From assembly GCA_030694425.1 (NCBI GenBank), contig JAUXYI010000011.1, forward strand, positions 14,301 to 78,300: 64,000 nucleotides of DNA, given 5' to 3'. The notes below the pieces were generated by a model, which saw nothing but the letters and a program-made list of their open reading frames with translations, was not told where the DNA came from and did not search any database. Both the position numbers and the translations under genes were made by a program. This document shows, piece after piece, positions 1 to 64,000 of this stretch. Position 1 is the first letter of the stretch. Each line of letters begins with the position of its first letter. Source of the DNA: Thermodesulfovibrionia bacterium. GTDB taxonomy: Bacteria > Nitrospirota > Thermodesulfovibrionia > UBA6902 > BMS3Bbin08.

Positions 1-117
1 AGCAACCCGGCAGGTGGCTATTATTTCAGCATCTTCAACCCATTCTCTTACTTTCGTTGAATGGGCTTCTTCAATATATAATTTTACAAGACTACTTGTA
101 TCAAGATATAGTATCAA
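1..117 (-). CDS. PIN-domain toxin VapC, N-terminal part; gene continues beyond window start
   Basis: Reverse-strand translation from a TTG at 117 gives LILYLDTSSLVKLYIEEAHSTKVREWVEDAEIIATCRVA, a typical PIN N-terminus; start overlaps the upstream antitoxin stop by 4 nt. Confidence 0.5.
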   Translation of the reverse strand, partial: MILYLDTSSLVKLYIEEAHSTKVREWVEDAEIIATCRVA

Positions 118-374
118 CGGCGTTCCTCAAGGACAGTCTTAGACAGAGGTTTGCCCTTGATTCTGATACCTTTTACCCCTTCTGGTTTTCCACCCGACCA
201 TTTAGCTTTGCTATAGGTTACAAGGGACTCAATTGCCTTCCTTTCCTTAGAGATAGGTTTAACTAAAGCAACTTCCTTACCATGGTCAGTTATAACAACT
301 TCCTCACCATGGCGTACCTTATCTACATAGCTGCTTAACTTTGCCTTTAATTCTTTTATTCCAACGGAAATCAT
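114..374 (-). CDS. Phd/YefM-family type II antitoxin
   Basis: 86 aa; MISVGIKELKAKLSSYVDKVRHGEEVVITDHGKEVALVKP matches the Phd/YefM fold signature; directly upstream of and overlapping a PIN toxin. Confidence 0.65.
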   Translation of the reverse strand: MISVGIKELKAKLSSYVDKVRHGEEVVITDHGKEVALVKPISKERKAIESLVTYSKAKWSGGKPEGVKGIRIKGKPLSKTVLEERR

Positions 375-657
375 AAAACCCCCTTTATTTTTAAAAGTAG
401 TTATAATATATCATAAAAGTAGTCATATCTTCAAATGCTAATTATTTTAATGCGCCTCTCTACGAGTCATAGACTGACCAGTTTTTGCCAATGTCTATAT
501 CAATCTGAAGCAGAAAAAATATATCCGAGCCTCTAATTCTGCCCAATTTGAAACACCTTTAGTTAGATTTTAAAGATTAATTTTCTGCATAAAAAAAGTT
601 TTATAGCCTAATGGAGCAATGGAGGAATAGAATCAAATGTTTTTAGTCTTCATATTA

Positions 658-2025
658 TTATTTAAATTGTTTTTTCAACTCTGCTTTTTTCTGGTCAGCA
701 ACAACAACGAGGGTGAAATTTTCGGAGTCGAGATATTTTTTTGCCACTCTGAGCACATCTTCTTTTGTCACCTTGTTGATATATGAAGGATACTTGTCAA
801 TATAATCCATGCCCAGTCCGTAATATTCAACTGCTACAAGGAAATTAGCTATGCGCTGGCTTGTTTCCAGCCTCATGGGAAAGCTCCCTGTAAGGAATAA
901 TTTTGCGCCTGAAAGCTCTGCATCTGATACAGGGAAGTTCCTGACTTTCTTTATCTCTTTTAAAATCTCTTCTATTGCTGTATTGGCAGATTCATTTTTT
1001 GTCTGAAGGCCAACCTCAAAAAGTCCCCCGTACTTATTTGCATCAAAAAAACTGTGAATATCATAAGCGAGCCCTTTTTCCTCTCGTATATTCTGCATAA
1101 GTCTTGATTCAAAACCACCGCCGCCAAGGATATAATTCATAACAGACACTGCATAATAATCAGGATTATCCCTGCTTATGCCCACATGCCCCAGTATAAT
1201 ATTTGCCTGCGTAAGGTCTTTGTCTATGTTTATAATTTTTTGTCCTGAAAATACATGAGTCACCCTCGCCCCCTCCCCTTGAGGGATGGGGATGGGGGAG
1301 GGGGAGGGGTGCCATTCTGAGAAATATTTTTGAAGCAGATTTTTTACTTCTTCCGGTGTCACATCGCCAACAACAGACATTATTGCATTGTTAGGGGCAT
1401 AAAAGGTTGAATGAAAATTTACAAGGTCATCTCTTTTTATTTTGTCAAGGGCCTCAGGGCTGCCTTGAACCAGTCTTCCATATGGATGTATGCCAAATAC
1501 TGCTTTCTTAAACTCCCTTGAGGCAACAAATTCAGGATTTTCCTCTTGAGCCCTTAAACCGCCTTTAATACGCTCTCTCTTTTTATTCAGTTCATCATCA
1601 GGGAATAACGGATTGAGAATTGTATCTGAGAGCAGATCAAAGCCGAGGTCTAAATCTTTTTTTAAAACAGAAAGAGCTATGGTAGCATAATCATTCCCGC
1701 CGGAGGCGCTTAGAGACGCCCCTGCAAATTCCGTTTCTTCACTTATTTGAGAAGCTGTCCTTTTTTTAGTCCCTGCCGTAAGAAGTTCAGCAGTTAAATT
1801 AGCAATGCCTGCCTTTTCTTCAGATTCAACAATACTGCCTGCCTTAATGCCGACAGTAACCCTGACGACAGGCAGATTATGTTTTTCAACTATTAAAAGA
1901 GTTAAACCGTTTTCAAGGACTTCTCGTTTTATATCCAGTGCAAATGCGGTAGAATGCAAAATGCAAAATGCAAAATGCAAAATTAAGGTAAAAAATATAA
2001 TTTTCCAAAATTTTGATTTTTTCAT
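658..2025 (-). CDS. M16-family zinc peptidase, probably non-catalytic partner subunit; signal peptide
   Basis: 455 aa, insulinase-like domains, no HxxEH; 4-nt overlap with upstream M16 gene; N-terminal hydrophobic signal peptide partly encoded by a (GCAAAAT)n array. Confidence 0.8.
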   Translation of the reverse strand: MKKSKFWKIIFFTLILHFAFCILHSTAFALDIKREVLENGLTLLIVEKHNLPVVRVTVGIKAGSIVESEEKAGIANLTAELLTAGTKKRTASQISEETEFAGASLSASGGNDYATIALSVLKKDLDLGFDLLSDTILNPLFPDDELNKKRERIKGGLRAQEENPEFVASREFKKAVFGIHPYGRLVQGSPEALDKIKRDDLVNFHSTFYAPNNAIMSVVGDVTPEEVKNLLQKYFSEWHPSPSPIPIPQGEGARVTHVFSGQKIINIDKDLTQANIILGHVGISRDNPDYYAVSVMNYILGGGGFESRLMQNIREEKGLAYDIHSFFDANKYGGLFEVGLQTKNESANTAIEEILKEIKKVRNFPVSDAELSGAKLFLTGSFPMRLETSQRIANFLVAVEYYGLGMDYIDKYPSYINKVTKEDVLRVAKKYLDSENFTLVVVADQKKAELKKQFK

Positions 2026-3371
2026 TTTGATTTTTGATTTTTTAAGGGTATCAAAATCCCGACTGTCCTTTTATCTTCAATAAGATACTTTTGAGCTACC
2101 CTCTGAACGTCCTCCGGAGCAACCCTCCTTATCCCTTCAAAATATTTATCCCTGAGCCTCCAGTCTCCGAGCATCTCAAACATTGCCAGAATCTCCGCCT
2201 GAAAGAAAATAGAATCCTGTCCCATAATAAAACTTGCCTCTATCTGGTTTTTTGCCTTCTGGACCTCTCTTTCGCCCGGGGCATGTTTCTTTATTTTCTC
2301 AACTTCCTCGTACAAAGCCTTTTCAACCTCATCTATTGACTTGCCCGGCAGCGCTGTTGCATCAAGATAAAAGAGAAAAGGATATTTACCAAAACTGCTG
2401 TATGATGCATCTGCTGAGAGTGCAATCCGTTTTTCATCAATCAAGCTTTTATAAATCCTCGCGCTCTTTCCTCCTGCCAGCACAGCAGCAAGCACCTCAA
2501 GCGCATAACTGTCTTCATTGAAGATATTCGGAGCCTTATAAGCACAAAGGATATAAGGCAGTTCTGCCTCTTTTTTTACAAATATCCTTCTTTCGCCAAT
2601 CTGCTCAGGCTCTTCTATCTTCACGCCTTTAATATCATCGCCTCTTGGAATAGCGCCAAACTCTTTTCTTATCTTAGCCATCAAAGAATCTATATCAATA
2701 TTGCCTGCAATAACTATTAATGCATTATTGGGCATATAATACTTTCTGTAATATTCGTAAAGGTCATCCCTTGTTATTTGCTTCAAATCCTGCATCCAGC
2801 CTATAACAGGCCACCTGTATGGATTATTTTTAAACGCAGTGGACAAAACCTCTTCATACACAAGGCTCTGAGGGTCATCCTCATAACGCATCCTCCTCTC
2901 CTCCATAACGACATCCCGTTCCGCAAGTGTCTCTTTGGGGTCCATAATCAGGTTGTGCATTCTGTCAGCCTCAAGCTCTATGGAAAGATGCAGCCTGTCA
3001 GGTGCAAGTTTCTGGTAATAAAATACATAATCTCTGGTTGTTCCTGCGTTATCAACACCGCCTGCCCTGCTGATAATCTTTGAAAATTCCTTCGACCCAT
3101 ATTTGGGTGTGCCTTTAAACATCATATGCTCAAGAAGATGGCTGAGTCCTGTTTTGCCGAACTGCTCATTAATTGAGCCTGCGTGATACCATATCTGAAA
3201 AACAGCAAGGGGTGCGCTTGGGTCTTTAAGGGCAAGGACCTTTAAGCCATTGGAGAGCACTTCCTCATGTAAAGAGGTATTTTCAGAAGCAAATACATTT
3301 ATGGCTGAATATGTAAAAACTAAACAGGGAAGAAGCAGGGAAAATACTATCAGCTTGAAAGATTTTTTCAT
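2022..3371 (-). CDS. M16-family zinc peptidase, catalytic subunit
   Basis: 449 aa; HLLEHMMFKG = HxxEH zinc-binding motif; signal peptide. Confidence 0.85.
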   Translation of the reverse strand: MKKSFKLIVFSLLLPCLVFTYSAINVFASENTSLHEEVLSNGLKVLALKDPSAPLAVFQIWYHAGSINEQFGKTGLSHLLEHMMFKGTPKYGSKEFSKIISRAGGVDNAGTTRDYVFYYQKLAPDRLHLSIELEADRMHNLIMDPKETLAERDVVMEERRMRYEDDPQSLVYEEVLSTAFKNNPYRWPVIGWMQDLKQITRDDLYEYYRKYYMPNNALIVIAGNIDIDSLMAKIRKEFGAIPRGDDIKGVKIEEPEQIGERRIFVKKEAELPYILCAYKAPNIFNEDSYALEVLAAVLAGGKSARIYKSLIDEKRIALSADASYSSFGKYPFLFYLDATALPGKSIDEVEKALYEEVEKIKKHAPGEREVQKAKNQIEASFIMGQDSIFFQAEILAMFEMLGDWRLRDKYFEGIRRVAPEDVQRVAQKYLIEDKRTVGILIPLKNQKSK

Positions 3372-3518
3372 AATTTAAATACTAACAAAGATAAGAAACA
3401 ATGGTCAAACAGTATGAGCCAAATGGTAAAAGTGCTTTAACATAGAAGTAGAGGGATGCCTTGGTTCTTCTTCACTTTAGAGCTTCCACTCTTCTGCCCT
3501 TCCGGACTGCTTTATGTA

Positions 3519-3887
3519 TCAGGAAACAAATATCACTTTATTGAGTTCCTTGAAATGGGTATCGCTGGTAACGACCTTGCAATTTTTCTCTAATGCGGTC
3601 GCATAGACAATAGCATCAGCCATTGGGAGAGAATATTTAATACTCAGGTCTGCCGCAAAAAGCGCTATGCTTTCGCTCAAATCAATGACCACAGTTCTAT
3701 TTATAATAGATGCCGCCGCAAGTGCCTCTTCCTCCGTCTTTTCACGTTTTATTTTCTTGTAAACCTCATAAAGCACAATTGTCGGTGTAACTATCCTTGC
3801 AGGGTCTTTCATATACCTTGCGAAGACATTTACAAGTGTTCCGTTTGTGAAGAATTCTATCCATCCAGATGAATCAATAAGGAACAT
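3519..3887 (-). CDS. vapC: PIN-domain toxin VapC
   Basis: 122 aa; MFLIDSSGWIEFF... PIN N-terminus with conserved acidic residues; overlaps upstream antitoxin by 1 nt. Confidence 0.75.
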   Translation of the reverse strand: MFLIDSSGWIEFFTNGTLVNVFARYMKDPARIVTPTIVLYEVYKKIKREKTEEEALAAASIINRTVVIDLSESIALFAADLSIKYSLPMADAIVYATALEKNCKVVTSDTHFKELNKVIFVS

Positions 3888-4093
3888 TAACGTTCTTTGT
3901 CCTCTCTGATGTTCTCTGTATTCATGCCTTTCAAAAATCCCCTGAACGATGCCAAAGGTTTTTCAGGTATGAAATAAATTACGCCTCCTTTTGTAACTAC
4001 TGTCATTTTTTGCCCACTCTTGAGATGAAGCTTCTCCCTGACATCTTTTGGGATTACTACCTGATATTTAGGCGATATCGTAGTTGTTGACAT
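3887..4093 (-). CDS. vapB: AbrB/MazE/SpoVT-type antitoxin VapB
   Basis: 68 aa; KYQVVIPKDVREKLHLKSGQ swapped-hairpin motif. Confidence 0.65.
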   Translation of the reverse strand: MSTTTISPKYQVVIPKDVREKLHLKSGQKMTVVTKGGVIYFIPEKPLASFRGFLKGMNTENIREDKER

Positions 4094-4197
4094 CTTGTCC
4101 TCCCTTTTACTGTATCGATAATAAAATCGTAAAACAATAATAATATTTTGTCAAATGAAGAAATAATCTGCTTCTGTACTTCATCGCTTTTGCTTTT

Positions 4198-4304
4198 CTG
4201 CTCTTTAGAACTGTTTAATAGAAATATGGGATGTGGGGCTTGAATACTCGCTGCTCTTTAGAACTGTTTAATAGAAATATGGGATGTGGAGCCTGTCTAA
4301 AAAG
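4198..4304. repeat. Tandem direct repeat of about 53 bp (two copies) abutting a MITE-like element
   Basis: ctgctctttagaactgtttaatagaaatatgggatgtgg occurs at 4198 and 4251. Confidence 0.8.
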
Positions 4305-4410
4305 TCCTTTTTTTCGTCATTCCTGCGGAAGCAGGAATCCAGAACCTATTGAAATTACTGGATTCCCGTTTTCACGGGAATGACAACTCGTTAGTTTTTA
4401 GACAGGCTCT
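4291..4410. mobile_element. MITE-like palindromic element (GTCATTCC...GGAATGAC family) with outer TIR GCCTGTCTAAAAA
   Basis: Nested inverted repeats gtcattcctgcggaagcaggaatccag / ctggattcccgttttcacgggaatgac flanked by gcctgtctaaaaa / tttttagacaggc. Confidence 0.7.
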
Positions 4411-4844
4411 GTGTCCCTCGAATACTCGTGAAGATTAAAAAAATATTAAAATAAGATTGAAATTTTTTAATCTTCCAAATTTGAAAGGATTCGCAGCTTT
4501 GTGCCCTCTGGTTACCCAGAGTTTACCCTTTCGGAAACATCAAACTTCTTTCATATTCTCTCAAAGAACAATCTAATGATTCTTTATGATAAAGAGAACT
4601 GGCAACTTAATTTGTGACCCATTTCACAAAATTTTATTTTTTTTGATAAATTAATTTTAGTGCATGAATTTATAGTAAGAAAGATTACTATTTCTTTAGT
4701 AAAACTATCTTTTTAAATGCTGTGTCAGTCAATCTGCCACAACATCTTTTTCATGCTAAAATAACAAAACAAATATACAGTGCTTCTATCTTTTTCTATA
4801 TTGCCAATAGAAAACAAAAATGCTAATCTTCTAAGGTATAAGAA

Positions 4845-5579
4845 ATGGGGACAGCAGAAGCAGTCAAAGCAGTACGGAAAAGGATTAATAATGCTGCTGT
4901 TAAAGCAGGCAGGAATCCTGCTGATATAAAGCTTGTCGCAGTAACAAAAAACGTTGAACTGCCGCAAATTATTGAAGCAGTAAAAGCAGGCGTAACGATT
5001 TTAGGGGAAAACAGAGTTCAGGAAGCACAAAAAAAAGTGATGAGTGATGAGTTAAGAGTTACCCGCCCTATTCCCCCCCTTACAAAGGGGGGGATGAAAG
5101 GGGGGGTAGAATGGCATTTAATAGGAAGTCTCCAGAAAAACAAGGCAAAATATGCAGTTCAGTTATTTGACCTCATTCATACCATAGATTCCATTGGACT
5201 TGCAGAGGAAGTAAATAAGCAGGCAGAAAAGGTAGGCAAGATACAGAGAGTTCTTGTACAGGTAAAACTCTCCGAAGAAGAGACAAAACATGGGGCATTA
5301 GAAAAAGACCTGCTCGGGCTGCTTGAAAAAATTTTTAGCATGGGAAATCTTAAACTTGAAGGCCTGATGACAATGCCGCCGTTCTTTGAATCCCCTGAAA
5401 AGACAATACCATATTTTAAGAGATTGAGGGAGATAAAGGATAATATAAATAAGTTACGAGTTACGAGTTACGAGTTACGGGACTTATCAATGGGCATGTC
5501 AAATGACTTTGAAGTTGCAATTGAAGAAGGCGCAACAATGGTGAGGATAGGGACTGCGATATTCGGAGAAAGGAAATAA
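4845..5579 (+). CDS. yggS: YggS-family PLP-binding (PLP homeostasis) protein
   Basis: 244 aa; conserved position upstream of proC-yggT-divIVA; carries two in-frame repeat insertions (C7/G7 palindrome, GTTACGA x4). Confidence 0.8.
   Translation: MGTAEAVKAVRKRINNAAVKAGRNPADIKLVAVTKNVELPQIIEAVKAGVTILGENRVQEAQKKVMSDELRVTRPIPPLTKGGMKGGVEWHLIGSLQKNKAKYAVQLFDLIHTIDSIGLAEEVNKQAEKVGKIQRVLVQVKLSEEETKHGALEKDLLGLLEKIFSMGNLKLEGLMTMPPFFESPEKTIPYFKRLREIKDNINKLRVTSYELRDLSMGMSNDFEVAIEEGATMVRIGTAIFGERK
5063..5107. repeat. C/G-tract palindrome inserted in frame in yggS
   Basis: cccgccctattccccccccttacaaagggggggatgaaaggggggg, encodes RPIPPLTKGGMKGGV. Confidence 0.8.
5453..5480. repeat. Tandem heptamer (GTTACGA)x4 in frame in yggS
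   Basis: gttacgagttacgagttacgagttacgg encodes VTSYELRD. Confidence 0.85.
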
Positions 5580-5619
5580 AAATCTTTATTCGGTTATATT
5601 ATATCAGGGAGATAAAGGT

Positions 5620-6426
5620 ATGATTGGTTTTATCGGCGGTGGGAACATGGCAGAAGCCTTGATAAAGGGAATGATTCAAGATTCATCCCGAATAAGTCGG
5701 GACAAGATTCAAGAAATAATTGTATCAGAGCCAAGAGAAGAACGCAGAAAATATCTTGAACAAACATACGGGGTAAAAACAACTCAGTCAAATAAAGACG
5801 TTGCATCTTCATGCGACATCATAATCCTTGCCATTAAGCCGCAGGATATGGAAGCGGTGCTTGATGAGATTGCAGAGGTTGTAACAGAAAATAAGACAGT
5901 GGTCTCAATAGCTGCCGGTATTACGATGTCTTACCTCACTTCAAAACTTAAGACTAAAAAATTCATCAGGGTTATGCCAAATACACCTGCTATTGTTCAG
6001 GAAGGGATATCTGTTATGTCATTATGTGAGTGCTTTACTGATAAGGATATGGCTACTGTAAGAGAGATATTCATGTCAGTAGGAAAGGTGCTTACCCTGC
6101 CGGAGAAATATATGAATGCAGTTACTGCTTTGTCAGGCAGCGGTCCTGCGTTTATTGCTTTCTTTATAGAAGCAATGATAGACGCAGGGATTAAGATGGG
6201 GTTAAGATTCGCCGAGGCGAATGAACTTGCAATACAAACCCTTATTGGTACAGCAAAACTCATTGAAACAGGTATGCCTCCTGATAAGCTCAGAAAAATG
6301 GTAACATCTCCGGGGGGCACTACAGCAGCAGGGCTTAATGTGTTTGTTCAAAAAGGGTTTAAAGATATTGTTACAGCCGCAATTGAGGCAGCGGTTAATA
6401 GGGCAAATGAACTGGGTAAGTCGTAA
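5620..6426 (+). CDS. proC: Pyrroline-5-carboxylate reductase
   Basis: 268 aa; MIGFIGGGNMAEALIKG Rossmann start, P5CR family. Confidence 0.9.
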   Translation: MIGFIGGGNMAEALIKGMIQDSSRISRDKIQEIIVSEPREERRKYLEQTYGVKTTQSNKDVASSCDIIILAIKPQDMEAVLDEIAEVVTENKTVVSIAAGITMSYLTSKLKTKKFIRVMPNTPAIVQEGISVMSLCECFTDKDMATVREIFMSVGKVLTLPEKYMNAVTALSGSGPAFIAFFIEAMIDAGIKMGLRFAEANELAIQTLIGTAKLIETGMPPDKLRKMVTSPGGTTAAGLNVFVQKGFKDIVTAAIEAAVNRANELGKS

Positions 6427-6471
6427 TGCGTTATGTATTACTCATTATGAATTACGGATAAGGAGATTAAT

Positions 6472-6777
6472 ATGTTTATACTCGCCAACCTGTTAACAGC
6501 CATAGCACAGATACTTGATATTGTGCTCTCAATTTATATGTGGATAATAATAATCGCTGCGCTTATAAGCTGGGTAAACCCTGATCCATACAATCCAATT
6601 GTGCGATTTTTATATGCAGTTACAGAGCCTGTACTCAGACATGTAAGAAGGCTTTTTAGACTGGGATTTGCCGGAATTGATATTTCTCCCATGATAGTTA
6701 TTTTAATCATCTTATTTATCAAACATTTTTTAATCACATCTTTAATTGAGATGGCTCTTAGAATGAAAATTCAGTAA
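6472..6777 (+). CDS. yggT: YggT-family membrane protein
   Basis: 101 aa, two TM helices, conserved synteny after proC. Confidence 0.8.
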   Translation: MFILANLLTAIAQILDIVLSIYMWIIIIAALISWVNPDPYNPIVRFLYAVTEPVLRHVRRLFRLGFAGIDISPMIVILIILFIKHFLITSLIEMALRMKIQ

Positions 6778-6872
6778 ACATTTTTGCAAGTGCCGCGACA
6801 TTTAAATTATAATTTACCAATATCACAGACATTGAACTTAAATTTCAACTTTATTAAAGGGGGTCTATTTAG

Positions 6873-7346
6873 ATGAGAATAACGCCGTTAGACATTCAAC
6901 AAAAACAATTCCCTGTAAAATTCAGGGGATTTGACGAAGAGGAAGTGGATTCATTCCTTGAGCTTATAAGGGAAGAGATGGAGGAACTTTTAAGGGAAAA
7001 CGCCTCTATGAGAGAAGAGAGTAAAAGGCTGGAGAAACAATTAAAAGAATATAAAAACATTGAATCAACCCTTAAAGACACCCTCATAGCCACCCAGCAG
7101 ATGGTGGAAGATTATAAAAATACTGCTAAAAAGGATGCTGAACTCACTATAAAAGAGGCTGAATTAAAGGCAGAAGAGATAATAAAGAATGCCCAGGAAA
7201 AGGTCATCAAAATCCACGAGGATATAACAGACCTTAAAGGGATAAGGAGGCATTTTAAAGAGGAGGTTAGAAGGCTTATTGAAAGTCATATAAGGATGCT
7301 GGATTTTGATAAGGAACGAGAGGAAGAAACTCCTGATGCGGTTTAA
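6873..7346 (+). CDS. divIVA: DivIVA-domain cell division protein
   Basis: 157 aa; MRITPLDIQQKQFPVKFRGFDEEEVDSFLE canonical DivIVA N-terminus, coiled coil. Confidence 0.8.
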   Translation: MRITPLDIQQKQFPVKFRGFDEEEVDSFLELIREEMEELLRENASMREESKRLEKQLKEYKNIESTLKDTLIATQQMVEDYKNTAKKDAELTIKEAELKAEEIIKNAQEKVIKIHEDITDLKGIRRHFKEEVRRLIESHIRMLDFDKEREEETPDAV

Positions 7347-8592
7347 ATCACTTAAGGGAATTCAGGATATCCTGCCCCCTGAAACACATATCTGGCAGCG
7401 GATAGAACACATATCCCGTGATATCTTTAAAAAATATGGATATAAGGAAATCAGGCTCCCGATAATTGAAGCAACAGATGTTTTTATCAGAAGCATAGGT
7501 GAAACAACAGATATTGTTGAAAAAGAAATGTATACATTTACAGATAAAGGAAGCCGCAGTGTAACTTTGAGACCGGAAGGCACTGCCCCTTTTGTCAGGG
7601 CATTCGTGGAACATCATCTCTATAATGAGCCTTCTCCTCAGAAATATTATTATCTCGGGCCAATGTACAGGTACGAAAGACCGCAGGCAGGAAGGCAAAG
7701 ACAATTTCACCAGATAGGAGTTGAAGCATTGGGTGTTGAAGACTCTAAGCTTGATGCAGAAGTAATATCAATGCTTTCAACGCTTTTAAAAACAATCGGG
7801 CTCAAGGATGTTCAACTTGAAATTACTTCTATTGGCTGTATAAAATGCCGTCCTGATTACAGGGCAGCGCTTAAGGAATTTCTAAGAGATAAATTAAATA
7901 ATTTTTGCGACGACTGCAAAAGAAGGTATGACATAAATCCATTGAGAATTCTTGACTGCAAGGTGCCAACGTGCATTGAGAATAGAAAAGGTGCGCCTTC
8001 AGTAATAAATTTTTTATGTGATGATTGTAAAAAGCATTTTGAGGGAGTTCAACGTTACCTGAATCTCCTGAAAGTACCTCATATTATCAATCCTAACCTG
8101 GTCAGAGGGCTTGATTACTACACGAGGACCACTTTTGAGGTGAAAAGCAGTTCTCTCGGTGCACAAAATGCTGTAGCCGCAGGCGGCAGATATAACAAGC
8201 TTGTAGAAGAATTTGACGGCCCGCCAACTCCTGGAATAGGTTTTGCAATCGGTGTGGAGAGGGTCATCTCTCTAGTCAAGGAAACACCCCATGAGCACGA
8301 ATCTCCTGATTTATTTTTATGCACCTTAGGACATGAAGCCTCCGAAAAAAGCATTGTACTTGCAGAACAATTACGCAACAGAGGACTATGGGTCGAGATG
8401 AATTACGATGAATCCTCCCTCAGGAGCCAGATGAGAAAAGCAGACCGCATCCATGCTAAAAATGTTATTGTGCTTGGAGAAGATGAGTTGAAAAAGGGAA
8501 AAGTTGTAATGAAAGATATGCAAGGCAAAAAAGAGACTAAAGTGGAGCTTGATGCTGAAGAGATACTGAAAGTTTTACAAAAGAAAAAATAA
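7336..8592 (+). CDS. hisS: Histidyl-tRNA synthetase with Cys-rich (4x CxxC) insertion
   Basis: Class II aaRS motifs; ORF track starts at 7306 but the ATG at 7336 (MRFKSLKGIQDILP) fits the HisS N-terminus; insertion CIKC...CDDC...C..C...CDDC. Confidence 0.9.
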   Translation: MRFKSLKGIQDILPPETHIWQRIEHISRDIFKKYGYKEIRLPIIEATDVFIRSIGETTDIVEKEMYTFTDKGSRSVTLRPEGTAPFVRAFVEHHLYNEPSPQKYYYLGPMYRYERPQAGRQRQFHQIGVEALGVEDSKLDAEVISMLSTLLKTIGLKDVQLEITSIGCIKCRPDYRAALKEFLRDKLNNFCDDCKRRYDINPLRILDCKVPTCIENRKGAPSVINFLCDDCKKHFEGVQRYLNLLKVPHIINPNLVRGLDYYTRTTFEVKSSSLGAQNAVAAGGRYNKLVEEFDGPPTPGIGFAIGVERVISLVKETPHEHESPDLFLCTLGHEASEKSIVLAEQLRNRGLWVEMNYDESSLRSQMRKADRIHAKNVIVLGEDELKKGKVVMKDMQGKKETKVELDAEEILKVLQKKK

Positions 8593-8593
8593 A

Positions 8594-8700
8594 CACCTGC
8601 CATCATTTATGTTAAAGACAGCAGGCATATATCTGGCTATTGAATTTTGAATTTTAAATTTTGAATCTTCTTCTAACTACTGCCAGCCTGGAGCCGAGGA
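8594..8700. repeat. About 110-nt repeated element, copy 1 (hairpin plus TTTTGAATTTT module)
   Basis: Aligns with 9702-9820: (t/c)atgtt(a/t)aagaacagcaggc...atatct...tattgaattttgaat...cttcttctaa...ctgc.agcc. Confidence 0.6.
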
Positions 8701-8778
8701 GTTATTTTATGTAACACAAACAAAGTGGCATTGATTTTTACCATCTGGCATCTTATAATGGTAATAAGGAGGTGTGAT

Positions 8779-9042
8779 ATGGAAACAACGATTGATAAAT
8801 CAGGCAGAGTAGTAATCCCGAAGGAGGTGCGTGATAGCCTCGACCTAAAACCGGGCGAAGCGCTGGAGGTAGAGGAGTTTGATGACAGGGTTATATTAAA
8901 ACCCGTGAGGGAGACCTCCCCCTTACAAGTCAAAGAAGGTTTATTGATTTTCTCCGGCATAGCAACAGGGGATATTGCAGATGCTGTTAAAATCCATCGT
9001 TCAGTGCGTCTGAAAAAATTGGCAACAAAGAAACCAAAATGA
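8779..9042 (+). CDS. vapB: AbrB/MazE-type antitoxin VapB
   Basis: METTIDKSGRVVIPKEVRDSLDLKPGEALEV; RBS aggagg 7 nt upstream of the ATG at 8779; overlaps downstream PIN gene by 4 nt. Confidence 0.7.
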   Translation: METTIDKSGRVVIPKEVRDSLDLKPGEALEVEEFDDRVILKPVRETSPLQVKEGLLIFSGIATGDIADAVKIHRSVRLKKLATKKPK

Positions 9043-9473
9043 GAGTACTATTTGACACCTCTGTTCTTATAGCTGCAATTATTGAACCCCATCCCATGCA
9101 CCCTCATGCTTTTCCATGGCTAAGGAGAGCTAAACTAAATGAATTTGATATGTTTGTAACTACATATACACTGGCTGAGCTTTATGCTGTCTTAACAACT
9201 CTCCCTGTAAAGCCGAGGGTCTCTCCGGGCTTAGCCATACGACTTATACATGACAATGTAGAGACGATTGCAAAGATTATATCCCTTTCATCATCTGACT
9301 ATATCTCTACTATTAAACGGATGTCTGAACTCGGGTTGTCAGGGGGTATTATCTATGATGCCCTTGCTGTAAGGGCTGCTCAGAAATCTGTTATTGATAA
9401 AGTCTTAACATTCAATATTGAGGACTTTAAACGTATATGGCCAGAAGGAACTGAACATATTGCTGTTCCATAG
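9039..9473 (+). CDS. vapC: PIN-domain toxin VapC
   Basis: 144 aa; MRVLFDTSVLIAAI PIN N-terminus. Confidence 0.8.
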   Translation: MRVLFDTSVLIAAIIEPHPMHPHAFPWLRRAKLNEFDMFVTTYTLAELYAVLTTLPVKPRVSPGLAIRLIHDNVETIAKIISLSSSDYISTIKRMSELGLSGGIIYDALAVRAAQKSVIDKVLTFNIEDFKRIWPEGTEHIAVP

Positions 9474-9509
9474 TGTCACGTTTCAGAATTTTTATGTTAT
9501 TGTTTTTCT

Positions 9510-9634
9510 GTCATTTCCGTGAAAACGGGAATCCAGAGCGCTTGAATTTACTGGATTCTCGAAGCGAGTCTCCGCGAAGAGTCGCTCCGACCTGCTGGAG
9601 TTTACCCCGTACTTTGATACGGGGCAGGAATGAC
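9510..9634. mobile_element. MITE-like element (GTCATTTCC...GGAATGAC family)
   Basis: gtcatttccgtgaaaacgggaatccag...ctggattctcgaagcgagtctccgcgaagagtcgctccgac...ccccgtactttgatacggggcaggaatgac; nested hairpins. Confidence 0.7.
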
Positions 9635-9701
9635 AACTTATTTATGGAACACAACACTAGTTTACTGTGGAAATTCTCTTTCTGTAAGGTGTCAATAAAC
9701 A

Positions 9702-9820
9702 AAACGCCTGCTGTCCTCATGTTTAAGAACAGCAGGCGTTATATCTAACTATTTTGAATCCTGAATATCTTAATTTTTGAATTTTCTTCTAATCGCTGCA
9801 AGCCCTGCCAAACCAGAGGC
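9702..9820. repeat. About 110-nt repeated element, copy 2
   Basis: See 8594-8700. Confidence 0.6.
9703..9740 (+). terminator. Strong hairpin (11-bp stem) after vapBC, possible terminator; part of 110-nt repeat copy 2
   Basis: aacgcctgctg - 16-nt loop - cagcaggcgtt, followed by a T-rich run. Confidence 0.4.
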
Positions 9821-9886
9821 AAGAAGAAGCAAGGTAGAGGGTTCGGGAACACCAATCGGTTCACCATTAATCGGGCGACATCTCCG
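9770..9886 (-). pseudogene. Remnant of a PEP-CTERM protein gene (C-terminal sorting signal only)
   Basis: Reverse translation ...RPINGEPIGVPEPSTLLLLASGLAGLAAIRRKFKN* = VPEP motif, TM helix and basic tail; no upstream start, in-frame stop 39 codons upstream; nucleotide similarity to the 3' end of the intact PEP-CTERM gene at 10685. Confidence 0.5.
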
Positions 9887-9957
9887 TCACGCACAGCCCA
9901 GTCGTAGCCATAGATGGTCTTTGCCTACAGGCTGGAAGACTACATCTCTATTGCATA

Positions 9958-10236
9958 CTATCCAAATATATTATAGTCGTAAATTTGATTGTGGTGGCCT
10001 ATAAAGCGGAATTCAACCGAATTCTTATCTGTGAACTTGAATACAATTCTGTAGTGAATGTCGATTCTAAAGCTCCAGACATCATGTCCTTTTGGATGGA
10101 GTTTTTCTGTTCTGAGTATGGGATTGAAAGGGTTTCCCCTGAAAAGCTTCGTTTTCTCATCTGCTTTGCTTTGGATTTTTTTAGGAAGGTTAAGGAAAAG
10201 TTCATCAAATGTGGCAGTGGTATAGATTTCTATCAT
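9958..10236 (-). CDS. RelE/ParE-family toxin
   Basis: 92 aa; ...LRTEKLHPKGHDVWSFRIDIHYRIVFKFTDKNSVEFRFIGHHNQIY typical RelE/ParE C-terminal core. Confidence 0.7.
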   Translation of the reverse strand: MIEIYTTATFDELFLNLPKKIQSKADEKTKLFRGNPFNPILRTEKLHPKGHDVWSFRIDIHYRIVFKFTDKNSVEFRFIGHHNQIYDYNIFG

Positions 10237-10241
10237 GTCTT

Positions 10242-10442
10242 TTAAGTAATCTCGATAAGGGATTGCCTCTTGGTTATGCGTCCTGCCTTGTGGTCTGCCT
10301 CGGATTTTTTAAGAGCTTCAATGAATTCTTTTCTGTAAAGACCAATGGCATTACAGAATGCCTCGTAATTGTCTTTTGTAATCTCAAGCTTGATCTTGTC
10401 TTTGCTTACTCTCTTTAAATCTGCTGACAGCGTTTTCTGCAT
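10242..10442 (-). CDS. Antitoxin partner of RelE/ParE (addiction module component)
   Basis: 66 aa from MQKTLSADLKRV... (ORF track extends to 10469); 5-nt gap to the toxin gene. Confidence 0.5.
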   Translation of the reverse strand: MQKTLSADLKRVSKDKIKLEITKDNYEAFCNAIGLYRKEFIEALKKSEADHKAGRITKRQSLIEIT

Positions 10443-10684
10443 ATTCTCACCTCCAAGTCTATTATACAATTTTTTGACTGTTTGGCAACGCTCTGCTGAT
10501 TTTCAGGAGAGGGATAGGGATAGGGTGAGGGGTATTTTCTGGGCAATGACATTTATGTGGTTTTACTTATAACCGTATTTGGTAATTGCGAAATAAGATT
10601 TATTTAAGCCAGCAAAAAGGGAGAGCTGCAAGCCCTCCCTAATACCAAATGTTTTTTCAATTCAATGTTTCAGTTAATTCCTTT

Positions 10685-11668
10685 TCATCTCAGCCGCTTC
10701 CTCAAAGCAATTACTCCTGCTAACCCAGAGCCAAGAAGAATCAGGGTAGATGGTTCAGGGACAGGAGTTGCGAGGAAGCCAGCCCAGTCATAGTCATCGT
10801 ATCCCACAATCTGTCCTGAATTATTAGTGCCAAGGGCATAGAGTGGACGATCACGCCATGATGTATAATCAATTACATGATACTCATTCCCATCATACAA
10901 AAAAGCATAGGTTCCCCAATTACTTCCGTTATATCCCTCATAATATCCAACAATATCACCCGAGTCGCTTATATCAGATGCGACAGTAGCGAAGGCTCCA
11001 TGATAGTCTATAGTTATCCAGTTGCTGCCATCATACATAAATCCATAGGCTCCTGCATTATTTGTATATGATCCAACGATATTATTTAAGTTGTTTATAC
11101 CAAGGGCAGATGTGGAATTTGCCCCCGGATAATCTATTGTTCTCCATGTAGTGCCATCATACAAAAATCCCTGAGATGGTCCCCAAAAAGGGCTATAGCT
11201 ATAGCTTCCAACAATATACCCATTGTTGTTTATTCCATTAGGGAAGGTGGCAGGGCCTCCAGGATAATCTATTGTTTCCCATGCGCTACCAGAATATAAG
11301 AACCCGCGCCGTCCTCCGGTTATATCACCATAGTATCCAACAACACTGCCTGTATCGTTTATCCCCTTTGCAATAGTTCCATATGACCCTGGATAGTTGA
11401 GTGTTATCCATGTGTTACCATCATACATAAACCCCTTGTTGCCTCCAATATGCCATGGACTTCCACTACACCACCCAGAACATAATGACGTATAAGTTCC
11501 AACAATATATCCATTGTTGTTTATATCATTAGCACTGGTAACATCAGCCTCAGAAGAAGGATAGGTTATGTTTGTAAAGTTATAACTTATTGCATGAGCA
11601 TGCGGTGCGATAGTTATCAGGAATCCATAGATAAAAATTAAAGTAATTAATCTAAGAAGTTGTTTCAT
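10685..11668 (-). CDS. Secreted HAF-type repeat protein with PEP-CTERM sorting signal
   Basis: Signal peptide; about 7 repeats of ...G(F/A)LYDG..W..IDYPG....A.GINN.G.IVGSY; C-terminus VPEPSTLILLGSGLAGVIALRKRLR. Confidence 0.75.
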   Translation of the reverse strand: MKQLLRLITLIFIYGFLITIAPHAHAISYNFTNITYPSSEADVTSANDINNNGYIVGTYTSLCSGWCSGSPWHIGGNKGFMYDGNTWITLNYPGSYGTIAKGINDTGSVVGYYGDITGGRRGFLYSGSAWETIDYPGGPATFPNGINNNGYIVGSYSYSPFWGPSQGFLYDGTTWRTIDYPGANSTSALGINNLNNIVGSYTNNAGAYGFMYDGSNWITIDYHGAFATVASDISDSGDIVGYYEGYNGSNWGTYAFLYDGNEYHVIDYTSWRDRPLYALGTNNSGQIVGYDDYDWAGFLATPVPEPSTLILLGSGLAGVIALRKRLR

Positions 11669-11837
11669 GTTTTTGCTCCTTATGTTGTAAGGATGATGAC
11701 TAATATATATTTATAGCAAATTCCTTGCCAGCATTATAACATCTTGATTTTATTGAATTTATTAATTTGATATTTTTTGATATTTTAAAAAGTGTAAAGT
11801 TTTTCCTAATTTAAAAAGCTGTTAAGGTGTGTAGTAA

Positions 11838-11863
11838 TAGATAGATAGATAGATAGATAGATT
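11838..11863. repeat. (TAGA)n microsatellite, about 6.5 units
   Basis: tagatagatagatagatagatagatt. Confidence 0.9.
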
Positions 11864-12287
11864 ATTTCTTTATTAATCAAATAGTTATAAGATAACTTTG
11901 AAGTCAAAATAGGTAATTTTTTAGTTTGTCGGAAAACTTAACTGCATTCGGAAAACCTTACACTATATTTTTCACTTGCTCCAGCTTAATCTTCGGTTCA
12001 GGTTGCAAACCCGAACCCGCCGCTGAATGTCATGCTGAATTCATTTCAGCATCTAAAAAAACAACCTTGTGAACCAATACCCCGAATCAAATTCAGGGTG
12101 ATAGAAGCCTTTATTTGCCTTATAATTCTTGAAGGGTCTGTTTCCATATTCAATGCGGATTTCTGGGTTTTGTAATGGATAAACTGTTACATTGGAATGC
12201 CCGGATAAACATTTTTTTACCAATGTAATACAAACGCAATAATAATATTACAAAAAGCGAAATGAAGACAATTAAAAATCCCCCTCC

Positions 12288-12385
12288 ATCCCCCTTTTAC
12301 AAAGGGGGGAAATTTTCCCCTCTATTAAGAGGGGATAAAGGGGTGTGTTCCCCTCTTTTACAAAGAGGGGTAGGGGAGATTTAAT
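12288..12385. repeat. Cluster of C5/G5 palindromes (CCCCC-TTTTACAAAG-GGGGG family), intergenic
   Basis: cccctccatcccccttttacaaaggggggaaattttcccctctattaagaggggataaaggggtgtgttcccctcttttacaaagaggggtaggggag. Confidence 0.8.
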
Positions 12386-12993
12386 AGTCGCACTTTTGTT
12401 AAAGTGCGCCATTTATGTAAAATTACTTAATGCTTTTGTATTAGTCTTGCCTGTTTGCCGCGGGCCAAGAATCATCGCACCTGCGTGAAAAAGTCTTTCC
12501 TGCTGCCGTTGTAAAAGTCATAGCCTGTTGCTCTGGATTTTATTAACCTGTATAATTAACACAACGACAAAAGACTCAATAAAAACTTATGACCAAGATC
12601 ACCATAAAAAATTGTACTGGTATTATCCTTGCAGATTGAGCAACGATATATCTCTGATTTTATAGAAAAAATTTGGAGAGAAAAGCCCCAAAGTGTTCGT
12701 TATCAAAAATCATACGCTCTATTTCTTGGACATTAATGAGGATATAATCTTTGATTACCATTGAGAAGATTAGAAATTTTATTTAGAATGAGAAATATGA
12801 ATTCTATACTCACGCCATTATTGAGGGCAAGAATGATAGAGTTGAAAATCCGTCTGATTATAACGGAGTTGTATCCATACCTTTTGATGATGCTGGAGGA
12901 TGGAAGCTTAAATTAGCAAAAGAATTGAGGGAGATTTTTAGCTTTATTGATTTGAATAAAATTGTCTAAAATAGATAAACAATTATCTCAATC

Positions 12994-13383
12994 ATGAATA
13001 AACAAGAAAAAGTAAATTATTGGATCAAATCAGCGGAGAATGACTGGATAGTCGCAGGTCATCTTTTTGAAAAGGGAGACTATCCATACGCTCTATTTTT
13101 CGGACATTTAACGGTTGAGAAACTTCTAAAAGCTATCTTTGTCAGCAAATTTGATGAGCCTCCGCCATTTACTCACAGGCTTACTTATTTGGCTGAAATA
13201 GCTGGAGTGGAAATATCTAATGAACAATTGGAACTATTGGAAATAATTACAGACTTTAACCTTGAAGCCAGATACCCTGATGAAAAGTTTTCTTTTTATA
13301 AAAAATGTACGAGAGAATTCACAGAAACAAATCTGAAAAAGATTGAGGAGATAAAGGAATGGCTGCTACAACTGTTACAATAG
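12994..13383 (+). CDS. HEPN-domain protein (putative toxin of HEPN/MNT module)
   Basis: 129 aa; HEPN-like helical fold; 25-nt overlap with downstream nucleotidyltransferase. Confidence 0.7.
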   Translation: MNKQEKVNYWIKSAENDWIVAGHLFEKGDYPYALFFGHLTVEKLLKAIFVSKFDEPPPFTHRLTYLAEIAGVEISNEQLELLEIITDFNLEARYPDEKFSFYKKCTREFTETNLKKIEEIKEWLLQLLQ

Positions 13384-13688
13384 ATTCAATAATAAAACTG
13401 GTTAAGAAATATATTCAGGAACTGCAGAAAAACGGAATCACGATTCAAGAGGCTATAATCTTTGGCTCATATGCTAAAGGAATTCCTAAAGAAGAAAGCG
13501 ATATTGACGTCGCTTTGGTATCACCTGCATTTAGCGGCGACAGGTTTGAGGACAGAAGAAAGATAGTTCCTCTTAGAAGAAAAATAGACAACAGGATTGA
13601 ACCGATACCATTCAGACCTGATGATTTTTCAAAAGGTGGAAATCTTGTTGACGAGATTAAAAAAACAGGCCGGAAGATAACCATTTAG
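13359..13688 (+). CDS. Minimal nucleotidyltransferase (MNT, Pol beta superfamily)
   Basis: 109 aa; GSYAKGIPKEESDIDVAL = GS...D.D motif. Confidence 0.8.
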   Translation: MAATTVTIDSIIKLVKKYIQELQKNGITIQEAIIFGSYAKGIPKEESDIDVALVSPAFSGDRFEDRRKIVPLRRKIDNRIEPIPFRPDDFSKGGNLVDEIKKTGRKITI

Positions 13689-13728
13689 AAAAGAAGAAGT
13701 AAACTGTTATACGCAAAACGATAAGATA

Positions 13729-14001
13729 ATGCATAAAGAGAAAAAAAGAATATGCCCGGAATGTAAGGGCATTGTAAAACCGGGGCATACAGAAATGGTT
13801 TACAAATTGAAAGACATAAAAATAACAGTCAGGAATGTTGCAGCTAACATTTGTAGTAAATGTGACCAATCTTTTATAACAGGGCATGTTGCTGAGGAAG
13901 TTAACCGTCTTGTGAACAGAGTCAGTGAAGATATTAATAGCTTCATTAAAACACAGCCCGAGGTTAGCAAAGGACACAAAGAAGTAGCGATAGCTGTTTA
14001 G
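13729..14001 (+). CDS. YgiT/MqsA-type zinc-ribbon protein
   Basis: 90 aa; CPEC...x34...CSKC zinc ribbon, then short helical tail. Confidence 0.45.
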   Translation: MHKEKKRICPECKGIVKPGHTEMVYKLKDIKITVRNVAANICSKCDQSFITGHVAEEVNRLVNRVSEDINSFIKTQPEVSKGHKEVAIAV

Positions 14002-14054
14002 AGTTTTTTAAAAATACGTAACATCTGCATTATCCTGATTGCATTATAGGGCTC

Positions 14055-14771
14055 ATGAACAATATTATAAAAAACTGCACAGGTGTAATTCTTGCCGGCG
14101 GCGAAAATAAACGGATGCCTGTGTTAAAGGCTTTTATCAAGATTAACGGAGAAAAGATTATTGAGCGAAATCTCAAAATCATGAGGCAGCTTTTCAAGGA
14201 GATTTTTATTGTCACCAATCAGCCGGAACTTTACCTGTATCTCAAAACACCTTTGCTCGGCGATGTTTATGATATAAGAGGACCTATGACAGGGATATTT
14301 ACCTCGCTTTTGAATTCATCAAATAACTGGGTTTTTATATCTGCATGTGATATGCCATTTATAAATGGAGAACTTATAAAATATATGGCGTCAAAAAGAG
14401 ACAATTATGATGCAGTAGCGCCAAAATATAATGAAACCCTCATGCTTCAGGATAATGAAAGCAATCCCCCTAAGTCCCCCTTTAGTAAAGGGGGATTGAG
14501 GGGGATTGTTACTAAAGGGGGGAAAGGGGGGGATTATACAGAGCCTCTTTTTGCTATTTATTCAAAGAGGCTTATGTCGTCTATGGAAAAGGCTATTCTT
14601 TCAAATAAAACAGGTATTAAAGACTTTTTAAGTGATAAAAAGGTAAAATATATTCGTACTGAGGAAATAAAAGGCATAGATGCAAAAGCAATGTCTTTTA
14701 TAAACCTGAATACTCTTAAAGACGTGGGGAGGGTTCGAGGATTCAAGTTAGAATGCAAAATTCAAAATTAA
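14055..14771 (+). CDS. mobA: MobA-like nucleotidyltransferase (molybdenum cofactor guanylyltransferase family)
   Basis: VILAGGENKRM...DIRGPMTGIFTSL...ISACDMPFI; contains in-frame C5/G5 palindrome insertion at 14465-14532. Confidence 0.7.
   Translation: MNNIIKNCTGVILAGGENKRMPVLKAFIKINGEKIIERNLKIMRQLFKEIFIVTNQPELYLYLKTPLLGDVYDIRGPMTGIFTSLLNSSNNWVFISACDMPFINGELIKYMASKRDNYDAVAPKYNETLMLQDNESNPPKSPFSKGGLRGIVTKGGKGGDYTEPLFAIYSKRLMSSMEKAILSNKTGIKDFLSDKKVKYIRTEEIKGIDAKAMSFINLNTLKDVGRVRGFKLECKIQN
14465..14532. repeat. C5/G5 palindrome cluster inserted in frame in the mobA-like gene
   Basis: ccccctaagtccccctttagtaaagggggattgagggggattgttactaaaggggggaaaggggggg encodes NPPKSPFSKGGLRGIVTKGGKGG. Confidence 0.8.
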
Positions 14772-14835
14772 GGAATTTAATTTAAAATTTTTCCATAATT
14801 TTGATTTTTGATATTTAAATTTTAATTTTTTATTT
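14757..14835. repeat. AT-rich dispersed element (AAAATTCAAAATTAAGG ... TTTTGATTTTTGAT family)
   Basis: Shares modules with 1976-2050, 25945-26070, 46335-46380, 46500-46548. Confidence 0.6.
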
Positions 14836-14870
14836 AGGTCATTGAATCCTTTACAAAAAAGGAGGGAAAA

Positions 14871-15074
14871 ATGTTTGGTCTTGGAATGACAGAACTGCTT
14901 GTAATTTTGGCAATCGTTGTAATCATTTTTGGGGCAACAAAACTGCCTCAACTGGGAAAAGGCATAGGGGAGGCTATAAGAAACTTCAAGAAAGGGGTCT
15001 CCGAACCGCCGGAAATCGATGTAACCCCTAAAAAGAACTCTATAGAAAAAGAAAATGAGGAAAAAAAGTCATAG
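14871..15074 (+). CDS. tatA: Twin-arginine translocase subunit TatA/E
   Basis: 67 aa; [42 protein letters not shown]; RBS aaggagg. Confidence 0.85.
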
Positions 15075-16169
15075 GTGGATTCTCTAAAAACCTTTGCAGA
15101 GATTGACCTCCGTGCCATTTCCCATAATCTTGAGATTGTAAAAAAGAAAACAAACAACAAATCTGTCCTTGCTGTCGTGAAGGCAGGAGCCTATGGACAC
15201 GGCGCTGTTGAAGTGTCCAGACATCTTCTAAAAAACGGAGTATCAATACTCGGTGTAGCCTTTATTGAAGAGGCAATTGAGCTTAGAGAAGCAGGGATAA
15301 GGGCGCCAATACTTGTTTTCTTTGATACAAGCAATATAGATTCATTCTTTAAATATAACCTCGTACCAACCGTACTTGATTTTAAGACCGCAAAAGCATT
15401 TTCTGACAAAGCCTCTAAATACAATCGCAAGATAGCAGTGCACATAAAAATAGACACCGGCATGGGCCGTGTTGGATTAAGGGCTGCGGATGCCTTCCCA
15501 GATGTCCTGAGAATAGCAGAATTAAAAAATCTCAAATTAGAAGGCATTATGAGCCATTTTTCAGATGCGGATTTAGCAGATAAAGACTTTACCGCTAACC
15601 AATTAAAAACTTTTATCAAACTTATTGAACTTTTAAAAGAGAAAAATGTTTATTTCAAATTTTCTCATATTGCTAACAGCGCAGCGGTGCTGCTGTTTCC
15701 ACGCTCCCATCTCAACATGGTAAGGCCAGGCATAATGCTCTATGGTTACGGAACAGCCTCAAAAAATACACTTAAACCAGTATTAAGCCTTAAAAGCAAA
15801 GTCATTTTTCTAAAAAACGTCCCTGCCAGGACCCCAATAAGTTACGGAAGGACATTTATCACAAAAAAGAAAAGCATCATAGCAACAATCCCTGTTGGCT
15901 ATGCAGACGGATATAACAGAAGACTATCAAACTGCGGTAACGTCCTTATAAATAACAGGCGTGCGCCTGTGGTTGGACGGGTTTGTATGGATACCACCAT
16001 GGTTGATGTTACAGAGGTACCGCATGTGAAAGAAAACACTGAGGTTATACTAATAGGAAGTCAGGGAAAAGAAAAAATCACTGCTCAGGATATTGCAGAC
16101 AAAATTGGCACCATACCTTATGAGGTTCTTACTTCCATAGGGCATAGAGTTAAAAGAATATACAAATAA
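15075..16169 (+). CDS. alr: Alanine racemase
   Basis: 364 aa; AVVKAGAYGHG PLP-lysine motif. Confidence 0.9.
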   Translation: MDSLKTFAEIDLRAISHNLEIVKKKTNNKSVLAVVKAGAYGHGAVEVSRHLLKNGVSILGVAFIEEAIELREAGIRAPILVFFDTSNIDSFFKYNLVPTVLDFKTAKAFSDKASKYNRKIAVHIKIDTGMGRVGLRAADAFPDVLRIAELKNLKLEGIMSHFSDADLADKDFTANQLKTFIKLIELLKEKNVYFKFSHIANSAAVLLFPRSHLNMVRPGIMLYGYGTASKNTLKPVLSLKSKVIFLKNVPARTPISYGRTFITKKKSIIATIPVGYADGYNRRLSNCGNVLINNRRAPVVGRVCMDTTMVDVTEVPHVKENTEVILIGSQGKEKITAQDIADKIGTIPYEVLTSIGHRVKRIYK

Positions 16170-16203
16170 AAGACAATTCGGCCACAGTTAACATTATCCC
16201 TGC

Positions 16204-16809
16204 CTAATTCAATAAAATGCTTCCTTCCCTTAATATTTTCGGCGGGCTGACCGTAGCATCTATAATTGTTGATGGTTTGCCTCCCGGAGTTTTTGGACCG
16301 TTAACAACTAAATCAATGTTTTCTCCAAAATAATTTATCACCTCTTCAGAATTTTGTGCAGGCGGCTTGCCTGAGATGTTTGCGCTGGTTGCAGTAATAG
16401 GGAAATCTGCTGCCTTTGCAAGACTAAGGGCAAAACTGTCTCCGGGAATTCTTACTGCTATTTTACCTTTGTCGCTTATTAGTAGCCTGGACAAATTTTC
16501 CTTTGCATCAAAAATTATTGTCAACGGACCCGGCCAGTATTTTTTCATTAATTCCTCTGCCTGCGCCGGGACAGATTTTACTATTGTATTAAGGATATCT
16601 CTGCTACCAACAATTAAAGGCATAGCCTTTTCCGCAGGTCTTTTTTTAAACTGATACAATCTTCTAAGTGCAGCTTCATCATAAGCCATAACCCCAAGGG
16701 CATAAAAACTTTCGGTAGGATAAGCAACTATGCCGCCTTTTTTGAACACCTTTAACGCCTCAATAACAATTTCTTCTACAGTGTTTTTATCTAATGACAA
16801 TTTCAACAT
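16204..16809 (-). CDS. tsaC: L-threonylcarbamoyladenylate synthase (YrdC/Sua5 family)
   Basis: 201 aa; ...VAYPTESFYALGV... YrdC fold. Confidence 0.85.
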   Translation of the reverse strand: MLKLSLDKNTVEEIVIEALKVFKKGGIVAYPTESFYALGVMAYDEAALRRLYQFKKRPAEKAMPLIVGSRDILNTIVKSVPAQAEELMKKYWPGPLTIIFDAKENLSRLLISDKGKIAVRIPGDSFALSLAKAADFPITATSANISGKPPAQNSEEVINYFGENIDLVVNGPKTPGGKPSTIIDATVSPPKILREGSILLN

Positions 16810-16971
16810 TTTTTATTCTAACATACGCCGCACATGTAATTTTTTTGACACATGTAATTTTTTCCTTGTAATTTCTTCAAATTTCTGGTATTTCTTTATA
16901 AACTTGTTTTTTAGTTGTTGAGTAATTTTTTAAAATGTTTTTCAATACTTAAAAATAACTGAAGAGGACAA

Positions 16972-17373
16972 ATGAAAGAAATTGCAAGGGTAATGGTTTT
17001 GTTGTTGTCACTGACGTTGTTATGGGGATGTGGAGCAATATTGATAGGCGGAATTGGCGCAGGATTAGGAGTCGGAGCTTACAGATATATAGAAGGCAGC
17101 GTGGCAAGGGTATATCCTCTTGCATATAATTCAGCATGGGACGTAACCAATAAGGCTCTGGCTAATCTTTACATGAGCGTATCCAACAGCATAAATGAGG
17201 GGGTCAAAGGAACAATAACAGCCGTGCAAAAGGACGGTACAAAGATAGAAATAAAATTAGAAGATAAAGGGCAGAATGTAACTGATATCAGTGTACGTAT
17301 TGGATTCTGGGGCAGCCGCAAAGATGCTGAAAGGATACACGAAGAGATTAAATCTGCAGCAGGATTAAAATAA
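16972..17373 (+). CDS. Small lipoprotein (DUF3568-like)
   Basis: 133 aa; signal peptide with lipobox LLWGCG; RBS gaagagga. Confidence 0.5.
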   Translation: MKEIARVMVLLLSLTLLWGCGAILIGGIGAGLGVGAYRYIEGSVARVYPLAYNSAWDVTNKALANLYMSVSNSINEGVKGTITAVQKDGTKIEIKLEDKGQNVTDISVRIGFWGSRKDAERIHEEIKSAAGLK

Positions 17374-18054
17374 AGCAGATATTTTTGAAAATTCCTGCCT
17401 GATTAGTTTAGATAGATAAGGGAAGCCTTTTTTCTTTAATGCCTTAAATATTTTTTCTGAGGCAAGACTTTTAAGAAACTCTTGTCTTTTTTTATTGTCT
17501 TTTATTTCTTCCAGTGCCTTTTTGCGTATAACCCTGAGAAAATTTAGATAACGAGTAAATTCGGCGCCATATAGTTTTTCAAGTTCCTTCCTTATTGTTT
17601 TTGAAGTCGCAGGGCTTATTCCATCTGTAGAGATGGCAATTGTTAAAGGACCTCGTTTTACAATAGAAGGTGCAATAAAATTTCCCTCAGATGGTTTATC
17701 AATAACATTTACAAGATGTTTAGCATCCTGTGCAATTCTTTTATTTATCTCATCGGAAGAAGTGCCTGCTATGACAATAAAGGCATCTTTCAGGTCGCCG
17801 GTTTTGTAGTTTCTTTTTATGTGCGTGAGCAGTTTCCTTTTCTTTAGTTTGTCGAGAGTAGTTGTAATATCAGGGGATATTACTCTGACAACTGCGCTTG
17901 CTCTTATGAGGGTAAGCACTTTTCTTTCTGCGACTTTCCCCCCTCCGACAACAACAGCCTTTCTGCCATACAGATTAAGGAATACAGGATAATATTTGAA
18001 GCTCCCTGCAGTCCCGAAGCATCGGGAGAAATGTAAGGAATTTTTCTTTTTCAT
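17365..18054 (-). CDS. Precorrin-2 dehydrogenase / sirohydrochlorin ferrochelatase (CysG N-domain / SirC-Met8 type)
   Basis: FLNLYGRKAVVVGGGKVAERK Rossmann motif; N-terminus uncertain because the first 20 codons include a TCCCGAAGCATCGGGA palindrome module. Confidence 0.7.
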   Translation of the reverse strand: MKKKNSLHFSRCFGTAGSFKYYPVFLNLYGRKAVVVGGGKVAERKVLTLIRASAVVRVISPDITTTLDKLKKRKLLTHIKRNYKTGDLKDAFIVIAGTSSDEINKRIAQDAKHLVNVIDKPSEGNFIAPSIVKRGPLTIAISTDGISPATSKTIRKELEKLYGAEFTRYLNFLRVIRKKALEEIKDNKKRQEFLKSLASEKIFKALKKKGFPYLSKLIRQEFSKISALF

Positions 18055-18072
18055 ATTTACTGTTATGCATTT

Positions 18073-18867
18073 TCACTTCTCTTTTTTACTAAGGGAAGCA
18101 ATTGTATCTTTTGCTTCTTTTGACAGTTTAGTGGTTGGATATTTTTCAATAAGAGTTTTTAAAGCTGAGAGGGCTTTATCCCGTTCAGACATGTTTTTAT
18201 AAGAGAGCCCTAAATAATATAAAGCCTCTGGTTCTTCCTTTGAATCAGGATAATTTTGAAGGATGTTATTAAATCGCAGGACAGCCGCCCCGTATGAACC
18301 TTTGTCAAAATAAAATTTGCCCACATAAAGTTCATATTCTGCGAGAATCCTTTTGCACATCCGTATTCTGCTTTCTACAACATCCACATATGGATTTCTT
18401 GGATAAGTAATTAAGAGTTTTTCAAATTCTCTCAATGCTCTCTGCGCCGATGAATAACTTACGTCCACAGTCTTTATTCTTTTGAAATAACTCATTGCCA
18501 GCTGATACTGGGCATACGGCGCATATTTATTATGCAGGTGCATGTTAAGAAATTGCCCATATTCAATTGCTGACTCCTCATATAGTCCTTCTTCAAAGTA
18601 AGCATCACCGATGCGCAGTTGAGCCAATGGTGCATATTTTCCTGATGAATCCTGCGTTTTGATAGTTTCAAGAACACTCCTCGCCTCTTCATAAAATCCA
18701 TTTTTCATCTTGTCATCGGCTTCCTTAAAAACAGTCTCAGCCTCAAAGGATGGCGCCTTTTTAACTGCTGACTTATTTGAAGAACAGGCAAAGCAGAACA
18801 ATAAAATTATAAAAAGCAAGAAATATTTCCTGTAAATATTATCGTTTCTTTTGTATTCTGCTGTCAT
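18073..18867 (-). CDS. bamD: Outer membrane protein assembly factor BamD (TPR lipoprotein)
   Basis: 264 aa; lipobox, TPR repeats. Confidence 0.7.
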   Translation of the reverse strand: MTAEYKRNDNIYRKYFLLFIILLFCFACSSNKSAVKKAPSFEAETVFKEADDKMKNGFYEEARSVLETIKTQDSSGKYAPLAQLRIGDAYFEEGLYEESAIEYGQFLNMHLHNKYAPYAQYQLAMSYFKRIKTVDVSYSSAQRALREFEKLLITYPRNPYVDVVESRIRMCKRILAEYELYVGKFYFDKGSYGAAVLRFNNILQNYPDSKEEPEALYYLGLSYKNMSERDKALSALKTLIEKYPTTKLSKEAKDTIASLSKKEK

Positions 18868-19064
18868 TCTAATTGCCGGACATTAAAGATAAAAATTTAT
18901 TGTGTTCCTTATTATAATTCAGTAGAACAAATATTTCAGGAAAAAATTATTTTAGAAGAAATCTTACTAAAAAAACGAACTTTAAAATTTCAAGGGTTAT
19001 CTGGTATAGTATTGTATTGTAAATTTTATATTTTGTGATATTACAAAGATTTAGATAAAATTTC

Positions 19065-19140
19065 GGGCGGATAGCTCAGTTGGGAGAGCGCAGCCCTTAC
19101 AAGGCTGAGGTCACAGGTTCAATCCCTGTTCCGCCTACCA
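19065..19140 (+). tRNA. tRNA-Val (anticodon TAC)
   Basis: Cloverleaf: acceptor GGGCGGA/TCCGCCT, anticodon arm CAGCC-cuUACaa-GGCTG, T-loop GGTTCAATCC, encoded CCA. Confidence 0.9.
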
Positions 19141-19385
19141 TTAAAAATTAATGAGTTACGGCTGTTAGGCATTGTTCTTTCTCCACAAAATTTACCTGAT
19201 TGTATGCATGCGAGATACCCCTATATATGCGTTTTAATGCCTTACCTAAACTCTAATTAATAGATTATTGATTTCACCTGTTAATCTTGAGGCTAAATGA
19301 CGTATCTGAATTGTTTGTTTCACCTACGTATCAATAGCCTGAGAAGATTTAAAAGTTGATGATTACGGAATAAAACAAACAAAAG

Positions 19386-19409
19386 AGGCTTGGAATTAAC
19401 CAAGCCCCC
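19386..19409 (-). terminator. Rho-independent terminator after gene 19425-19718
   Basis: Minus strand: ggcttgg-ttaatt-ccaagcc, then TTTTGTTTGTTTTATT. Confidence 0.55.
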
Positions 19410-19424
19410 TGCAAGATTTCTTTA

Positions 19425-19718
19425 TTATTTCTCCATTTCTTTAAAAAGGCTTTCCCACATTTCATCTGGTGACGTTCCTATTCTCGGTTTTTTACATCCG
19501 CAGTCTTCTGCAGCTTTTTTTGTTGCAATTTCTACAAAGACATGAAATTCTCCCTTTGGCGTTCTCATAACTAAATAAGATTGCCCTGATTCACCTGTGA
19601 TTGTTCTCATTTCCAAAACATGTTGTCTGAATTTAGGAACTAAGGCATACTGCTTTTTCTTAGATTTGGGTTTCATTTCTTCTCTCTCCTTTCTTTGCAG
19701 ATTTTGAATTAAATGCAA
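19425..19718 (-). CDS. Hypothetical small basic protein (islet cargo)
   Basis: 97 aa ORF; own terminator; Cys pair CGC; no recognisable family. Confidence 0.4.
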   Translation of the reverse strand: MHLIQNLQRKEREEMKPKSKKKQYALVPKFRQHVLEMRTITGESGQSYLVMRTPKGEFHVFVEIATKKAAEDCGCKKPRIGTSPDEMWESLFKEMEK

Positions 19719-19912
19719 TATATCTATTCAATCGAGGGGATTATGTCAAGATACTTTATTTGTAATAGTGGGTAAGCTTTTAATTCAGCTTTAAGCGTAT
19801 TTTTTCTTTTCAAATATCTTCTGCCTGCTAAAAGTATTCCGCCTGTAACAAAGAGAATAGAGCTTATTGGTTCAGGGACGACCAAGCCCTATGCAAAAAA
19901 ATATCTCCGGGG

Positions 19913-20284
19913 CTATACCGCTATCTCTAAGGCTATCTTGTTATAGTTTATTATCGGTTTTATTTTTCTGTCGGTTGCCTTTGTCTCAATCAATCCTATC
20001 TTCTCTAAATACTTCAAATCATCAGCTACGTTTTTCAGGTCTCTCTTTGCCATACGTGCAAGCTCATTAATGGATTGTGGTTTCTGTGTTTTGATAACGT
20101 GTAACAGTTCAAGTCTTTTGGGAGTCAATGCCTTCCTCAATGCCTCAAAGCTGGTAAAGTAGATTTCAGGCTCTTTGACGGGTTTAAACCGCTTCCCCTG
20201 TTCAATAGCTTCCCCAGTTTTGACAAAATCATTTAGAATTACTTTTAAATCTTTAATGCCTACTTTGATTCTTTTCACTTTCAT
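19913..20284 (-). CDS. Winged-helix DNA-binding protein (HVO_A0114-like), putative antitoxin/regulator
   Basis: 123 aa; LELLHVIKTQKPQSINELARMAKRDLKNVADDLKYLEKIGLIE = wHTH; 4-nt ATGA overlap with upstream gene. Confidence 0.55.
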   Translation of the reverse strand: MKVKRIKVGIKDLKVILNDFVKTGEAIEQGKRFKPVKEPEIYFTSFEALRKALTPKRLELLHVIKTQKPQSINELARMAKRDLKNVADDLKYLEKIGLIETKATDRKIKPIINYNKIALEIAV

Positions 20285-20571
20285 AGTTCACCTCTCTTAT
20301 ATTTGTCTATGTCTTTGTAAAAATCCTCTGCCAATTTACTAAGGCTGATAAATTTATAAGGCTTTGTTTTTCCCCTTATATGCCTGTGGTCTCCTTTACC
20401 TTCTGCATTGTCATAACCAATTACCCGGACATCGTCAACAATATAAACCAGCGAATATTTATAGCCATGCGGTTTATCTTTTGTTGGTTGCGGCAACTGC
20501 CACATTTTAACCTCAATAGTATTATCCTGTTCATCTATAGCCTTTCTATGTTTAATCAGTTCCGCTTTCAC
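20281..20571 (-). CDS. DUF6516-like small protein, putative toxin partner (TumE-like)
   Basis: 96 aa; conserved-looking core YSLVYIVDDVRVIGYDNAEGKGDHRHIRG; operonic with the wHTH protein. Confidence 0.45.
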   Translation of the reverse strand: MKAELIKHRKAIDEQDNTIEVKMWQLPQPTKDKPHGYKYSLVYIVDDVRVIGYDNAEGKGDHRHIRGKTKPYKFISLSKLAEDFYKDIDKYKRGEL

Positions 20572-20825
20572 ATAGGTATTTTATACCTATGATATGGCCA
20601 TGTCAATAATCTCCTCTTTATGCTCTACTAAGGTCTGGTGATTGCTTACGAAATGTTCTTTAATTCGGTTTTTTTTAACTCTTGCTCTAAATTGTATAGT
20701 TTTTGTATAGTAGACAGGGGTAAAAATAGGGAAAAGGGGAGTAACCCCCTTTCCCGTAATAGCCATTAAAGGTAAGAAATAGCAGGCGGAAGCACTTTAA
20801 GGAAAACTGAAATGTGACTCCGTGT

Positions 20826-20874
20826 AGCCCTTACAAGGCTGAGGTCACAGGTTCAATCCCTGTTCCGCCTACCA
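20826..20874 (+). repeat. Duplicate of tRNA-Val 3' half (attR-like)
   Basis: agcccttacaaggctgaggtcacaggttcaatccctgttccgcctacca identical to 19092-19140. Confidence 0.85.
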
Positions 20875-20959
20875 TTCAGTGAATAGTTAATAGTAATTTG
20901 AATATTTAAAATTACAGATTGTTTTAACTATTCACTAATAACTGTTCACTGCCGTTTAT

Positions 20960-21036
<77 letters not shown>

Positions 21037-21064
21037 TAATACTTGATGTTTTTATAGGGGATAT

Positions 21065-21457
21065 ATGCCAAAACACAATTTATTTTTTGGACAGTTTCTT
21101 TTAAAAAATAACATTATCAGCCGGATAGAAATATTCAGGGCTCGGCTGTTCCAAAAAAAGAACAACCGTAAGATTGGCGAGTTAGCCCATAAAAGGGGTT
21201 GGTTGACAGAGGATGATATTGAAAAAATTGTAATCGCGCAGGAAGAAACCAGCGAAAAGTTCGGTGAAATTGCACTGAGGGAAAATCTATTACAGAAAGC
21301 TCAGCTTGATGAACTTCTGAAAGAACAGGAAGATAAATATATTTTTTTTGGTGAGGCGCTTGTAAAGATAGGGGCGCTTTCATATGAAGACCTCTTAAAA
21401 TATCTAAAGGATTTCAATAAGCTGCAGGTCTTCACGAAGCAGGAAGATGAAAAGTAA
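21065..21457 (+). CDS. Hypothetical protein
   Basis: 130 aa ORF, acidic helical C-terminus; no family recognised. Confidence 0.35.
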   Translation: MPKHNLFFGQFLLKNNIISRIEIFRARLFQKKNNRKIGELAHKRGWLTEDDIEKIVIAQEETSEKFGEIALRENLLQKAQLDELLKEQEDKYIFFGEALVKIGALSYEDLLKYLKDFNKLQVFTKQEDEK

Positions 21458-21458
21458 C

Positions 21459-21872
21459 TTAATTATTTAGATTTTTTTTAGGATTATACAGATAAACCCA
21501 CGCAGATATCAAAACAAGAAAAATTGTTGCTATCAGAATTATCTTCCCCGAAAGCTCAATGTATACAAGTTTCTGGACATAATTAATTATAAAAGAACCC
21601 CTATAGCTTTCAGAGGGGTCGTGCATCCCTCTCAACCAGACCTCAAGATATGTTAAAGGACAATACCATCCAAAAATCTGTATCAGCAGTGCAAATCCCA
21701 TTCCCCCTATATGAAGCATCTTTATCCGCCTGTGCCGTCTTCCGATAAAGGCCCCGAAAATAAGAAGTACTACCCAAAAGAAATGGAGCAGGACAACAAT
21801 ATCAGCAGTTATTTTATAAAACATCTTAGACCAAGTTGCATTCACAAATCCCCCTTCATCCCCCTTTTTCAT
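21459..21872 (-). CDS. DUF2784-like membrane protein
   Basis: Two TM helices and a W.CPLT.LE..LR motif; the true start is probably the internal MFYKITADIV. Confidence 0.45.
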   Translation of the reverse strand: MKKGDEGGFVNATWSKMFYKITADIVVLLHFFWVVLLIFGAFIGRRHRRIKMLHIGGMGFALLIQIFGWYCPLTYLEVWLRGMHDPSESYRGSFIINYVQKLVYIELSGKIILIATIFLVLISAWVYLYNPKKNLNN

Positions 21873-21918
21873 AGTGGGAATTTGATTCCCCTCTTTACTA
21901 ACGAGGGGCGAGGGGAGA
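21849..21918. repeat. C5/G5 palindrome cluster
   Basis: tcccccttcatccccctttttcatagtgggaatttgattcccctctttactaacgaggggcgaggggag. Confidence 0.8.
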
Positions 21919-21956
21919 TTTTATAAAGTATATCTTTAATTGCAACATAATATTAA

Positions 21957-22595
21957 CTATGTTTTGAGAGGTAATTGTTGGTCCATTACGTGCTTAAAAC
22001 TTTTTCGATGGATAGGACACGGTCCATATAATTGTATACATTCCATATGCCCTTTTGTAGGATAGCCTTTATGTTTTTTGAAATTATAATGGGGATATTC
22101 TTTGTCATAGGAAAGCATAATGTCGTCCCTTATTGTTTTTGCAATAATTGATGCAGCAGCAATGGATGCACTCACAGATTCGCCCTTGATTATTGACTTT
22201 TGGACAATATCAGTGCAGTTTGGAAGGGTTACAGCATCAATCAGCAGTATATCTGGAGTTATTACCAGGTCTTTAACCGCCATTTCCATGGCAAGCTTTG
22301 TGGCTTTAAGTATATTTGTCCTATCTATGATACCAGCATCTACTATCCCGATGCCAATACCATCAGCATTACACACAATATCCCAGAACAATTTTTTCCG
22401 CTTGTTTTCAGTAACCTGTTTTGAATCTCTAAGGCCGTCAATAATAAGTGCTTGTGGGAGTATAACAGCAGCAGCAACAACAGGGCCTGCTAACGGCCCT
22501 CTGCCTGCTTCGTCAATGCCGGCAATAACCAAATAATCGTTTCTGACAGACTCATCGAATAAGAATATTAAGTTTGAGTTTTGAAGAAGAGCCAT
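21957..22595 (-). CDS. rnhB: Ribonuclease HII
   Basis: 212 aa; AGIDEAGRGPLAGPVV catalytic motif. Confidence 0.9.
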   Translation of the reverse strand: MALLQNSNLIFLFDESVRNDYLVIAGIDEAGRGPLAGPVVAAAVILPQALIIDGLRDSKQVTENKRKKLFWDIVCNADGIGIGIVDAGIIDRTNILKATKLAMEMAVKDLVITPDILLIDAVTLPNCTDIVQKSIIKGESVSASIAAASIIAKTIRDDIMLSYDKEYPHYNFKKHKGYPTKGHMECIQLYGPCPIHRKSFKHVMDQQLPLKT

Positions 22596-22667
22596 TGAAA
22601 AAACCCCTAAGGATTTGGTGGAGAAATACTAACAAAAATTAACTCCCAAAATACATTATTTTTAGCC

Positions 22668-22733
22668 GTCATACCGCACTTGATGCGGTATCCAGTCTTT
22701 ATTTTTCTGGATTCCTGCTTCCGCAGGAATGAC
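22668..22733. mobile_element. MITE-like element (GTCATACC...GGAATGAC)
   Basis: gtcataccgcacttgatgcggtatccag...ctggattcctgcttccgcaggaatgac. Confidence 0.7.
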
Positions 22734-22746
22734 AAAACATGCAAAC

Positions 22747-23115
22747 TTATTTATGGGACATAACATTAGCTTCTACAAAACTCTTTTCTTTTACTTTAGC
22801 TGCCTTGCCTTTTTTACCTCGGAGATAATAGAGTTTTGCCCTCCTTACTTTGCCCTCTTTTATAAGCTCTATTTTGCTTATCAGCGGAGAATGGATTGGA
22901 AAAACTTTCTCAACGCCGATACCGTAGGATATTTTTCTCACTGTAAAAGTCTCACGGATTCCGCTTCCTTTTCTGCCTATTACAATACCTTCAAATGCCT
23001 GAAGTCTTTCTTTATCCCCTTCCTTAACCTGTATACTTACCCTGACAGTATCACCAACTCTAAAAGGAGTGATATCCCTTTTAAAACCTTCCTCTATAAT
23101 TTTTATGGCATCCAC
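22747..23115 (-). CDS. rplS: 50S ribosomal protein L19
   Basis: 122 aa; canonical L19 sequence. Confidence 0.9.
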
Positions 23116-23116
23116 T

Positions 23117-23848
23117 TTACTGCTCCTCCTTTATTTCTGAAAGTATCTTTTTATCTTCATCAGTAAGTTGTATCTTTTCAAGAAGTTCGGGCCTTACTTT
23201 AAAAGTCTTTCTTATTGCCTCCCTCCTTCTCCACAGCCATATCTCCTTATGGTTGCCTGAAACAAGTATATCCGGTACGCTTAACCCGCGGAATTCCCTC
23301 GGCCTTGTGTAATGGGGATAGTCAAGCAATCCCCACGAAAATGATTCCTCTTCTATTGATTTTTCATCTCCTAAGGCGCCTTTAATAAGTCTTGCCGAGG
23401 CATCAATTATAACAAGCGCGCCTAACTCTCCGCCTGTCATAACATAATCACCGATTGAAATTTCCTCATCTATCAAGGACATTACCCTTTCATCTATTCC
23501 TTCATACCGCCCGCATATAAATACGAGTCTTCGTTTTTCCTCTGAAAACTCCCCTGCAAGCCGCTGGTCAAAAGGTCTTCCCTGAGGACTGAGGAGAATG
23601 GTTCTCCTCTGTTCATTATCCTTTTTGAGAAAATCAATTACATTAAAGAGAGGCTCGGGTTTTAATACCATGCCCGGGCCGCCTCCATACGGGTAATCGT
23701 CAACAATTTTATGTTTGTCTGACGCAAAATCCCTGATATTATATATCTTAACCTCAATAAGCTTTTTTTCCTGAGCCCTTTTTAAAATGCTCTCTTTGAG
23801 ATAGGCATTTATTATATCAGGGAAGAGTGTCAGAACATCACATTTCAT
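23117..23848 (-). CDS. trmD: tRNA (guanine37-N1)-methyltransferase
   Basis: 243 aa; [13 protein letters not shown]...[17 protein letters not shown]. Confidence 0.9.
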
Positions 23849-24009
23849 TTAGAAATTTAAAAAACATTTTGCCACAGACTTTCACTGACTATTTAATCAG
23901 TAGGTAAGAAATAGGAAATGGGAAGTATAAGGCATTTTCTTTACTTCTCATTTCTTGCTTTTAACTTCTCACTTTTTCTTTCGTCTGTGTCCGTCAGTGG
24001 CTAAATAAA

Positions 24010-24240
24010 CTATTCTAATATCTCAAGGACGCATCTCTTGCCGATTTTAGTCCCTGATGCACTCAGCAGCGTCCTTATAGACCTTGCTGTTTTGCCCTGC
24101 TTGCCGATGACTTTACCGAGATCACTCTGCGCAACCCGCAACTCGTAAACAGTTGTCCTTTCTCCTACTACTTCAGCAACAGAGACCTCTTCTGGCTTGT
24201 CAACCAGAGCCTTTGCTATCTGCTCGATTAACTCTTTCAT
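24010..24240 (-). CDS. KH-domain RNA-binding protein (YlqC-like)
   Basis: 76 aa; [24 protein letters not shown] loop. Confidence 0.8.
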
Positions 24241-24296
24241 CTGACTACCTCCTTACATGTCGCAGACCATATGAACCCTAAGATATAAGCTGTCTT

Positions 24297-24533
24297 TTAC
24301 AGTCCAGCTATTTTCAAAAGCTTTCTGACGCTGGGAGTTGGTTGTGCCCCGCGCTCAAGCCAATATTTAGCTCTTTCCAGATTTATTTTAATCTCTGAAG
24401 GCTCTTTTAATGGATTATACGTGCCAAGAATCTCTAAAAAAGGGCCGTCTCTTCTTTCTCTTGAATCAGCGGCAATAACCCTGTAGAAAGGTCTTTTCTT
24501 AGCGCCCTTTCGTGTCAGCCTTATCTTTACCAA
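24297..24533 (-). CDS. rpsP: 30S ribosomal protein S16
   Basis: 78 aa; [25 protein letters not shown]. Confidence 0.9.
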
Positions 24534-24616
24534 ATCACATCCTCCTCTTTACCCCGTTAGATAAAAAAATATTTAATAAGTTTATCCCGTTTAGATTAAA
24601 GGTGATCTAACGGGGT

Positions 24617-25942
24617 TTATCCAAAATTTAAAAACTTAGCGAGCTTGGATTGTCCTCCGCTCTTAAACATTTTCAGCATTTTTTTCATTTGAAGATATTG
24701 TTTTATCAGCCTGTTTACATCGGCTACCGTGGTCCCGCTTCCCATGGCCATCCTCTTTTTCCGGCTGCCGTTAATTATAACATAATTTCCTCTTTCCTGT
24801 TTAGTCATTGAATTAATTATTGCCTCAATTTTTACAAGCTCCTTATCATTTACTGACATACCCTTAATCTGCTTGCCTATGCCGGGAATCATTGAGAGTA
24901 TATTTTCGAGTGGTCCCATCTTCCTGATCTGGGTTAACTGGTCCTTAAGGTCCTCAAATGTAAACTTATTTTCACTTAATCTCTTTTGTAATTTAACAGC
25001 TTCTTTTATATTTACAGCCTCCTGGGCTTTTTCCACAAGGCTTACTATATCACCCATGCCGAGAATCCTCGACGCCATTCTCTCCGGGTGGAACGGTTCA
25101 AGGGCTTCAATTTTTTCACTGGCGCCTATAAATTTAACAGGCTTTCCTGTGACAGCAATCATTGAAAGGGCTGCGCCGCCTCTTGCATCGCCGTCCATCT
25201 TGGTCAGGATAATGCCGTCAATATTAAGCCTGTTATCAAATGACTTTGCGATATTTACTGCATCCTGTCCTGTCATGGCATCAGCGACAAGCAGGATTTC
25301 TTTGGGTTTTGCTTCCTTTTTTATTTCCTCAAGCTCTTTCATTAACTGCTCATCTATGTGAAGCCTGCCAGCTGTGTCAAGGATAACCACATCCCTACCC
25401 TCGGAATTAGCCTTTTTAATGGCATCTGCGCAAATCCTTATAGGAGAGTCTTCTGCCCTTGTGGAATATACCGGTACATCAATTTGAGCGCCGAGTGTAA
25501 TCAGTTGATCAATAGCAGCAGGTCTTGCAGTATCCATAGCAACAAGCACTGGTCTTCTTCCGTCCTTTTTAAAGCTTTTTGCGAGCTTTGCTGTTGTTGT
25601 GGTTTTGCCTGAGCCGTGAAGTCCAACAAGCATGAGCACAGTTGGAGGGTTTGGAGAGAGATTAATTTTGCTGTGCTTCCCGCCCATGAGACTGCACAGT
25701 TCGTCATAAACTATCTTTACAACCTGCTGTCCCGGGGTAATGCTTTCGGTCACTTCCTTACCAATAGCCTTAACCCTTACTCTCTCTGTAAAATCTTTGA
25801 CAACCTTAAAATTAACATCTGCTTCAAGGAGCGCCATTTTAATCTCTTTGAGGGCAGAGACGATGTCCTCTTCTCTCAGGAGTCCGCGGCCTTTTAGTTT
25901 TTTAAATATTCCTTCTAATTTCTCTGATAATGCTTCAAACAT
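24617..25942 (-). CDS. ffh: Signal recognition particle protein Ffh
   Basis: 441 aa; NG-domain GTPase motifs (GLHGSGKTTT, DTAGR, TKMDGD) and M-domain. Confidence 0.95.
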   Translation of the reverse strand: MFEALSEKLEGIFKKLKGRGLLREEDIVSALKEIKMALLEADVNFKVVKDFTERVRVKAIGKEVTESITPGQQVVKIVYDELCSLMGGKHSKINLSPNPPTVLMLVGLHGSGKTTTTAKLAKSFKKDGRRPVLVAMDTARPAAIDQLITLGAQIDVPVYSTRAEDSPIRICADAIKKANSEGRDVVILDTAGRLHIDEQLMKELEEIKKEAKPKEILLVADAMTGQDAVNIAKSFDNRLNIDGIILTKMDGDARGGAALSMIAVTGKPVKFIGASEKIEALEPFHPERMASRILGMGDIVSLVEKAQEAVNIKEAVKLQKRLSENKFTFEDLKDQLTQIRKMGPLENILSMIPGIGKQIKGMSVNDKELVKIEAIINSMTKQERGNYVIINGSRKKRMAMGSGTTVADVNRLIKQYLQMKKMLKMFKSGGQSKLAKFLNFG

Positions 25943-25944
25943 AA

Positions 25945-26070
25945 TAGTGAAAAATCAAAATGTAAAATGAAAAATGCAAAATTAATGAGTTTTTTATTTT
26001 AAAATTTTAATCAAAAAATTTTCTTCAATAACTTTGATTTTTGATATTTGATTTTTGAATTTTATTCAGA
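25945..26070. repeat. AT-rich dispersed element(s) between ffh and trxB
   Basis: aaaatcaaaatgtaaaatgaaaaatgcaaaattaatgag...ctttgatttttgatatttgatttttgaatttta. Confidence 0.6.
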
Positions 26071-26989
26071 AATTTTCTTCAATATATTTTTCTGCTGATA
26101 CAGCAGCTATGGCGCCGTCCCCTACAGCAGTTGCTATCTGCTTCAGCGCCTTAGCCCTTACATCACCTGCTGCAAAAACACCAGTGACCGAAGTGCGCAT
26201 GTTTTCATCAGTAATTATATAATTATTCTTATTAATATCAACAAGCCCTTTGAGAAATTCTGTGTTTGGATTATACCCAACAAAGATAAAAACGCCCTGA
26301 ACATCAAGTACGGATTCTTCCTGTGTTATTACATTCTTTATATGTAAAGCCTTAACAGTGTTATCTCCATCTATCTTTTTTATAACAGAGTTCCATGTGA
26401 TTTTTATTTTTGGATTTGAAAAAGCGCGCTCCTGTATGATTTTTGCAGCCCTTAACCGGTCCCGCCTGTGAATTATATAGACTATTTCAGCAAACTTAGT
26501 TAAAAAAATTGCCTCTTCAACCGCAGAATCACCGCCGCCTACAACCGCAACTTTTTCATCTTTAAAAAAAGCTCCATCACATATAGCGCAGTACGATACC
26601 CCTTTCCCCCTGAATTCATTTTCTCCTGGTACGCCAACGTACCTCGGATGCGCCCCTGTGGCTATGATAATAGCTTTAGCTTCACATCCTCCCTTATTAT
26701 ATTCAAGGGTTACTTTTTTTATTTTTCCGTCTAAGGAAATATTTAAAACATTATCCTGAATTACTTCAAGGCCAAATTTTTTAGCCTGTCTTTCCATCTT
26801 CTGCGAAAGTTCAACTCCTGAAATTCCTTCATCAAAGCCGGGGTAGTTCTCTATAAATTCAGCGGTTGTAACCTGCCCTCCCGGTAAGCCTTTTTCTATC
26901 AGAAGACTTTTGAGCCTTGCCCTTGAAGTATAAAGTCCTGCCGTGAGCCCGGCAGGACCTCCGCCTATAATTACAACATCATATAGCAT
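26066..26989 (-). CDS. trxB: Thioredoxin reductase
   Basis: 307 aa; GGGPAG FAD motif, CAICDG redox-active disulfide. Confidence 0.9.
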   Translation of the reverse strand: MLYDVVIIGGGPAGLTAGLYTSRARLKSLLIEKGLPGGQVTTAEFIENYPGFDEGISGVELSQKMERQAKKFGLEVIQDNVLNISLDGKIKKVTLEYNKGGCEAKAIIIATGAHPRYVGVPGENEFRGKGVSYCAICDGAFFKDEKVAVVGGGDSAVEEAIFLTKFAEIVYIIHRRDRLRAAKIIQERAFSNPKIKITWNSVIKKIDGDNTVKALHIKNVITQEESVLDVQGVFIFVGYNPNTEFLKGLVDINKNNYIITDENMRTSVTGVFAAGDVRAKALKQIATAVGDGAIAAVSAEKYIEENF

Positions 26990-27319
26990 TTAACCGAGGA
27001 GGGAGTCTATCTTTGCTTTAAGGTGTGCTTTGGGTACTGCTCCAACTACCTGATCTACAATCTGTCCGTTTTTGAAAAACATTAAAGTCGGTATGCCCCT
27101 GATTTTGTATCGGCTTGCAAGGTCAGGGTTTTCATCGGTATTTACTTTAACAAATTTTGCTTTCCCCTCATATTCTTTAGAGAGTTCCTCAACTGTAGGG
27201 GCAACCATCTTGCATGGAGCGCACCATGTTGCCCAGAAATCAACCATTACAAGCTGTGGCGACTGAAGAACCTCATTATTCCAAGTATCAAGGCTAACAC
27301 TTTGAACGCCGCTGGACAT
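26990..27319 (-). CDS. trxA: Thioredoxin
   Basis: 109 aa; WCAPCK. Confidence 0.9.
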   Translation of the reverse strand: MSSGVQSVSLDTWNNEVLQSPQLVMVDFWATWCAPCKMVAPTVEELSKEYEGKAKFVKVNTDENPDLASRYKIRGIPTLMFFKNGQIVDQVVGAVPKAHLKAKIDSLLG

Positions 27320-27470
27320 TTAAATTCCTCCTGTTAATATGTTTGTAAGATTTTTAATTATATTTCTTTGAAAAATCTTTGTCAATTTCTTTGCCCCTTT
27401 CATTAACAAATAAACATTGTGTTAATATAATCGCATTAAACACAAAAATAATCACGGTAAGGAGATTACT

Positions 27471-28865
27471 CTGGGCATTCAATCACTAAAAAAACAACTT
27501 GAAAATCTGGACAAAAAATATCTCTGGCACCCATTTACACAGATGAAGGAATGGGCAAAAGAAACGCCAATAATTATTACAGAAGGATGCGGTTCTTTTC
27601 TTAAAGATATTTCCGGCAGATGGTATCTTGACGGCGTAGCATCTATCTGGGTTACGGTCCACGGACACAGGAAAAAAGAAATAGACAATGCAATAAAAAG
27701 CCAGATTGATAAAATCAGCCACTCTACCCTGCTTGGACTCACACATCCGCCTGCCATAAAATTAGCAGAGAAACTCGTTCAGGTCGTAAACTCGTCACTC
27801 GTCACTCGTCACTCGTCACTATCTAAGGTCTTCTACTCTGACAATGGCTCTACTGCCGTAGAAATAGGACTTAAAGTGGCATTTCAGTACTGGCAGCATA
27901 AAGGGATCAAACGCAAAAAAAGATTTTTATCTCTTAACAATGCATATCACGGCGACACAATAGGGGCAGTTAGCGTCGGAGGGATTGATATATTCCACAA
28001 TATATTTTCTCCATTACTCTTTAAGTCTTACAAAGCGCCCTCTCCATATTGTTACCGCTGTGAGTTCGCTAAGAAATTTCCTTCCTGTAAACTATTTTGT
28101 CTTAAAAAAATGGAACAGGTAATGCAGAAACACCATCAGGAAATAGCTGGATTGATTATTGAGCCGATTATGCAGGGAGCGGGCGGAATGATTGTGTCTC
28201 CTCCGGGATATTTGAAGGGAGTCAGGAAATTATGTGATAAATACAATATCCTTATGATTGCAGATGAGGTTGCAACCGGCTTTGGCAGGACAGGCAAAAT
28301 GTTCGCTTGCGAGCATGAAAAAGTAAGTCCTGATATCCTCTGCCTTGCAAAGGGAATCACAGGAGGCTACCTTCCGCTTGCCGCAACCATTACAACAGAA
28401 AAAATTTATAATGCGTTCCTTGGAGAATTTAAAGATTTAAAGACCTTTTTCCACGGGCATACTTACACAGGAAACCAGATTGCCTGTGCTGCTGCTGTTG
28501 CAAATCTTGAGATATTTAAAAAAGAAAAAACACTAAAAACGATGCAGAAAAAAATAGAAATATTAAAAAAAGGATTGTTCAAAATTACAGAACTTCCTCA
28601 TGTTGGCGATGTAAGACAGAAGGGTTTCATGGTTGGCATAGAGCTTGTGAAGGACAAAAAAACCAAGGAGCCTTATCCGACAGGAGAAAAAATCGGTTGG
28701 AAGGTTTGCTACAAGGCAAGAAAAAAAGGTCTTATCATAAGACCCCTCGGCAATGTCATAGTCTTAATGCCGCCTTTAAGCATTTCGCATCAGGAATTAA
28801 AAGGTCTTATTCAGATAACTGCAGAGGCGATTAAAGAAGTAACAGAAAAGATGGATAGGGGGTAG
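27471..28865 (+). CDS. bioA: Adenosylmethionine-8-amino-7-oxononanoate aminotransferase (class III aminotransferase)
   Basis: PLP-dependent AT-III fold; the ORF track starts at ATG 27543, but the conserved N-terminal motif YLWHPFTQM lies upstream in frame, so a non-ATG start (CTG 27471, 6 nt after aaggag) is likely; contains (CTCGTCA)x4 in frame at 27791-27820. Confidence 0.8.
   Translation: MGIQSLKKQLENLDKKYLWHPFTQMKEWAKETPIIITEGCGSFLKDISGRWYLDGVASIWVTVHGHRKKEIDNAIKSQIDKISHSTLLGLTHPPAIKLAEKLVQVVNSSLVTRHSSLSKVFYSDNGSTAVEIGLKVAFQYWQHKGIKRKKRFLSLNNAYHGDTIGAVSVGGIDIFHNIFSPLLFKSYKAPSPYCYRCEFAKKFPSCKLFCLKKMEQVMQKHHQEIAGLIIEPIMQGAGGMIVSPPGYLKGVRKLCDKYNILMIADEVATGFGRTGKMFACEHEKVSPDILCLAKGITGGYLPLAATITTEKIYNAFLGEFKDLKTFFHGHTYTGNQIACAAAVANLEIFKKEKTLKTMQKKIEILKKGLFKITELPHVGDVRQKGFMVGIELVKDKKTKEPYPTGEKIGWKVCYKARKKGLIIRPLGNVIVLMPPLSISHQELKGLIQITAEAIKEVTEKMDRG
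27791..27820. repeat. Tandem heptamer (CTCGTCA)x4 in frame in bioA
   Basis: ctcgtcactcgtcactcgtcactcgtcact encodes [10 protein letters not shown]. Confidence 0.85.
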
Positions 28866-28888
28866 CAGTTACAAACAAAAATTAAAAA

Positions 28889-29554
28889 TTATCCAGCAAG
28901 TCTCTCCAATTCCTCCTCATCTATTTGAAGCTCATGTGCAAGTATCTTCGGCGTTGCCCCGGTCTGGTGTATTACCTCTCTGAGGTACTCTATATAACTT
29001 ATTTGCTTTTCACACTGTTTGAAATAGTCTTTAAGTATCATAGCAAGGCCTTCAGATGGTATCCTGTATCCTTTTTTGGTAGCTTCCCTCTCGCCTACAC
29101 TTTCGGGAATTCCAATGACAACAACCCTGTCATCCATAGTTATAAAGCGGATGTTGCGCACCATAAGACAACTGCTGTAAATGACCTCCGCACCGGCTTT
29201 TGTATAAAGGTGGCCAATATGCAGTCTGTCAGGAAATTTCGGCAGAAGATATTTAATCCTTACCCCTCTCTTTGATAACCTCTCAATGGCGTCTATAACA
29301 TCTCTTACTCTTTTTTTATCATCTCCTGCCGGCAGCCTTCCGGTAATACATCCTATAATTTCTTCATTTGCATCCATCATTGAATCAATAACAGTGAGAA
29401 AATATTCCTGCCGGGTTAATATTTTTGTTGTCTTTCCAATTTCAAGTAGAAGATTTTTCCTCTGCCTGCCTTCCCTGATACTGTAAATGAGAAGGATAAT
29501 GGTGGCTACAAGCAATACAGATTCAAGTACAAGAAGCCATGTTGCAATAGTCAT
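28889..29554 (-). CDS. Hypothetical membrane-anchored protein
   Basis: 221 aa; N-terminal TM helix; co-directional with and 10 nt downstream of a receiver-domain gene. Confidence 0.35.
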   Translation of the reverse strand: MTIATWLLVLESVLLVATIILLIYSIREGRQRKNLLLEIGKTTKILTRQEYFLTVIDSMMDANEEIIGCITGRLPAGDDKKRVRDVIDAIERLSKRGVRIKYLLPKFPDRLHIGHLYTKAGAEVIYSSCLMVRNIRFITMDDRVVVIGIPESVGEREATKKGYRIPSEGLAMILKDYFKQCEKQISYIEYLREVIHQTGATPKILAHELQIDEEELERLAG

Positions 29555-29563
29555 AATAAAATC

Positions 29564-29941
29564 CTATTTGTTTAAAACTTCTTTTACCTTTTTAACAACT
29601 TCATTTGGAGTTGTTGTTGTTTTTACTAGGTAGCCGTCAGCGCCGAGGTTAACGGCCTTTTCAATTTCTTCAGCCTGGCCCCTGGAAGAAAAAATTATAA
29701 CAGGAATTGAAGAAAAAATGGGATTTGCCTTCACAGCCTGTAAAACCTTAAACCCGTCCATTACAGGCATGTTAAGGTCAAGGAGTATAAGGTCAGGTTT
29801 TTCCTCTGACAGGCTTTTTATTGCCTCCAGACCGTTATCAGCAGTTTTTACCTCATAACCTTCAGACATAAGCTTGCTTTTGTAGATGCTCTGGAACATT
29901 TTTGTATCATCTACAAAAAGAATCTTATTTTGTTTTGGCAT
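29564..29941 (-). CDS. Single-domain response regulator (CheY-like receiver)
   Basis: 125 aa; ILFVDD...DLILLDLNMP phospho-acceptor Asp context. Confidence 0.85.
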   Translation of the reverse strand: MPKQNKILFVDDTKMFQSIYKSKLMSEGYEVKTADNGLEAIKSLSEEKPDLILLDLNMPVMDGFKVLQAVKANPIFSSIPVIIFSSRGQAEEIEKAVNLGADGYLVKTTTTPNEVVKKVKEVLNK

Positions 29942-29975
29942 CCCAAGCCTCCTTTTATGATATGAGATATTTAAT

Positions 29976-31367
29976 TTATCTCACGTTTTCTATTATATCC
30001 TTGAGTTTAGACTCAACAAAATTTCTTATCTCTGAAAGTCTCTTCTCATCTTTTGCCTCGAACCTTAAAACCAGTGCGGGCTGCGTATTGGATGCTCTGA
30101 TTAATGCCCAACCATCGTCAAATTTTATCCTTATCCCGTCAATGGTATTAGCAGGATATTCCTTAAATGCATCTTTAGCCTTTTCAACAATTTTAAATTT
30201 TATCTCATCAGGACAGTCAAACCTTATCTCAGGTGTTGCAGTCATGCGCGGCGCGTCCTTTAAGAGCGCCTTTGAGCTATAAGGCTCTCCGGCTTTTTTA
30301 ATTATCTCCAGAAGTCTCAGGCTTGCGTAAATAGCATCGTCATAGCCAAAATATTTATCAGCAAAAAACAGGTGCCCGCTCATTTCCCCTGCGAGCAGGG
30401 CATGTTCTTTTTTGAGTTTTTCCTTTATAAGCGAATGCCCTGTCTTCCACATAATAGGTATTCCGCCGTGTGCGGAGATATCATCATAAAGAGTCTGGGA
30501 ACATTTTACTTCACCAATTATCTTTGCTCCGGGGTGTTCTTTTAAAATCTCCCTGGAAAAAATAATCATGAGCCCATCTCCCCATATAATTTCTCCGTCT
30601 TCATTAACAATGCCAATCCTGTCTGCGTCACCGTCATAGCCGATACCGACATGTGACTTTGTTTCCTTTACTTTTGCAACCAAATCAACAAGATTCTTCT
30701 CCACTACCGGGTCAGGGTGATGATTTGGAAACCTTCCGTCAGGCTCGCAGTACAGTTCAAAAACCTCTGCGCCTAAAAATTTTAAAAGCCTTGGCGCAAC
30801 AAGACCAGCCGTACCATTGCCGGGGTCAATAACTACTTTAATGCCTGACAGGGTCTGAAATTTATCTTTTAGAAAATCAAAATAATCATCAATTATCGGG
30901 TAACTCTCAATCGTGCCGCTTCCATTTCTAAAATCTTTTGCCTCTATAATTTTTCTGATAACCTGAATATTATCTCCAAAAAGCGTTTCCTTCATTACAC
31001 TTAATTTAAACCCGTTGAACTCCGGCGGGTTATGGCTCCCTGTAATCATAACTCCGCCATTAACAGAAAGTTTAAATAAAGAATAATATTGAAGCGGAGT
31101 AGGACACATGCCGAGGTCTATGACATCAATGCCTGAGCTGTTCAGTCCCTTTACCAGACTATCTCTGATTGCGGGGGAATGCAGCCTTGCATCCCATCCA
31201 ACAGTAACTTTTGCTTTATTTTTATTTATGGATTTTAATAGATAAGTCGAAAATGCTTTGCCTATAAGTTCTGCAACCTCGCCTGTCAAATCTTTCCCCC
31301 AGATGCCCCTTATGTCGTATTGTCTGAAAATATCAGGGTTTACCATAAAATTTTTTTGCCCTTTCAA
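29976..31367 (-). CDS. Phosphoglucomutase/phosphomannomutase
   Basis: TGSHNPPEFNGFK active-site serine loop; probable start MVNPDIF at 31346; its first 19 codons plus upstream region are duplicated at 32190-32330. Confidence 0.85.
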   Translation of the reverse strand: MKGQKNFMVNPDIFRQYDIRGIWGKDLTGEVAELIGKAFSTYLLKSINKNKAKVTVGWDARLHSPAIRDSLVKGLNSSGIDVIDLGMCPTPLQYYSLFKLSVNGGVMITGSHNPPEFNGFKLSVMKETLFGDNIQVIRKIIEAKDFRNGSGTIESYPIIDDYFDFLKDKFQTLSGIKVVIDPGNGTAGLVAPRLLKFLGAEVFELYCEPDGRFPNHHPDPVVEKNLVDLVAKVKETKSHVGIGYDGDADRIGIVNEDGEIIWGDGLMIIFSREILKEHPGAKIIGEVKCSQTLYDDISAHGGIPIMWKTGHSLIKEKLKKEHALLAGEMSGHLFFADKYFGYDDAIYASLRLLEIIKKAGEPYSSKALLKDAPRMTATPEIRFDCPDEIKFKIVEKAKDAFKEYPANTIDGIRIKFDDGWALIRASNTQPALVLRFEAKDEKRLSEIRNFVESKLKDIIENVR

Positions 31368-31430
31368 CGGTTTTTTATTTGTAAAAATTGTTATATATTA
31401 TCACACGGGATAATGAAAAAAGAATAGAAA
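31290..31430. repeat. 140-bp direct repeat, copy A (PGM 5' end plus upstream)
   Basis: About 90% identical to 32190-32330, spaced exactly 900 bp. Confidence 0.85.
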
Positions 31431-31464
31431 GTGAACATGAGGCATTCGAGAAATACTCTTTTTT

Positions 31465-31526
31465 GTCACCCTGAGCGAAGTGAAGGGTCTTACAACATCA
31501 TGATTTTATGAGATTCTTCACTTCGT
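31465..31526. mobile_element. MITE-like element (GTCACCCTGAGCGAAGTGAAGGGTCT ... AGATTCTTCACTTCGTTCAGAATGAC)
   Basis: Imperfect 26-nt inverted arms; related to the copy at 44769-44838. Confidence 0.7.
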
Positions 31527-31610
31527 TCAGAATGACATTTTTTTGCATTATTGCTATTTCTCGAAAGTCTCAACCTCTCACCTTAAAGTTTAATCCTATA
31601 GCGCTAAGTT

Positions 31611-32117
31611 CTATAAATCTTGAGCTAAAATCACATTAGAAAAATTTGAATAATTTTTCGTTATCAGATAATCATCTTTTAATTTCAGACAATTAGCAAC
31701 TCGATGCAATCGGTTTATATCAGAAACTAAAGCTGTAATTTTTGCTTCAAAAGCACTTTTTTTATCAAGGATAAAATCAACTTCTGGTCCCTTATACTTT
31801 TGATAGTAATTTAAATTTCCATATTTTTTTAGATTATGAAAGACAAAATTTTCAAAAATAGTTCCTTCTGAAACCTTACCTAAATAATTTAAAAGTCCAT
31901 TGTCACAAAAATATACTTTTTTAGCGCCCCTCACCTCCCCATCTATATTTCTGGTAAAAGGATTAATAAAAAAAATAAAATATGTTTTTTCTAAAAAATT
32001 AAGATAGGAGTATACCGTTTCCCTGGAGATACCAAGTTCAGAAGCAATTTTACTTATCTCAAGTTTTGAACCTATACGACTGGTTAATAGTAAAATCAAA
32101 TCCCGAAGCTTTCCCAA
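31611..32117 (-). pseudogene. C-terminal fragment of a DUF4143-type AAA+ ATPase (wHTH plus KxYFxDxGL module); lacks the ATPase N-terminal domain
   Basis: 168 aa with TTG start; KVYFCDNGLLNYL motif; sits between 140-bp direct repeats. Confidence 0.55.
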
Positions 32118-32189
32118 TTCTTGATATTGTCAACTATTATTAGACAAATTTGGAACAAATTTGTTTGCCCTTGCTTCGCCAATAGACAC

Positions 32190-32330
32190 ATCTTTCCCCC
32201 AGATGCCCCTTATGTCGTATTGTCTGAAAATATCAGGGTTTATCATAAAGTTTTTTTGTCCTTTCAGCAATTTTTTATTTGTAAAAATTGGTATATTTTA
32301 TCACAAGTTATTGGAAAAAAAGAATGTCTA
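32190..32330. repeat. 140-bp direct repeat, copy B
   Basis: See 31290-31430; encodes a degenerate PGM N-terminus MINPDIFRQYDIRGIWGKD... then a frameshift/stop. Confidence 0.85.
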
Positions 32331-32355
32331 ATAGTTCAGATGTTGTTTGGATTAA

Positions 32356-33522
32356 TCAGACGCTGACAGATGCTTCTTTTTCTTTTGCCCTGGTTGCCTT
32401 TTTAGCCTCAGATGCCTGTAAAACTTCGGGATAATTGAATGTCCCAATAATTGCGACTACAGGACATTTTGCAGTGCATATACCGCAGCCAATACATTTA
32501 TTCTGATCTATTACGTGCAGTTTCTTGAGTTCGCCAGAAGGTGCATTTACAGGACAAACCTTGGTGCAGATTGCACATCCAATACATTTGTCAGTAACAA
32601 CAGCCTTTGGTCTGTGCGGTATGTAATCCATAATTGCATTTGTAGGACACTTTGCAACACAGAGGCCGCAGACTTTGCATTTATCAAGGTTAATTCTTGA
32701 GAAATTATTCTCAACCACTGGTGCATTGTAAGGACAAACTTTCACACATATACCACAACCCGTACAACCTACCTGACAATTCTTCCTTGCAACAGCCCCC
32801 TTGTCTTTCGAATGACACCTTACAAGTACTTCCTTTGCTGATGGCAAAATTTCAATAACTTTTTTGGGACACGCCTGAGCGCATTTCCCGCAAGCAGTGC
32901 ATTTTACAGGGTCTATTATCGGCAGGTAATCATCACTCATTATTATGGCTCCGAAGGGACAGACCCTTGCGCATGTCCCGTAGCCAAGGCAGCCGTAAAC
33001 ACACGATTTATCTCCTCCGCTGGCAAGCACAGCAGCCCTGCAATCTTCTATCCCTTCATATTTAAATCTGCGCACGGATTTTGAGAGTCCTCCCTGACAA
33101 AATATTCGGGCTATCCGTTGCTCTAACTCTTTTGCCTCTTTCCCTGTTATGTGAGCAACAGCCTTTGCCACAGAGGCACCACCAGGGGTGCACAGGTTTG
33201 GTGCAACATCAGGATTTAAAACAACTGCCTCTGCATATTGCTGGCACCCTGCATATCCGCATGCGCCGCAGTGGGCGCTGGCAAGGACGCCGGCTACCTC
33301 TTCAATCCGCGGGTCAAGGTGGACTGCGAATTTCTTTGCGGCGAAGGCAAGCCCGAGGCCAAAAACCGCGCTAATACCTGCAAGAAAAACCAATGTGAAT
33401 TTTAGCAATGGTAACAGATCAACCTGTTCCTTTGCATCAATCGCCCCACCCACTCCGGCATAAAGAGGAGAAGATAAGAAGAGCAATAGAGCAGTAGTAA
33501 TTAACCCTGCCTTTTTTATCAT
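32356..33522 (-). CDS. rnfB: Rnf complex subunit B with extended polyferredoxin C-terminus
   Basis: N-terminal membrane anchor, CGACGYAGC motif, multiple CxxCxxCxxxCP 4Fe-4S motifs. Confidence 0.85.
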   Translation of the reverse strand: MIKKAGLITTALLLFLSSPLYAGVGGAIDAKEQVDLLPLLKFTLVFLAGISAVFGLGLAFAAKKFAVHLDPRIEEVAGVLASAHCGACGYAGCQQYAEAVVLNPDVAPNLCTPGGASVAKAVAHITGKEAKELEQRIARIFCQGGLSKSVRRFKYEGIEDCRAAVLASGGDKSCVYGCLGYGTCARVCPFGAIIMSDDYLPIIDPVKCTACGKCAQACPKKVIEILPSAKEVLVRCHSKDKGAVARKNCQVGCTGCGICVKVCPYNAPVVENNFSRINLDKCKVCGLCVAKCPTNAIMDYIPHRPKAVVTDKCIGCAICTKVCPVNAPSGELKKLHVIDQNKCIGCGICTAKCPVVAIIGTFNYPEVLQASEAKKATRAKEKEASVSV

Positions 33523-33580
33523 TGTTATACCCCTTCTATATAGTAAAAGTAATTAGTACCAAGGGACAACCGCTCTTTCT

Positions 33581-33680
33581 CCCGATGGACGATGGACGCC
33601 TCGTTCCTTCGTCTATCGTCCTTCGTCTATCGTCTATCGTCCTTCGTCCCTCTTCCTTCGTCTATCGTCTATCATTTCAC
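33581..33680. repeat. Tandem heptamer array (CGTCTAT / CGTCCTT, about 12 units) in the rnfA-rnfB spacer
   Basis: cgtccttcgtctatcgtctatcgtccttcgtccctcttccttcgtctatcgtctatc. Confidence 0.85.
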
Positions 33681-34270
33681 AGCGTTATCAGCCCTGAGAA
33701 ACCCGCAAATGCCAGCGCTATCAGCCCTGCAACTACAAAGGCGATAGGCAGTCCTTTAAAGGCATGAGGGACATCAGCGAGTTCGAGTTTCTCACGAATG
33801 CTCGCCATTATTATCAGTGCCAGTGAAAATCCTATCCCTGCACCCATGCCAAAGGCGAGGCTCTCTATAAAGCTGTATTTATCACGGGCATTGATCAGGG
33901 GTACTGCTAAGATAACGCAGTTGGTCGTTATAAGGGCAAGGTAGATACCGAGCTTATAGTAAAGGACCGGCGCTGTCTTTCTCATTATGGTATCTGTTGC
34001 CTGTACAAAGCCTGCCACAATACCGATGAATATAATGATCTGGAGGAATGTTATGCCGAGGGGAATCATTAAATAGTTAAACACAACCCAGCTTAGTGCA
34101 GAGGCTATTACCATCACGGATGTGAAGGTAATACTCATACCTACTGCGGTATCCATCTTCTTGGAGACACCGAAGAATATGCAGAGCCCGAGATATAATG
34201 TAAAGACAAAATTGTTTATTAAGGATGCTGCTATGAATATCTCAAAAAGCCTTGTAAAATCTAAGTTCAT
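33677..34270 (-). CDS. rnfA: Rnf complex subunit A
   Basis: 197 aa polytopic; RnfA/NqrE family. Confidence 0.9.
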   Translation of the reverse strand: MNLDFTRLFEIFIAASLINNFVFTLYLGLCIFFGVSKKMDTAVGMSITFTSVMVIASALSWVVFNYLMIPLGITFLQIIIFIGIVAGFVQATDTIMRKTAPVLYYKLGIYLALITTNCVILAVPLINARDKYSFIESLAFGMGAGIGFSLALIIMASIREKLELADVPHAFKGLPIAFVVAGLIALAFAGFSGLITL

Positions 34271-34288
34271 TATATTCCTCCCTGATTA

Positions 34289-34915
34289 TCAATGACTTGA
34301 TGACTTCTTCTTTGAATACTTCCTGTCTATCCAGTTAAAACATGCCATCAATATCCCCACCGCAAAAAAACCACCCGTGGGCAGCATCATTATAAATACA
34401 GGTCTTGTATCAACAATCTGGAAGCCGAATACCGACCCACTACCCAGCAGCTCTCTGAAAAAGCTTATCGTCACAAGGGCAATCAAAAATCCGAGCCCCA
34501 TACCTATGCCATCAAACATTGAAGGCATGACAGGGTTTTTGCTTCCGAACATCTCTGCCCTCGCCAGGATGGATGCAAAGGCTACTATCAGTTGTATATA
34601 CAGGCCCATCACCGCATAAGCTTCCCTCGCATAAGCTGCCATCATGAGGTCGGTGACAGTCACCCATGTTGCGATTACGAGCATAATGATGGGAAGCCTG
34701 ATTCTCTGGTGAATGAATCTCCTTATCAGCGAAACAGTAATTCCCACCATTGTATGGACGAATAAAACGGCAATTCCCATTAACAGTCCGTATTTTACCT
34801 TGCTCGTTACCGCAAGGGCAGGACAGAGGCTCAGAGCGAGCCTGAATATAATATTCTCTGAGATGATCCCGTTCTTTATGAGCTCCCAATAGCTGACTTC
34901 ATGATGGTATTTCAT
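34289..34915 (-). CDS. rnfE: Rnf complex subunit E
   Basis: 208 aa polytopic; RnfE/NqrD family. Confidence 0.9.
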   Translation of the reverse strand: MKYHHEVSYWELIKNGIISENIIFRLALSLCPALAVTSKVKYGLLMGIAVLFVHTMVGITVSLIRRFIHQRIRLPIIMLVIATWVTVTDLMMAAYAREAYAVMGLYIQLIVAFASILARAEMFGSKNPVMPSMFDGIGMGLGFLIALVTISFFRELLGSGSVFGFQIVDTRPVFIMMLPTGGFFAVGILMACFNWIDRKYSKKKSSSH

Positions 34916-35481
34916 TTCCCGGCACCTCCCTCTATTGTATCAGTGAGGAATGCGAGCCCATCCCTCGTGCCTGTTGTGACACCCCTTGATGAAACGGTTG
35001 CGCCTGTGACTGCCTGTACATGTTCTGTTGTTTCAACCTTAACGAGTTTTAGATTCCCCAGCCCCTTCGCTTTAAACTGGTCTAAAAATTTGTCAGAGGC
35101 GACATCCTCTATAAATCCTGGTGTTTCTTTATGGCTCAATATCCTCACCTTCTGGATCTTTAAGTCCCTGTCAACAGCAACGAGGAGGCTCATGTAGCCG
35201 CCAAATCCTTTGCCATAGGACTGTACTATGTAACCTGTTGTATCATCTCCCTTTTTTACAGAAAAGTATTCTGCCGGTTTATCCCGAAACGTCCAGTCTC
35301 CTAATTTTTCTATCTTATCTGCCTCTGGGACTATCTCTCTTAATGCCTGCTCCTTTTCCATCTTACTGAACTTATATATGACGGGGGAGGTCACCGAATA
35401 AACCATAGCAAGCACGATACCGCCAATAAGATATATAACAACGAGGGTCAATGTAATCTTTAAGATGTCCCTGCCCGTCAT
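34912..35481 (-). CDS. rnfG: Rnf complex subunit G (FMN-binding)
   Basis: 189 aa; N-terminal TM, SGATVSS flavin attachment motif. Confidence 0.85.
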   Translation of the reverse strand: MTGRDILKITLTLVVIYLIGGIVLAMVYSVTSPVIYKFSKMEKEQALREIVPEADKIEKLGDWTFRDKPAEYFSVKKGDDTTGYIVQSYGKGFGGYMSLLVAVDRDLKIQKVRILSHKETPGFIEDVASDKFLDQFKAKGLGNLKLVKVETTEHVQAVTGATVSSRGVTTGTRDGLAFLTDTIEGGAGK

Positions 35482-36524
35482 CCCTTTGTCTCCTTTACAG
35501 CGCCGAAGACTTTAGTTTTGAAGCCTCTGTCAATAAGAGGAGCGAAGCAGTTCATAAGAAGTATTGCAAACATCACACCTTCAGGGTAGGCTCCCTTAAG
35601 CCTTATGAGCATTGTAAGGGCACCACAGCCCAGTCCGAAGATAATCTGCCCTTTTCTTATAGAGGGACATGTCACATAATCAGTCGCCATAAAGAATGCA
35701 CCGAGAATTAGTCCACCGCTGAGGAGATGAAATGCCGGGTCTCCTGCAAATAGCAGCATCTTTCCTGTCTCAGGGTTTTTGCCGCCGAAGACCCATGCGA
35801 GAACTGCTACTGAACAGAGAAATGACACTGGTATGTGCCATGTAATGTATCGCTTATAGAGAAGAAATGCCGCACCTAAAAGCAAGGCTATTACGGATGT
35901 TTCTCCGAGGGAGCCTGCCCTGTTACCAATAAGAAGCTGTGTATAAAGGGTAGCCTTATCACCAAAGACCTCCATCAATTTTCCGATTCCATCTTCCTTC
36001 AATATGGCGAGGGGTGTTGCTGTTGTCCTTGCATCAAAGGCAAGGAATGCTGCTGTTGGCTCATCCCATATTGACATTGCCCTCGGCCACGAGACCATGA
36101 GAAATGCCCTGCCGATAAGTGCAGGATTGAATATATTGTAGCCCAGTCCCCCGAAGAGCTGTTTTGTTATGACTATAGCCACGAAAGAGCCTATTATAGG
36201 CACATGGATCAGGAATGGATTGAATGACCAGAGTAATGGCGGAAGATTCATACCAAGGAGCAGCCCTGTTAAAAATGCACTGCCATCGTTTACAGTGATT
36301 TTCTTTTTAAGTGCCTTTTGATAGAAATACTCTGATAAAACCGCAGTCACAATACAGAGACCTGTAACAAAGATCGCCCTTGGACCAAAGTAATATAATG
36401 ACATGATAAAAGCTGGCAGAAGGGCAAGATTAACAGTCCACATGATGCGGCTGATTGATTCTTCGCCTTTAACATGCGGACTGACTGATACTATAAGTTC
36501 ATGTTCTTTTTTTTCAGTAGCCAA
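35478..36524 (-). CDS. rnfD: Rnf complex subunit D
   Basis: 348 aa; NqrB/RnfD family. Confidence 0.9.
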   Translation of the reverse strand: MATEKKEHELIVSVSPHVKGEESISRIMWTVNLALLPAFIMSLYYFGPRAIFVTGLCIVTAVLSEYFYQKALKKKITVNDGSAFLTGLLLGMNLPPLLWSFNPFLIHVPIIGSFVAIVITKQLFGGLGYNIFNPALIGRAFLMVSWPRAMSIWDEPTAAFLAFDARTTATPLAILKEDGIGKLMEVFGDKATLYTQLLIGNRAGSLGETSVIALLLGAAFLLYKRYITWHIPVSFLCSVAVLAWVFGGKNPETGKMLLFAGDPAFHLLSGGLILGAFFMATDYVTCPSIRKGQIIFGLGCGALTMLIRLKGAYPEGVMFAILLMNCFAPLIDRGFKTKVFGAVKETKG

Positions 36525-36549
36525 TTAACCTCCACGCCTTTTGTCTTCT

Positions 36550-36626
36550 GTCATTCCGAGCGAAGCGAGGAATCTCTCTTTGAGATTGCCACGTCGTCCC
36601 GAAGCATCGGGACTCCTCGCAATGAC
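36550..36626. mobile_element. MITE-like element (GTCATTCCGAGCGAAGCGAGGAATC ... TCCCGAAGCATCGGGA ... CTCCTCGCAATGAC)
   Basis: Between rnfC and rnfD; contains the palindromic module tcccgaagcatcggga. Confidence 0.7.
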
Positions 36627-36704
36627 AACAATAGAAGAATCGCATAACTTAAAATTTTTTCTTCCACAATTTTTATTTTTAATTTTTGAGTTTTAATTTT
36701 TTCT

Positions 36705-38015
36705 TTATGGTTTCACCATAGATTTAGCAAGTCTCATAAATTGCACCATGGGTCTATTAGCAGGACAAACAAACGCACATGAGCCGCATTCAAAACAGTC
36801 AAATAAATTATATTCTTTTGTTTCTTCATATCGTCCTTTTTCCGACAATATACTCAGCATTGAAGGATTAAGCCCCATAGGACATACATCAATGCAGTTG
36901 CCGCATCTAATACAGGGGAAATACTCTTCTGAAGAAACATATTCATCTTCTGTAAGGACTAAAATTCCTGATGTGCCTTTTACAACAGGAACATCAAGGC
37001 TCCATTGCGCAAACCCCATCATGGGACCGCCGACTATTACCTTGACCGCTCCATCAACAAGGCCGCCGCATTGTCCTACAACATCTGATATAAGCGTCCC
37101 GATCCTTACCATAAGATTCTTTGGCTCTTTTATTCCCTTACCCGTAACAGTCACAACCCTTTCTATCAATGGCTTGCCATATTTTACTGCTTCATAAATA
37201 GCAAGCGCTGTTCCAACGTTCTGTACGACAACACCAACATCCATCGGGAGTCCCCTACTTGGAACCTCCCTGCCCTTTATCGCTTTAATCAGCATCTTTT
37301 CAGCGCCCTGCGGATATTTCACCTCAAGAGAGCGAATCTCAATATTTGACTCTTTAGAAACAACCTCCCTCATTTTTTCCAAGGCATCAGGTTTATTTTC
37401 CTCTATACCTATATAACCTTTATTAACGCCGAGAGTCTTCATTATTATTTCCAAACCCCCAACTATTTCCCGGGGATGCTCTACCATCAGCCTGTGGTCA
37501 GCAGTCAGGTAAGGCTCGCATTCAGCGCCATTTAGTATAACCGTGTCTATGGGCTTTTCTTTTGGAGGTGAAAGTTTTACATTTGTAGGAAATGCCGCGC
37601 CACCGAGGCCGACTATACCCGCATCTTTTATAATAGCCTTGATTTCCTCAACGCCCAGACTCATATAATCAACATTTTCTTTGAAGGATATGCTCTCGTC
37701 TTTTCCATCACTTTCAATTACCACTGATGATATCATTCTGCCAGATGGATGAAGGAACTCAGCTATGGCTGTTACTTTCCCTGATATAGAGGCATGGACA
37801 GGCGCAGAGACAAAACCTGACGGAGAACCTATAAGCTGTCCTCTTTTAACTTCATCGCCTAAATTTACTTCTGGTTTTGCAGGCGCTCCTGTGTGCTGGC
37901 TTAGCGGAATTACTACCCTTACAGGCAGCTGCGCTGATGTGATAGGTTTATTTGAGGTTATTTCTTTTTGGTACTCAGGGTGTATCCCTCTTTCAAACGT
38001 AGCAGTTTTAACCAT
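36705..38015 (-). CDS. rnfC: Rnf complex subunit C
   Basis: 436 aa; NADH/FMN-binding GLGGAAFPT..., 2x 4Fe-4S Cys clusters. Confidence 0.9.
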   Translation of the reverse strand: MVKTATFERGIHPEYQKEITSNKPITSAQLPVRVVIPLSQHTGAPAKPEVNLGDEVKRGQLIGSPSGFVSAPVHASISGKVTAIAEFLHPSGRMISSVVIESDGKDESISFKENVDYMSLGVEEIKAIIKDAGIVGLGGAAFPTNVKLSPPKEKPIDTVILNGAECEPYLTADHRLMVEHPREIVGGLEIIMKTLGVNKGYIGIEENKPDALEKMREVVSKESNIEIRSLEVKYPQGAEKMLIKAIKGREVPSRGLPMDVGVVVQNVGTALAIYEAVKYGKPLIERVVTVTGKGIKEPKNLMVRIGTLISDVVGQCGGLVDGAVKVIVGGPMMGFAQWSLDVPVVKGTSGILVLTEDEYVSSEEYFPCIRCGNCIDVCPMGLNPSMLSILSEKGRYEETKEYNLFDCFECGSCAFVCPANRPMVQFMRLAKSMVKP

Positions 38016-38425
38016 TATTTTTCTGCTCCCTTAAATGATGCGCCTGAAATATAAAATAGGAAGTCTTAAATTTTTGTTATAACAGTATAAGTTATACTTT
38101 TTAAAGAAAATTTAAGAAAAACGTTTATTGATAACATTTATCTATTTTTAATGTCAAGTGAAATAGTAATTAAATATCATAACTTTAAAAAGCAACATAA
38201 AACCAAAAAATTATTTTTACTATTGACAAATTAAAATTATTTTAGTATCGTTATATTATTAGGTTAAAGTTCTTCTTTTAAAATCCCTTTTTATTGAAAG
38301 GTTAAAAACCTCTCTACGAGTCATAGACCGGAAAGTATTTTCTAACAATAAAATATGTTTTCCCCGAAGGAAAAGAAGTTATAACCCTAAAATGAGCAAG
38401 CCAAAAAAATCAAGGAGATAGTATT

Positions 38426-39709
38426 ATGGACAAAACCACTAAAAATCCCGCCGAAGGGACAAATATCGCTGAGCTCAAGGAAAAGACTATTGATGAACTC
38501 ACGAAAATAGCAAAGGAATTGAATGTTGAAGGAGCAAGAGGACTCAGAAAGCAGGACCTCATCTTTGCAATATTACAGGCTCAGACAGAAAAAACAGGGC
38601 TCATCTTCGGGGAAGGTGTGCTTGAAATCCTTCCTGATGGTTTTGGTTTCCTCCGCTCATCTGACTACAGTTATCTGCCGGGTCCTGATGATATATATGT
38701 TTCACCTTCTCAGATAAGGAGATTTAATCTCAGAACAGGCGACCTCGTTACCGGACAGATTAGACCGCCAAAAGAAAGTGAAAGATACTTTGCCCTCCTT
38801 AAGGTTGAAGCCATAAACCATGAATCCCCTGAGGATAACATTGACAGACCGCTTTTTGATAACCTTATTCCTTATTATCCAACTGATAAGATAAAGCTTG
38901 AATATGATAAAGATGATTATTCCACAAGAGTTATGGACCTTATTACCCCGATAGGCATGGGGCAGAGGGGAATGGTTGTTGCTGCACCAAGAACCGGGAA
39001 GACGATGCTGCTTCAGTCCATAGCAAAAGCAGTCAAAAAGAATCACCCTGAAATTCATCTTATAATACTTCTTATAGATGAGAGACCTGAAGAGGTTACA
39101 GACTGGAAAAGGCAGGTAACCTCTGCTGAGATAATAAGCTCCACATTTGATGAGCCTCCCCAAAGACACTGCCAGGTCTCTGAAATGGTCATTGACCGGG
39201 CAAAGAGGCTTGTTGAAACAAAAAAGAATGTTGTCATCCTTCTTGATTCAATAACCCGACTTGCAAGGGCATACAACGCAGTTATTCCTGCAAGCGGCAA
39301 GGTATTATCAGGAGGTCTTGATTCCAACGCCCTTCAGAGACCCAAAAGGTTTTTTGGAACCGCAAGAAATATAGAAGGCGGGGGAAGCCTCACAATACTT
39401 GCAACTGCGCTTGTTGACACAGGCAGCAGGATGGATGATGTTATTTTCGAGGAATTCAAAGGTACAGGAAACATGGAATTGCATCTTGACAGAAAACTTG
39501 TTGGCAAGAGGATATTCCCGAGCATTGACATCAATGCCTCAGGAACAAGGAAAGAAGAACTCCTTGTAGATAAAAACGTGCTTAACAGAATATGGATTTT
39601 AAGAAAGGTGCTCGCCTCATTAAGCACTGTTGAAAGCATGGAATTCCTGCTCGGTAAACTCACCGGGACAAAGACCAATAAAGAGTTCTTTGATATGATG
39701 AATAAGTAG
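38426..39709 (+). CDS. rho: Transcription termination factor Rho
   Basis: 427 aa; N-terminal RNA-binding domain, Walker [16 protein letters not shown]. Confidence 0.95.
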
Positions 39710-39714
39710 AGAAA

Positions 39715-41340
39715 CTACGTCGGGCAGACTATGCTTTTGAGGGTTTCTGTGAGTTTAAGGTTTTCCGAATAATCAACAGGGCAATCAATAACAGCCGGCA
39801 CTTTTTGGGATAGGGCATCTTTTATAATTGGACCAAGTTCATCCTCTGCCCCTACCCTATATCCTTTGGTTCCGAAAGACTCTGCGAATTTAACAAAATC
39901 AGGATTTCCAAAGCGGCAGCCGAATTCCCTGCCAAACTTAACCTTTTGCTTCCATTCAATAAGTCCATATCCCCCATCGTTAAATATAAGGCATACAATC
40001 GGCAAACCGAGTCTTACTGCTGTCTCAAGTTCAGCAGCGCTCATCATGAATCCGCCATCTCCGCAGACTGCCATTACATTTTTTTCAGGGTAAAGCATCT
40101 TTGCTGATATTGAAGCAGGGATAGCAAATCCCATAGACGAGTAACCATTGGAGATAATTGCTGTGTTTGGTTCATAAACAGGATAAAACCTCGCAATCCA
40201 GATTTTGTGAGCGCCAACATCACTTATCAGAATATCGTCTCTTTTAAGATTATTTCTGATTTCCTGTATGATTTTTAAAGGTTTTAGTGGAAATCCTTTT
40301 AATTCGATATTTAAAGAAGTTTTAATCATTTCTCTTAGTTTTGCATCATAGATATGATCTTTTTGAAAATCCACATGCTCGGTTAAAATTGTGAGTGTAG
40401 CGGCTATGTCGCCTACAAGTTCAATCGCCTCATAATGTGCATCAATCTCCGCAGGTGTAAAATCTATGTGTATGATTTTCTTGTCTTTGTTTGGGTTAAA
40501 ATACCCCGGAGCAAATTCTACAAAGTCATAACCAACAGCAATGACAAGGTCAGCCCTGTCAAAGCCGCATGAGATATAATCCCTCGGCTGTAAACCGTAT
40601 GTTGACAGAAAGAACTCGCTGTCAGCTGGCACAGCGCCTATTCCCATAAAAGAAGTTGAGACACTTATACGGGACTTCTCTACGAACTTCATCAGGGATT
40701 GAGATGCCCTTCCCCTTAAAATACTGCTTCCTGCGAGAATTAATGGTCTTTTTGATTCTTTAATTGCCCTGACAGCCTCATGTATTAAAGGCAGTTCAGG
40801 CTCAGGATAGGTTATTGCTAAAGGCAGCAAAGGTTCATCATCAGTATTTTCTTGAGCAACGTCTTCCGGAAGTTCAATGTGTGTTGGTCCTGGTTTTTCC
40901 ACTGATGAGAGTCTAAATGCCTTTCTTACAACCTCAGGGATGACAGACGCCCCTTCTATCCTTGCATTCCACTTTGTTATTGGCTTAAATATAGATACTA
41001 CATCTACATACTGGTGAGATTCTTTGTGAATTCTTAACTGCTCTATCTGTCCTGTAACAGCTACCATAGGAGAACGGTCAAGAAATGCATCTGCAACACC
41101 TGTGATAAGATTGGTTGCACCTGGTCCAAGCGTTGAAAGACAAACACCGGGGGTTCTGGTTAGCCTTCCCCATACGTTAGCCATAAAAGCAGCGCCCTGC
41201 TCGTGCCTTGTTGGAATAAATGTGATTGCAGAGTCGTGCATGGCATCAAGAAGGTCAAGGGTTTCCTCTCCGGGAATGCCGAAGATGCACTTAACCCCCT
41301 CAGCCTCAAGACATTTAACTAATAGTTCAGCTGCCTTCAT
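39715..41340 (-). CDS. Thiamine-pyrophosphate enzyme, acetolactate synthase-like
   Basis: 541 aa; TPP-binding N, central and C domains (GDGGF motif). Confidence 0.8.
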   Translation of the reverse strand: MKAAELLVKCLEAEGVKCIFGIPGEETLDLLDAMHDSAITFIPTRHEQGAAFMANVWGRLTRTPGVCLSTLGPGATNLITGVADAFLDRSPMVAVTGQIEQLRIHKESHQYVDVVSIFKPITKWNARIEGASVIPEVVRKAFRLSSVEKPGPTHIELPEDVAQENTDDEPLLPLAITYPEPELPLIHEAVRAIKESKRPLILAGSSILRGRASQSLMKFVEKSRISVSTSFMGIGAVPADSEFFLSTYGLQPRDYISCGFDRADLVIAVGYDFVEFAPGYFNPNKDKKIIHIDFTPAEIDAHYEAIELVGDIAATLTILTEHVDFQKDHIYDAKLREMIKTSLNIELKGFPLKPLKIIQEIRNNLKRDDILISDVGAHKIWIARFYPVYEPNTAIISNGYSSMGFAIPASISAKMLYPEKNVMAVCGDGGFMMSAAELETAVRLGLPIVCLIFNDGGYGLIEWKQKVKFGREFGCRFGNPDFVKFAESFGTKGYRVGAEDELGPIIKDALSQKVPAVIDCPVDYSENLKLTETLKSIVCPT

Positions 41341-42041
41341 TACATTAGTTCTCTGAAATTGTCTATTACTAAGAAGTTTTTTGATTTTTTAGGCTCTAAC
41401 TTTGAGCTTGTCCTTGCCTTGAAAAGCAGACATTTTATTCCATATTCTTTTGCCGTTAGCAGAACATCTTCTGTATCATCAATAAAAAGTGTTTTTTCTT
41501 TATCAAACTTTAACTTTTTCTCTGCTTTATGCCAGAATTCAATATGTTCCTTCGGGTAGCCAACATCAAAAGAGCAAAGCACGGAATCAAAATATTTTCC
41601 TATCTGGGTTTTTTTGAGTTTCAGGCTAACGGTTTTATAGTGGGCATTTGTTACAAGGAAAATCTTTTTTTTATGCTTCCTCAGCATCTTTAAAAAATCT
41701 ATAACATGCGGGTGCACTTCTATAAGATGTTTTATCTGTTCTTTGAGGACAGGGATATCAAGATGAAGCTCCTTTGACCAGAAATCAATATCACACCAGT
41801 TTAGTGTTTTTTCATGTGATTTGTATGTCTTAAATAAAAAATCCTTTGCAGCGCCAAAAGTCATATTGTGCTTCTCAGCATATTTTTCAGGCACGAGATG
41901 CCCCCAGAAATAATCGTCAAAATACAAATCCAGCAAAGTCCCGTCCATGTCAAGGAGGACAAATTTTATGTCTTTTAAAGGGATAGTTTTAGGCATTGCA
42001 GATATTGTAACATTTTTAAAGACAGTAATCTGCTGAACCAC
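41340..42041 (-). CDS. HAD-superfamily hydrolase
   Basis: LLDMDGTLLD motif I, VTNAH, DD motif. Confidence 0.7.
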   Translation of the reverse strand: MVQQITVFKNVTISAMPKTIPLKDIKFVLLDMDGTLLDLYFDDYFWGHLVPEKYAEKHNMTFGAAKDFLFKTYKSHEKTLNWCDIDFWSKELHLDIPVLKEQIKHLIEVHPHVIDFLKMLRKHKKKIFLVTNAHYKTVSLKLKKTQIGKYFDSVLCSFDVGYPKEHIEFWHKAEKKLKFDKEKTLFIDDTEDVLLTAKEYGIKCLLFKARTSSKLEPKKSKNFLVIDNFRELM

Positions 42042-42090
42042 CCAACCCTTGAACCATCCTTCTATTAAGAATTATACTTTATAACACCAT

Positions 42091-42750
42091 ATGCTAACGG
42101 ACAATAAACTCATCATAAAAATAATCTGGGTTGCGATTTTCAGTATTTCTATGGGTTTTGTAGAGTCAGCGGTTGTTGTTTATCTGCGCCGAATTTACTA
42201 TCCAGAGGGTTTTTCATTTCCCTTAAAACCCCTGATTGACAATTTAATTGAAGTTGAAGTTCTACGTGAGGCAGCAACCATATTCATGCTTCTTTCTGCC
42301 GCAGTGCTTGCTGGTAAAAAAATCTGGGAGCGTTTTGCATATTTTCTGTTTTGTTTTGGCGTGTGGGATATTTTTTATTATGTCTGGCTTAAGGTCTTGA
42401 TTAACTGGCCATTAACAATTTTTGACTGGGATATTCTGTTTTTAATGCCAATGCCGTGGATAGGGCCGGTAATTGCTCCTGTTACTATTTCAATCTTGAT
42501 GATTACTGTTGGTTTAGCTATTATTCATCTATTTCACAGGGGTTATGAGTTTAAACCAATCTTAATCTCCCGCATTCTCACATTAATCGGAACCGGATTT
42601 GTAATTTCTTCATTTATGCGGGACACTGGCGCAACGCTTCGTCAGCAACTTCCTCAGCCATATTTGTATGGATTTTTATTTATCGGAGTAATTCTCTATA
42701 CAGCAGCATTCATAATTTCCTATTTAAAAACCGTGACGCAGAAAGTATAA
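42091..42750 (+). CDS. Hypothetical polytopic membrane protein
   Basis: 219 aa, about 6 predicted TM segments. Confidence 0.4.
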   Translation: MLTDNKLIIKIIWVAIFSISMGFVESAVVVYLRRIYYPEGFSFPLKPLIDNLIEVEVLREAATIFMLLSAAVLAGKKIWERFAYFLFCFGVWDIFYYVWLKVLINWPLTIFDWDILFLMPMPWIGPVIAPVTISILMITVGLAIIHLFHRGYEFKPILISRILTLIGTGFVISSFMRDTGATLRQQLPQPYLYGFLFIGVILYTAAFIISYLKTVTQKV

Positions 42751-42753
42751 TAT

Positions 42754-43203
42754 ATGTACACTATGATTAAAAATACCAAAATTCTTGAGGAATTTGAGAG
42801 AAAAGAGGAAGATAAAATAATGGCAGAGATAATCAGCAGAGAGCAAAAGCCGGTACCCGGGATTGATTATTCAGAAATTTGTATCCCTGATGAAGAAAAC
42901 TTAGGCACAGGAACATTTACTATAGTTCTTGAACATGATGCAATACCTAAAATTAATCCGATTGTCAGTACGGTTATAAATGAACCAGTATTCCAGTTAA
43001 TTGTCAGCATTGATTCTGAAGTAAAAGAGGTTACAACTCTCCTTGGTAAAGCTTATAATACCCCTCCCCTCTCCAGAGAAGTCTTTATACTGCCTGAGAA
43101 TATTAAATTGTCAGATGCACATAAATTTGAGGTAATTTTTAAAGACTGGAAGGTAAAAGATTTGATAATGAACGGAGATAATTTAGAGAGAATACCTGTT
43201 TAA
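42754..43203 (+). CDS. Hypothetical protein
   Basis: 149 aa, tightly spaced after the membrane protein. Confidence 0.4.
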   Translation: MYTMIKNTKILEEFERKEEDKIMAEIISREQKPVPGIDYSEICIPDEENLGTGTFTIVLEHDAIPKINPIVSTVINEPVFQLIVSIDSEVKEVTTLLGKAYNTPPLSREVFILPENIKLSDAHKFEVIFKDWKVKDLIMNGDNLERIPV

Positions 43204-43239
43204 CAAAAAAAGTTTCATTCTTAGATATAAGGAGGACAT

Positions 43240-43419
43240 ATGCACGCGGAAGTACAAATTATAGAGGGCGGAAAACTTGTAAAAACAGAAAAGATGAAAT
43301 TAAAGATAGTAAAGGAGTTCAGCGACAACACCATTATCTATGAGAACGAAGATGGAAAAGCAGTTGTATACTTCAAAAAAAAGAATGAATATGTATTAAT
43401 TTCCATTGATATGGCATAA
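43240..43419 (+). CDS. Hypothetical small protein (59 aa)
   Basis: ATG preceded by aaggagg; MHAEVQIIEGGKLVKTEKMKLKIVKEF...; below the ORF-track length cut-off. Confidence 0.3.
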   Translation: MHAEVQIIEGGKLVKTEKMKLKIVKEFSDNTIIYENEDGKAVVYFKKKNEYVLISIDMA

Positions 43420-43444
43420 AAAGAGGAATTCAAAAACTATCTCC

Positions 43445-44746
43445 CTATCTTCTCTTTAGAGCATTTTCAACTGTTTTAATGGCGCAGAATTCTCCGCACA
43501 TACTGCAAACCTCTGATTCTGTTGGCGGAACTTCTGAACGCCACCTTTTAACCCTTTCAGGGTCAAGACTAAGCGCTATCTGGCCATTCCAGTCAAGCGC
43601 CTTTCTCTTTTTTGCCATCTCTATATCAATATCAATAGCGCCTTTAATGCCCTTTGCAATATCTGCGGCATGTGCAGCTATTTTTGATGCAATAACACCC
43701 TCTTTTACATCCTCAAGATTTGGCAGCCTTATATGTTCAGACGGCGTCACATAGCAGAGGAAGTCAGCGCCTGCGGCGCCTGCAATAGCGCCGCCGATAG
43801 CAGCAGCAATATGGTCGTAGCCCATTGCAATATCTGTCACAAGAGGACCAAGCACATAGAAAGGAGCGCCCTTGCATATCTCTTTCTGCATTTTTATATT
43901 AAGCTCAACCTGATTAAGAGGCACATGACCGGGGCCCTCAATAATAACCTGCACGCCTGCTTTAACTGCCCTATCCCTTAACTTCCCAAGGGTCAAAAGC
44001 TCATCTATCTGTGTTCTGTCAGTGGCATCAGCAAGACATCCAGGCCGTGCGCCATCACCAAGGCTCAATGTAAGGTCATACTTCCTCGCTATTTCAAGAA
44101 GCCTGTCATAATATTCATAAAGAGGGTTCTCCCTATCATTGTATATCATCCACTCAACAAGAAAAGCGCCTCCGCGGCTTACAATATCAAGGATCCTGCC
44201 GTCTTCCCTGAGAGTCTCGATTGTCTTTCTTGTGAGCCCGCAGTGCACTGTAACAAAATCAACGCCATCTTCTGCATGTTCCTCAATAGTTGAAAAGAGT
44301 TCATCAATACTCATCTTTGCTATAGAGCCTTTATTTTCAGCAGCCCTCACCACTGCTTCGTATATCGGGACGGTCCCAACCGCAATAGTTGATTTTTTAA
44401 GGAGCAGTTTTCTTATATCCTTAATAGGACCTCCTGTTGAAAGGTCCATGACCGCATCAGCGCCGTATTTAATAAGCACATCAAGTTTTTGCATCTCTTC
44501 ATCAAGCGACACTCTGTCCTTTGATGTGCCTATATTTGCATTTATCTTTGTTCTCAAACCTCTTCCTATGCCTAATGGCCTTATATCATGTTTTATATTC
44601 CTCGTAATAACTGTCAGTCCCTGAGCAATATCCATGGAAAGCTGCTCGGGTTCAATGCCTTCCATGAGAGCTGCTTGTTTTACTTCATCAGTAATTAAAC
44701 CTTTTCTGGCAAATTCAATCCGTGTTTGCTGTAAATTTTTGTTCAT
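43445..44746 (-). CDS. thiC: Phosphomethylpyrimidine synthase
   Basis: 433 aa; C-terminal CSMCGEFCA motif. Confidence 0.95.
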   Translation of the reverse strand: MNKNLQQTRIEFARKGLITDEVKQAALMEGIEPEQLSMDIAQGLTVITRNIKHDIRPLGIGRGLRTKINANIGTSKDRVSLDEEMQKLDVLIKYGADAVMDLSTGGPIKDIRKLLLKKSTIAVGTVPIYEAVVRAAENKGSIAKMSIDELFSTIEEHAEDGVDFVTVHCGLTRKTIETLREDGRILDIVSRGGAFLVEWMIYNDRENPLYEYYDRLLEIARKYDLTLSLGDGARPGCLADATDRTQIDELLTLGKLRDRAVKAGVQVIIEGPGHVPLNQVELNIKMQKEICKGAPFYVLGPLVTDIAMGYDHIAAAIGGAIAGAAGADFLCYVTPSEHIRLPNLEDVKEGVIASKIAAHAADIAKGIKGAIDIDIEMAKKRKALDWNGQIALSLDPERVKRWRSEVPPTESEVCSMCGEFCAIKTVENALKRR

Positions 44747-44768
44747 TGTATGCTCCTTTGTTCTTGGT

Positions 44769-44838
44769 TGTCATTCTGAGCGAAGCGAAGAATCTTAGCT
44801 TTCTTGGAATTGAGACCCTTCACTTTGTTCAGGGTGAC
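44769..44838. mobile_element. MITE-like element fused to the 3' end of thiE
   Basis: gtcattctgagcgaagcgaagaatct...agacccttcactttgttcagggtgac; supplies the thiE tail ...HPEQSEGSQFQES*. Confidence 0.7.
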
Positions 44839-45472
44839 ATAAGCTAATTACCTCCTTAGCTTTCTTCTGCACATCCTCTGCTCCAAAAATTTCTGATATC
44901 ATGGCAACTCCATAAGCCTCTGTTTTTTTCAAGTCTTTTATTCTGCTGCTTTTTACCCCGCCGATTGCAAAGACTGGAATTTTTATCTTTTTACTGATTT
45001 CTCTCAGAGTATCTATTCCCAACGGAGAACCATATTTTAATTTTGATGGTGTTCTATAAATTGGTCCAAGTGTTATAAAATCAGCCCCTGCTCTTTCAGC
45101 CTCTTTTGCTTCTTTTAAAGAGTGTGTTGAAACACCAATTAAAAGTTTTTTCTTCACAATTTTTCTCACAGCATCAGCCGGGATGCTGTTTTGCGTAAGA
45201 TGAACGCCATCTGCTTCAACAGCCAACGCAATATCAAACCTGTCATTGATAAAAAGCTTTGCATTATATTTTTTTGTTAAATCTCTCATCTTGTATGCTA
45301 ACCTTACCAGCTCACGCATGCTTAAATCTTTTTCCCTGAGCTGTATTGCCTTAACTCCGCCTTTCAGTGCCTCCCTAACAGCAGTGACGAGTGACGAGCC
45401 TGCCTGCTCGGTAGGCAGGTGACGAGTGACGAGTTTTCTGTCTGTAATCAGATAAAGTTTAAAATCAATCAT
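44795..45472 (-). CDS. thiE: Thiamine-phosphate synthase
   Basis: 225 aa; TMP-TENI fold; contains the heptamer/hairpin insertion 45384-45434. Confidence 0.85.
   Translation of the reverse strand: MIDFKLYLITDRKLVTRHLPTEQAGSSLVTAVREALKGGVKAIQLREKDLSMRELVRLAYKMRDLTKKYNAKLFINDRFDIALAVEADGVHLTQNSIPADAVRKIVKKKLLIGVSTHSLKEAKEAERAGADFITLGPIYRTPSKLKYGSPLGIDTLREISKKIKIPVFAIGGVKSSRIKDLKKTEAYGVAMISEIFGAEDVQKKAKEVISLCHPEQSEGSQFQES
45384..45434. repeat. Heptamer repeats (GTGACGA) flanking a 21-nt palindrome, in frame in thiE
   Basis: gtgacgagtgacgag-cctgcctgctcggtaggcagg-tgacgagtgacgag. Confidence 0.8.
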
Positions 45473-45554
45473 GTTGTTGCAAATTGTAGGGGCGGGGTGA
45501 CCCCGCCCTTACACCAGATACACGTTACTTGTTACTCGTCACTTGTTACTGTCT

Positions 45555-46325
45555 TTACAGCATTCCCTCTATCGGACTGCTTGCAGTTGCATAAAGTTTT
45601 CTCTGGATTCTTCCTGCCTTGTAAGCCAGACGTCCTGCAATAACAGCATGTTTCATCGCCTCAGCCATAACAATAGGGTCTTTGGCTCCTGCTATCGCTG
45701 TATTCAGCAATACAGCATCACATCCGAGTTCCATAGCAACTACCACATCAGAAGCCGTGCCAACGCCGGCATCTACTATAACAGGCACCTTTGCCTGCTC
45801 AAGTATTATCTTTATGTTATAAGGATTTCGTATGCCCAATCCCGAGCCAATAGGTGCAGCAAGGGGCATTACTGCAGCAGCGCCTGCATCAACAAGTCGT
45901 TTAGCCATAACCGGGTCATCATTTGTATAAGGAAGGACTATAAAGCCCTCTTCTGCAAGTATCTCAGTGGCTTTCAAAAGGCCGCATGTGTCAGGGAAAA
46001 GGGTTTTTTCATCACCGATAACTTCAAGTTTTATTAAATCGGAAATCCCTGCCTCTCTTGCAAGCCTTGCATACCTTAAAGCATCTTCAACTGTATAGCA
46101 GCCTGCTGTATTGGGAAGAATCTTGTATTTTTTGGGGTCAATGTAGTCAAACAGGTTTTCTGATTTCCTGTCAAATATATTCACCCTTCTTACTGCAACT
46201 GTGACAACATCGGCGCCTGATGCCTCAATCGCCCGTTTTGTCTCCTCAAAATCTTTGTATTTACCTGTCCCGACCCAGAGACGCGATTTAAATTCAATAC
46301 CTCTAATAACTAATTTATCATCCAT
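45555..46325 (-). CDS. thiG: Thiazole synthase
   Basis: 256 aa; canonical ThiG. Confidence 0.9.
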
Positions 46326-46379
46326 AGTCCTCCTCTTAAAATTAAAATGTAAAAATCAAAATGCAAAATTAAGGAATAA

Positions 46380-46500
46380 ATTTAAATAGCTCAAAGTTCA
46401 AAACTCAAAGCTCAAAACCACAGCTCCAAACCCTTAAACTATTCCAAATAGTTTTTGGTTTTAAGCTGTAGTTTTGACTTTTAACATTTGAGTTTTGAGT
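46380..46500. repeat. Long imperfect palindrome (about 60-nt arms) between thiS and thiG
   Basis: agctcaaagttcaaaactcaaagctcaaaaccacagctccaaaccc ... ggttttaagctgtagttttgacttttaacatttgagttttgagtt. Confidence 0.6.
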
Positions 46501-46549
46501 TGTTTACTCCACAATTTTTATTTTTGAATTTTAAATTTTGAATTTTTAC

Positions 46550-46750
46550 TTACCCTCCCCCAACAAAATTAACGATTTCTATTGAATCGCCATCTTTAAG
46601 TATCTGTTCCTGATAATCCTGCTTTTTTATAATCTTCAGATTAACCTCAACAGCAACCTTTGCAGGCTCAATCTCCAGATTTTTAAGAAGCCCTGCAACA
46701 GTAATACCATCCTGAAATTCCAAATCTGTGCCATTTAATTTAAGTCTCAT
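46550..46750 (-). CDS. thiS: Sulfur carrier protein ThiS
   Basis: 66 aa ending GG. Confidence 0.8.
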   Translation of the reverse strand: MRLKLNGTDLEFQDGITVAGLLKNLEIEPAKVAVEVNLKIIKKQDYQEQILKDGDSIEIVNFVGGG

Positions 46751-46795
46751 AATCTCACGCGTACTAATGAGTTCATTAGTAAAGCCTCATAAGCG

Positions 46796-46870
46796 GTCAT
46801 TCCTGCGAAAGCAGGAATCCAGGAAAACCAAAGAAAATACTGGATTCCCGCTTAAGGACTGCGGGAATGA
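46796..46870. mobile_element. MITE-like element (GTCATTCCTGCGAAAGCAGGAATCCAG ... CTGGATTCCCGCTTAAGGACTGCGGGAATGAC)
   Basis: Between thiH-like and thiS. Confidence 0.7.
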
Positions 46871-46919
46871 CGGAAAAAGCAATACGCCCTTACTTATGGT
46901 CTTCTTAGTAACTCTAAAC

Positions 46920-48242
46920 TTATACATGCACATCCCTTTTCCCTTTTTCTATAAGGTCAAGTTTCTCTGAAATCCCGTTCCTGCTTTTTGCACTTTCCTC
47001 TTTCAGTCTTTTTATTAATTGCTCCTTTACATCTCTTGATGCATAGTCCTCTATATATTCTTTAAGGCTCAAGAGGGCATTTTCCTGACAGAAATTTTTT
47101 ATTGCCTGTTTTTGTGCAAGATGTTTAAATTTTTCGCCGCTCCTGTTTTCCCTGTAACATGCTGTGCAAAGGCTTGGAATGAGCCCCAGTTCTGCAATCT
47201 TTTCCATGATTTCCTCGAGACTTCTTTTATCCCCTATTTCAAATTGTGCTGTATCGCTATCCTCAATATAGCCCCACGGGCTCGTCTTTGAACCTGCTGA
47301 TACCTGAGACGCACCCATCAAAAATAATTTATCCCGAAATTCGGATGATTCCCTTGTGGTAACCACAATTCCAACATAAGGAAGAGCCAGCCTGTATATT
47401 GCAACTATTTTTTTGAAATCGCTGTCTGAAACTTTATATCTTGCTTCGTTCAATTTACTCCCCTCTGCCGGCTGAAGCCTTGGAACAGAAAGTGTATGAG
47501 GACCAAATCCATACTTTTTTATGAGCCTATGACAGTGTGCCATCAATGCCCACACATCCCAGCGCCAGTCATATAAACCCAGAAGCACGCCCATCCCGAT
47601 ATCGTCAAAACCTGCTTCTATCGCCCTGTCCATAACACCAAGCCTCCATTCATAATCAGCCTTTGGACCAGAGGGGTGCATAAGTTTATATGTCGGGAAG
47701 TGATATGTCTCCTGAAAACATTGATAAACCCCTGCGCCTGATGTCTTAAGTCTCTTAAAGTCCTCTACTCTCATAGGCGCAGTATTTATATGCAAAATTC
47801 TTATATCCGTGTTCTTATAAATTCCATCAATTATCTTTTCAAGGTAATCTACGCCTACAAGTTTTGAATGATCACTCGTTACGAGCAGCAGTCTTTTATA
47901 TCCTTTGCCTGCAAGCAGCGAAGCCTCTTGTATTGCTTCACCTATACTAAGACTTTTTCTCCTCGCATTTTTATTGCCTTTTCTAAAGCCGCAATATAAA
48001 CAGTCATTCACGCACTCATTTGAAAGGTAAAGAGGTGCGAACAGGACAATCCTCCTGCCATAAACTTTTTCTTTAATCTTACGGGCTGTTTCAAAAACAT
48101 CTTCCCATAATTCTTTGTCCTTCAATGCAATTATATGAGAAATTTCCTTAAGGCTTAATATCTGCAGGTCCAGGGACTTGGCAAGAATATCTTTGATAAG
48201 GGTTCTGTAGGTTTTTACTGAACTATCTTTTGAAGCACGCAT
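46920..48242 (-). CDS. thiH: Radical SAM tyrosine lyase, ThiH/HydG family, with HydG-type C-terminal CX2CX22C motif
   Basis: CVNDCLYCGF radical SAM motif; C-terminal CTACYRENRSGEKFKHLAQKQAIKNFC; ORF-track N-terminus (to 48335) overlaps the riboswitch, so the real start is ATG 48242 (MRASKDSSVK) after the leader terminator. Confidence 0.8.
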   Translation of the reverse strand: MRASKDSSVKTYRTLIKDILAKSLDLQILSLKEISHIIALKDKELWEDVFETARKIKEKVYGRRIVLFAPLYLSNECVNDCLYCGFRKGNKNARRKSLSIGEAIQEASLLAGKGYKRLLLVTSDHSKLVGVDYLEKIIDGIYKNTDIRILHINTAPMRVEDFKRLKTSGAGVYQCFQETYHFPTYKLMHPSGPKADYEWRLGVMDRAIEAGFDDIGMGVLLGLYDWRWDVWALMAHCHRLIKKYGFGPHTLSVPRLQPAEGSKLNEARYKVSDSDFKKIVAIYRLALPYVGIVVTTRESSEFRDKLFLMGASQVSAGSKTSPWGYIEDSDTAQFEIGDKRSLEEIMEKIAELGLIPSLCTACYRENRSGEKFKHLAQKQAIKNFCQENALLSLKEYIEDYASRDVKEQLIKRLKEESAKSRNGISEKLDLIEKGKRDVHV

Positions 48243-48243
48243 T

Positions 48244-48292
48244 AAAATAAAAAACCGTATCCCTGTCGGTGACTCGTAGAGAAGAGATACGG
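48244..48292 (-). terminator. Intrinsic terminator forming the expression platform of the TPP riboswitch
   Basis: Minus strand CCGUAUC...GAUACGG followed by UUUUUUAUUUU immediately before the thiH start. Confidence 0.65.
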
Positions 48293-48303
48293 CAGCCTCC
48301 TTT

Positions 48304-48478
48304 TCCTCCGCCGGCATTATCCGGGTCAGGTTCAAGGGGTCTCCTATCTTCAGAACTAAGATTTCAGAACACAGATATCAGACTTTTTTGTTCTGTTTTC
48401 TGCGCTCTGGGTTCTGTGCTCTGATATTAGGACTCTCAGGCTTTGTCCCGTAATTACTTACGTGACGTTGCCTCCCCC
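48304..48478 (-). ncRNA. TPP riboswitch (thi-box) aptamer, interrupted by an inserted palindromic element of about 90 nt
   Basis: Minus strand shows GGGGGAGGC...GCCUGAGAG...(insert)...ACCCCUUGAACCUGACCCGGAUAAUGCCGGCGGAGG, matching the conserved CUGAGA, ACCC and GAACCUGAUCxGGxUAAUxCCxGCGxAGG elements. Confidence 0.7.
48355..48440. repeat. CAGAACACAGA-type palindromic element (copy inside the riboswitch)
   Basis: cagaacacagatatcagac...ggttctgtgctctgatattagg; related copy at 51297-51372. Confidence 0.7.
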
Positions 48479-48687
48479 AGGGTTAGATTAAGTATATCTT
48501 TTAATAAGAAATGGTGTCAAGTTCACTTTAATACAATTGCTTGATTAAAATCTTAAACAATGGCATAATTTACTTTATTTAATTTTCCCATTCCAATGTT
48601 GATTTGTCCCGACTTAATCGGGATTAAGATTTCAAAAACGAATTTCATTTTATTTTTAACAGTCCGGAAACAAGATTAGATTTTCAA

Positions 48688-49653
48688 ATGAAAATAATTG
48701 CACTCTTAATAACAGCTTTGTTCTTCAGCCTTCAGGGCTTTGCAGGGGGACAATTCGCTTACAGCGCTGTTTTGCTCGACAGGGTTGTTGCTACGGTAAA
48801 TAATGATGTAATAACATGGAGTGAACTCAGGAAGAATATAGAGATTGAGAACAAAGAACTCCTCAACGGGCTTAAAGATGAGGAAAGAGAAAAAAAGATA
48901 AAGGAGATTGAACCATCTTTTCTTAACAGCATGATTGACATGAAATTGCAGATTCAGGAAGCCGTCAAACTCGGACTTAATGTAAGCCCTCATGAGACAA
49001 ATGAGGCTGCTGCTGATATTAAGAGGAAATATAATTTAACTGATGAGAATTTTATTGAATCTTTAAAAGCAGAAGGTCTGAGTCTGGAAGGATATAAAGC
49101 ACGTCTTACAGAACAGATTTTACTTTCAAAGGCTGTAAGATACGAGGTCAGAGATGCAGTGCTTATCACTGATAAAGAAATAGAAAAATACTATGATGCA
49201 AATAAAGAAAAATATCAAAAAGAGGAAAAGGTTAGTATAAGGCAGATATTCTTTAATCTAAAAGACAGCTCACAAAAAGCTGAAGTAGAAGCCAAGGCTG
49301 AAGCAGTTATGCAGAGGATAAAAAAAGGAGAGGACTTTGCAAAACTGGCAAGTGAGTTTTCTGAGGATGAAAACAGGCAATTTAGCGGAGACCTTGGATA
49401 CATCAGTCGCGGCAGTGTAATGAAAGAGATTGAAGACGAGGCGTTTGTCTTAAAAGTTGGTATTACCAGTAAACCCTTCTGGAGCTCAAAGGGGCTTCAT
49501 ATAATAAAAGTTGAGGACGGGAAAGAGGCTGGCCTTTCAAAAAAAGTAAGAGAAGAAATAAAAGAAATCCTTTTTGAAAAAGCCTTTAAATCAAAATATG
49601 AAGAGTGGATAAAAAAACTGAGAGAGAAAGCTTATATAGAAATAAATCTTTAA
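48688..49653 (+). CDS. SurA-like periplasmic chaperone / parvulin-type PPIase
   Basis: 321 aa; signal peptide, SurA N-domain, PpiC rotamase domain (FSGDLGYISRGSVMKE). Confidence 0.75.
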   Translation: MKIIALLITALFFSLQGFAGGQFAYSAVLLDRVVATVNNDVITWSELRKNIEIENKELLNGLKDEEREKKIKEIEPSFLNSMIDMKLQIQEAVKLGLNVSPHETNEAAADIKRKYNLTDENFIESLKAEGLSLEGYKARLTEQILLSKAVRYEVRDAVLITDKEIEKYYDANKEKYQKEEKVSIRQIFFNLKDSSQKAEVEAKAEAVMQRIKKGEDFAKLASEFSEDENRQFSGDLGYISRGSVMKEIEDEAFVLKVGITSKPFWSSKGLHIIKVEDGKEAGLSKKVREEIKEILFEKAFKSKYEEWIKKLREKAYIEINL

Positions 49654-49697
49654 ATAAATGAGGCTTTTGCAAAAGTATGTTTTATCACGTTCAGGTT

Positions 49698-49786
49698 GTC
49701 ATTCCTGCGAAAGCAGGAATCCATAAGTTGTTGATTTTACACAAACTGGATTCCCGATAATCCCGAAGTATCGGGACGGGAATGAC
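49698..49786. mobile_element. MITE-like element (GTCATTCCTGCGAAAGCAGGAATCCA ... TCCCGAAGTATCGGGA ... GGGAATGAC)
   Basis: Upstream of guaB. Confidence 0.7.
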
Positions 49787-49821
49787 ATTTTTGGATTTTT
49801 GCAAGAGGCTCAGTATAATAA

Positions 49822-51372
<1,551 letters not shown>

Positions 51373-51401
51373 TGTTCTGTGCTCTGTCTTCTGATATATT
51401 T

Positions 51402-52997
51402 ATGCATGAAGAAAAAATTTTAGTCCTTGATTTTGGCTCCCAGTACACCCAGCTTATCGCAAGGCGCGTGAGGGAAAGCAAGGTCTATTCCGAAATATTC
51501 CCTTATAATGTTTCTTTTGATAAAATTATATCCTTTTCCCCTAAAGGAATAATCCTTTCAGGAGGACCTTCAAGCGTGTATGATAAAAATGCCCCTCTGC
51601 CTGACAAAAGAATTTTTGAACTCGGAATCCCGGTTTTGGGAATATGCTACGGCATGCAGCTTATGGCATATTGTATTGGCGGAAAGGTTGCAAAAGCAGC
51701 AAAAAGAGAATACGGACGCGCCGAACTGATTATTGATGACGACTCAGATTTATTGAAAGGAATCAAGTCAGAAGTCAGAAGTCAGAAGTCAGAAGTCAGG
51801 GGACTCGTCACTCGTCACTCGTCACTCGTCACTGTCGTATGGATGAGCCACGGCGACAGGATTGAAGAATATCCCAGGGGTTTCAAACCAATTGCACACA
51901 CAGATAATTCTCCGGTTGCAGCAATGGCTGATAAAAACAGGAGGTTTTATGCCCTGCAGTTTCATCCTGAAGTTGTACATACTGAGCATGGCTCAGAAAT
52001 CTTAAGAAATTTTATATTTGACATATGTAAATGCAAGCCCGAATGGACAATGAAATCATTTATAGAAACAACTGTAGAAGAGATAAAAAACAGGGTTAAG
52101 AATGATAAGGTTGTATGTGCAATAAGCGGCGGGGTTGATTCAGCAGTTACAGCAGTGTTGATGCACAGGGCAATTAAAAAACAGCTTATATGCATCTTTG
52201 TAGATAACGGCGTCCTGAGGACGGGGGAAGCAAAGAAGGTTGAAAATACACTAAAAAAACATTTTCATATGAATATAGTTTGTGTTGACGCATCAAAAAG
52301 ATTTTTAAAAAAACTAAAAGGCGTCACTGACCCTGAAAAAAAGAGAAAAATCATTGGCAATGAATTTATAAGGATTTTTGAAGAACAGGCAAAAAAAATT
52401 AAAGGGGTTAAATATCTTGCACAGGGGACATTATATCCTGATGTCATTGAAAGCACGTCATTTAAAGGTCCTTCAGCCACCATAAAAAGCCATCATAATG
52501 TAGGCGGTCTTTTAAAGGATATGAAGCTTCGGCTTATTGAACCTCTGAGGGAACTTTTTAAAGATGAAGTGAGAATTCTGGGCAGGGAGCTTGGGATGCC
52601 AGAAGAGGTTCTCAACCGGCATCCATTCCCCGGTCCGGGGCTTGCAATAAGGATTATTGGCGAGGTCACAGAACAGAGATGTGGTATCTTACGAAAAGCA
52701 GATGCCATTGTCCTTGAAGAGATTAAAAAATCAGGCCTTTATAATGAACTCTGGCAGGCATTTGCAGTCTTACTGCCTATAAAAACAGTAGGTGTCATGG
52801 GTGATGAGAGGACATATGAAAACGTTGTGGCTTTAAGGGCGGTAAAAAGCGTTGATGGAATGACTGCGGACTGGGCAAGGATTCCTTATGATATTCTTGG
52901 CAATATTTCAAACAGGATAATTAATGAGGTAAAAGGCGTTAACAGGGTTGTATTTGATATAAGCTCAAAGCCGCCAAGCACAATTGAGTGGGAGTAA
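51402..52997 (+). CDS. guaA: GMP synthase (glutamine-hydrolysing)
   Basis: GATase-1 (GICYGMQ), ATP-PPase SGGVDS, C-terminal dimerisation domain; start at [12 protein letters not shown]; carries a 68-nt heptamer insertion in the inter-domain linker. Confidence 0.95.
51766..51833. repeat. Tandem heptamers (AGTCAGA)x4-5 then (CTCGTCA)x4, in frame in guaA
   Basis: Encodes [24 protein letters not shown] between the GATase and ATP-PPase domains. Confidence 0.85.
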
Positions 52998-53000
52998 AGA

Positions 53001-53366
53001 GTGCCTGTAAATATGAAATTTTATAGCCGGATTAAAGATAAACTTATAACTTGTATCATAGCTGTTGTAATATTAATTGCATATTGTAATTTTAATAATG
53101 CCCTGGCAGAGGGCCTCCGCCACACAAATATTCCCACTACACTGCCGCCGATGCCGACACAACAGGTTTTGATAGAGGCATCTTTTTATAAGTGGGCAAG
53201 CACGGATATAGTAAAAGCATTTAAAGATAACGGGTTGGAGGTTGCGGATGTAAAACCCGGACATACTGTAAACCCTGTCACTCCGCAAGAAGGCACAATA
53301 TTCCTTATCCCTTCTTTTGGCAAAAATATAGGGGGATATGTCACAAGTTATATCAATAGAATATAA
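53001..53366 (+). CDS. Hypothetical secreted/membrane-anchored protein
   Basis: 121 aa; N-terminal hydrophobic segment. Confidence 0.35.
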   Translation: MPVNMKFYSRIKDKLITCIIAVVILIAYCNFNNALAEGLRHTNIPTTLPPMPTQQVLIEASFYKWASTDIVKAFKDNGLEVADVKPGHTVNPVTPQEGTIFLIPSFGKNIGGYVTSYINRI

Positions 53367-53530
53367 CCACCTTTCCCGACCCTATTATTATTATCTCCAG
53401 ATAACAGACTGTTTGGAAATTTAAAATTTAAAATTTTACAGTCCCCATTTTTTAGGTGACAAAAGGCACTAATAAATGTAGAATTACACTTTAAATATGA
53501 GGAATAACTAACATTTAAAGAGGGGAAGTT

Positions 53531-53824
53531 ATGGATCCACGGGTATCAGAAGACAGGGTGCCATCATATAAAAAAGTCGAAGAAAAAATCAGGGAGATTG
53601 ATAATACCATAATAATAGCCAGAATTTATTATATCTTTAACCATCTCAGTTCTACTTACAGGTTTCAGTTGATAAAAAAAAATAAAATGTGTATTGTTGA
53701 AATTCCTAAAAAGCTGCTTGATAATCTAAAGAAAGACAGTAATTCAGCGTTAGAACAAGAATTAGGGGATATATTAAACTTATACGTCCAACGTTCTGAG
53801 TGTTGGGCTGAATTTGAAAAATAA
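53531..53824 (+). CDS. Hypothetical small protein
   Basis: 97 aa ORF; weak resemblance to ribbon-helix-helix proteins. Confidence 0.25.
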   Translation: MDPRVSEDRVPSYKKVEEKIREIDNTIIIARIYYIFNHLSSTYRFQLIKKNKMCIVEIPKKLLDNLKKDSNSALEQELGDILNLYVQRSECWAEFEK

Positions 53825-53870
53825 ACCATTTTGTATGAAGATAAGGTCTACGACCTGTAAGGAGGGAACA

Positions 53871-54881
53871 ATGAAATTAAAGAGTTTGCTATTTTCAGTC
53901 TTTTTAGTGCTGTCTATTATAGGGTATGGGGTGGGTGATGCCGCTGCCGCGGGTAACCGTGTTTATGTAACTAATGCCGGCAATAACACCGTCTCAGTAA
54001 TTGATGCCGCAAAAAAAGAAGTAGTAGCGACATTCAGGGTCGGGGTCTGGCCTGCGGGCGTAGCAGTAGACTCTGCCGCTGGCAAACTTTATGTTGTTAA
54101 TTCTAATCCTGGCGACAGCAGTGTTTCAGTTGTTGATATTGCAAGTAATGCTATAGTAAGTACAGTCAAAGTAGGCATCGGCCCCATGAGTATAACTCTT
54201 AACCATGCTGCCAAAACTGCATATGTTACTGATACTGAAAATGTAGTAGATGGAAAAAATCTAAGTAAGACTGTTTCAATAATTGACCTTACCAAAAATA
54301 CTGTCAAGGGAAAAATAGAAGTAGGTGCCGGACCATTTGACTCAGGTATTATAGGGAATAGGCTTTATGTAAGTAACTCAACTGATAAAACAGTATCGGT
54401 TATTGATATGGCGAGTGATAAGGTAGTAGAGACAATAAAGGTTGATGAGACACCGCTCGGCATTGGTATTAACCCCGATAATAAGAGGGTCTATGTAGCC
54501 ATTCATGGTTCAGGTTCAGTTGCAGTTATTGATGCCTCAACGAATAAGATAGTGGAAACAATAAAAATTGGTAAGTCGCCGTGGTTCATGGCAATGAATG
54601 CTGCTGATAAAAAGGTATATGTAACTCACAGGGAAGACGGCACTGTTTCAGTTATTGATACAACAAGCAATAAAGTAGTAGAGACAATAAAGGTTGGCAA
54701 AGAGCCGATTGGCATAGCAGTTGATTCTGCTAATAAAAAGGTATATGTAGCTAACCACGGAGATATCTCTGTATCAATTATTGATACTACGAGCAATAAA
54801 GTGCTAGATACAATAAAACTGACCCTTACTCCGGACAGCCCTTATGCAGGCTCGCCGTGGGGGATAGCGGTTTCAAAATAA
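53871..54881 (+). CDS. YVTN-family beta-propeller repeat protein, secreted
   Basis: RBS aaggaggg; signal peptide; about 8 repeats of ...YVTN..(D/N).VSVID... about 40 aa each. Confidence 0.8.
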   Translation: MKLKSLLFSVFLVLSIIGYGVGDAAAAGNRVYVTNAGNNTVSVIDAAKKEVVATFRVGVWPAGVAVDSAAGKLYVVNSNPGDSSVSVVDIASNAIVSTVKVGIGPMSITLNHAAKTAYVTDTENVVDGKNLSKTVSIIDLTKNTVKGKIEVGAGPFDSGIIGNRLYVSNSTDKTVSVIDMASDKVVETIKVDETPLGIGINPDNKRVYVAIHGSGSVAVIDASTNKIVETIKIGKSPWFMAMNAADKKVYVTHREDGTVSVIDTTSNKVVETIKVGKEPIGIAVDSANKKVYVANHGDISVSIIDTTSNKVLDTIKLTLTPDSPYAGSPWGIAVSK

Positions 54882-54884
54882 TAT

Positions 54885-55955
54885 TTATTCCTTGATTTTC
54901 AAAAACATATAATACCCTGCTGTACCGAAGAGAAAAGGGCTAATCCACGGGGCAAATGAAGGAGGTATAATTCCTGTGTTTCCAAGTGACAGGCTCATTG
55001 AAAAAATCACCCAGTAAGCAATAATCACCATGAGCCCTAAGCCTGCTGACCTCATACCCCCTCCGTGCTTCATATTTAATGCAAGCGCTACCCCGAAAAC
55101 AATCATTACAAAATTAACCGTAGGATAGGCAAGCTTACCATAGAGGTCTACGATATATTTAAGATTTCTAAAACCTGCGTTCTCAAGTCTCTTGTAATAA
55201 ACATAGAGTTCATAAAAATTCATCTCTTCTGGTTTTTGCATCTCTTCCCTGAATATCTTTGGTTCCTCCAGCGCAGTAAAAGCAAGTGTTTTAAACTTTG
55301 TTGTATTGTTGTTATCAAAATCAAAAACAGAGGCATTTTTAAGCATCCAGCTTCCGTTAATCCATTCTGCCTCGTCTGCTTCTATTCTTTTTGCCAGTTT
55401 AAAAGATGGGTTAAAGCTAAAAATGCTTATTTTCAAAACCCTGTCTTTATCTTCCACAAAATCTTTGATACGGATTAGGCTTCCATCAAGCCCTTTGACC
55501 CAGAGCGCCCCTTCCCTGTAAGTAATCTTAGGCGACTTTTTAAAAATCTTTGTAGTTCTTATCCAAGAAGCCTTTCTTGTTGATAGAGGAGCCAGAGTTT
55601 CTCCAAGGATTAAAGCGAGCATACTGATTGCAATCCCCATTATGAGAAAGGATGAGAAAAGTTTTTTCAGGCTTCCGCCGGCTGCCTTTATTGCCACTGT
55701 TTCCTTCCATTTTGATGCTATCCCAACAGTAAAAAGTATAGAAAGCAAAGAGGCAACGGGCGACACCAATAACAATGATTTAGGCGTCTGAAGTAAAAGG
55801 TACTGGAAAATTAAATAACTCGAAACCCTTTGAGCGTAAAATTCCTCCATCTTATCAAAAAATTCAGCAACCAATAAGATTGCTGTTGCGCTTAACAGGA
55901 TGATGATATAGTATTTGAAAAATTCTTTTAGAAAATACTTTAATAGGATTCTCAT
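54885..55955 (-). CDS. lptG: LPS export permease LptG (YjgP/YjgQ family)
   Basis: 356 aa; 6 TM plus periplasmic beta-jellyroll; paired with upstream LptF-like gene. Confidence 0.75.
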   Translation of the reverse strand: MRILLKYFLKEFFKYYIIILLSATAILLVAEFFDKMEEFYAQRVSSYLIFQYLLLQTPKSLLLVSPVASLLSILFTVGIASKWKETVAIKAAGGSLKKLFSSFLIMGIAISMLALILGETLAPLSTRKASWIRTTKIFKKSPKITYREGALWVKGLDGSLIRIKDFVEDKDRVLKISIFSFNPSFKLAKRIEADEAEWINGSWMLKNASVFDFDNNNTTKFKTLAFTALEEPKIFREEMQKPEEMNFYELYVYYKRLENAGFRNLKYIVDLYGKLAYPTVNFVMIVFGVALALNMKHGGGMRSAGLGLMVIIAYWVIFSMSLSLGNTGIIPPSFAPWISPFLFGTAGYYMFLKIKE

Positions 55956-55960
55956 AACTT

Positions 55961-57052
55961 TTAACTTTTAACTTTTAACTTTCTTTTTAAAATAGGCTTG
56001 TCCCTATAAGTCAGATAGAAAAATAATACAGCTACTGCGCCAAAAATTATATTTGGCGCCCACCCTCCCAAAAAAGGAGGTATTTTTTTTGCCTTTACAA
56101 GTCCTTCTCCCAAAATCAGTAGGACATAGTAAGATATAAGCACAGATAAACTAAAAGAAAAACTCCCGAGACGGCCTGTTTTCCCAACCCTTGTAGCAAG
56201 CGCAGGACCAAGAAAGCCGAATATAAGGCATGCAAATGGGATAGCCAACCGCCGGTTTAATTCTACCATCCACAGTATGCTGCTGTTTCGCCTGTTCCAG
56301 AGTTCAACAATCCCTATTTCACTCGGCTTTAACTCTCTTTCTGTCTGCGGAACTGATGTCAGCACAAAATCGTATTCGGAAAAAGCGGCCTCAGATGAAC
56401 TTTTTCCTCCAAATGTATGTATCATTCCATTACGCATGCTCAGGTTTACAACCCCTTCTTCAGGGTTTGAACTGATTGCGCCTTCTTCCGCAACTATTAC
56501 TATGGGTTCTTTGGTATCACCCTCTTTATAAATAAAAATTCCCTTAAACCTGTCTCCTGTCTGCATTTCTTTAACAAAAACAACCGTCCCTTTGAAAACC
56601 GTAGAAAAGGTTTCCTCTTCAATAACCATGGCAGTCTTTTTTGCGATTGTCTCATAAACTGTCTTTTTAAAAGAATGCACACTCTTGGGCAGCAGGTAAA
56701 TACTGATAAAAGACAGGATTAAAAAACCCGCTGCTGAGAATATTATTGCTGGCTTTGATACGGACCAGAAGCTCATGCCGCTTCCCTTTAAGACAATCAC
56801 TTCATTGTCTGTTGTCATCCTTCCATATGTGAGAAATACTGCAATAAGAATTGCCATGGGTATTGCAAGAAGAAGAATAGAGGGCTGAAGAAATAAAAAT
56901 ACCTTAACAATATCTATAAGTTCTACGCCCCTACCCAAAATAAGCCGCGTGAGCCTTACAAACTTCTCCATAAAAAGCACAAATGACAGAAATGAAATTA
57001 CAATTAAAAAATTTATGAAGAGCTCTTTAAATATTGCTCTGTGTATTATCAT
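55961..57052 (-). CDS. lptF: LPS export permease LptF (YjgP/YjgQ family)
   Basis: 363 aa; same architecture. Confidence 0.75.
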   Translation of the reverse strand: MIIHRAIFKELFINFLIVISFLSFVLFMEKFVRLTRLILGRGVELIDIVKVFLFLQPSILLLAIPMAILIAVFLTYGRMTTDNEVIVLKGSGMSFWSVSKPAIIFSAAGFLILSFISIYLLPKSVHSFKKTVYETIAKKTAMVIEEETFSTVFKGTVVFVKEMQTGDRFKGIFIYKEGDTKEPIVIVAEEGAISSNPEEGVVNLSMRNGMIHTFGGKSSSEAAFSEYDFVLTSVPQTERELKPSEIGIVELWNRRNSSILWMVELNRRLAIPFACLIFGFLGPALATRVGKTGRLGSFSFSLSVLISYYVLLILGEGLVKAKKIPPFLGGWAPNIIFGAVAVLFFYLTYRDKPILKRKLKVKS

Positions 57053-57821
57053 GTTCCCACCACATAACAGCTGCCTTTCTTAAACCAAAAGGTGCAATTA
57101 AGGTATTATTTTGTCCTGAAGCAATTAATTTTTTCTTCAGGAAACGAACAAGCGCCTTTTCTTTTTCGGCTGTAAGTTTTTTCTCCAACCTGTGCCGCCA
57201 GAAATCCATGGCATCATTAAAATCTTCAAAAGGCTGGTCAAGATAAAAATCAAATACCCTTACATTTGCAAAAATTCCATGCTGACACAAAAAATTATAT
57301 GTTTTTACAAAACCACCTTCATATACATATTTTTTTTTAAATAAGATTGGGTAAAGTTTCTTATAATAAAATCTATCCCATTCACCTGCACCCTGTAAAT
57401 AGACTATAAACTTTTTGGATATATTTGAAATATATTTAAGAAAATTTACATTGCAAACTATGCTTTCAGGAAGATTTGCACATATAACCATATCGTGAGG
57501 CCTTAATTTTGAATGAAGATTTCCCCGAAACCTGTTTCCTTCCCAGCCTGTATTACAGGCTCTGATATTTTTAATGCCTGACTCCTTTGCCCTTTTTAAG
57601 AGAAGTTCATACATCCATCTCGAAGGCTCAACAGCGGTAATGTCTTTGACTAAGCTGGAAGCTGGAATTGACAATGCGCCGCAGCCTGCGCCAACATCAA
57701 TAACGCTTTCACATTTTTTTAATAACGGGGCAAGAACAGCAATTGCTTTTTGAGGATAATTGCTCTGCTCAATAGCCCTGCAGTACCAAAAAGACCTTTT
57801 TTTATCCCATTTTGTTGCCAT
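57027..57821 (-). CDS. Class I SAM-dependent methyltransferase
   Basis: VIDVGAGCGALS motif I. Confidence 0.7.
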   Translation of the reverse strand: MATKWDKKRSFWYCRAIEQSNYPQKAIAVLAPLLKKCESVIDVGAGCGALSIPASSLVKDITAVEPSRWMYELLLKRAKESGIKNIRACNTGWEGNRFRGNLHSKLRPHDMVICANLPESIVCNVNFLKYISNISKKFIVYLQGAGEWDRFYYKKLYPILFKKKYVYEGGFVKTYNFLCQHGIFANVRVFDFYLDQPFEDFNDAMDFWRHRLEKKLTAEKEKALVRFLKKKLIASGQNNTLIAPFGLRKAAVMWWEHDNTQSNI

Positions 57822-57844
57822 TAAATATATATTCCCTGAAATAG

Positions 57845-58020
57845 AGATAGGGAAGGCAGTCTCATCCCGATGCTTCGGGATATAATCGACAGATTATTTA
57901 TATTCTGTTTTAGCCTTTTAGTTTCAATGTCTTCTGTTAAATCCATAAAGTTCTTTTTTATAAGGTGTCGTATAGTCCCGAAGCATCGGGATTCACCAGC
58001 CTTCCCTATCTATTTTGTCA
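57845..58020. mobile_element. Composite palindromic element: outer IR ATAGGGAAGGC / GCCTTCCCTAT enclosing two TCCCGA(A/T)GC(A/T)TCGGGA modules
   Basis: 57847-57879 vs 57976-58019 are inverted copies. Confidence 0.65.
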
Positions 58021-58227
58021 GTTTTACTGCATTTCTCAGTTCTATCTCTATTTTCTCTATTTTTCGGATATTATAACAGCTATGCAGATTAAAAAGGTAG
58101 ACGTTTTGACCAAAAAAACATTGACACTTGTTAAATAATGTGATAAAATATTTTACAGTTAGCTTTAAGACATAAAGGGGGAGAAGCAAGGGTTTCAACG
58201 CCATACAGCCTGTTGAAAAAGTATTTT

Positions 58228-58336
58228 TGCCGTCTTTGCGAGCGAAGCGAAGCAATCTCGCAGTTAAAGAAATCAACGAGTTAAAGATTGCTTCGTCCCG
58301 ATAAATCGGGATGTTTCGGGACTCCTCGCAATGACA
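58228..58336. mobile_element. MITE-like element (GCGAGCGAAGCGAAGCAATCT...AGATTGCTTCG; TCCCGATAAATCGGGA; ...CTCCTCGCAATGAC)
   Basis: Same modules as 36550-36626. Confidence 0.65.
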
Positions 58337-58613
58337 TTTCAGGGGTTTTTCAACAGCCTGCATAAACTTGACAAATTTCAAGTAAGATTAACAAAAAAAT
58401 TTATTTTAATTATTACAGCATTAATGTTATCTTAACTGTTGACAAAAAATTAAATGGATAGCGAGCGTATTCCCTGTCCCGAATGGTCGGGACTGCATGG
58501 TCAAGAGAGCGAATATAAAAAAATAATTTCCTTACATTAAGATTCCCTGTAGCTTGCTACAGGGGAGATTTAATAAAATCATCTTGTATAAATAAAAAGG
58601 GGATTTTTTACAG

Positions 58614-60683
58614 ATGCTGTCAGAAAATGATGTGATACATCCCAACATCTCTCCTGATATCAGTAAAAAAGACGGTAAAATACTCAAAGAGTTACTCTCA
58701 TCTGAAGAATGGAAAGATTACTTTCAAAGTCTTTCAACTGCTACTGGTTTTGACCTCACTATTTATGACGAAAATAGCGTCCAGTTTTTGACTACAAAAG
58801 AAAACGTGTTCTGCGAACTCATCAAATCATTTACAGGCAATGGCGTGGAATGTCCTGCCTCTTGCAACAAGTTCATCCTTGAATCTTTAAAACTTAACAA
58901 ACCTATAGCCTATAAGTGTTATTCAAAAATAATGAATTTCTCATTCCCGATAAAATATTTAGGGCAAAAAGTTGTTATAGTCGGCAAGAAAAGTTTTGCT
59001 TCATATGAAGATTTCCTGGAATTTTTAAAAATAGCGAGAGATAATGGCATTAATGAAATACCAATTACGACCTCTTTGAATTTTACTGATGAGAATTATG
59101 TAAAAAATATCTCTCAATACGTTCACAAGGCAATAAACTATCTGTTAAACCATCTTCATGAGAAACACAGGTTAATAGAAAAAATCGGGCGCTTCACTTC
59201 GCTTGTTGATATAAATATTCTTGAAAAATTATCTAAAGATACAGAGTCCATCTGCAGATATATTGTGGACACCATTGCATTTATCCTTTCTCCTGTTTCT
59301 GTTGTTATATTGCTCATGGACAATCAAACTTCTAAATATAAAACCACAAGCGCTACTGGTAAATATAAAGATACTCTTATGGGACTCCAATTCGACCCGC
59401 AAAATACTCTTATTCAACAGATACTTACTACTAAAGTTCCTGTCTCCCCTATAGTTTTAGAAGCAGAAAAATATATCACGATTGAGACTGCCGGAGGAAC
59501 AAAATCCTTATATCTTTTCCCGATTTTCTTTGATAATGATATGGAAGGATTAATCGGAGTTCTTGATGGACAGCTTTCCGAGGAAGACATAAAAATTATT
59601 AATGCGCTCCGGGACTATATTGAGTTAGCCCTTAAAAATCAGTCTCTTTCCATTACATGCGACAGAAAAGTGGATGAGTTGTTAGCATCTGTTTTTAATT
59701 CAACAATATCCCTTGCGCCTCTTTTAACCTGGGAGCAGCTCCTTCAAACCATAGTAGAAAAAGCAACCCAGCTCCTTAAGGCGGAACAGGGTTCCCTGAT
59801 GCTATTAGATCAGGAGACAACCGAAGAACTTTTTGTAAAAGCAAAGAAAAGTATAGATACCATAATAAAAGAAAATATGAGGATACACAAGGGAGAAGGA
59901 ATCGCAGGAAAAGTCTTTGAAACCGGAGAACCTCTGCTGGTTGAGGACATTGAAAAAGACCCCAGAATTAACCAGCAAAACAAGCCCCGTTACAAGACAA
60001 AATCTTTTGTCAGTATCCCGCTGAAAATAGAAGACAGAGTAGCAGGCGTGCTTAATATATCTGACAAAACAACAGGAGAGGTTTTTAAAGAAAATGACCT
60101 CAGACTTATACAGTTTTTTGCCGCAAATGCCTCAATTGCTATTGAAAGAAGTCTGCTTTATAAAAAAACCTCTGAGCTTAAGGAACTATCCATAACAGAC
60201 CCTTTAACAGGCATATTTAATCGCCGTTACCTGAACAGCAGGCTCTCTGAAGAGGTTGCCCGTTTTAACAGATATAAACAGCCTTTCAGCCTTTTAATGA
60301 TTGATATAGATGGATTCAAAGAATATAACGATATATTTGGGCATAGCACAGGGGATAGGGTCCTTAAAATTTTAGCAGATAATATCGTAGCCTCTCTCAG
60401 GAATACAGATGTAGCAACAAGGTTTGGGGGAGATGAATTTGTATTAATACTATCACAGACACCCAAAGTAGATGCTATAAATCTTGCAAACAGAATAAAA
60501 GAAAATGCTGAAAACGCAAATATACCGCGCAAGGAAGAATTGCCGTCAAAAGAATTAACGGTCAGCATCGGGCTTACCTCTTACCCTGACGACGCATCCT
60601 CAATAACAGAGCTTCTTGAAAAAACAGACGAGGCATTATATCTTGCTAAAAAAAGCGGCAGGAATAAATTAGTTTACTTATAA
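58614..60683 (+). CDS. Sensor diguanylate cyclase: Cys-rich N-domain, GAF domain, GGDEF domain
   Basis: 689 aa; RFGGDEF active site, I-site RxxD (RNTD) present. Confidence 0.85.
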   Translation: MLSENDVIHPNISPDISKKDGKILKELLSSEEWKDYFQSLSTATGFDLTIYDENSVQFLTTKENVFCELIKSFTGNGVECPASCNKFILESLKLNKPIAYKCYSKIMNFSFPIKYLGQKVVIVGKKSFASYEDFLEFLKIARDNGINEIPITTSLNFTDENYVKNISQYVHKAINYLLNHLHEKHRLIEKIGRFTSLVDINILEKLSKDTESICRYIVDTIAFILSPVSVVILLMDNQTSKYKTTSATGKYKDTLMGLQFDPQNTLIQQILTTKVPVSPIVLEAEKYITIETAGGTKSLYLFPIFFDNDMEGLIGVLDGQLSEEDIKIINALRDYIELALKNQSLSITCDRKVDELLASVFNSTISLAPLLTWEQLLQTIVEKATQLLKAEQGSLMLLDQETTEELFVKAKKSIDTIIKENMRIHKGEGIAGKVFETGEPLLVEDIEKDPRINQQNKPRYKTKSFVSIPLKIEDRVAGVLNISDKTTGEVFKENDLRLIQFFAANASIAIERSLLYKKTSELKELSITDPLTGIFNRRYLNSRLSEEVARFNRYKQPFSLLMIDIDGFKEYNDIFGHSTGDRVLKILADNIVASLRNTDVATRFGGDEFVLILSQTPKVDAINLANRIKENAENANIPRKEELPSKELTVSIGLTSYPDDASSITELLEKTDEALYLAKKSGRNKLVYL

Positions 60684-60706
60684 CCAACACACAGGAGTAG
60701 AAAATT

Positions 60707-62374
60707 ATGCCATTCAGCGCGCTTTTAGAAAAAGATTTTATAGGTAGAAATCATGAACTTGAATCTCTTTATGACATTCACTCCGAGGTCAAAAGAGGGA
60801 TAGCTACAAGTATCTTTTTATCGGGACAGCGGGGCATTGGCAAAACCGAACTATTAAAACAATTATTTCAACTTCTCTACTGGAAACAGCATGAGGCTGT
60901 ACCGTTCTTTTATACTGTAAACCCGGCATTTGCTTCAGTATATGATTTTTCTATGGATTATCTAAACAAGTTTATACGCCAATGGCTGTCATTCCAGAAA
61001 AAGGATGTTTCACTTATCCATGCAAACGGCCTCTCCACAGAAAATCTGATGCATCTTGCAGAAAAATCAGATGCGCACTGGGCAGTGGATATTATAGGAA
61101 ACTTCCTTCAGGTAAAGACCTCTGCGGATGCAGCAAAGCTGTTTTTCTCTGCAATTAATACTCCTTACCATAGTTACTTAACCACCGGAATGCCGGTCAT
61201 CGTCATCATAGACAACTTCCAGAAAACAAAAGAATTCTACGGACCTCACTCAGAAAATAACAACAATCTATGGATGCTTTTTGAAGAAGTAATTAAATAC
61301 AGGCAGGCGCCCCACATCCTCACAGGCTCTCAGACAGAACTGCAGGAGATGTTCTTTGAGAAAACTTCAATCGGGGAATCCCTTGAATTTATCAATCTCT
61401 CAGGGATTGATAAGTCTACTTCTTTAAAACTTTTTACCTCATTCTGTAATAGTTACGGTATAGCAGTTGATAGAGAATTATTATCCCCCTTTGCCGACCT
61501 GTTCAACGGCAATCCTTTTTATATTAAAAACTTTATCCAGACATTACGAAAAGAAGGAAAAAATCTGTCTGCGGACGACCTCTGGAATGTATACTTTAAT
61601 GAAATTACAATCGGCAAATTCTACACGTGCTGGATTTCCCAGCTTAGAAAACATATTCCGAGGCTTGAACTCAGAAAGGTTTCCCTTGAGATACTTTACC
61701 ATCTCTGTTCCCGAAAAACCTCTACTGCCCCATCCAATCTTGCAAATATGTTCTTAATAAGCATAAACGACCTGAATGATATAGTAAATATCTTCCAGAC
61801 AGCCGGTATTATAGAGATGAACTTTAGTTCCTTAAAACTTACAGAGGATACGATACTGACCAATGTTATAAAAGGACTTTACAACAAGGAGATTCTCGGA
61901 AATCCGGCAGATAAAATTAAAGAGGCCCTCTTAAAAGAGCGCCATATCGCCGCAGATACGCATGTAAAAACAGTAGAACCCCCGCTATTTGAGATTACAA
62001 TACCTAACATACCCAGGGCAGAATTGATAGCGCTTAATTCCCTTGAACAAATCGCAAAAAGTCAAAATATCTCCCCGGAAACTATCGGACAACTGCAGGT
62101 AGCGTTGGTTGATCTGTTTACAAATATAATGCCTCAGGAAAAAAGTTCCGATGACGGGAATTTTTATCTAAAATTTAAGCCTGATAAAGACAAATTTACA
62201 ATAGAAATAAAGACGCCGTATAAAGAGCTTGCGTCCCTCTCTTCTCCTGACGCTATCCCGGAAAACCAGTTAATTAAGAGATATATAGATGACATAAAAT
62301 TAGAGGAGACAAAAAGCGGAATAAAAATAATACTCACAAAAGAATTGAAAAAAGATACTGTCTCGTCGACTTAG
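60707..62374 (+). CDS. ATPase-like protein: P-loop NTPase N-domain (GQRGIGKTELL) plus C-terminal region resembling GHKL/anti-sigma-kinase fold
   Basis: 555 aa; 23-nt gap after the GGDEF gene, probably co-transcribed. Confidence 0.45.
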   Translation: MPFSALLEKDFIGRNHELESLYDIHSEVKRGIATSIFLSGQRGIGKTELLKQLFQLLYWKQHEAVPFFYTVNPAFASVYDFSMDYLNKFIRQWLSFQKKDVSLIHANGLSTENLMHLAEKSDAHWAVDIIGNFLQVKTSADAAKLFFSAINTPYHSYLTTGMPVIVIIDNFQKTKEFYGPHSENNNNLWMLFEEVIKYRQAPHILTGSQTELQEMFFEKTSIGESLEFINLSGIDKSTSLKLFTSFCNSYGIAVDRELLSPFADLFNGNPFYIKNFIQTLRKEGKNLSADDLWNVYFNEITIGKFYTCWISQLRKHIPRLELRKVSLEILYHLCSRKTSTAPSNLANMFLISINDLNDIVNIFQTAGIIEMNFSSLKLTEDTILTNVIKGLYNKEILGNPADKIKEALLKERHIAADTHVKTVEPPLFEITIPNIPRAELIALNSLEQIAKSQNISPETIGQLQVALVDLFTNIMPQEKSSDDGNFYLKFKPDKDKFTIEIKTPYKELASLSSPDAIPENQLIKRYIDDIKLEETKSGIKIILTKELKKDTVSST

Positions 62375-62376
62375 AA

Positions 62377-63762
62377 TTATTTTGAATGTCTTGTAAGCCT
62401 CAGCAGGTTCAGGATGCGTTTTGCCTCTTCTTCTTTTAGAATGCCCTTTTCTATGACTACCTGCCTGACCGTCTTTCCTGTTTTATACGCCTCGTTAGAA
62501 ATCTCGGCAGCAGATGAATATCCTGTAATCGGATTAAGCGCTGTTGCTAAAGCAAGACTTGCCTCTGCAAATTCCCTGCATCTTTTCACGTCAGCGCTTA
62601 TTCCTCTCAGGCATTTCCCGGTAAAGACATTGATTGCATTTGACAATATCTCAATAGAGAAAAGCAAGTTGTAAGCTATCAGAGGCATCATAACATTAAG
62701 CTCCAGCTGCGAAGCCTGCGCTGCATAAGCAATCGTAGTATCATTTCCAATAACCTGAAAACAGACCATATTCAACATCTCAGCCATAACCGGATTTACT
62801 TTGCCGGGCATTATTGATGAGCCGGGCTGAACTGCAGGCAGCTTAATCTCAGCAAATCCCGTCCTCGGTCCTGAACTTAACAGACGGATATCATTTGCTA
62901 TTTTTATAAGTGTTACAGCTACTCCCCTGAGTGAAGCGCTGATCTCAAGAGCAGGATTTACATTTTGTATGCCTTCAAATAAATTAACAGAACTTTTGAA
63001 TTTAATGCCCGTAATTTTTCTGATTTCCCTGATTGTATAATTTTTAAACTTCGGATGGGCGTTTATCCCTGTGCCGACTGCATTGCCCCCAATAGGTAAA
63101 TGTAACAGGGAAACAGACGCTTTTTGTACTCGGTGTATGTCATTTTTTACTGCAGCAGCATATCCGCTAAATTCCTGTCCTAACCTTATAGGGACAGCAT
63201 CCTGAAGATGCGTCCTGCCTGACTTTACAATCCTGTTAAACTCTCTGGATTTATCAGACAGAGCGCTCTGTAGAACTTTTAAAGCAGGAACAAACCCATC
63301 CTGCACAGCTTCCAGGGCTGAAATATATATAGCAGTGGGGATTGAGTCATTAGTTGACTGCGCCATATTTACATGATCATTCGGGTGAACAAATTTATAA
63401 TCGCCTTTTTTACCGCCGAGGAGTTCAATTGCCCTGTTTGCAATAACTTCATTAGCATTCATATTCTGGGATGTCCCGGCGCCTGCCTGATAAACATCAA
63501 CCACAAAATGATTGTCATGTATTCCCTTAATTACCTCCAGAGCAGCCTTTTCAATAGCCCTGAATCTTTTTTTATCAATAAGGCGTAAAGAGCCATTAGC
63601 CCTGACAGCAGCAAGCTTAATAATCCCCTGTGCCTTTATAAACCGCCTTGGCATTTTAAGCCCGCTTATTGGAAAATTATCAACCGCCCTTTTTGTTTGT
63701 GCGCCGTAGTAAACATTATCAGGCAGATCTACTTTTCCAAGGGTGTCTTTTTCAATCCTCAA
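62377..63762 (-). CDS. aspA: Aspartate ammonia-lyase / class II fumarase family (closest to AspA by motif)
   Basis: GSSIMPGKVNP signature; VDVYQAGAGTSQNMNANEV and HPNDHVNMAQSTND resemble AspA more than FumC. Confidence 0.8.
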   Translation of the reverse strand: MRIEKDTLGKVDLPDNVYYGAQTKRAVDNFPISGLKMPRRFIKAQGIIKLAAVRANGSLRLIDKKRFRAIEKAALEVIKGIHDNHFVVDVYQAGAGTSQNMNANEVIANRAIELLGGKKGDYKFVHPNDHVNMAQSTNDSIPTAIYISALEAVQDGFVPALKVLQSALSDKSREFNRIVKSGRTHLQDAVPIRLGQEFSGYAAAVKNDIHRVQKASVSLLHLPIGGNAVGTGINAHPKFKNYTIREIRKITGIKFKSSVNLFEGIQNVNPALEISASLRGVAVTLIKIANDIRLLSSGPRTGFAEIKLPAVQPGSSIMPGKVNPVMAEMLNMVCFQVIGNDTTIAYAAQASQLELNVMMPLIAYNLLFSIEILSNAINVFTGKCLRGISADVKRCREFAEASLALATALNPITGYSSAAEISNEAYKTGKTVRQVVIEKGILKEEEAKRILNLLRLTRHSK

Positions 63763-63908
63763 CTTTCCGTCTCCTTGTATAAAATAAAAATTAGTTTACC
63801 ACAAATAAATAAAAATTTAGCTCCTTTTATAAAAAACTCCGATATGTACATTACCTAAGCAAAACTTTCTTTGACAGCACTCTAACTACTTGATATAATG
63901 TTCTCAAC

Positions 63909-64000
63909 ATGATTCCTATACAGGAAACAATAATACGCCTTCTCCTCGGTGCAGTTATCGGCGGCATTGTAGGGTTTGAAAGAGAGGTTCACGGAAGGGC
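63909..64000 (+). CDS. MgtC/SapB-family membrane protein, N-terminal part (continues beyond window)
   Basis: MIPIQETIIRLLLGAVIGGIVGFEREVHGR matches the MgtC N-terminal motif. Confidence 0.5.
   Translation, partial: MIPIQETIIRLLLGAVIGGIVGFEREVHGR

What the first reader, a model, noticed from the sequence alone, without database searches (positions are those of the whole stretch)
4291..58336. Modular MITE-like palindromic element family, at least 10 copies in 64 kb, some fused to coding sequence
Elements bounded by GTCAYYCC...GGAATGAC occur at 4291, 9510, 22668, 31465, 36550, 44769, 46796, 49698, 57845 and 58228. They are built from interchangeable hairpin modules:
- GTCATTCCTGCGGAAGCAGGAATCCAG
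- the perfect palindrome TCCCGAAGCATCGGGA
- GTCACCCTGAGCGAAGTGAAGGGTCT

Copy 44769 supplies the last 17 codons and stop of thiE. A TCCCGAAGCATCGGGA module sits in the 5' end of the sirC-like ORF. Copy 4291 has an outer TIR and sits beside a 53-bp tandem duplication. The density and modularity suggest an active or recently active non-autonomous element, or a structured RNA family (for example REP/BIME-like mRNA stabilisers).
Basis: seen in the sequence. Interest (0 to 1): 0.6.

Follow-up and report, generated by a model that had tools for sequence, protein, structure and literature searches.

The report
Ssn-type hairpin repeats, gene-less pairs
The repeats are real and belong to a recently described, very widespread class of DNA hairpins that a small GIY-YIG nuclease (Ssn) cuts as single-stranded DNA; here they occur as gene-less inverted pairs that look like stripped-down copies of a tiny "hairpin–nuclease gene–hairpin" cassette, and they come and go between closely related strains.

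Summary
The window, from a Thermodesulfovibrionia (Nitrospirota) MAG, carries 9 inverted pairs (18 units) of "GTCA + hairpin" modules. The tenth "copy" (57845) is a different MITE.

There are two unit types:
- Type I, GTCATTCC-stem-GNRA-stem-GGAATCCAG, is almost identical to the Neisseria NTS / Ssn-related motif (SRM) of Chenal et al. 2025.
- Type II is GTCAYYCT-GAGCGAAGCGA-AGRRTC.

The exact type I 27-mer occurs in at least 120 genome stretches from over a dozen phyla. In other genomes both types bracket a 96-aa GIY-YIG ssn gene as SRM(+)–ssn–SRM(−). I also found an internally deleted cassette and ORF-less pairs built like those in the window. So the window elements are best read as non-autonomous, MITE-like derivatives of Ssn cassettes.

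Relatives at 95–97% identity lack the two pairs that could be compared, or carry something different at those sites. No ssn, RAYT, IS200/IS605 or other transposase gene lies in the 64 kb. Whether this genome encodes Ssn could not be tested.

The proposed partner is wrong, and the RNA idea is unsupported.

Verdict: a new member, with a variant motif, of a known kind. Moderate interest.

The parts
4289..4409 (.). Composite element 1. Outer inverted repeat GAGCCTGTCTAAAAA (4289-4303 / 4395-4409) encloses a type I SRM (Ssn-related motif) pair. TGTG flanks both sides.
4316..4342 (+). Type I SRM unit GTCATTCCTGCGGAAGCAGGAATCCAG
   Evidence: (45.7 bits, E 3e-12)
4358..4384 (-). Type I SRM unit GTCATTCCCGTGAAAACGGGAATCCAG. 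It also matches the published strict SRM pattern.
   Evidence: 46.1 bits
4198..4428 (+). 53-bp direct duplication. Copy A (4198-4250) is intact. Copy B (4251-4288 plus 4410-4428) is split by element 1, so copy A acts as a paralogous 'empty site'.
9510..9536 (+). Type I SRM unit. It matches the strict SRM pattern.
   Evidence: 42.2 bits
9551..9634 (-). Partner arm of pair 2. The type I ends (GTCATTCC...GAATCCAG) are kept, with about 55 nt of extra nested hairpins inside the stem-loop.
22668..22695 (+). Type I variant GTCATACCGCACTTGATGCGGTATCCAG
   Evidence: 16.6 bits, E 0.0095
22707..22733 (-). Type I SRM unit. It lies 13 nt from the rplS stop codon.
31438..31572 (.). Composite element 4. Outer inverted repeat TGAGGCATTCGAGAAATA / TATTTCTCGAAAGTCTCA encloses a type II pair.
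31465..31489 (+). Type II unit GTCACCCTGAGCGAAGTGAAGGGTC
   Evidence: 41.6 bits
31512..31536 (-). Type II unit GTCATTCTGAACGAAGTGAAGAATC
   Evidence: 44.2 bits
36550..36574 (+). Type II unit, in the rnfC–rnfD spacer
   Evidence: 42.6 bits
36582..36626 (-). Long type II arm GTCATTGCGAGGAG[TCCCGATGCTTCGGGA]CGACGTGGCAATC. The TCCCGA hairpin forms the apical part.
44770..44794 (+). Type II unit, between thiE and thiC
   Evidence: 45.4 bits
44814..44838 (-). Type II unit. It is read through by the called thiE ORF (…LCHPEQSEGSQFQES*).
46796..46822 (+). Type I unit GTCATTCCTGCGAAAGCAGGAATCCAG. It differs from the Neisseria NTS core by one compensatory base pair.
   Evidence: 48.1 bits; PMC11893778
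46840..46871 (-). Type I unit with a 9-nt loop, in the thiH–thiS spacer
   Evidence: 33.9 bits
49659..49812 (.). Composite element 8. Outer inverted repeat TGAGGCTTTTGCAAAA / TTTTGCAAGAGGCTCA encloses a type I pair. It is absent from L002, and L003 has a different palindrome at the same site.
49698..49724 (+). Type I unit
   Evidence: 39.2 bits
49746..49786 (-). Type I unit with a TCCCGAAGTATCGGGA hairpin (49761-49776) nested in its loop
58206..58360 (.). Composite element 9. Outer inverted repeat CAGCCTGTTGAAAAA encloses a type II pair. CATA flanks both sides.
58232..58257 (+). Degenerate type II unit (GTCT instead of GTCA, one bulged A)
   Evidence: 14.5 bits, E 0.36
58285..58335 (-). Long type II arm GTCATTGCGAGGAG…TCCCGATTTATCGGGA…CGAAGCAATC
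18012..18027 (+). Solitary TCCCGAAGCATCGGGA hairpin in the 5' end of the annotated sirC-like ORF
58477..58492 (+). Solitary TCCCGAATGGTCGGGA hairpin nested in a CCCTG…CAGGG stem
57834..58063 (.). Terminal repeats are CCCTGAAATAGAGA / TCTCTATTTTTCGG, with a 5-bp ATATT duplication and two TCCCGA hairpins inside. L002 has a clean empty site.
   Evidence: (I3)

Best explanation
The elements are Ssn-related hairpin repeats (SRM, the class that includes the Neisseria NTS/dRS3).

**Unit and pair architecture (shown)**
- Each unit is a conserved 5' GTCA, a stem whose sequence may change as long as it pairs, a small loop, and a conserved 3' tail. The loop is GNRA in type I and a GCGAAGC-type mini-hairpin with tandem G·A pairs in type II. 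The tail is ATCCAG in type I and ATCT(C) in type II.
- In the window the units sit as head-to-head inverted pairs 11–30 nt apart.
- This is the same architecture as the two ends of a compact cassette, SRM(+)–ssn–SRM(−) of about 376 bp, found in other bacteria. The 96-aa ssn gene encodes a GIY-YIG single-strand-specific DNA endonuclease.
- The window pairs therefore look like cassettes that have lost the gene, the way MITEs derive from insertion sequences.

**Likely working (inferred here; shown for homologues in PMC11893778)**
- When DNA is single-stranded (replication, uptake, repair), each unit folds into a hairpin.
- Ssn recognises the GTCA flank plus the stem and nicks beside it.

**Consequences (inferred)**
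- The nicks, or recombination between the many copies, let pairs be gained, lost and nested in one another and in other palindromes.
- This gives the strain-to-strain differences and the occasional fusion to gene ends.
- Four pairs sit inside a second, outer pair of inverted repeats. That outer layer may be a separate MITE that carries them.
For: **1. Identity with the published motif**
- Type I units differ from the published NTS CGTCATTCCCGCGMAVGCGGGAATCYRG only by compensatory stem changes. Two units match the published degenerate SRM pattern (0.05 expected).

**2. Hairpin constraint**
- Among 40 distinct type I 27-mers from many phyla, 7 of 8 stem pairs show double (compensatory) changes, while GTCA, C24 and G27 are invariant.
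- Type II shows double changes at 4 of 7 pairs, including the apical G-C to A-T pair.

**3. Partner gene**
- The same ends bracket an Ssn-family GIY-YIG ORF in L080, L110, L246, L248 and L272.
- Type II motifs directly abut Ssn-family ORFs in L142, L148, L128 and L207.
- L247 holds an internally deleted ssn between an SRM pair.
- In L080 the spacer of ORF-less pairs equals the two immediate flanks of the ORF.

**4. Generality of the pair architecture**
- There are 97 convergent pairs in the 120 genome loci. Most have spacers of 7–99 nt.

**5. Spread**
- The exact 27-mer is in at least 120 genome stretches from Nitrospirota, Chloroflexota, Thermodesulfobacteriota, Rickettsia, Xanthomonadales, Planctomycetota and others.
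- The type II 25-mer is in at least 120 metagenome stretches.

**6. Turnover**
- No complete SRM unit was found in the L002/L003/L004 sequence scanned, about 18 kb of which overlaps the window.
- The surA–guaB and thiS–thiH sites differ in all three strains.
- Short-read contigs break at the repeats.

**7. Structure**
- Eight of the 9 cores, and composite element 1, fold as ssDNA with z-scores of −3.8 to −7. The 44.8-kb type II core scores only −1.6.
Against: - No ssn gene lies in the 64-kb window or in the 31 kb of relatives' sequence. Whether this genome encodes Ssn could not be checked.
- Only 2 of 18 units satisfy the published strict SRM pattern, and type II is outside it.
- Nobody has shown that Ssn moves or copies SRMs. 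Target-site duplications are seen for only 2 of 4 composite copies (TGTG, CATA) and none for the bare pairs. The mobilisation step is therefore inference.
- The sequences in the covariation alignment were selected for at least 7 of 8 pairs, which inflates the percentage paired.
- The outer inverted repeats may belong to a different, transposase-driven MITE. If so, the SRM pairs would be passengers in those 4 copies.
Confidence: 0.72

Rival explanations
1. These are classical MITEs of a DDE-type insertion sequence. A transposase encoded elsewhere recognises the outer inverted repeats (GAGSCNKTYNARAAA). The GTCA-hairpin pairs are only internal cargo or structure.
For: - Four copies have 15–18-bp outer inverted repeats.
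- Two of these are flanked by 4-bp direct repeats (TGTG, CATA).
- One interrupts a copy of a 53-bp duplication.
- The unrelated MITE at 57834-58063 shows that transposase-type insertion does happen in this genome.
Against: - Five of 9 pairs have no such outer repeat.
- The same outer repeat class encloses both type I and type II pairs.
- The inner pairs occur without these outer repeats across many phyla and bracket ssn genes there.
- No matching IS or transposase is in the window.
Confidence: 0.15
2. This is a REP/BIME-like system. The palindromes would be mobilised by a RAYT or an IS200/IS605 Y1 transposase and act mainly as mRNA stabilisers or terminators.
For: - They are hairpin repeats in inverted pairs in intergenic and operon spacers, superficially like BIMEs.
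- One copy (49698-49786, after surA) is followed by a T-rich run.
Against: - The gene found between these ends is GIY-YIG, not Y1.
- No Y1_Tnp or OrfB-type domain is in the window ORFs scanned.
- There is no Rfam family hit.
- In 7 of the 8 copies that lie downstream of a gene (copies 2–8), the hairpins are followed by A-runs or a ribosome-binding site rather than T-runs in the direction of transcription.
Confidence: 0.05
3. They are host-domesticated recognition sites with no current mobility. The hairpins would be kept because they mark DNA for Ssn cleavage of incoming single strands (control of transformation or recombination, as proposed for Neisseria). The differences between strains would come only from deletion and recombination.
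For: - PMC11893778 shows that SsnA limits integration of NTS-bearing ssDNA.
- The closest homologues of the L080 Ssn sit inside type I restriction–modification operons.
- The strain differences seen here are replacements at fixed sites rather than clean insertions.
Against: - The series of cassette, internally deleted cassette and ORF-less pair, together with tandem arrays, looks like a selfish element decaying and multiplying.
- The identical 27-mer in more than a dozen phyla needs horizontal spread.
- Fusion to gene ends (thiE) is hard to see as selected.
Confidence: 0.08

Closest known systems
NTS / Ssn-related motifs (SRM) with the SsnA GIY-YIG ssDNA endonuclease (Chenal et al., Nat Commun 2025, PMC11893778)
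   Same: - The same 5' (C/T)GTCA, 8-bp stem, GNRA-type loop and ATCCAG tail. Window unit 46796 differs from the NTS core by one compensatory base pair.
- The same NTS–ssn–NTS gene architecture is seen in the homologous loci I retrieved.
- It has the same very wide phylogenetic spread.
   Different: - The host is Nitrospirota (Thermodesulfovibrionia).
- Half of the units are a second motif (GAGCGAAGCGA core) outside the published SRM pattern, yet also next to Ssn-family genes.
- Units occur as tight ORF-less inverted pairs. These are often nested in a further inverted repeat or carry a nested TCCCGA hairpin.
- No ssn gene is in the window.
Neisseria dRS3 repeats / neisserial intergenic mosaic elements (NIMEs)
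   Same: The ATTCCC-N8-GGGAAT palindrome core is the stem of type I units (ATTCC[C/T]…[G/A]GGAAT). Both are multi-copy and intergenic.
   Different: - dRS3 is defined without the oriented GTCA/ATCCAG flanks.
- NIMEs are arrays of RS segments between dRS3 copies, not tight inverted pairs.
- This comparison rests on the description in PMC11893778 and on my own knowledge. It was not tested on Neisseria sequence.
Rickettsia palindromic elements (RPE; Ogata et al. 2000)
   Same: - They are palindromic repeats that can sit in-frame in protein-coding genes.
- The Rickettsia loci retrieved carry the identical 27-mer in inverted pairs, inside longer lineage-specific inverted repeats such as GGCGTTGTTGCATGG.
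   Different: - That those Rickettsia composites are the RPEs of the literature is from memory and was not verified. No RPE consensus was available in the papers held.
- The outer repeats differ completely from those here.
REP/BIME elements with RAYT (IS200/IS605-like Y1 transposase)
   Same: - Both are short hairpin repeats with a conserved 5' tetranucleotide and often occur in inverted pairs.
- In both, the gene of the acting enzyme is flanked by the repeats, and recognition is of ssDNA hairpins.
   Different: The enzyme family is GIY-YIG nuclease rather than HUH/Y1 transposase, and the tetranucleotide is GTCA rather than GTAG. No RAYT was found.
Bacterial MITEs (e.g. Correia, Nezha)
   Same: They are small and non-coding with inverted ends shared with a gene-bearing relative. 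They show presence/absence polymorphism, nested copies and occasional fusion to ORFs.
   Different: - No transposase is known for the bare pairs, and they show no consistent target-site duplication.
- The ends are themselves hairpins rather than simple terminal inverted repeats.

Membership tests
SRM/NTS hairpin repeats (Ssn system) | Oriented motif: 5' HGTCW, a hairpin stem, a short loop, and a 3' RNCYNB tail (NTS: CGTCATTCCCGCGMAVGCGGGAATCYRG) | tested here: met
   - All 10 type I arms have GTCA, and 9 have ATCCAG (one ATCCAT).
- Nine of the 10 score E ≤ 0.055 with a model built from 40 cross-phylum units. The tenth is the long 9551-9634 arm, which the model misses.
- The core differs from the NTS only by compensatory pairs.
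SRM/NTS hairpin repeats (Ssn system) | Match to the published degenerate search pattern HGTCWYN(0-2)YYVSBRHN(0-5)WNVSBRGN(0-2)RNCYNB | tested here: inconclusive
   - Only 2 of 18 units match (4358-4385, 9509-9536), against a shuffle mean of 0.05.
- The T:A stem variants and all type II units fall outside the pattern.
SRM/NTS hairpin repeats (Ssn system) | Copy number far above chance | tested here: met
   0 of 100 shuffles reach the observed counts. There are 18 units in 64 kb.
SRM/NTS hairpin repeats (Ssn system) | The repeats flank an ssn (cd10448-type GIY-YIG) gene on both sides | tested here: met
   - This was met in other genomes carrying the same motifs. Type I: L080, L110, L246, L248, L272. 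Type II: L142, L148, L128, L207.
- The proteins carry PF01541.
- Assignment to CDD family cd10448 itself was not run.
SRM/NTS hairpin repeats (Ssn system) | The host genome itself encodes an Ssn homologue | not testable with these tools
   - No Ssn-profile hit was found in the window or L001–L004 (best E about 2).
- The other 40 kb of the contig and the rest of the MAG could not be reached.
SRM/NTS hairpin repeats (Ssn system) | Ssn binds and cuts the repeat as ssDNA, not dsDNA or RNA | not testable with these tools
   Biochemistry exists only in PMC11893778, for Neisseria and Wolbachia homologues.
MITE (non-autonomous transposable element) | Small and non-coding, with inverted ends shared with an autonomous, gene-bearing element | tested here: met
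   - The cores are 66–126 bp with no ORF.
- The ends are identical in type to those of SRM–ssn–SRM cassettes.
- An internally deleted intermediate occurs in L247.
MITE (non-autonomous transposable element) | Target-site duplication of fixed length | tested here: inconclusive
   Two of 4 composite copies have 4-bp flanking repeats (TGTG at 4285/4410, CATA at 58202/58361). There are none at the other composites or the bare pairs.
MITE (non-autonomous transposable element) | Insertion polymorphism between related genomes | tested here: met
   - The pair at 49698 is absent from L002 and L003.
- The pair at 46796 is replaced by a different SRM end in L002 and is absent in L003.
- No R1 or R2 hit was found in L002–L004.
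REP/BIME–RAYT | A Y1 (HUH) transposase gene flanked by the repeats | tested here: not met
   - The gene between the repeats is GIY-YIG in every case found.
- No Y1-type domain was seen in 30 window ORFs scanned or in the Pfam labels.
Known structured RNA family | Match to an Rfam covariance model | tested here: not met
   Only two tRNAs reach the gathering score in the window.

The most novel reading that the evidence does not exclude
SRM(+)–ssn–SRM(−) would be a minimal autonomous mobile element of a new kind: about 376 bp, with a single 96-aa GIY-YIG nuclease that acts on ssDNA hairpins.

The window's ORF-less pairs would be its MITEs. They would be copied into single-stranded hairpin loops of other palindromes, which would explain the nested structures and the fixed 'hot' sites that carry different palindromes in different strains. 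Occasionally they would be copied into gene ends.

Type II units would define a second specificity class with its own Ssn clade.
Probability: 0.3. Interest if true: 0.75.

Novelty: new member of a known kind. Interest (0 to 1): 0.42.

Why it matters
The 2025 Ssn paper left two questions open: how the hairpin repeats multiply, and whether NTS–ssn–NTS is a mobile element.

This window and the loci gathered around it supply a graded series:
- the full cassette;
- an internally deleted cassette;
- ORF-less pairs and tandem arrays;
- strain-level gain, loss or replacement.

That series is the classic signature of an autonomous element and its MITEs, so the question becomes directly testable.

The data also point to a second, unlisted motif class (GAGCGAAGCGA core) tied to Ssn-family genes. 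That widens the set of candidate ssDNA-cutting specificities.

On the practical side, these repeats break short-read assemblies. They also generate spurious or extended ORFs (thiE tail, sirC head, and ORFs 9473-9748 and 58010-58381) in MAG annotation.

Tried and rejected
- **Published SRM pattern.** It found only 2 units, so I used covariance models built from cross-phylum units instead.
- **Generic "GTCA + any 5-bp stem" scan.** It gave 102 mostly random hits and was dropped.
- **Search for an Ssn gene in the window.** A GIY-YIG regex and an Ssn-profile search found nothing.
- **Ssn protein search.** It returned more than 8000 clusters but lists only 120, none named Thermodesulfovibrionia. 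Lineage-level presence of ssn therefore stayed open.
- **Literature.**
  - The Ssn paper has no supplementary files held.
  - A 2026 preprint that mentions SsnA is not held.
  - No RPE consensus was found in the text of the papers held, so the RPE link stays a recollection.
- **Terminator idea.** I checked by eye the sequence after each pair in the direction of the upstream gene. Only the surA copy has a T-run.
- **Target-site duplications.** I looked at all composite copies. Two of four have them, so this is unresolved.
- **"Window-only or artefact" scenario.** Rejected: an independent contig is identical, and the motifs are found in genome, metagenome and viral collections.

Full report
**Source and observation**

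The window comes from a 104-kb contig of a Thermodesulfovibrionia (Nitrospirota) MAG. Its proteins are MDP3296317, MDP3296329 and MDP3296339 in NCBI. It is about 38–40% G+C.

- GTCAYYCC occurs 17 times against 3.7 expected.
- The 27-mer GTCATTCCTGCGGAAGCAGGAATCCAG occurs 4 times against 0.
- The GTCACCCTGAGCGAAGTGAAGGGTCT module occurs twice against 0.
- TCCCGA-N4-TCGGGA occurs 7 times against 0.04.

Reading the loci and searching with two covariance models gives 9 inverted pairs, 18 units. They start at 4316, 9510, 22668, 31465, 36550, 44770, 46796, 49698 and 58232.

It is a 230-bp MITE (57834-58063) with its own terminal repeats and a 5-bp ATATT duplication. A relative shows a clean empty site.

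**Anatomy**

Every unit starts with GTCA followed by a hairpin.
- Type I (10 units) is GTCA-TTCCNGC-GNRA-GCNGGAA-TCCAG.
- Type II (8 units) is GTCA-YYCT-GAGCGAAGCGA-AGRR-TCT(C). This is a 5-bp basal stem, two G·A mismatches and a GCGAAGC-type apical mini-hairpin.
- In the long type II arms (36582-36626, 58285-58335) the apical part is a TCCCGA-N4-TCGGGA hairpin. The same design occurs in unrelated metagenome contigs, for example GTCATTCTGAG-TCCCGATGTAATCGGGA-CGAAGAATC.

Units always come as a (+) unit and a (−) unit facing each other across 11–30 nt.

Four pairs (at 4.3, 31.4, 49.7 and 58.2 kb) lie inside a further 15–18-bp inverted repeat of the form GAGSC…AAAA. Some arms carry extra hairpins nested in their loops (9551-9634, 49746-49786).

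As single-stranded DNA, 8 of the 9 cores and composite element 1 fold with z-scores of −3.8 to −7. The 44.8-kb type II core scores only −1.6, and type II hairpins are poorly modelled.

**What they are**

A full-text search for the sequences led to Chenal et al. 2025 (PMC11893778). That paper defines two things:
- the Neisseria Transformation Sequence CGTCATTCCCGCGMAVGCGGGAATCYRG;
- a wider class of Ssn-related motifs (SRM).

It shows that SsnA binds the hairpin and cuts beside it in single-stranded DNA only. SsnA is a roughly 100-aa GIY-YIG protein of family cd10448. The gene is typically flanked by the repeats (NTS–ssnA–NTS).

Window unit 46796 (GTCATTCCTGCGAAAGCAGGAATCCAG) differs from the NTS core by one compensatory pair (C:G to T:A). 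Two units match even the strict published pattern. The others fail that pattern only because of such compensatory changes.

**Distribution**

- The hosts include Nitrospirae/Nitrospirota MAGs (at least 10), Dehalococcoidia, Thermodesulfobacteriota, Rickettsia, Xanthomonadales, Planctomycetota, Omnitrophota, Patescibacteria and Elusimicrobia.
- The type II 25-mer occurs in at least 120 metagenome stretches.
- The type I motif occurs in 102 IMG/VR stretches.
- In the genome loci, 97 convergent pairs were found. Most have 7–99-nt spacers, so the pair architecture is general.

**Partner gene**

- An Ssn-like profile finds GIY-YIG ORFs in the motif-selected loci. Where the exact ends were checked, they sit precisely between a (+) and a (−) unit.
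- Type I examples are L080, L110, L246, L248 and L272. Examples are SRM 1150-1176, ssn 1192-1482, SRM 1499-1525 in L246, and 1862-1888 / 1903-2193 / 2210-2236 in L248.
- The family is very large: more than 8000 clusters, all PF01541.
- Type II motifs directly abut Ssn-family ORFs in L142, L148, L128 and L207, whose reading frames even run into the motif (…DSSLRSE*). So both unit types of the window belong to Ssn-linked repeats, although type II is not covered by the published pattern.
- L247 contains a pair whose 123-nt spacer keeps the first codons (…KQPSIYL…) and the last codons of ssn. It is an internally deleted cassette.
- In L080 the 21-nt spacer of the ORF-less pairs equals the two immediate flanks of the ORF. 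Such pairs form tandem arrays around the gene.
- The window spacers share the TTGAA(T)TA-CTGG junction with these.

This series of full cassette, deleted cassette and bare pair is the evidence that the window elements are gene-less derivatives.

**Hairpin constraint**

- Forty distinct type I 27-mers keep GTCA, C24 and G27 invariant, while 7 of 8 stem pairs show changes on both sides. Pairing collapses to 20–48% when partners are slid.
- Type II shows double changes at 4 of 7 pairs, including the apical G-C to A-T pair.
- Caveat: I selected sequences with at least 7 of 8 pairs. The percentage paired is therefore inflated, but the existence of many compensated variants is not.

**Turnover**

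Two syntenic contigs from relatives at 95–97% identity were compared: L002 (11.1 kb) and L003 (10.2 kb).
- The surA–guaB element (49659-49812) is missing from L002. L003 has an unrelated palindrome at exactly the same point.
- In the thiS–thiH spacer, the window pair is replaced by a different SRM end in L002, and there are no hairpins in L003.
- Neither model finds a complete unit in L002–L004.
- Short-read contigs start or end in the repeats, and one end reveals another copy about 3.2 kb beyond the window.
- An independent contig from the same sample reproduces window 49691-51794 at 100%. That range covers the SRM pair and right outer repeat of the 49.7-kb copy. This excludes an assembly artefact.

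**Context in the window**

- The pairs lie in operon spacers: rplS–rnhB, rnfC–rnfD, thiE–thiC, thiH–thiS, surA–guaB and upstream of glmM.
- They also lie after a PIN toxin gene and in two divergent regions.
- The called thiE ORF ends inside unit 44814-44838. Its Pfam domain stops at residue 195 of 225.
- The solitary hairpin at 18012 lies in an indel-variable N-terminal stretch of the sirC-like ORF.
- ORFs 9473-9748 and 58010-58381 have no Pfam match and run across elements, so they are probably spurious.
- No ssn, RAYT, IS200/IS605 or other transposase domain was found in 30 scanned ORFs or in the precomputed Pfam labels.

**Mechanism**

- Shown elsewhere (PMC11893778): Ssn recognises the GTCA flank and the stem in ssDNA and nicks nearby.
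- Shown here: these units have that recognition architecture, bracket ssn in other genomes, exist as decayed cassettes, and turn over between strains.
- Inferred: this organism has an Ssn; nicking or recombination at the hairpins drives copying, loss and nesting.

**Rivals**

- A DDE-type MITE defined by the outer repeats is plausible for the four composite copies. Two of these have 4-bp flanking repeats.
- REP/RAYT is rejected on the partner gene.
- Fixed host sites without mobility is weakened by the decay series and the cross-phylum identity.

**Limits**

- I could not reach the rest of the MAG, so the presence of ssn in this genome is untested.
- cd10448 assignment was not run.
- The link to Rickettsia palindromic elements rests on memory plus the Rickettsia loci.
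- Ssn-driven mobility has never been demonstrated.

**Verdict**

This is a real repeat family and a new (Nitrospirota) member of the known Ssn/SRM kind. It carries a variant second motif and a clear MITE-like relation to a minimal nuclease cassette.

Noticed in passing
window 1953-1983, 2011-2042, 5452-5479, 8640-8666, 27790-27820, 33609-33673, 45519-45550, 51765-51836, 55955-55982 and others: There are at least 15 tandem arrays of 7-nt units (AATGCAA, TTTTGAT, AGTTACG, ACTCGTC, AAGTCAG, TCGTCTA, TAACTTT…). Several lie in-frame inside genes (yggS, bioA, thiE, guaA), giving peptide inserts such as [22 protein letters not shown].
   Followed up: partly
window 51739-51831 (inside guaA); L002 4753-4794; L003 5272-5327: The same position inside guaA carries three different inserts in three strains at 95–97% identity. 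The window has (AAGTCAG)5(ACTCGTC)4, L002 has (GGGTCAG)2, and L003 has a CCCCCTTTACTAAAGGGGGG palindrome. GuaA is 541, 524 and 533 aa respectively. This is a coding-sequence hot spot for small repeats.
   Followed up: partly
window 5074-5092, 12291-12309, 14476-14494, ~21847-21882: A family of C5/G5 palindromes (CCCCCTTTACAAAGGGGG). Two copies are translated inside the YggS and MobA-like ORFs (…PIPPLTKGGMKGG…, …PPKSPFSKGGLRGIVTKGGKGG…).
   Followed up: no
window 57834-58063: An independent 230-bp MITE. Terminal repeats are CCCTGAAATAGAGA / TCTCTATTTTTCGG, with a 5-bp ATATT duplication and internal 41-nt inverted arms ending in TCCCGA hairpins. It is absent from L002, which shows the empty site.
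   Followed up: partly
window 19092-19142 and 20826-20876: An exact 51-nt copy of the 3' half of tRNA-Val lies 1.7 kb downstream of the gene, next to tRNA-Asp. The two copies bracket a TumE toxin gene and an HVO_A0114/MarR-like gene. This looks like a small integrated island with att-type repeats (D13, 9, 82).
   Followed up: no
L246 1150-1525, L247 1553-2190, L248 1862-2236: The three closest homologues of the L080 Ssn looked up all sit as SRM–ssn–SRM cassettes immediately downstream of hsdS, inside type I restriction–modification operons. This could be an insertion preference or a functional link to defence.
   Followed up: partly
L058 5221-6038 and L080 4680-6233 (Thermodesulfobacteriota OZ245366.1): A tandem array of ORF-less SRM pairs with a period of about 113 bp lies on both sides of an ssn gene, with 9–11 exact 27-mers per 8 kb.
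   Followed up: partly
window 58449 / L004 8794: A contig from the same sample (L004) is 99.98% identical to window 58449-64000. It then continues into an epimerase gene instead of the element-rich 57.8–58.4-kb region. This is either a strain-level rearrangement or an assembly junction at the repeats.
   Followed up: no
window 48343-48431 and 51322-51393: Palindromic elements built from TTCAGAAC/ACAGAAC… and GTTCTGT… 14-mers. The first is shared with L002 but is replaced in L003 by a TCCCGATGTATCGGGA hairpin at the same point.
   Followed up: no
window 114-374, 3519-4100, 8725-9473, 9958-10236, 12994-13688, 19913-20571: Toxin–antitoxin-type genes are unusually dense: Phd, PIN, MazE+PIN, RelE/YoeB-like, HEPN+nucleotidyltransferase, TumE. 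Two SRM pairs lie next to them.
   Followed up: no

What the first reader, a model, noticed from the sequence alone, without database searches (positions are those of the whole stretch)
46920..48242. thi-operon radical SAM enzyme carries the HydG-type C-terminal CX2CX22C motif
The gene sits where thiH belongs: behind a TPP riboswitch and ahead of thiS-thiG-thiE-thiC. It is about 441 aa and ends with CTACYRENRSGEKFKHLAQKQAIKNFC, an exact CX2CX22C spacing. That motif is characteristic of the auxiliary Fe-S cluster domain of the [FeFe]-hydrogenase maturase HydG, which ThiH (about 375 aa) is reported to lack.

This could be a HydG-like tyrosine lyase recruited to thiamine biosynthesis, a bifunctional enzyme, or a HydG whose operon context is thiamine-regulated.
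Basis: partly seen in the sequence, partly recalled or inferred. Interest (0 to 1): 0.55.

Follow-up and report, generated by a model that had tools for sequence, protein, structure and literature searches.

The report
HydG-type tyrosine lyase serving thiamine synthesis
The first gene of this thiamine operon has the full architecture of the hydrogenase-maturation enzyme HydG, including its extra iron-sulfur domain, yet it belongs to a distinct lineage that sits in thiamine operons of bacteria without [FeFe] hydrogenases, so it most likely supplies the thiazole precursor and is misnamed HydG in databases.

Summary
The 440-aa gene (46920-48242, minus strand) has an exact CX2CX22C (C359/C362/C385). 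It lies behind a TPP riboswitch and ahead of thiS-thiG-thiE-thiC.

By sequence and predicted fold it is HydG-type, not ThiH-type. It scores 427 bits on TIGR03955 (cut-off 312) and 307 on the ThiH model (cut-off 380). TM-score to HydG structure 4WCX is 0.94 over the full length, and the dangler-iron histidine is present.

The genome (96% complete) has no HydE, HydF, [FeFe]-hydrogenase catalytic domain, ThiH or ThiO. This gene is therefore the only visible dehydroglycine source for ThiG.

All 19 thi-linked relatives lie outside a well-supported clade of hydrogenase-linked HydGs (100/97). They come from five Nitrospirota families, Moorella and two other lineages. All 10 loci tested have a TPP riboswitch. 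Eleven of 28 genomes in the Moorella class carry this type alongside a canonical HydG.

Four residues invariant in 82/82 other HydGs (R, N, T, M) read I149, H151, V172 and non-Met in 19/19 thi-linked proteins. The cluster domain itself stays conserved.

Best reading: a ThiH-function tyrosine lyase that keeps a working auxiliary-cluster domain of unknown role. I found no paper describing it. Earlier reports of this scan reached the same reading on other genomes.

The parts
48293..48478 (-). TPP riboswitch aptamer with a roughly 90-nt insertion in the P3 region
   Evidence: Partial Rfam RF00059 hit of 32.4 bits (GA 54.3) at 48286-48367. GGGGAGGC, GCCUGAGAG and ACCCCUUGAACCUGACCCGGAUAAUGCCGGCGGAGGAA are read. 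The leader aligns to orthologous leaders that score 62-70 bits.
48249..48292 (-). Intrinsic terminator (expression platform): CCGTATC ... GATACGG followed by TTTTTT, ending 6 nt before the ATG
   Evidence: Read. The stem arms and T-run are invariant in the five aligned leaders.
46920..48242 (-). HydG-type radical SAM tyrosine lyase, 440 aa, in the thiH position
   Evidence: TIGR03955 427 bits (cut-off 312) and TIGR02351 307 bits (cut-off 380). Radical_SAM and BATS domains. 4WCX E 1.9e-117. AF2 pLDDT 93 and TM 0.94 to 4wcx_A.
47991..48014 (-). Radical SAM cluster motif CX3CX2C (C77, C81, C84; CVNDCLYC)
   Evidence: Translation. These columns are invariant in alignments A1 and A3.
47784..47798 (-). 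Beta-strand I149-L-H151-I-N153, where hydrogenase-linked HydGs have an invariant R-x-N-x-N and ThiH has E at the last position
   Evidence: I/H in 19/19 thi-linked against R/N in 82/82 others. The AF2 model has a strand at 149-153. N153 aligns to TcThiH E158 (PMC9046217).
47496..47498 (-). His249, the counterpart of the dangler-iron ligand His265 of T. italicus HydG
   Evidence: Alignment to 4wcx_A. The chain index runs 14 ahead of the published numbering, checked on F81, E133 and F192 named in PMC9046217. H249 is invariant in A1 and A3. ThiH has V/I/L there.
47088..47168 (-). Auxiliary-cluster motif CX2CX22C (C359, C362, C385)
   Evidence: Conserved in all 19 thi-linked proteins. Every other HydG-invariant residue of positions 356-399 is kept except M373.
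46550..46750 (-). thiS, sulfur carrier protein
   Evidence: TIGR01683 77.6 bits (cut-off 37).
45555..46325 (-). thiG, thiazole synthase
   Evidence: Pfam PF05690 379.8 bits.
44795..45472 (-). thiE, thiamine phosphate synthase
   Evidence: TIGR00693 203 bits (cut-off 145).
43445..44746 (-). thiC, phosphomethylpyrimidine synthase
   Evidence: NF009895 635 bits (cut-off 410).

Best explanation
The gene encodes a radical SAM L-tyrosine lyase of the HydG structural type that does the job of ThiH. When thiamine pyrophosphate is scarce, the riboswitch lets transcription run through the terminator into X-thiS-thiG-thiE-thiC. The enzyme cleaves tyrosine into p-cresol and dehydroglycine (2-iminoacetate). 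Dehydroglycine is passed to ThiG, which joins it with ThiS thiocarboxylate and deoxyxylulose phosphate to form the thiazole.

The C-terminal domain still binds an auxiliary Fe-S cluster, since the three Cys, the dangler-iron His and all but one of the other invariant residues around the cluster motif (positions 356-399) are kept. However, residues that are invariant in hydrogenase-linked HydGs are changed: R to I149, N to H151 and T to V172 on strands that probably line the barrel, and Met to K373 next to the cluster. I infer that these changes keep dehydroglycine from being broken down to CO and cyanide. The auxiliary domain would then have another role (structural cap or gate of the exit channel, electron relay, or ThiG docking).

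What is shown: the sequence features, the fold, the operon and riboswitch context, the absence of the hydrogenase system, and the phylogenetic separation. What is inferred: the chemistry, the hand-over to ThiG and the role of the changed residues.
For: - **HydG-type sequence and fold:**
- **Tyrosine-binding residues conserved:** the counterparts of TcThiH T299, R300, R306, S318 and S321 are T296, R297, R303, S315 and S318 (PMC9046217).
- **Own genome (96.4% complete):** no HydE, HydF, PF02906, second ThiH/HydG or ThiO. A tblastn cross-check finds only ferredoxin-like N-terminal matches to HydA.
- **Nitrospirota sample of 151 genomes:** 31 have a TIGR03955 hit over the cut-off, only 6 have HydF and 6 have the hydrogenase domain, and none of these is in the families that carry the thi-linked type. 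No genome has a ThiH over its cut-off.
- **Conserved context:** X-thiS-thiG-thiE-thiC or thiF-X(-thiS) in 22 fetched loci, of which 19 non-redundant, intact ones went into the tree and residue counts. A TPP riboswitch over the gathering score is present in 10 of 10 loci tested.
- **Tree:** hydrogenase-linked HydGs form one clade (UFBoot 100, SH-aLRT 97) that excludes every thi-linked protein.
- **Coexistence with canonical HydG:** Moorella mulderi has a canonical hydE-hydG (630 bits) and a thiS-thiG-X copy (434 bits). 11 of 28 genomes of that class hold both types.
- **Residue signature:** I/H/V/non-Met in 19/19 against R/N/T/M in 82/82.
- **Purifying selection on the cluster domain:** mean pairwise identity 58.5% against 62.1% in the core.
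Against: - No biochemical data exist for any member of this lineage.
- The protein passes NCBI's HydG equivalog model and keeps every known ligand of the auxiliary 5-Fe site. Nothing in the sequence proves that CO/CN chemistry is lost.
- The ThiH-specific Glu (TcThiH E158) is Asn here, as in HydG.
- In HydG the C-terminal domain caps the end of the barrel through which ThiH is thought to release dehydroglycine (PMC9046217). How the product would reach ThiG is therefore unexplained.
- I placed the four diagnostic residues in the channel or near the cluster from strand topology and alignment only, not from coordinates.
- The genome is a 101-contig draft, so absences are not absolute.
Confidence: 0.75

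Rival explanations
1. It is a genuine HydG. It makes CO and cyanide (free, or as an iron synthon) for some metalloenzyme other than an [FeFe] hydrogenase, and its place in the thiamine operon reflects co-regulation rather than a role in thiazole synthesis.
For: It passes TIGR03955. The Cys triad, His249 and nearly all invariant residues of the cluster domain are kept. In another Nitrospirota family, HydG-family genes without HydF or HydA sit beside [NiFe] hydrogenase genes, so HydG chemistry outside [FeFe] systems is plausible.
Against: ThiG would then have no dehydroglycine source. Linkage to thiS/thiG/thiF and a TPP riboswitch holds across phyla. HydE is absent here. Canonical HydG coexists with this type in 11 genomes. 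The four residues invariant in 82 HydGs are all replaced.
Confidence: 0.08
2. It is bifunctional, or uses its second site in thiazole synthesis. The enzyme delivers dehydroglycine to ThiG, and the auxiliary cluster also does chemistry, for example on a fraction of the dehydroglycine or as an iron/sulfur or redox partner of the ThiS-ThiG step.
For: The cluster-binding segment is as conserved as the catalytic core within the thi-linked lineage. The dangler-iron His is invariant. A purely structural cap would not obviously require that.
Against: No known step of bacterial thiazole synthesis needs a second Fe-S site, since ordinary ThiH lacks one (PMC9046217). The channel residues differ from HydG. 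There is no direct evidence.
Confidence: 0.15
3. The C-terminal domain is an evolutionary relic that no longer binds a cluster, and the protein is simply a long ThiH.
For: [quoted passage not shown]
Against: All three Cys, His249 and 14 other HydG-invariant residues of positions 356-437 are conserved in 18-19 of 19 sequences that are down to 45% identical overall. The AF2 model folds the domain with pLDDT around 90 or above.
Confidence: 0.02

Closest known systems
[quoted passage not shown]
   Same: Full-length architecture: N-terminal helical domain, radical SAM TIM barrel with CX3CX2C, BATS region, and a C-terminal domain with CX2CX22C. It shares the dangler-iron His, Asn at the TcThiH E158 position, and a predicted fold with TM 0.94 and rmsd 1.7 A over 440 columns.
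   Different: It is not linked to hydE, hydF or hydA, which are absent from the genome. It is the first gene of a TPP-riboswitch thi operon. It lies outside the hydrogenase-linked clade. I149/H151/V172/K373 replace the invariant R/N/T/M. About 25 N-terminal residues are missing. It scores 427 bits, whereas the canonical Moorella HydG scores 630.
ThiH, 2-iminoacetate synthase (TIGR02351; T. carboxydivorans 7PD1; E. coli ThiH)
   Same: It has the same position and partners in the operon (thiS, thiG), thiamine regulation, the tyrosine-binding residues and the expected product, dehydroglycine.
   Different: It falls below the ThiH model cut-off (307 against 380). It carries about 85 extra C-terminal residues with an Fe-S motif that ThiH lacks. 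It has Asn instead of the ThiH Glu158. TM is only 0.73 over 359 columns.
C-terminally truncated HydG made in the laboratory (HydG delta-CTD; reviewed in PMC10114646)
   Same: It shows that a HydG scaffold can act as a ThiH-like producer of p-cresol and 2-iminoacetate, which is the activity proposed here.
   Different: That activity was obtained by deleting the domain. The natural thi-linked proteins keep it intact and conserved.

Membership tests
HydG (TIGR03955 equivalog) | Score above the curated whole-protein cut-off | tested here: met
   427.3 bits against a cut-off of 312.15, covering model positions 28-468 of 470.
HydG | C-terminal CX2CX22C ligands of the auxiliary [4Fe-4S] cluster | tested here: met
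   C359, C362 and C385, aligned to the 4WCX motif.
HydG | Histidine ligand of the dangler iron (TiHydG His265) | tested here: met
   H249 aligns to index 279 of 4wcx_A, which is His265 after the 14-residue offset. It is invariant in A1 and A3.
HydG | Co-occurrence with HydE, HydF and an [FeFe] hydrogenase | tested here: not met
   None is over the cut-off in the 96.4%-complete genome. None is found in the Nitrospirota families that carry the thi-linked type.
HydG | Placement inside the clade of hydrogenase-linked HydGs | tested here: not met
   That clade (29 rows) has support 100/97 and excludes all thi-linked rows. The quick trees agree.
HydG | Residues invariant in hydrogenase-linked HydGs (R, N, T at window positions 149, 151, 172; Met at 373) | tested here: not met
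   The window has I, H, V and K. The count is 82/82 against 19/19. This criterion is derived here, not taken from the literature.
HydG | Production of CO and cyanide, or the Fe(CO)2(CN)Cys synthon, from tyrosine | not testable with these tools
   This needs enzyme assays.
ThiH (TIGR02351 equivalog) | Score above the curated cut-off | tested here: not met
   306.6 bits against a cut-off of 380.
ThiH | Gene neighbourhood with thiS and thiG under thiamine control | tested here: met
.
ThiH | Tyrosine-binding residues (TcThiH T299, R300, R306, S318, S321) | tested here: met
   T296, R297, R303, S315 and S318 align to them and are invariant or nearly so.
ThiH | Glu that binds the tyrosine carboxylate (TcThiH E158) | tested here: not met
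   N153, as in HydG. It is E in 12/12 ThiH outgroup sequences.
ThiH | Short C-terminus with no second Fe-S site (about 365-380 aa) | tested here: not met
   The protein is 440 aa with a HydG-type domain. The 7PD1 alignment ends at residue 350.
ThiH | Delivers dehydroglycine to ThiG; complex with ThiG | not testable with these tools
   This needs biochemistry or genetics. The one complex prediction gave no verdict (see Tried and rejected).

The most novel reading that the evidence does not exclude
The auxiliary-cluster domain, with its dangler-iron site, arose in thiamine biosynthesis rather than in hydrogenase maturation. Thi-linked, domain-bearing tyrosine lyases would then be the stock from which HydG later branched, and in them the second Fe-S site has a so-far unknown function in thiazole formation. 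The R/N/T/M to I/H/V/x differences would mark the switch between releasing dehydroglycine intact and fragmenting it to CO and cyanide.
Probability: 0.3. Interest if true: 0.75.

Novelty: new variant of a known kind. Interest (0 to 1): 0.6.

Why it matters
The C-terminal Fe-S domain is taken as the feature that separates HydG from ThiH. Here a sizeable natural lineage keeps that domain, including the dangler-iron ligand, while sitting in riboswitch-controlled thiamine operons of organisms that have no [FeFe] hydrogenase.

- **Annotation.** NCBI's equivalog model names these proteins HydG. This can wrongly suggest [FeFe]-hydrogenase maturation in Nitrospirota and other MAGs. Bit score alone does not separate the two types, but the four-residue signature does.
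- **Mechanism.** How HydG fragments 2-iminoacetate is still described as a gray area (PMC10114646). Natural variants that differ at four otherwise invariant positions give a direct set of swap experiments.
- **Evolution.** The tree puts these proteins beside or below all hydrogenase-linked HydGs. This bears on how H-cluster biosynthesis was assembled from vitamin-synthesis enzymes.
- **Experimental access.** Cultured Moorella species carry both paralogues, so the question can be tested at the bench.

Tried and rejected
- **Complex prediction with ThiG** (alignments A3 + A2): no verdict, so it is not used either way.
- **Careful mixture-model tree** (LG+C20 PMSF): it did not finish in two 300-s runs on one CPU. 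I used its quick version and a finished careful LG+G4 tree.
- **Monophyly of the thi-linked set:** recovered with SH-aLRT 94 in the 119-row quick tree, but not in the careful tree. The AU test does not reject it (p 0.34), so sister clade against grade stays open.
- **Literature searches:** 'HydG-like'; HydG + thiazole + Nitrospir*; HydG + paralog + thiamin; CX2CX22C; HydG + ThiH + phylogen* + evol*. None turned up a description of a thi-linked, domain-bearing lineage. The library holds only open-access papers, so this is not proof of absence. The Dinis 2015 HydG structure paper was not held.
- **Glu/Asp at TcThiH position 128** (TiHydG E133), described as compensating in HydG: I considered it as a discriminator and dropped it, because most HydGs in my alignment have V/L there.
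- **Separation by TIGR03955 bit score alone:** rejected. Thi-linked proteins score 399-472 bits, while divergent genuine HydGs next to hydF/hydA in the window's own class score 465-473.
- **Fam2-type ThiF:** not found in the window's genome, only MoeB-like weak hits. Not pursued.

Full report
**The feature.** On the minus strand, an ORF ends at 46920. The mechanical ORF list starts it at a TTG (48335, 471 aa). That TTG lies in the CUUGAACCUGA core of a TPP aptamer, so the real start is the ATG at 48242 (440 aa).

The translation contains the radical SAM motif CVNDCLYC (C77/C81/C84). Near the C-terminus it reads CTACYRENRSGEKFKHLAQKQAIKNFC, an exact CX2CX22C (C359/C362/C385). Downstream on the same strand lie four thiamine genes:
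- thiS (TIGR01683, 78 bits)
- thiG (Pfam ThiG, 380 bits)
- thiE (TIGR00693, 203 bits)
- thiC (NF009895, 635 bits)

**The leader.** Rfam at gathering score finds no riboswitch in the window. A local search gives a 32.4-bit partial TPP hit.

Reading the sequence shows GGGGAGGC, GCCUGAGAG and ACCCCUUGAACCUGACCCGGAUAAUGCCGGCGGAGGAA. A long insertion separates them. They are followed by a hairpin (CCGTATC/GATACGG) and a T-run that ends 6 nt before the ATG.

The leaders of orthologous operons score 62-70 bits on RF00059. They align to the window's leader at both ends and at the terminator, and the window carries about 90 extra bases.

**What the protein is by sequence and fold.**
- NCBIfam: HydG equivalog TIGR03955 427 bits (cut-off 312, nearly full model). 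ThiH TIGR02351 307 bits (cut-off 380).
- Solved structures: T. italicus HydG 4WCX E 1.9e-117 over residues 17-439. C. hydrogenoformans HydG 4RTB 5e-109. ThiH 7PD1 2.5e-54, and only to residue 350.
- An AlphaFold2 model (pLDDT 93.1) superposes on 4wcx_A with TM 0.94 and rmsd 1.7 A over 440 columns. On ThiH it gives TM 0.73 over 359 columns.
- The chain index of 4wcx_A runs 14 ahead of the published numbering. I checked this on F81, E133 and F192, which are named in PMC9046217. On that basis the dangler-iron ligand His265 corresponds to H249 here.
- N153 corresponds to the Asn that replaces ThiH's Glu158 in HydG.
- The tyrosine-binding residues shared by ThiH and HydG are all present (T296, R297, R303, S315, S318).

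**What the genome says.** The window's genome is 2.42 Mb in 101 contigs and 96.4% complete. This gene is its only ThiH/HydG-family member. No HydE or HydF reaches its cut-off. There is no [FeFe]-hydrogenase catalytic domain. tblastn with a real HydA finds only the ferredoxin-like N-terminal part. There is no ThiO. ThiG therefore has no other visible source of dehydroglycine.

**Relatives.** Close homologues (68-96% identity) are abundant in Nitrospirota metagenomes. They are named 'HydG' by NCBI or '2-iminoacetate synthase' by JGI.

I sampled 151 Nitrospirota genomes:
- 31 have a TIGR03955 hit over the cut-off.
- Only 6 have HydF and 6 have the hydrogenase domain, and those lie in two genera.
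- None has a ThiH over its cut-off.

Fetching the neighbourhoods splits the 31 into three kinds:
- Genuine hydG-hydF-hydE beside hydA (5 genomes).
- A HypC-HydE-HydG arrangement beside [NiFe] hydrogenase genes (one family; see 'noticed in passing').
- Thi-linked genes: X-thiS-thiG-thiE-thiC in the window's family and three others, and thiF-X(-thiS) in a fifth.

A scan of one genome per species across prokaryotes added further thi-linked cases: Moorella mulderi (thiS-thiG-X), a 'Deltaproteobacteria' MAG and an unclassified MAG. Most of the other 80 loci are linked to hydE, hydF or hydA. Ten of ten thi-linked loci tested have a TPP riboswitch above the gathering score.

**Phylogeny.**
- A 119-row quick tree places all 19 thi-linked proteins and three cluster representatives in one group (SH-aLRT 94). 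That group is sister to 79 other HydGs. Together they have support 97, with ThiH as outgroup.
- A 63-row careful LG+G4 tree gives the hydrogenase-linked clade 100/97 and the whole domain-bearing family 88/94. It resolves the thi-linked proteins as a grade below the hydrogenase-linked clade.
- Forcing the thi-linked set to be one clade costs 8.7 log-likelihood units (AU p 0.34), so monophyly is not rejected.
- The quick mixture-model tree agrees on the hydrogenase-linked clade (96) and leaves the rest unresolved.

Either way, the thi-linked proteins are not a recent offshoot from within canonical HydGs.

**Coexistence.** Moorella mulderi has two family members. One is a canonical HydG next to hydE (630 bits on TIGR03955). 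The other is the thiS-thiG-linked copy (434 bits). An unclassified MAG has two hyd-linked copies plus a thi-linked one.

In the Moorella class, a profile of the thi-linked proteins gives a bimodal result. Eleven of 28 genomes have a 670-715-bit copy, and each of those also has a 518-567-bit copy. Most of the rest have only the lower-scoring kind. Two paralogues kept side by side argue for two functions.

**Residue signature.** I compared 19 thi-linked proteins with 82 others: 45 with hydF or hydA nearby, 16 with hydE only, and 21 with no informative flank. Four positions are invariant in the 82 and different in all 19:

| Window position | 82 other HydGs | 19 thi-linked |
|---|---|---|
| 149 | R | I |
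| 151 | N | H |
| 172 | T | V |
| 373 | M | R/L/K/H/T |

Positions 149, 151 and 153 alternate on one predicted beta-strand, and 153 is the residue that faces the tyrosine carboxylate. I therefore infer that 149 and 151 face the barrel lumen further toward its N-terminal end. That is the channel that leads to the auxiliary cluster, where 2-iminoacetate fragmentation is thought to occur (PMC10114646). This placement is an inference from topology, not from coordinates.

By contrast, the cluster-binding segment 356-399 is as conserved within the thi-linked set as the core (58.5% mean pairwise identity against 62.1%). Every other HydG-invariant residue of that segment is retained.

**Reading.** The simplest account of all this is a ThiH-function tyrosine lyase built on the HydG plan. 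It has an auxiliary cluster that is still needed for something, and channel residues altered so that dehydroglycine survives. I give this 0.75. A role of the second site in thiazole chemistry (0.15), genuine HydG chemistry for another target (0.08) and a dead relic domain (0.02) are the rivals.

**Novelty.** Five full-text searches found no description of a thi-linked, domain-bearing lineage. The paper behind the HydG model treats ThiH only as a confounding homologue (PMC3226654).

Earlier reports of this scan on other genomes (e1-891258, e1-1537475) reached the same reading. I arrived at it independently before seeing them. I could not see whether the earlier reports already contain any of these.

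Noticed in passing
L064:7618-10338 (+) and flanks L064:5057-7078; also L065:6282-9050 (-): In another Nitrospirota family, one 906-922-aa ORF fuses HypC (46 bits), HydE (348 bits) and HydG (607 bits). It lies directly after a [NiFe] group-3-like hydrogenase large subunit and a maturation protease. These genomes have no HydF or [FeFe]-hydrogenase domain. In sister genomes HydE and HydG are separate neighbours. This suggests HydE/HydG chemistry serving a [NiFe] enzyme. Earlier scan reports e1-993580 and e1-787214 describe the same arrangement.
   Followed up: partly
L153:6833-7897 (-), L154:8001-9056 (-), L155:866-2938 (-): A third Nitrospirota family has a short thi-linked ThiH-like protein (about 390 aa, below both model cut-offs). 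Its different Cys-rich tail reads CRRCDEEEAG..YECQCAP...GEC. In one genome (G006) the ThiH-like and ThiG reading frames run on without a stop, which looks like a ThiH-ThiG fusion.
   Followed up: partly
L068:8920-10425 (+): This is the genuine HydG of a genome in the window's own class, next to hydF, hydE and two hydA genes. It reads CTAGYRCGRTG: the second Cys of the CX2C is Gly, and a Cys appears three residues later. Three cluster representatives share the C-G-C pattern.
   Followed up: no
window 48242 and 48335: The ATG start at 48242 follows the terminator T-run directly and has no recognisable Shine-Dalgarno sequence. An ortholog (L073) has GGAG before its start. Database homologues of 465-471 aa probably carry the same over-called start inside the riboswitch.
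   Followed up: partly
Cluster representatives P0122-P0271: Several divergent HydG-like representatives keep the Cys triad but have Arg instead of the dangler-iron His, with varied residues at the R/N/T positions. These look like further uncharacterised subfamilies.
   Followed up: no

Follow-up and report, generated by a model that had tools for sequence, protein, structure and literature searches.

The window, as we call the whole 64,000-nucleotide stretch analyzed here, comes from a Thermodesulfovibrionia genome and carries a thi operon on its minus strand. By Pfam, the operon encodes a radical-SAM/BATS protein, ThiS, ThiG, ThiE (TMP-TENI), and ThiC. The first of these is a tyrosine-lyase-type protein of the ThiH/HydG family, and it scores 427 bits against HydG and 307 bits against ThiH in NCBIfam; we refer to its gene as thiH-like. 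The features of the leader are listed below in the order of transcription, followed by the first gene and by a second copy of the palindrome found in the leader. Blocks were read directly from the sequence, and helices were taken from the minimum free energy (MFE) structure where noted.

48520-48491, minus strand: sigma-70-type promoter (TTGACA at 48520-48515, 18-nt spacer, TATACT at 48496-48491)
48483-48297, minus strand: complete TPP (THI-box) aptamer, from the MFE of 48486-48297 and ortholog comparison
48483-48479, minus strand: ACCCU block, read from the sequence
48481-48479 (CCU) and 48301-48299 (AGG), minus strand: P1, 3 bp, from the MFE
48478-48470, minus strand: GGGGGAGGC block, read from the sequence
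48478-48474 (GGGGG) and 48339-48335 (CCCCU), minus strand: P2, from the MFE
48473-48438, minus strand: P3, lengthened at its distal end by a clade-specific hairpin (GUC.CGUAA / UUACG.GAC, 48466-48445)
48441-48433, minus strand: GCCUGAGAG block, read from the sequence
48439-48433, minus strand: J3-2, CUGAGAG, from the MFE
48432-48342, minus strand: extended P3a stem-loop, base helix UCCUA 48432-48428 / UAGGA 48346-48342
48423-48348, minus strand: heptamer palindrome (the insert), 76 nt, of CAGAnnn / nnUCUG-type heptamers
48340-48336, minus strand: ACCCC block, read from the sequence
48340-48303, minus strand: ACCCCUUGAACCUGACCCGGAUAAUGCCGGCGGAGGAA stretch, read from the sequence
48333-48305, minus strand: GAACCUGACCCGGAUAAUGCCGGCGGAGG block, read from the sequence
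48330-48305, minus strand: P4/P5 (P4 CCU/AGG, P5 CCGG/CCGG)
48292-48244, minus strand: intrinsic terminator (CCGUAUCUCU 48292-48283 / AGGGAUACGG 48264-48255, 18-nt loop, U-run 48254-48244)
46920-48242, minus strand: first operon gene, thiH-like, 440 aa (Pfam Radical_SAM and BATS)
51316-51393, plus strand: second copy of the heptamer palindrome, in the guaB-guaA spacer, from colinear alignment with the P3a inserts

An earlier note on this DNA had recognized thi-box hallmarks on the minus strand and a terminator hairpin with a U-tract at 48244-48292, and had predicted a transcriptional OFF-type TPP riboswitch ahead of the thi operon. Each of the blocks that it quoted is present where it had been placed, the terminator is both present and conserved in orthologs, and the prediction holds up for a leader followed by thiH-like, thiS, thiG, thiE, and thiC. 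The promoter hexamers match the consensus at 11 of 12 positions and both are invariant across the aligned orthologous leaders; transcription would start at about 48484, 1-3 nt ahead of P1. Between GGGGGAGGC and GCCUGAGAG lies a hairpin-forming stretch of 28 nt. The terminator arms are 10 nt each and 90% complementary, and CCGUAU...AUACGG and the U-run are conserved among orthologs. A simple terminator scan did not call this terminator because its loop, at 18 nt, exceeds 8 nt.

The mechanical open reading frame (ORF) of the first gene, 46920-48335 (471 aa, TTG start), extends into the aptamer. The earlier note had regarded this frame as over-called and had placed the real start at ATG 48242, and the orthologs bear out both points. 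ATG 48242 is 2 nt past the U-run; orthologs begin 6-25 nt past theirs, and their N-termini have 10-16 variable residues before a conserved I(R/K)(D/E)ILAKSL motif. Judged by this comparison, TTG 48335 is a mere "first start after a stop" and the predicted true start is ATG 48242. A Shine-Dalgarno sequence is not obvious in several close relatives either. A 51-aa ORF on the plus strand (48269-48424) was disregarded; it is mostly inside the insert, a sequence that most orthologs do not have.

The aptamer was not identified by the standard route. A scan of the whole window with Rfam at the gathering score found two tRNAs only and did not match RF00059, whose gathering cut-off of 54.3 bits is an operational criterion, not a biological one. 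A permissive local scan gave a partial RF00059 match (32.4 bits, E-value 1.2e-4) at 48286-48367 that covers only the P4/P5 half. The RF00059 scan proposed in the earlier note was thus negative at the gathering score and positive as a partial local match. The same note had named two results that would speak against the aptamer, the lack of a significant covariance-model hit and evidence from orthologous leaders that the conserved blocks are coincidental. The first was found in part, and the orthologs show the reverse of the second. Because the blocks in the orthologous leaders are not coincidental, the RF00059 miss does not refute the aptamer.

This evidence comes from 80 loci fetched with relatives of the first gene, 40 of which were scanned with RF00059. 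The best relatives are Nitrospirota/Thermodesulfovibrionia MAGs with 65-79% protein identity. RF00059 lies directly upstream of the gene in 35/40 scanned leaders (55-71 bits). The window leader aligns with the orthologs block for block through the promoter hexamers, aptamer, and terminator, and it is therefore an ortholog of accepted TPP riboswitches. The core blocks GGGG..., CUGAGA, ACCC, and GAACCUGA-NNGG-NUAAU-NCCNGCG-NAGG are all present, and the window agrees with 34 insert-free orthologs in all 44 columns that do not vary among them. In a covariation test of the 34 orthologs 96.8% of cells are paired, a value reached by none of 500 shuffles.

The fold agrees with the alignment. The unconstrained MFE of 48486-48297 consists of P1, P2, P3, the long P3a, P4, and P5, so that the folding check suggested earlier gives the canonical P1-P5 as MFE with the insert present. 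RNAalifold of seven long-P3a leaders returned the same architecture, and compensatory pairs were found in P2, P5, and the base of P3a. P1 has only 3 bp in the window, and only 3-4 bp in many orthologs too. A sequence profile of the orthologs matched the intact leader in two colinear pieces (positions 3-39 with 16.3 bits and 30-93 with 47.0 bits). When the insert was swapped in silico for a GAAA loop, the same profile gave one full-length match of 67.1 bits, which falls within the range of its training sequences (66-89.5 bits). A custom covariance model, built from the 34 insert-free orthologs with the structure set by hand and run over 47900-48800 with filters off, did not bridge the insert; part of the insert was misaligned as a false 5′ half (41.3 bits). 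Long P3 stems also occur in five orthologs (L002, L003, L005, L019, and L028), and the P3 interior of most orthologs is 9-12 nt. With RF00059, orthologs in which P3 alone is long score 55-63 bits, and those in which P3a alone is long (L032 and L040) score 55-57 bits. The P3 extension and the long P3a together plausibly explain the Rfam miss.

The unusual part of the leader is P3a. This optional stem-loop is found in 552/907 TPP riboswitches, between UGAGA and the 3′ strand of P2 (PMC2258182). It is predicted to stack on P2, and crystal structures leave room for it (Barrick and Breaker, 2007; PMC2258182). A mark of the class with P3a is an A-G or U-A pair of the base 5′ of P3 with the base 3′ of P3a (PMC2258182). 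In the window A48473 and G48341 correspond to the A-G junction pair of this class, and the flanking bases are A and G in the orthologs too. The spacing between CUGAGA and ACCC is 93 nt, and 92 nt separate GCCUGAGAG from ACCCCUUGAACCUGACCCGGAUAAUGCCGGCGGAGGAA. The earlier note had put it at about 90 nt, in agreement with the 93 nt measured, and had taken 2-4 nt as the normal spacing; the latter is true only of riboswitches without P3a and does not apply to this lineage, where the figure is normally 17-26 nt. P3a itself is 91 nt in the window vs. 17-26 nt in 34 orthologous leaders. It is always present in the lineage, double changes (covariation) occur in 4/5 of its pairs, and the short ortholog hairpins contain no heptamer remnants. 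The P3a segment of the window folds as a single hairpin of -36.5 kcal/mol (z -8.1), and the insert hairpin is retained in all predicted conformers of the leader. As far as alignment and folding go, the anomaly is a lengthening by ~70 nt, about fourfold, of an existing peripheral hairpin and not a breach of a tight junction.

The added sequence is built of heptamers. The 5′ arm of the insert has five units (CAGAGCA, CAGAACC, CAGAGCG, CAGAAAA, and CAGAACA), followed by an A-rich loop and by a 3′ arm of five complementary units (UCUGAUA, UCUGUGU, UCUGAAA, UCUUAGU, and UCUGAAG). That the insert is a copy of the palindromic element between guaB and guaA, as the earlier note had it, is right at the family level. 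The insert aligns colinearly with the guaB-guaA copy and with the P3a inserts of five other genomes (L003, L013, L020, L033, and L037), and all seven sequences in this alignment, the guaB-guaA copy included, have TCTGTGTTCTG unchanged as a block of the 3′ arm. The guaB-guaA copy and the P3a insert of L037 also have CACAGAACCCAGA and (G/A)TCTGTAGTCTGTGTTCTG in common. The guaB-guaA copy overlaps the mechanical GTG start of guaA, whose real start is probably ATG 51402; GuaA aligns to GMP synthases in the PDB from the translation of ATG 51402.

At up to one mismatch, the pattern CAGANNNCAGANNNCAGA has 15 matches in the window vs. 0.26 expected. They are in the thi insert, the guaB-guaA spacer, and a different heptamer array (AAGTCAG) inside guaA. 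TRF reports period 7/14 at 48349-48382 and 51317-51393, and the palindrome family amounts to about one copy per 30 kb of the window. About 30 other period-7 arrays were also reported by TRF in the window. An exact CAGAACACAGA inside thiC (44008-44018) was set aside as an isolated 11-mer that belongs to no array and is consistent with chance.

Comparison of orthologous leaders, which the earlier note had proposed as a check, found the insert in other genomes too, while most orthologs are without it. Seven Thermodesulfovibrionia genomes besides that of the window have a homologous heptamer palindrome at P3a, as do two metagenome contigs (L101 and L140). The P3a lengths in the seven genomes are given below.

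L003: 78 nt
L013: 98 nt
L020: 95 nt
L032: 45 nt
L033: 88 nt
L037: 94 nt
L040: 95 nt

With the window included, 8 of the ~42 Thermodesulfovibrionia leaders with a recognizable aptamer have a long P3a. Each long P3a is a single long hairpin that closes at the P3a base, and in these eight leaders the sequence of the base helix differs between lineages with pairing kept. The nine other long-P3a leaders match the invariant core at 43-44 of its 44 columns, and their terminators are present. L040 (95-nt P3a, short P3) scores 57.5 bits and L032 (45-nt P3a) 55.4 bits, both above the gathering score, so that 2/8 long-P3a genome leaders pass the Rfam cut-off; the window, five long-P3a orthologs, and both metagenome examples fall below it. 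The distribution is patchy. In a neighbor-joining tree of ThiH, a single-protein tree that is not robust, the long-P3a leaders form one clade of four and four singletons, which implies several gains at one ~10-nt site or many losses. The nearest relative of the window, L001 (79% ThiH identity), is without the insert, and the window and L003 have an identical 33-nt 3′ arm yet only 75% ThiH identity. A pattern search of the ~7-kb flanks of the long-P3a loci found unrelated heptamer families only. CAGAnnn matches in the flanks of four orthologs (L017, L021, L046, and L066) likewise belong to different heptamer families and were rejected.

Outside of riboswitches the palindrome is dispersed. A scan of metagenomes with the pattern CAGARCCCRGA-N15-45-TCTGTGTTCTG gave 77 matches on 71 contigs, or 74 distinct copies after extension of the arms, and only 2/77 matches are in a TPP context. 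The copies have a median length of ~78 nt and a median folding energy of about -30 kcal/mol, and no fixed termini were seen among them. The contigs that bear them range from 37 to 69% G+C, compared with ~39% for the genome of the window, and from this range the hosts probably include organisms unlike the latter. A single sample (Ga0187892) contributes about 20 of the contigs, a sign of genomes with multiple copies. Copies are found between tRNA genes (L106, L126, and L137), between two spacer tRNAs of an rRNA operon (L132), and inside the 5′ part of a 16S rRNA, within model positions 1-246, in the V1 region (L109). Stop-free frames of at least 100 codons span 53/74 copies, and 20 copies are flanked on each side by at least 40 codons; these frames are ambiguous because of the high G+C and the stop-free heptamers. 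Targeting of hairpin loops by the repeat was considered, but it is unsupported, as the flank complementarity of 73 metagenome copies exceeds that of permuted flanks only slightly (4.22 vs. 3.97 ± 0.12). Persistence only at sites where a hairpin does no harm is as good an interpretation as the targeting of pre-existing hairpins.

The window leader shares most of its features with known TPP riboswitches. Like members of RF00059 with the optional P3a (PMC2258182), it has the conserved blocks, P1-P5, and the A-G pair at P3/P3a; it also lies upstream of thiamine biosynthesis genes, has a predicted intrinsic-terminator platform, and has its hairpin exactly at P3a. It differs from its RF00059 orthologs in having a P3a of 91 nt, made of a heptamer palindrome, in place of 17-26 nt, and in scoring below the gathering score. 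In eukaryotic TPP riboswitches with long, variable P3 stems (PMC6414600), as in the window, a peripheral helix of the pyrimidine sensor arm is greatly lengthened and the core is kept. However, the eukaryotic examples have a long P3 and no P3a, while in the window it is P3a that is long (P3 moderately so), with a genomic repeat as the added sequence.

The cyanobacterial STRR repeats are tandem heptamer repeats. Tandem repeats of the heptamer TAACTGA have been described in Beggiatoaceae, cyanobacteria, and Bacteroidetes, with no mention of Nitrospirota (MacGregor, 2015; PMC4679880). Both kinds resemble the CAGARCN palindromes in being tandem 7-nt units that abound between genes and in leaders of certain genomes, in having the same unit in distant lineages, and in being occasionally translated inside genes. 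The CAGARCN family differs from TAACTGA in the sequence of the unit and in its inverted pairs, which form long hairpins. REP/BIME, REPIN, and MITE-type repeats (PMC3116915, PMC3333891) are likewise short, multi-copy, hairpin-forming, and mostly non-coding, often in co-transcribed spacers. In the CAGARCN palindromes, by contrast, we saw no fixed-length unit, conserved terminal inverted repeats, or target duplication; their arm length varies by whole heptamers, and they are spread over contigs of 37-69% G+C. A further parallel, to which the copy in L109 belongs, is in structured RNAs. Helices of rRNA can contain intervening sequences and expansion hairpins, and in Nostoc the small dispersed repeats (SDR) reportedly sit in hairpins and heptamer arrays. 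In both cases, as in ours, repeat-derived hairpins occupy apical loops of structured RNAs with the host fold preserved, although the sequences and organisms are different. In the literature searched, we found no description of the CAGARCN heptamer family, nor of repeats inside riboswitches.

We consider it likely that the leader functions as an OFF-type TPP riboswitch, controlling thiH-like-thiS-thiG-thiE-thiC by transcription termination, and that the palindromic P3a is a tolerated passenger. Transcription would begin a few nt ahead of P1. Binding of TPP would lock P1/P2 and the sensor arms P2-P3 and P4-P5; CCGUAUCUCU would then be free to pair with AGGGAUACGG, and the polymerase would stop at the U-run before ATG 48242. 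Without TPP, the pyrimidine-rich 5′ arm of the terminator would be occupied by the 3′ strand of P1 and adjacent sequence, and transcription would continue into the operon. This switching step is taken from the known mechanism of the TPP riboswitch family. The palindrome would fold co-transcriptionally into a stable stand-alone hairpin and return the 3′ strand of P2 to its place next to J3-2, leaving the ligand-binding core unaffected, with P3a predicted to be stacked on P2 and to point away from the core.

The P1-3′/linker region is among the predicted partners of the terminator 5′ arm in 30/36 orthologs. In the MFE of the window prefix, the partner of the 5′ arm is AGAUAGGAG.CC(CCUU), i.e., the 3′ strand of the P3a base and P2. 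P3a as a general part of the antiterminator was rejected, since 30/36 orthologs use the P1-3′/linker region instead. Because the predicted antiterminator partner differs from that of the orthologs, the expression platform of the window may behave somewhat differently. In the full-length MFE the terminator forms without ligand, so the thermodynamic prediction does not by itself yield an ON state.

The earlier note had left it at a riboswitch that either tolerates the insertion or has been inactivated by it. The evidence is largely for tolerance, from the 44/44 columns, the canonical MFE, and at least seven other genomes with intact core and terminator. Long tolerance in the exact lineage of the window is unsupported, because its closest relative, L001, is without the insert. 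A decaying relic, with the operon constitutively expressed or terminated, would account for the failure of RF00059 at the gathering score, the P1 of 3 bp, and a terminator that is in the MFE without ligand. It would not account for a full set of invariant core columns, a conserved promoter and terminator, a canonical fold that is the aptamer MFE, or nine other long-P3a leaders, from lineages of 65-75% ThiH identity, with an intact core, two of the eight genome leaders being above the Rfam cut-off. We regard inactivation as very unlikely. The long P3a could also be the ancestral state of the clade, and the short P3a of 17-26 nt the product of repeated deletions of the palindrome. Palindromes are deletion-prone, the patchy ThiH tree otherwise needs at least five gains at one ~10-nt site, and base helices that differ between lineages with pairing kept suggest long residence. 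Yet the family is dispersed in unrelated contexts of 37-69% G+C and behaves as an arriving element, the short hairpins covary on their own and carry no heptamer remnants, and the tree is a single-protein neighbor-joining tree that is not robust, so an ancestral long P3a seems unlikely to us.

The same recurrence at one site raises the question of whether the long P3a is itself selected, as a binding site for a CAGARCN-hairpin protein, as a place where RNase III-type processing links the leader to mRNA decay, or as a kinetic spacer that delays closure of P2 and thereby sets how long TPP can be sensed. A homologous palindrome lies at exactly P3a in 8 of ~42 leaders and on two metagenome contigs. 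The ~7-kb flanks gave unrelated heptamer families only, and the density in the window is ~1 per 30 kb. TCTGTGTTCTG is invariant, the 33-nt arm is identical in the window and L003, and other members of the family are in transcribed, processed RNA (tRNA-tRNA spacers, the 16S V1 loop, and the guaB-guaA spacer). Against this, most orthologs, the nearest (L001) included, are without the palindrome, and the element is not riboswitch-specific, given 2/77 metagenome matches in a TPP context. The total length of P3a varies from 45 to 98 nt, as expected of slippage-prone neutral repeats, and our searches found no candidate binding protein or evidence of cleavage. A selected module is, in our judgment, quite unlikely, and the reading of a working riboswitch with a tolerated passenger in P3a is the one that we prefer.

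Structurally, the predicted leader is a new form of a well-known riboswitch, and one that recurs in a Nitrospirota lineage. It offers a natural experiment in riboswitch plasticity, in which P3a apparently carries ~70 foreign, self-folding nt while the core is under purifying selection, and it makes P3a a candidate insertion site for tags or scaffolds in engineering. Repeat-rich genomes may be under-annotated for riboswitches, as most of the long-P3a examples are invisible at Rfam's curated cut-off. The repeat family and its biology pose a more novel question than the riboswitch variant. It is possible, if rather doubtful, that the CAGARCN palindromes are an undescribed family across distant lineages that repeatedly enters the apical loops and spacers of structured, transcribed RNAs, or persists only there (P3a in several separate Thermodesulfovibrionia lineages, a 16S V1 loop, and tRNA-tRNA and operon spacers), and whose heptamer is kept uniform by some mechanism, e.g., a dedicated enzyme or binding protein. 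If that were true, the long P3a would be a case of a natural riboswitch repeatedly colonized at one permissive site. With its patchy recurrence at one site and its copies in rRNA and tRNA spacers, this apparently unstudied family of heptamer palindromes may bear on how such repeats spread and why the sequence of their unit is conserved.

Around 30 separate period-7 tandem arrays are distributed over the 64 kb of the window. They are built from many different units, e.g., AATGCAA, AGTTACG, TCGTCTA, and TAACTTT. This heptamer-rich style of genome is known in cyanobacteria and Beggiatoaceae (MacGregor, 2015, PMC4679880). Nitrospirota are not mentioned in that paper, and further literature searches found no heptamer-rich report for the phylum.

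Repeats also occur in spacers of the thi operon. The entire 224 nt thiS-thiG spacer (46326-46549, minus strand) forms a single hairpin of ~200 nt made of nested heptamer palindromes, with CAAAAUU-type units in the outer arms and CAAAACU-type units in the inner arms (folding energy -67.2 kcal/mol, z -7.1). Heptamer arrays also occur within the thiG-thiE spacer (45519-45550), and thus the thi operon mRNA is dotted with heptamer hairpins. In the thiH-thiS spacer (46794-46873, minus strand) there is an inverted repeat of compound form: GUCAUUCCCGC...GCGGGAAUCC comes first and GGAUUCCUGC-UUUC-GCAGGAAUGAC after it. A search of the window with a loose pattern found no second copy of it.

Heptamers are also found within a protein-coding gene. 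Two perfect arrays, AAGTCAG (five copies) and ACTCGTC (4.4 copies), together occupy 69 nt inside guaA (51765-51833, plus strand). They fall in the GATase domain, the reading frame is kept through their translation, and the resulting loop adds 11 residues relative to the GMP synthase structure 3tqi in the PDB. The ACTCGTC array is found again at 27790-27820 of the window, and AAGTCAG-type arrays are present in the thiG-thiE spacers of two loci that encode relatives of the first thi gene (L017 and L021). The mechanically called guaA ORF starts at GTG 51372 (plus strand), which lies within the guaB-guaA palindrome. Translated from ATG 51402 (plus strand), GuaA can be aligned over its whole length with GMP synthases in the PDB; this ATG is likely the true start.

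Members of the CAGARCN palindrome family were located in rRNA and tRNA loci of five metagenome contigs:

L109, 1917-1970: heptamer palindrome within a 16S rRNA gene (1826-2140), in its 5′ region (V1)
L106, 4372-4417: exactly in a tRNA-tRNA spacer
L126, 7997-8045: exactly in a tRNA-tRNA spacer
L132, 1460-1500: exactly in the spacer separating the two tRNAs of a 16S-23S rRNA operon
L137, 1591-1639: exactly in a tRNA-tRNA spacer

The 16S rRNA sequences flanking the L109 palindrome are complementary to each other (GTCAAAGA / TCTTTGAT), so the palindrome lengthens an rRNA hairpin. On another metagenome contig (L091), a heptamer palindrome is followed ~270 nt farther downstream by a c-di-GMP-I riboswitch (384-466, 44.8 bits); no connection between the two was evident on this contig.

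The first gene of the thi operon (46920-48242, minus strand) is thiH-like. Its product scores 427 bits against the HydG equivalog model TIGR03955 (NCBIfam cut-off 312), whereas its 307 bits against the ThiH model TIGR02351 fall under the NCBIfam cut-off of 380. The product also possesses the HydG-type C-terminal CX2CX22C motif (CTAC, 22 residues, C). Even so, the gene stands at the front of a thiS-thiG-thiE-thiC series, downstream of a TPP riboswitch, in the window and in more than 40 relatives. The thiazole tyrosine lyase of this operon may be an enzyme of HydG architecture.
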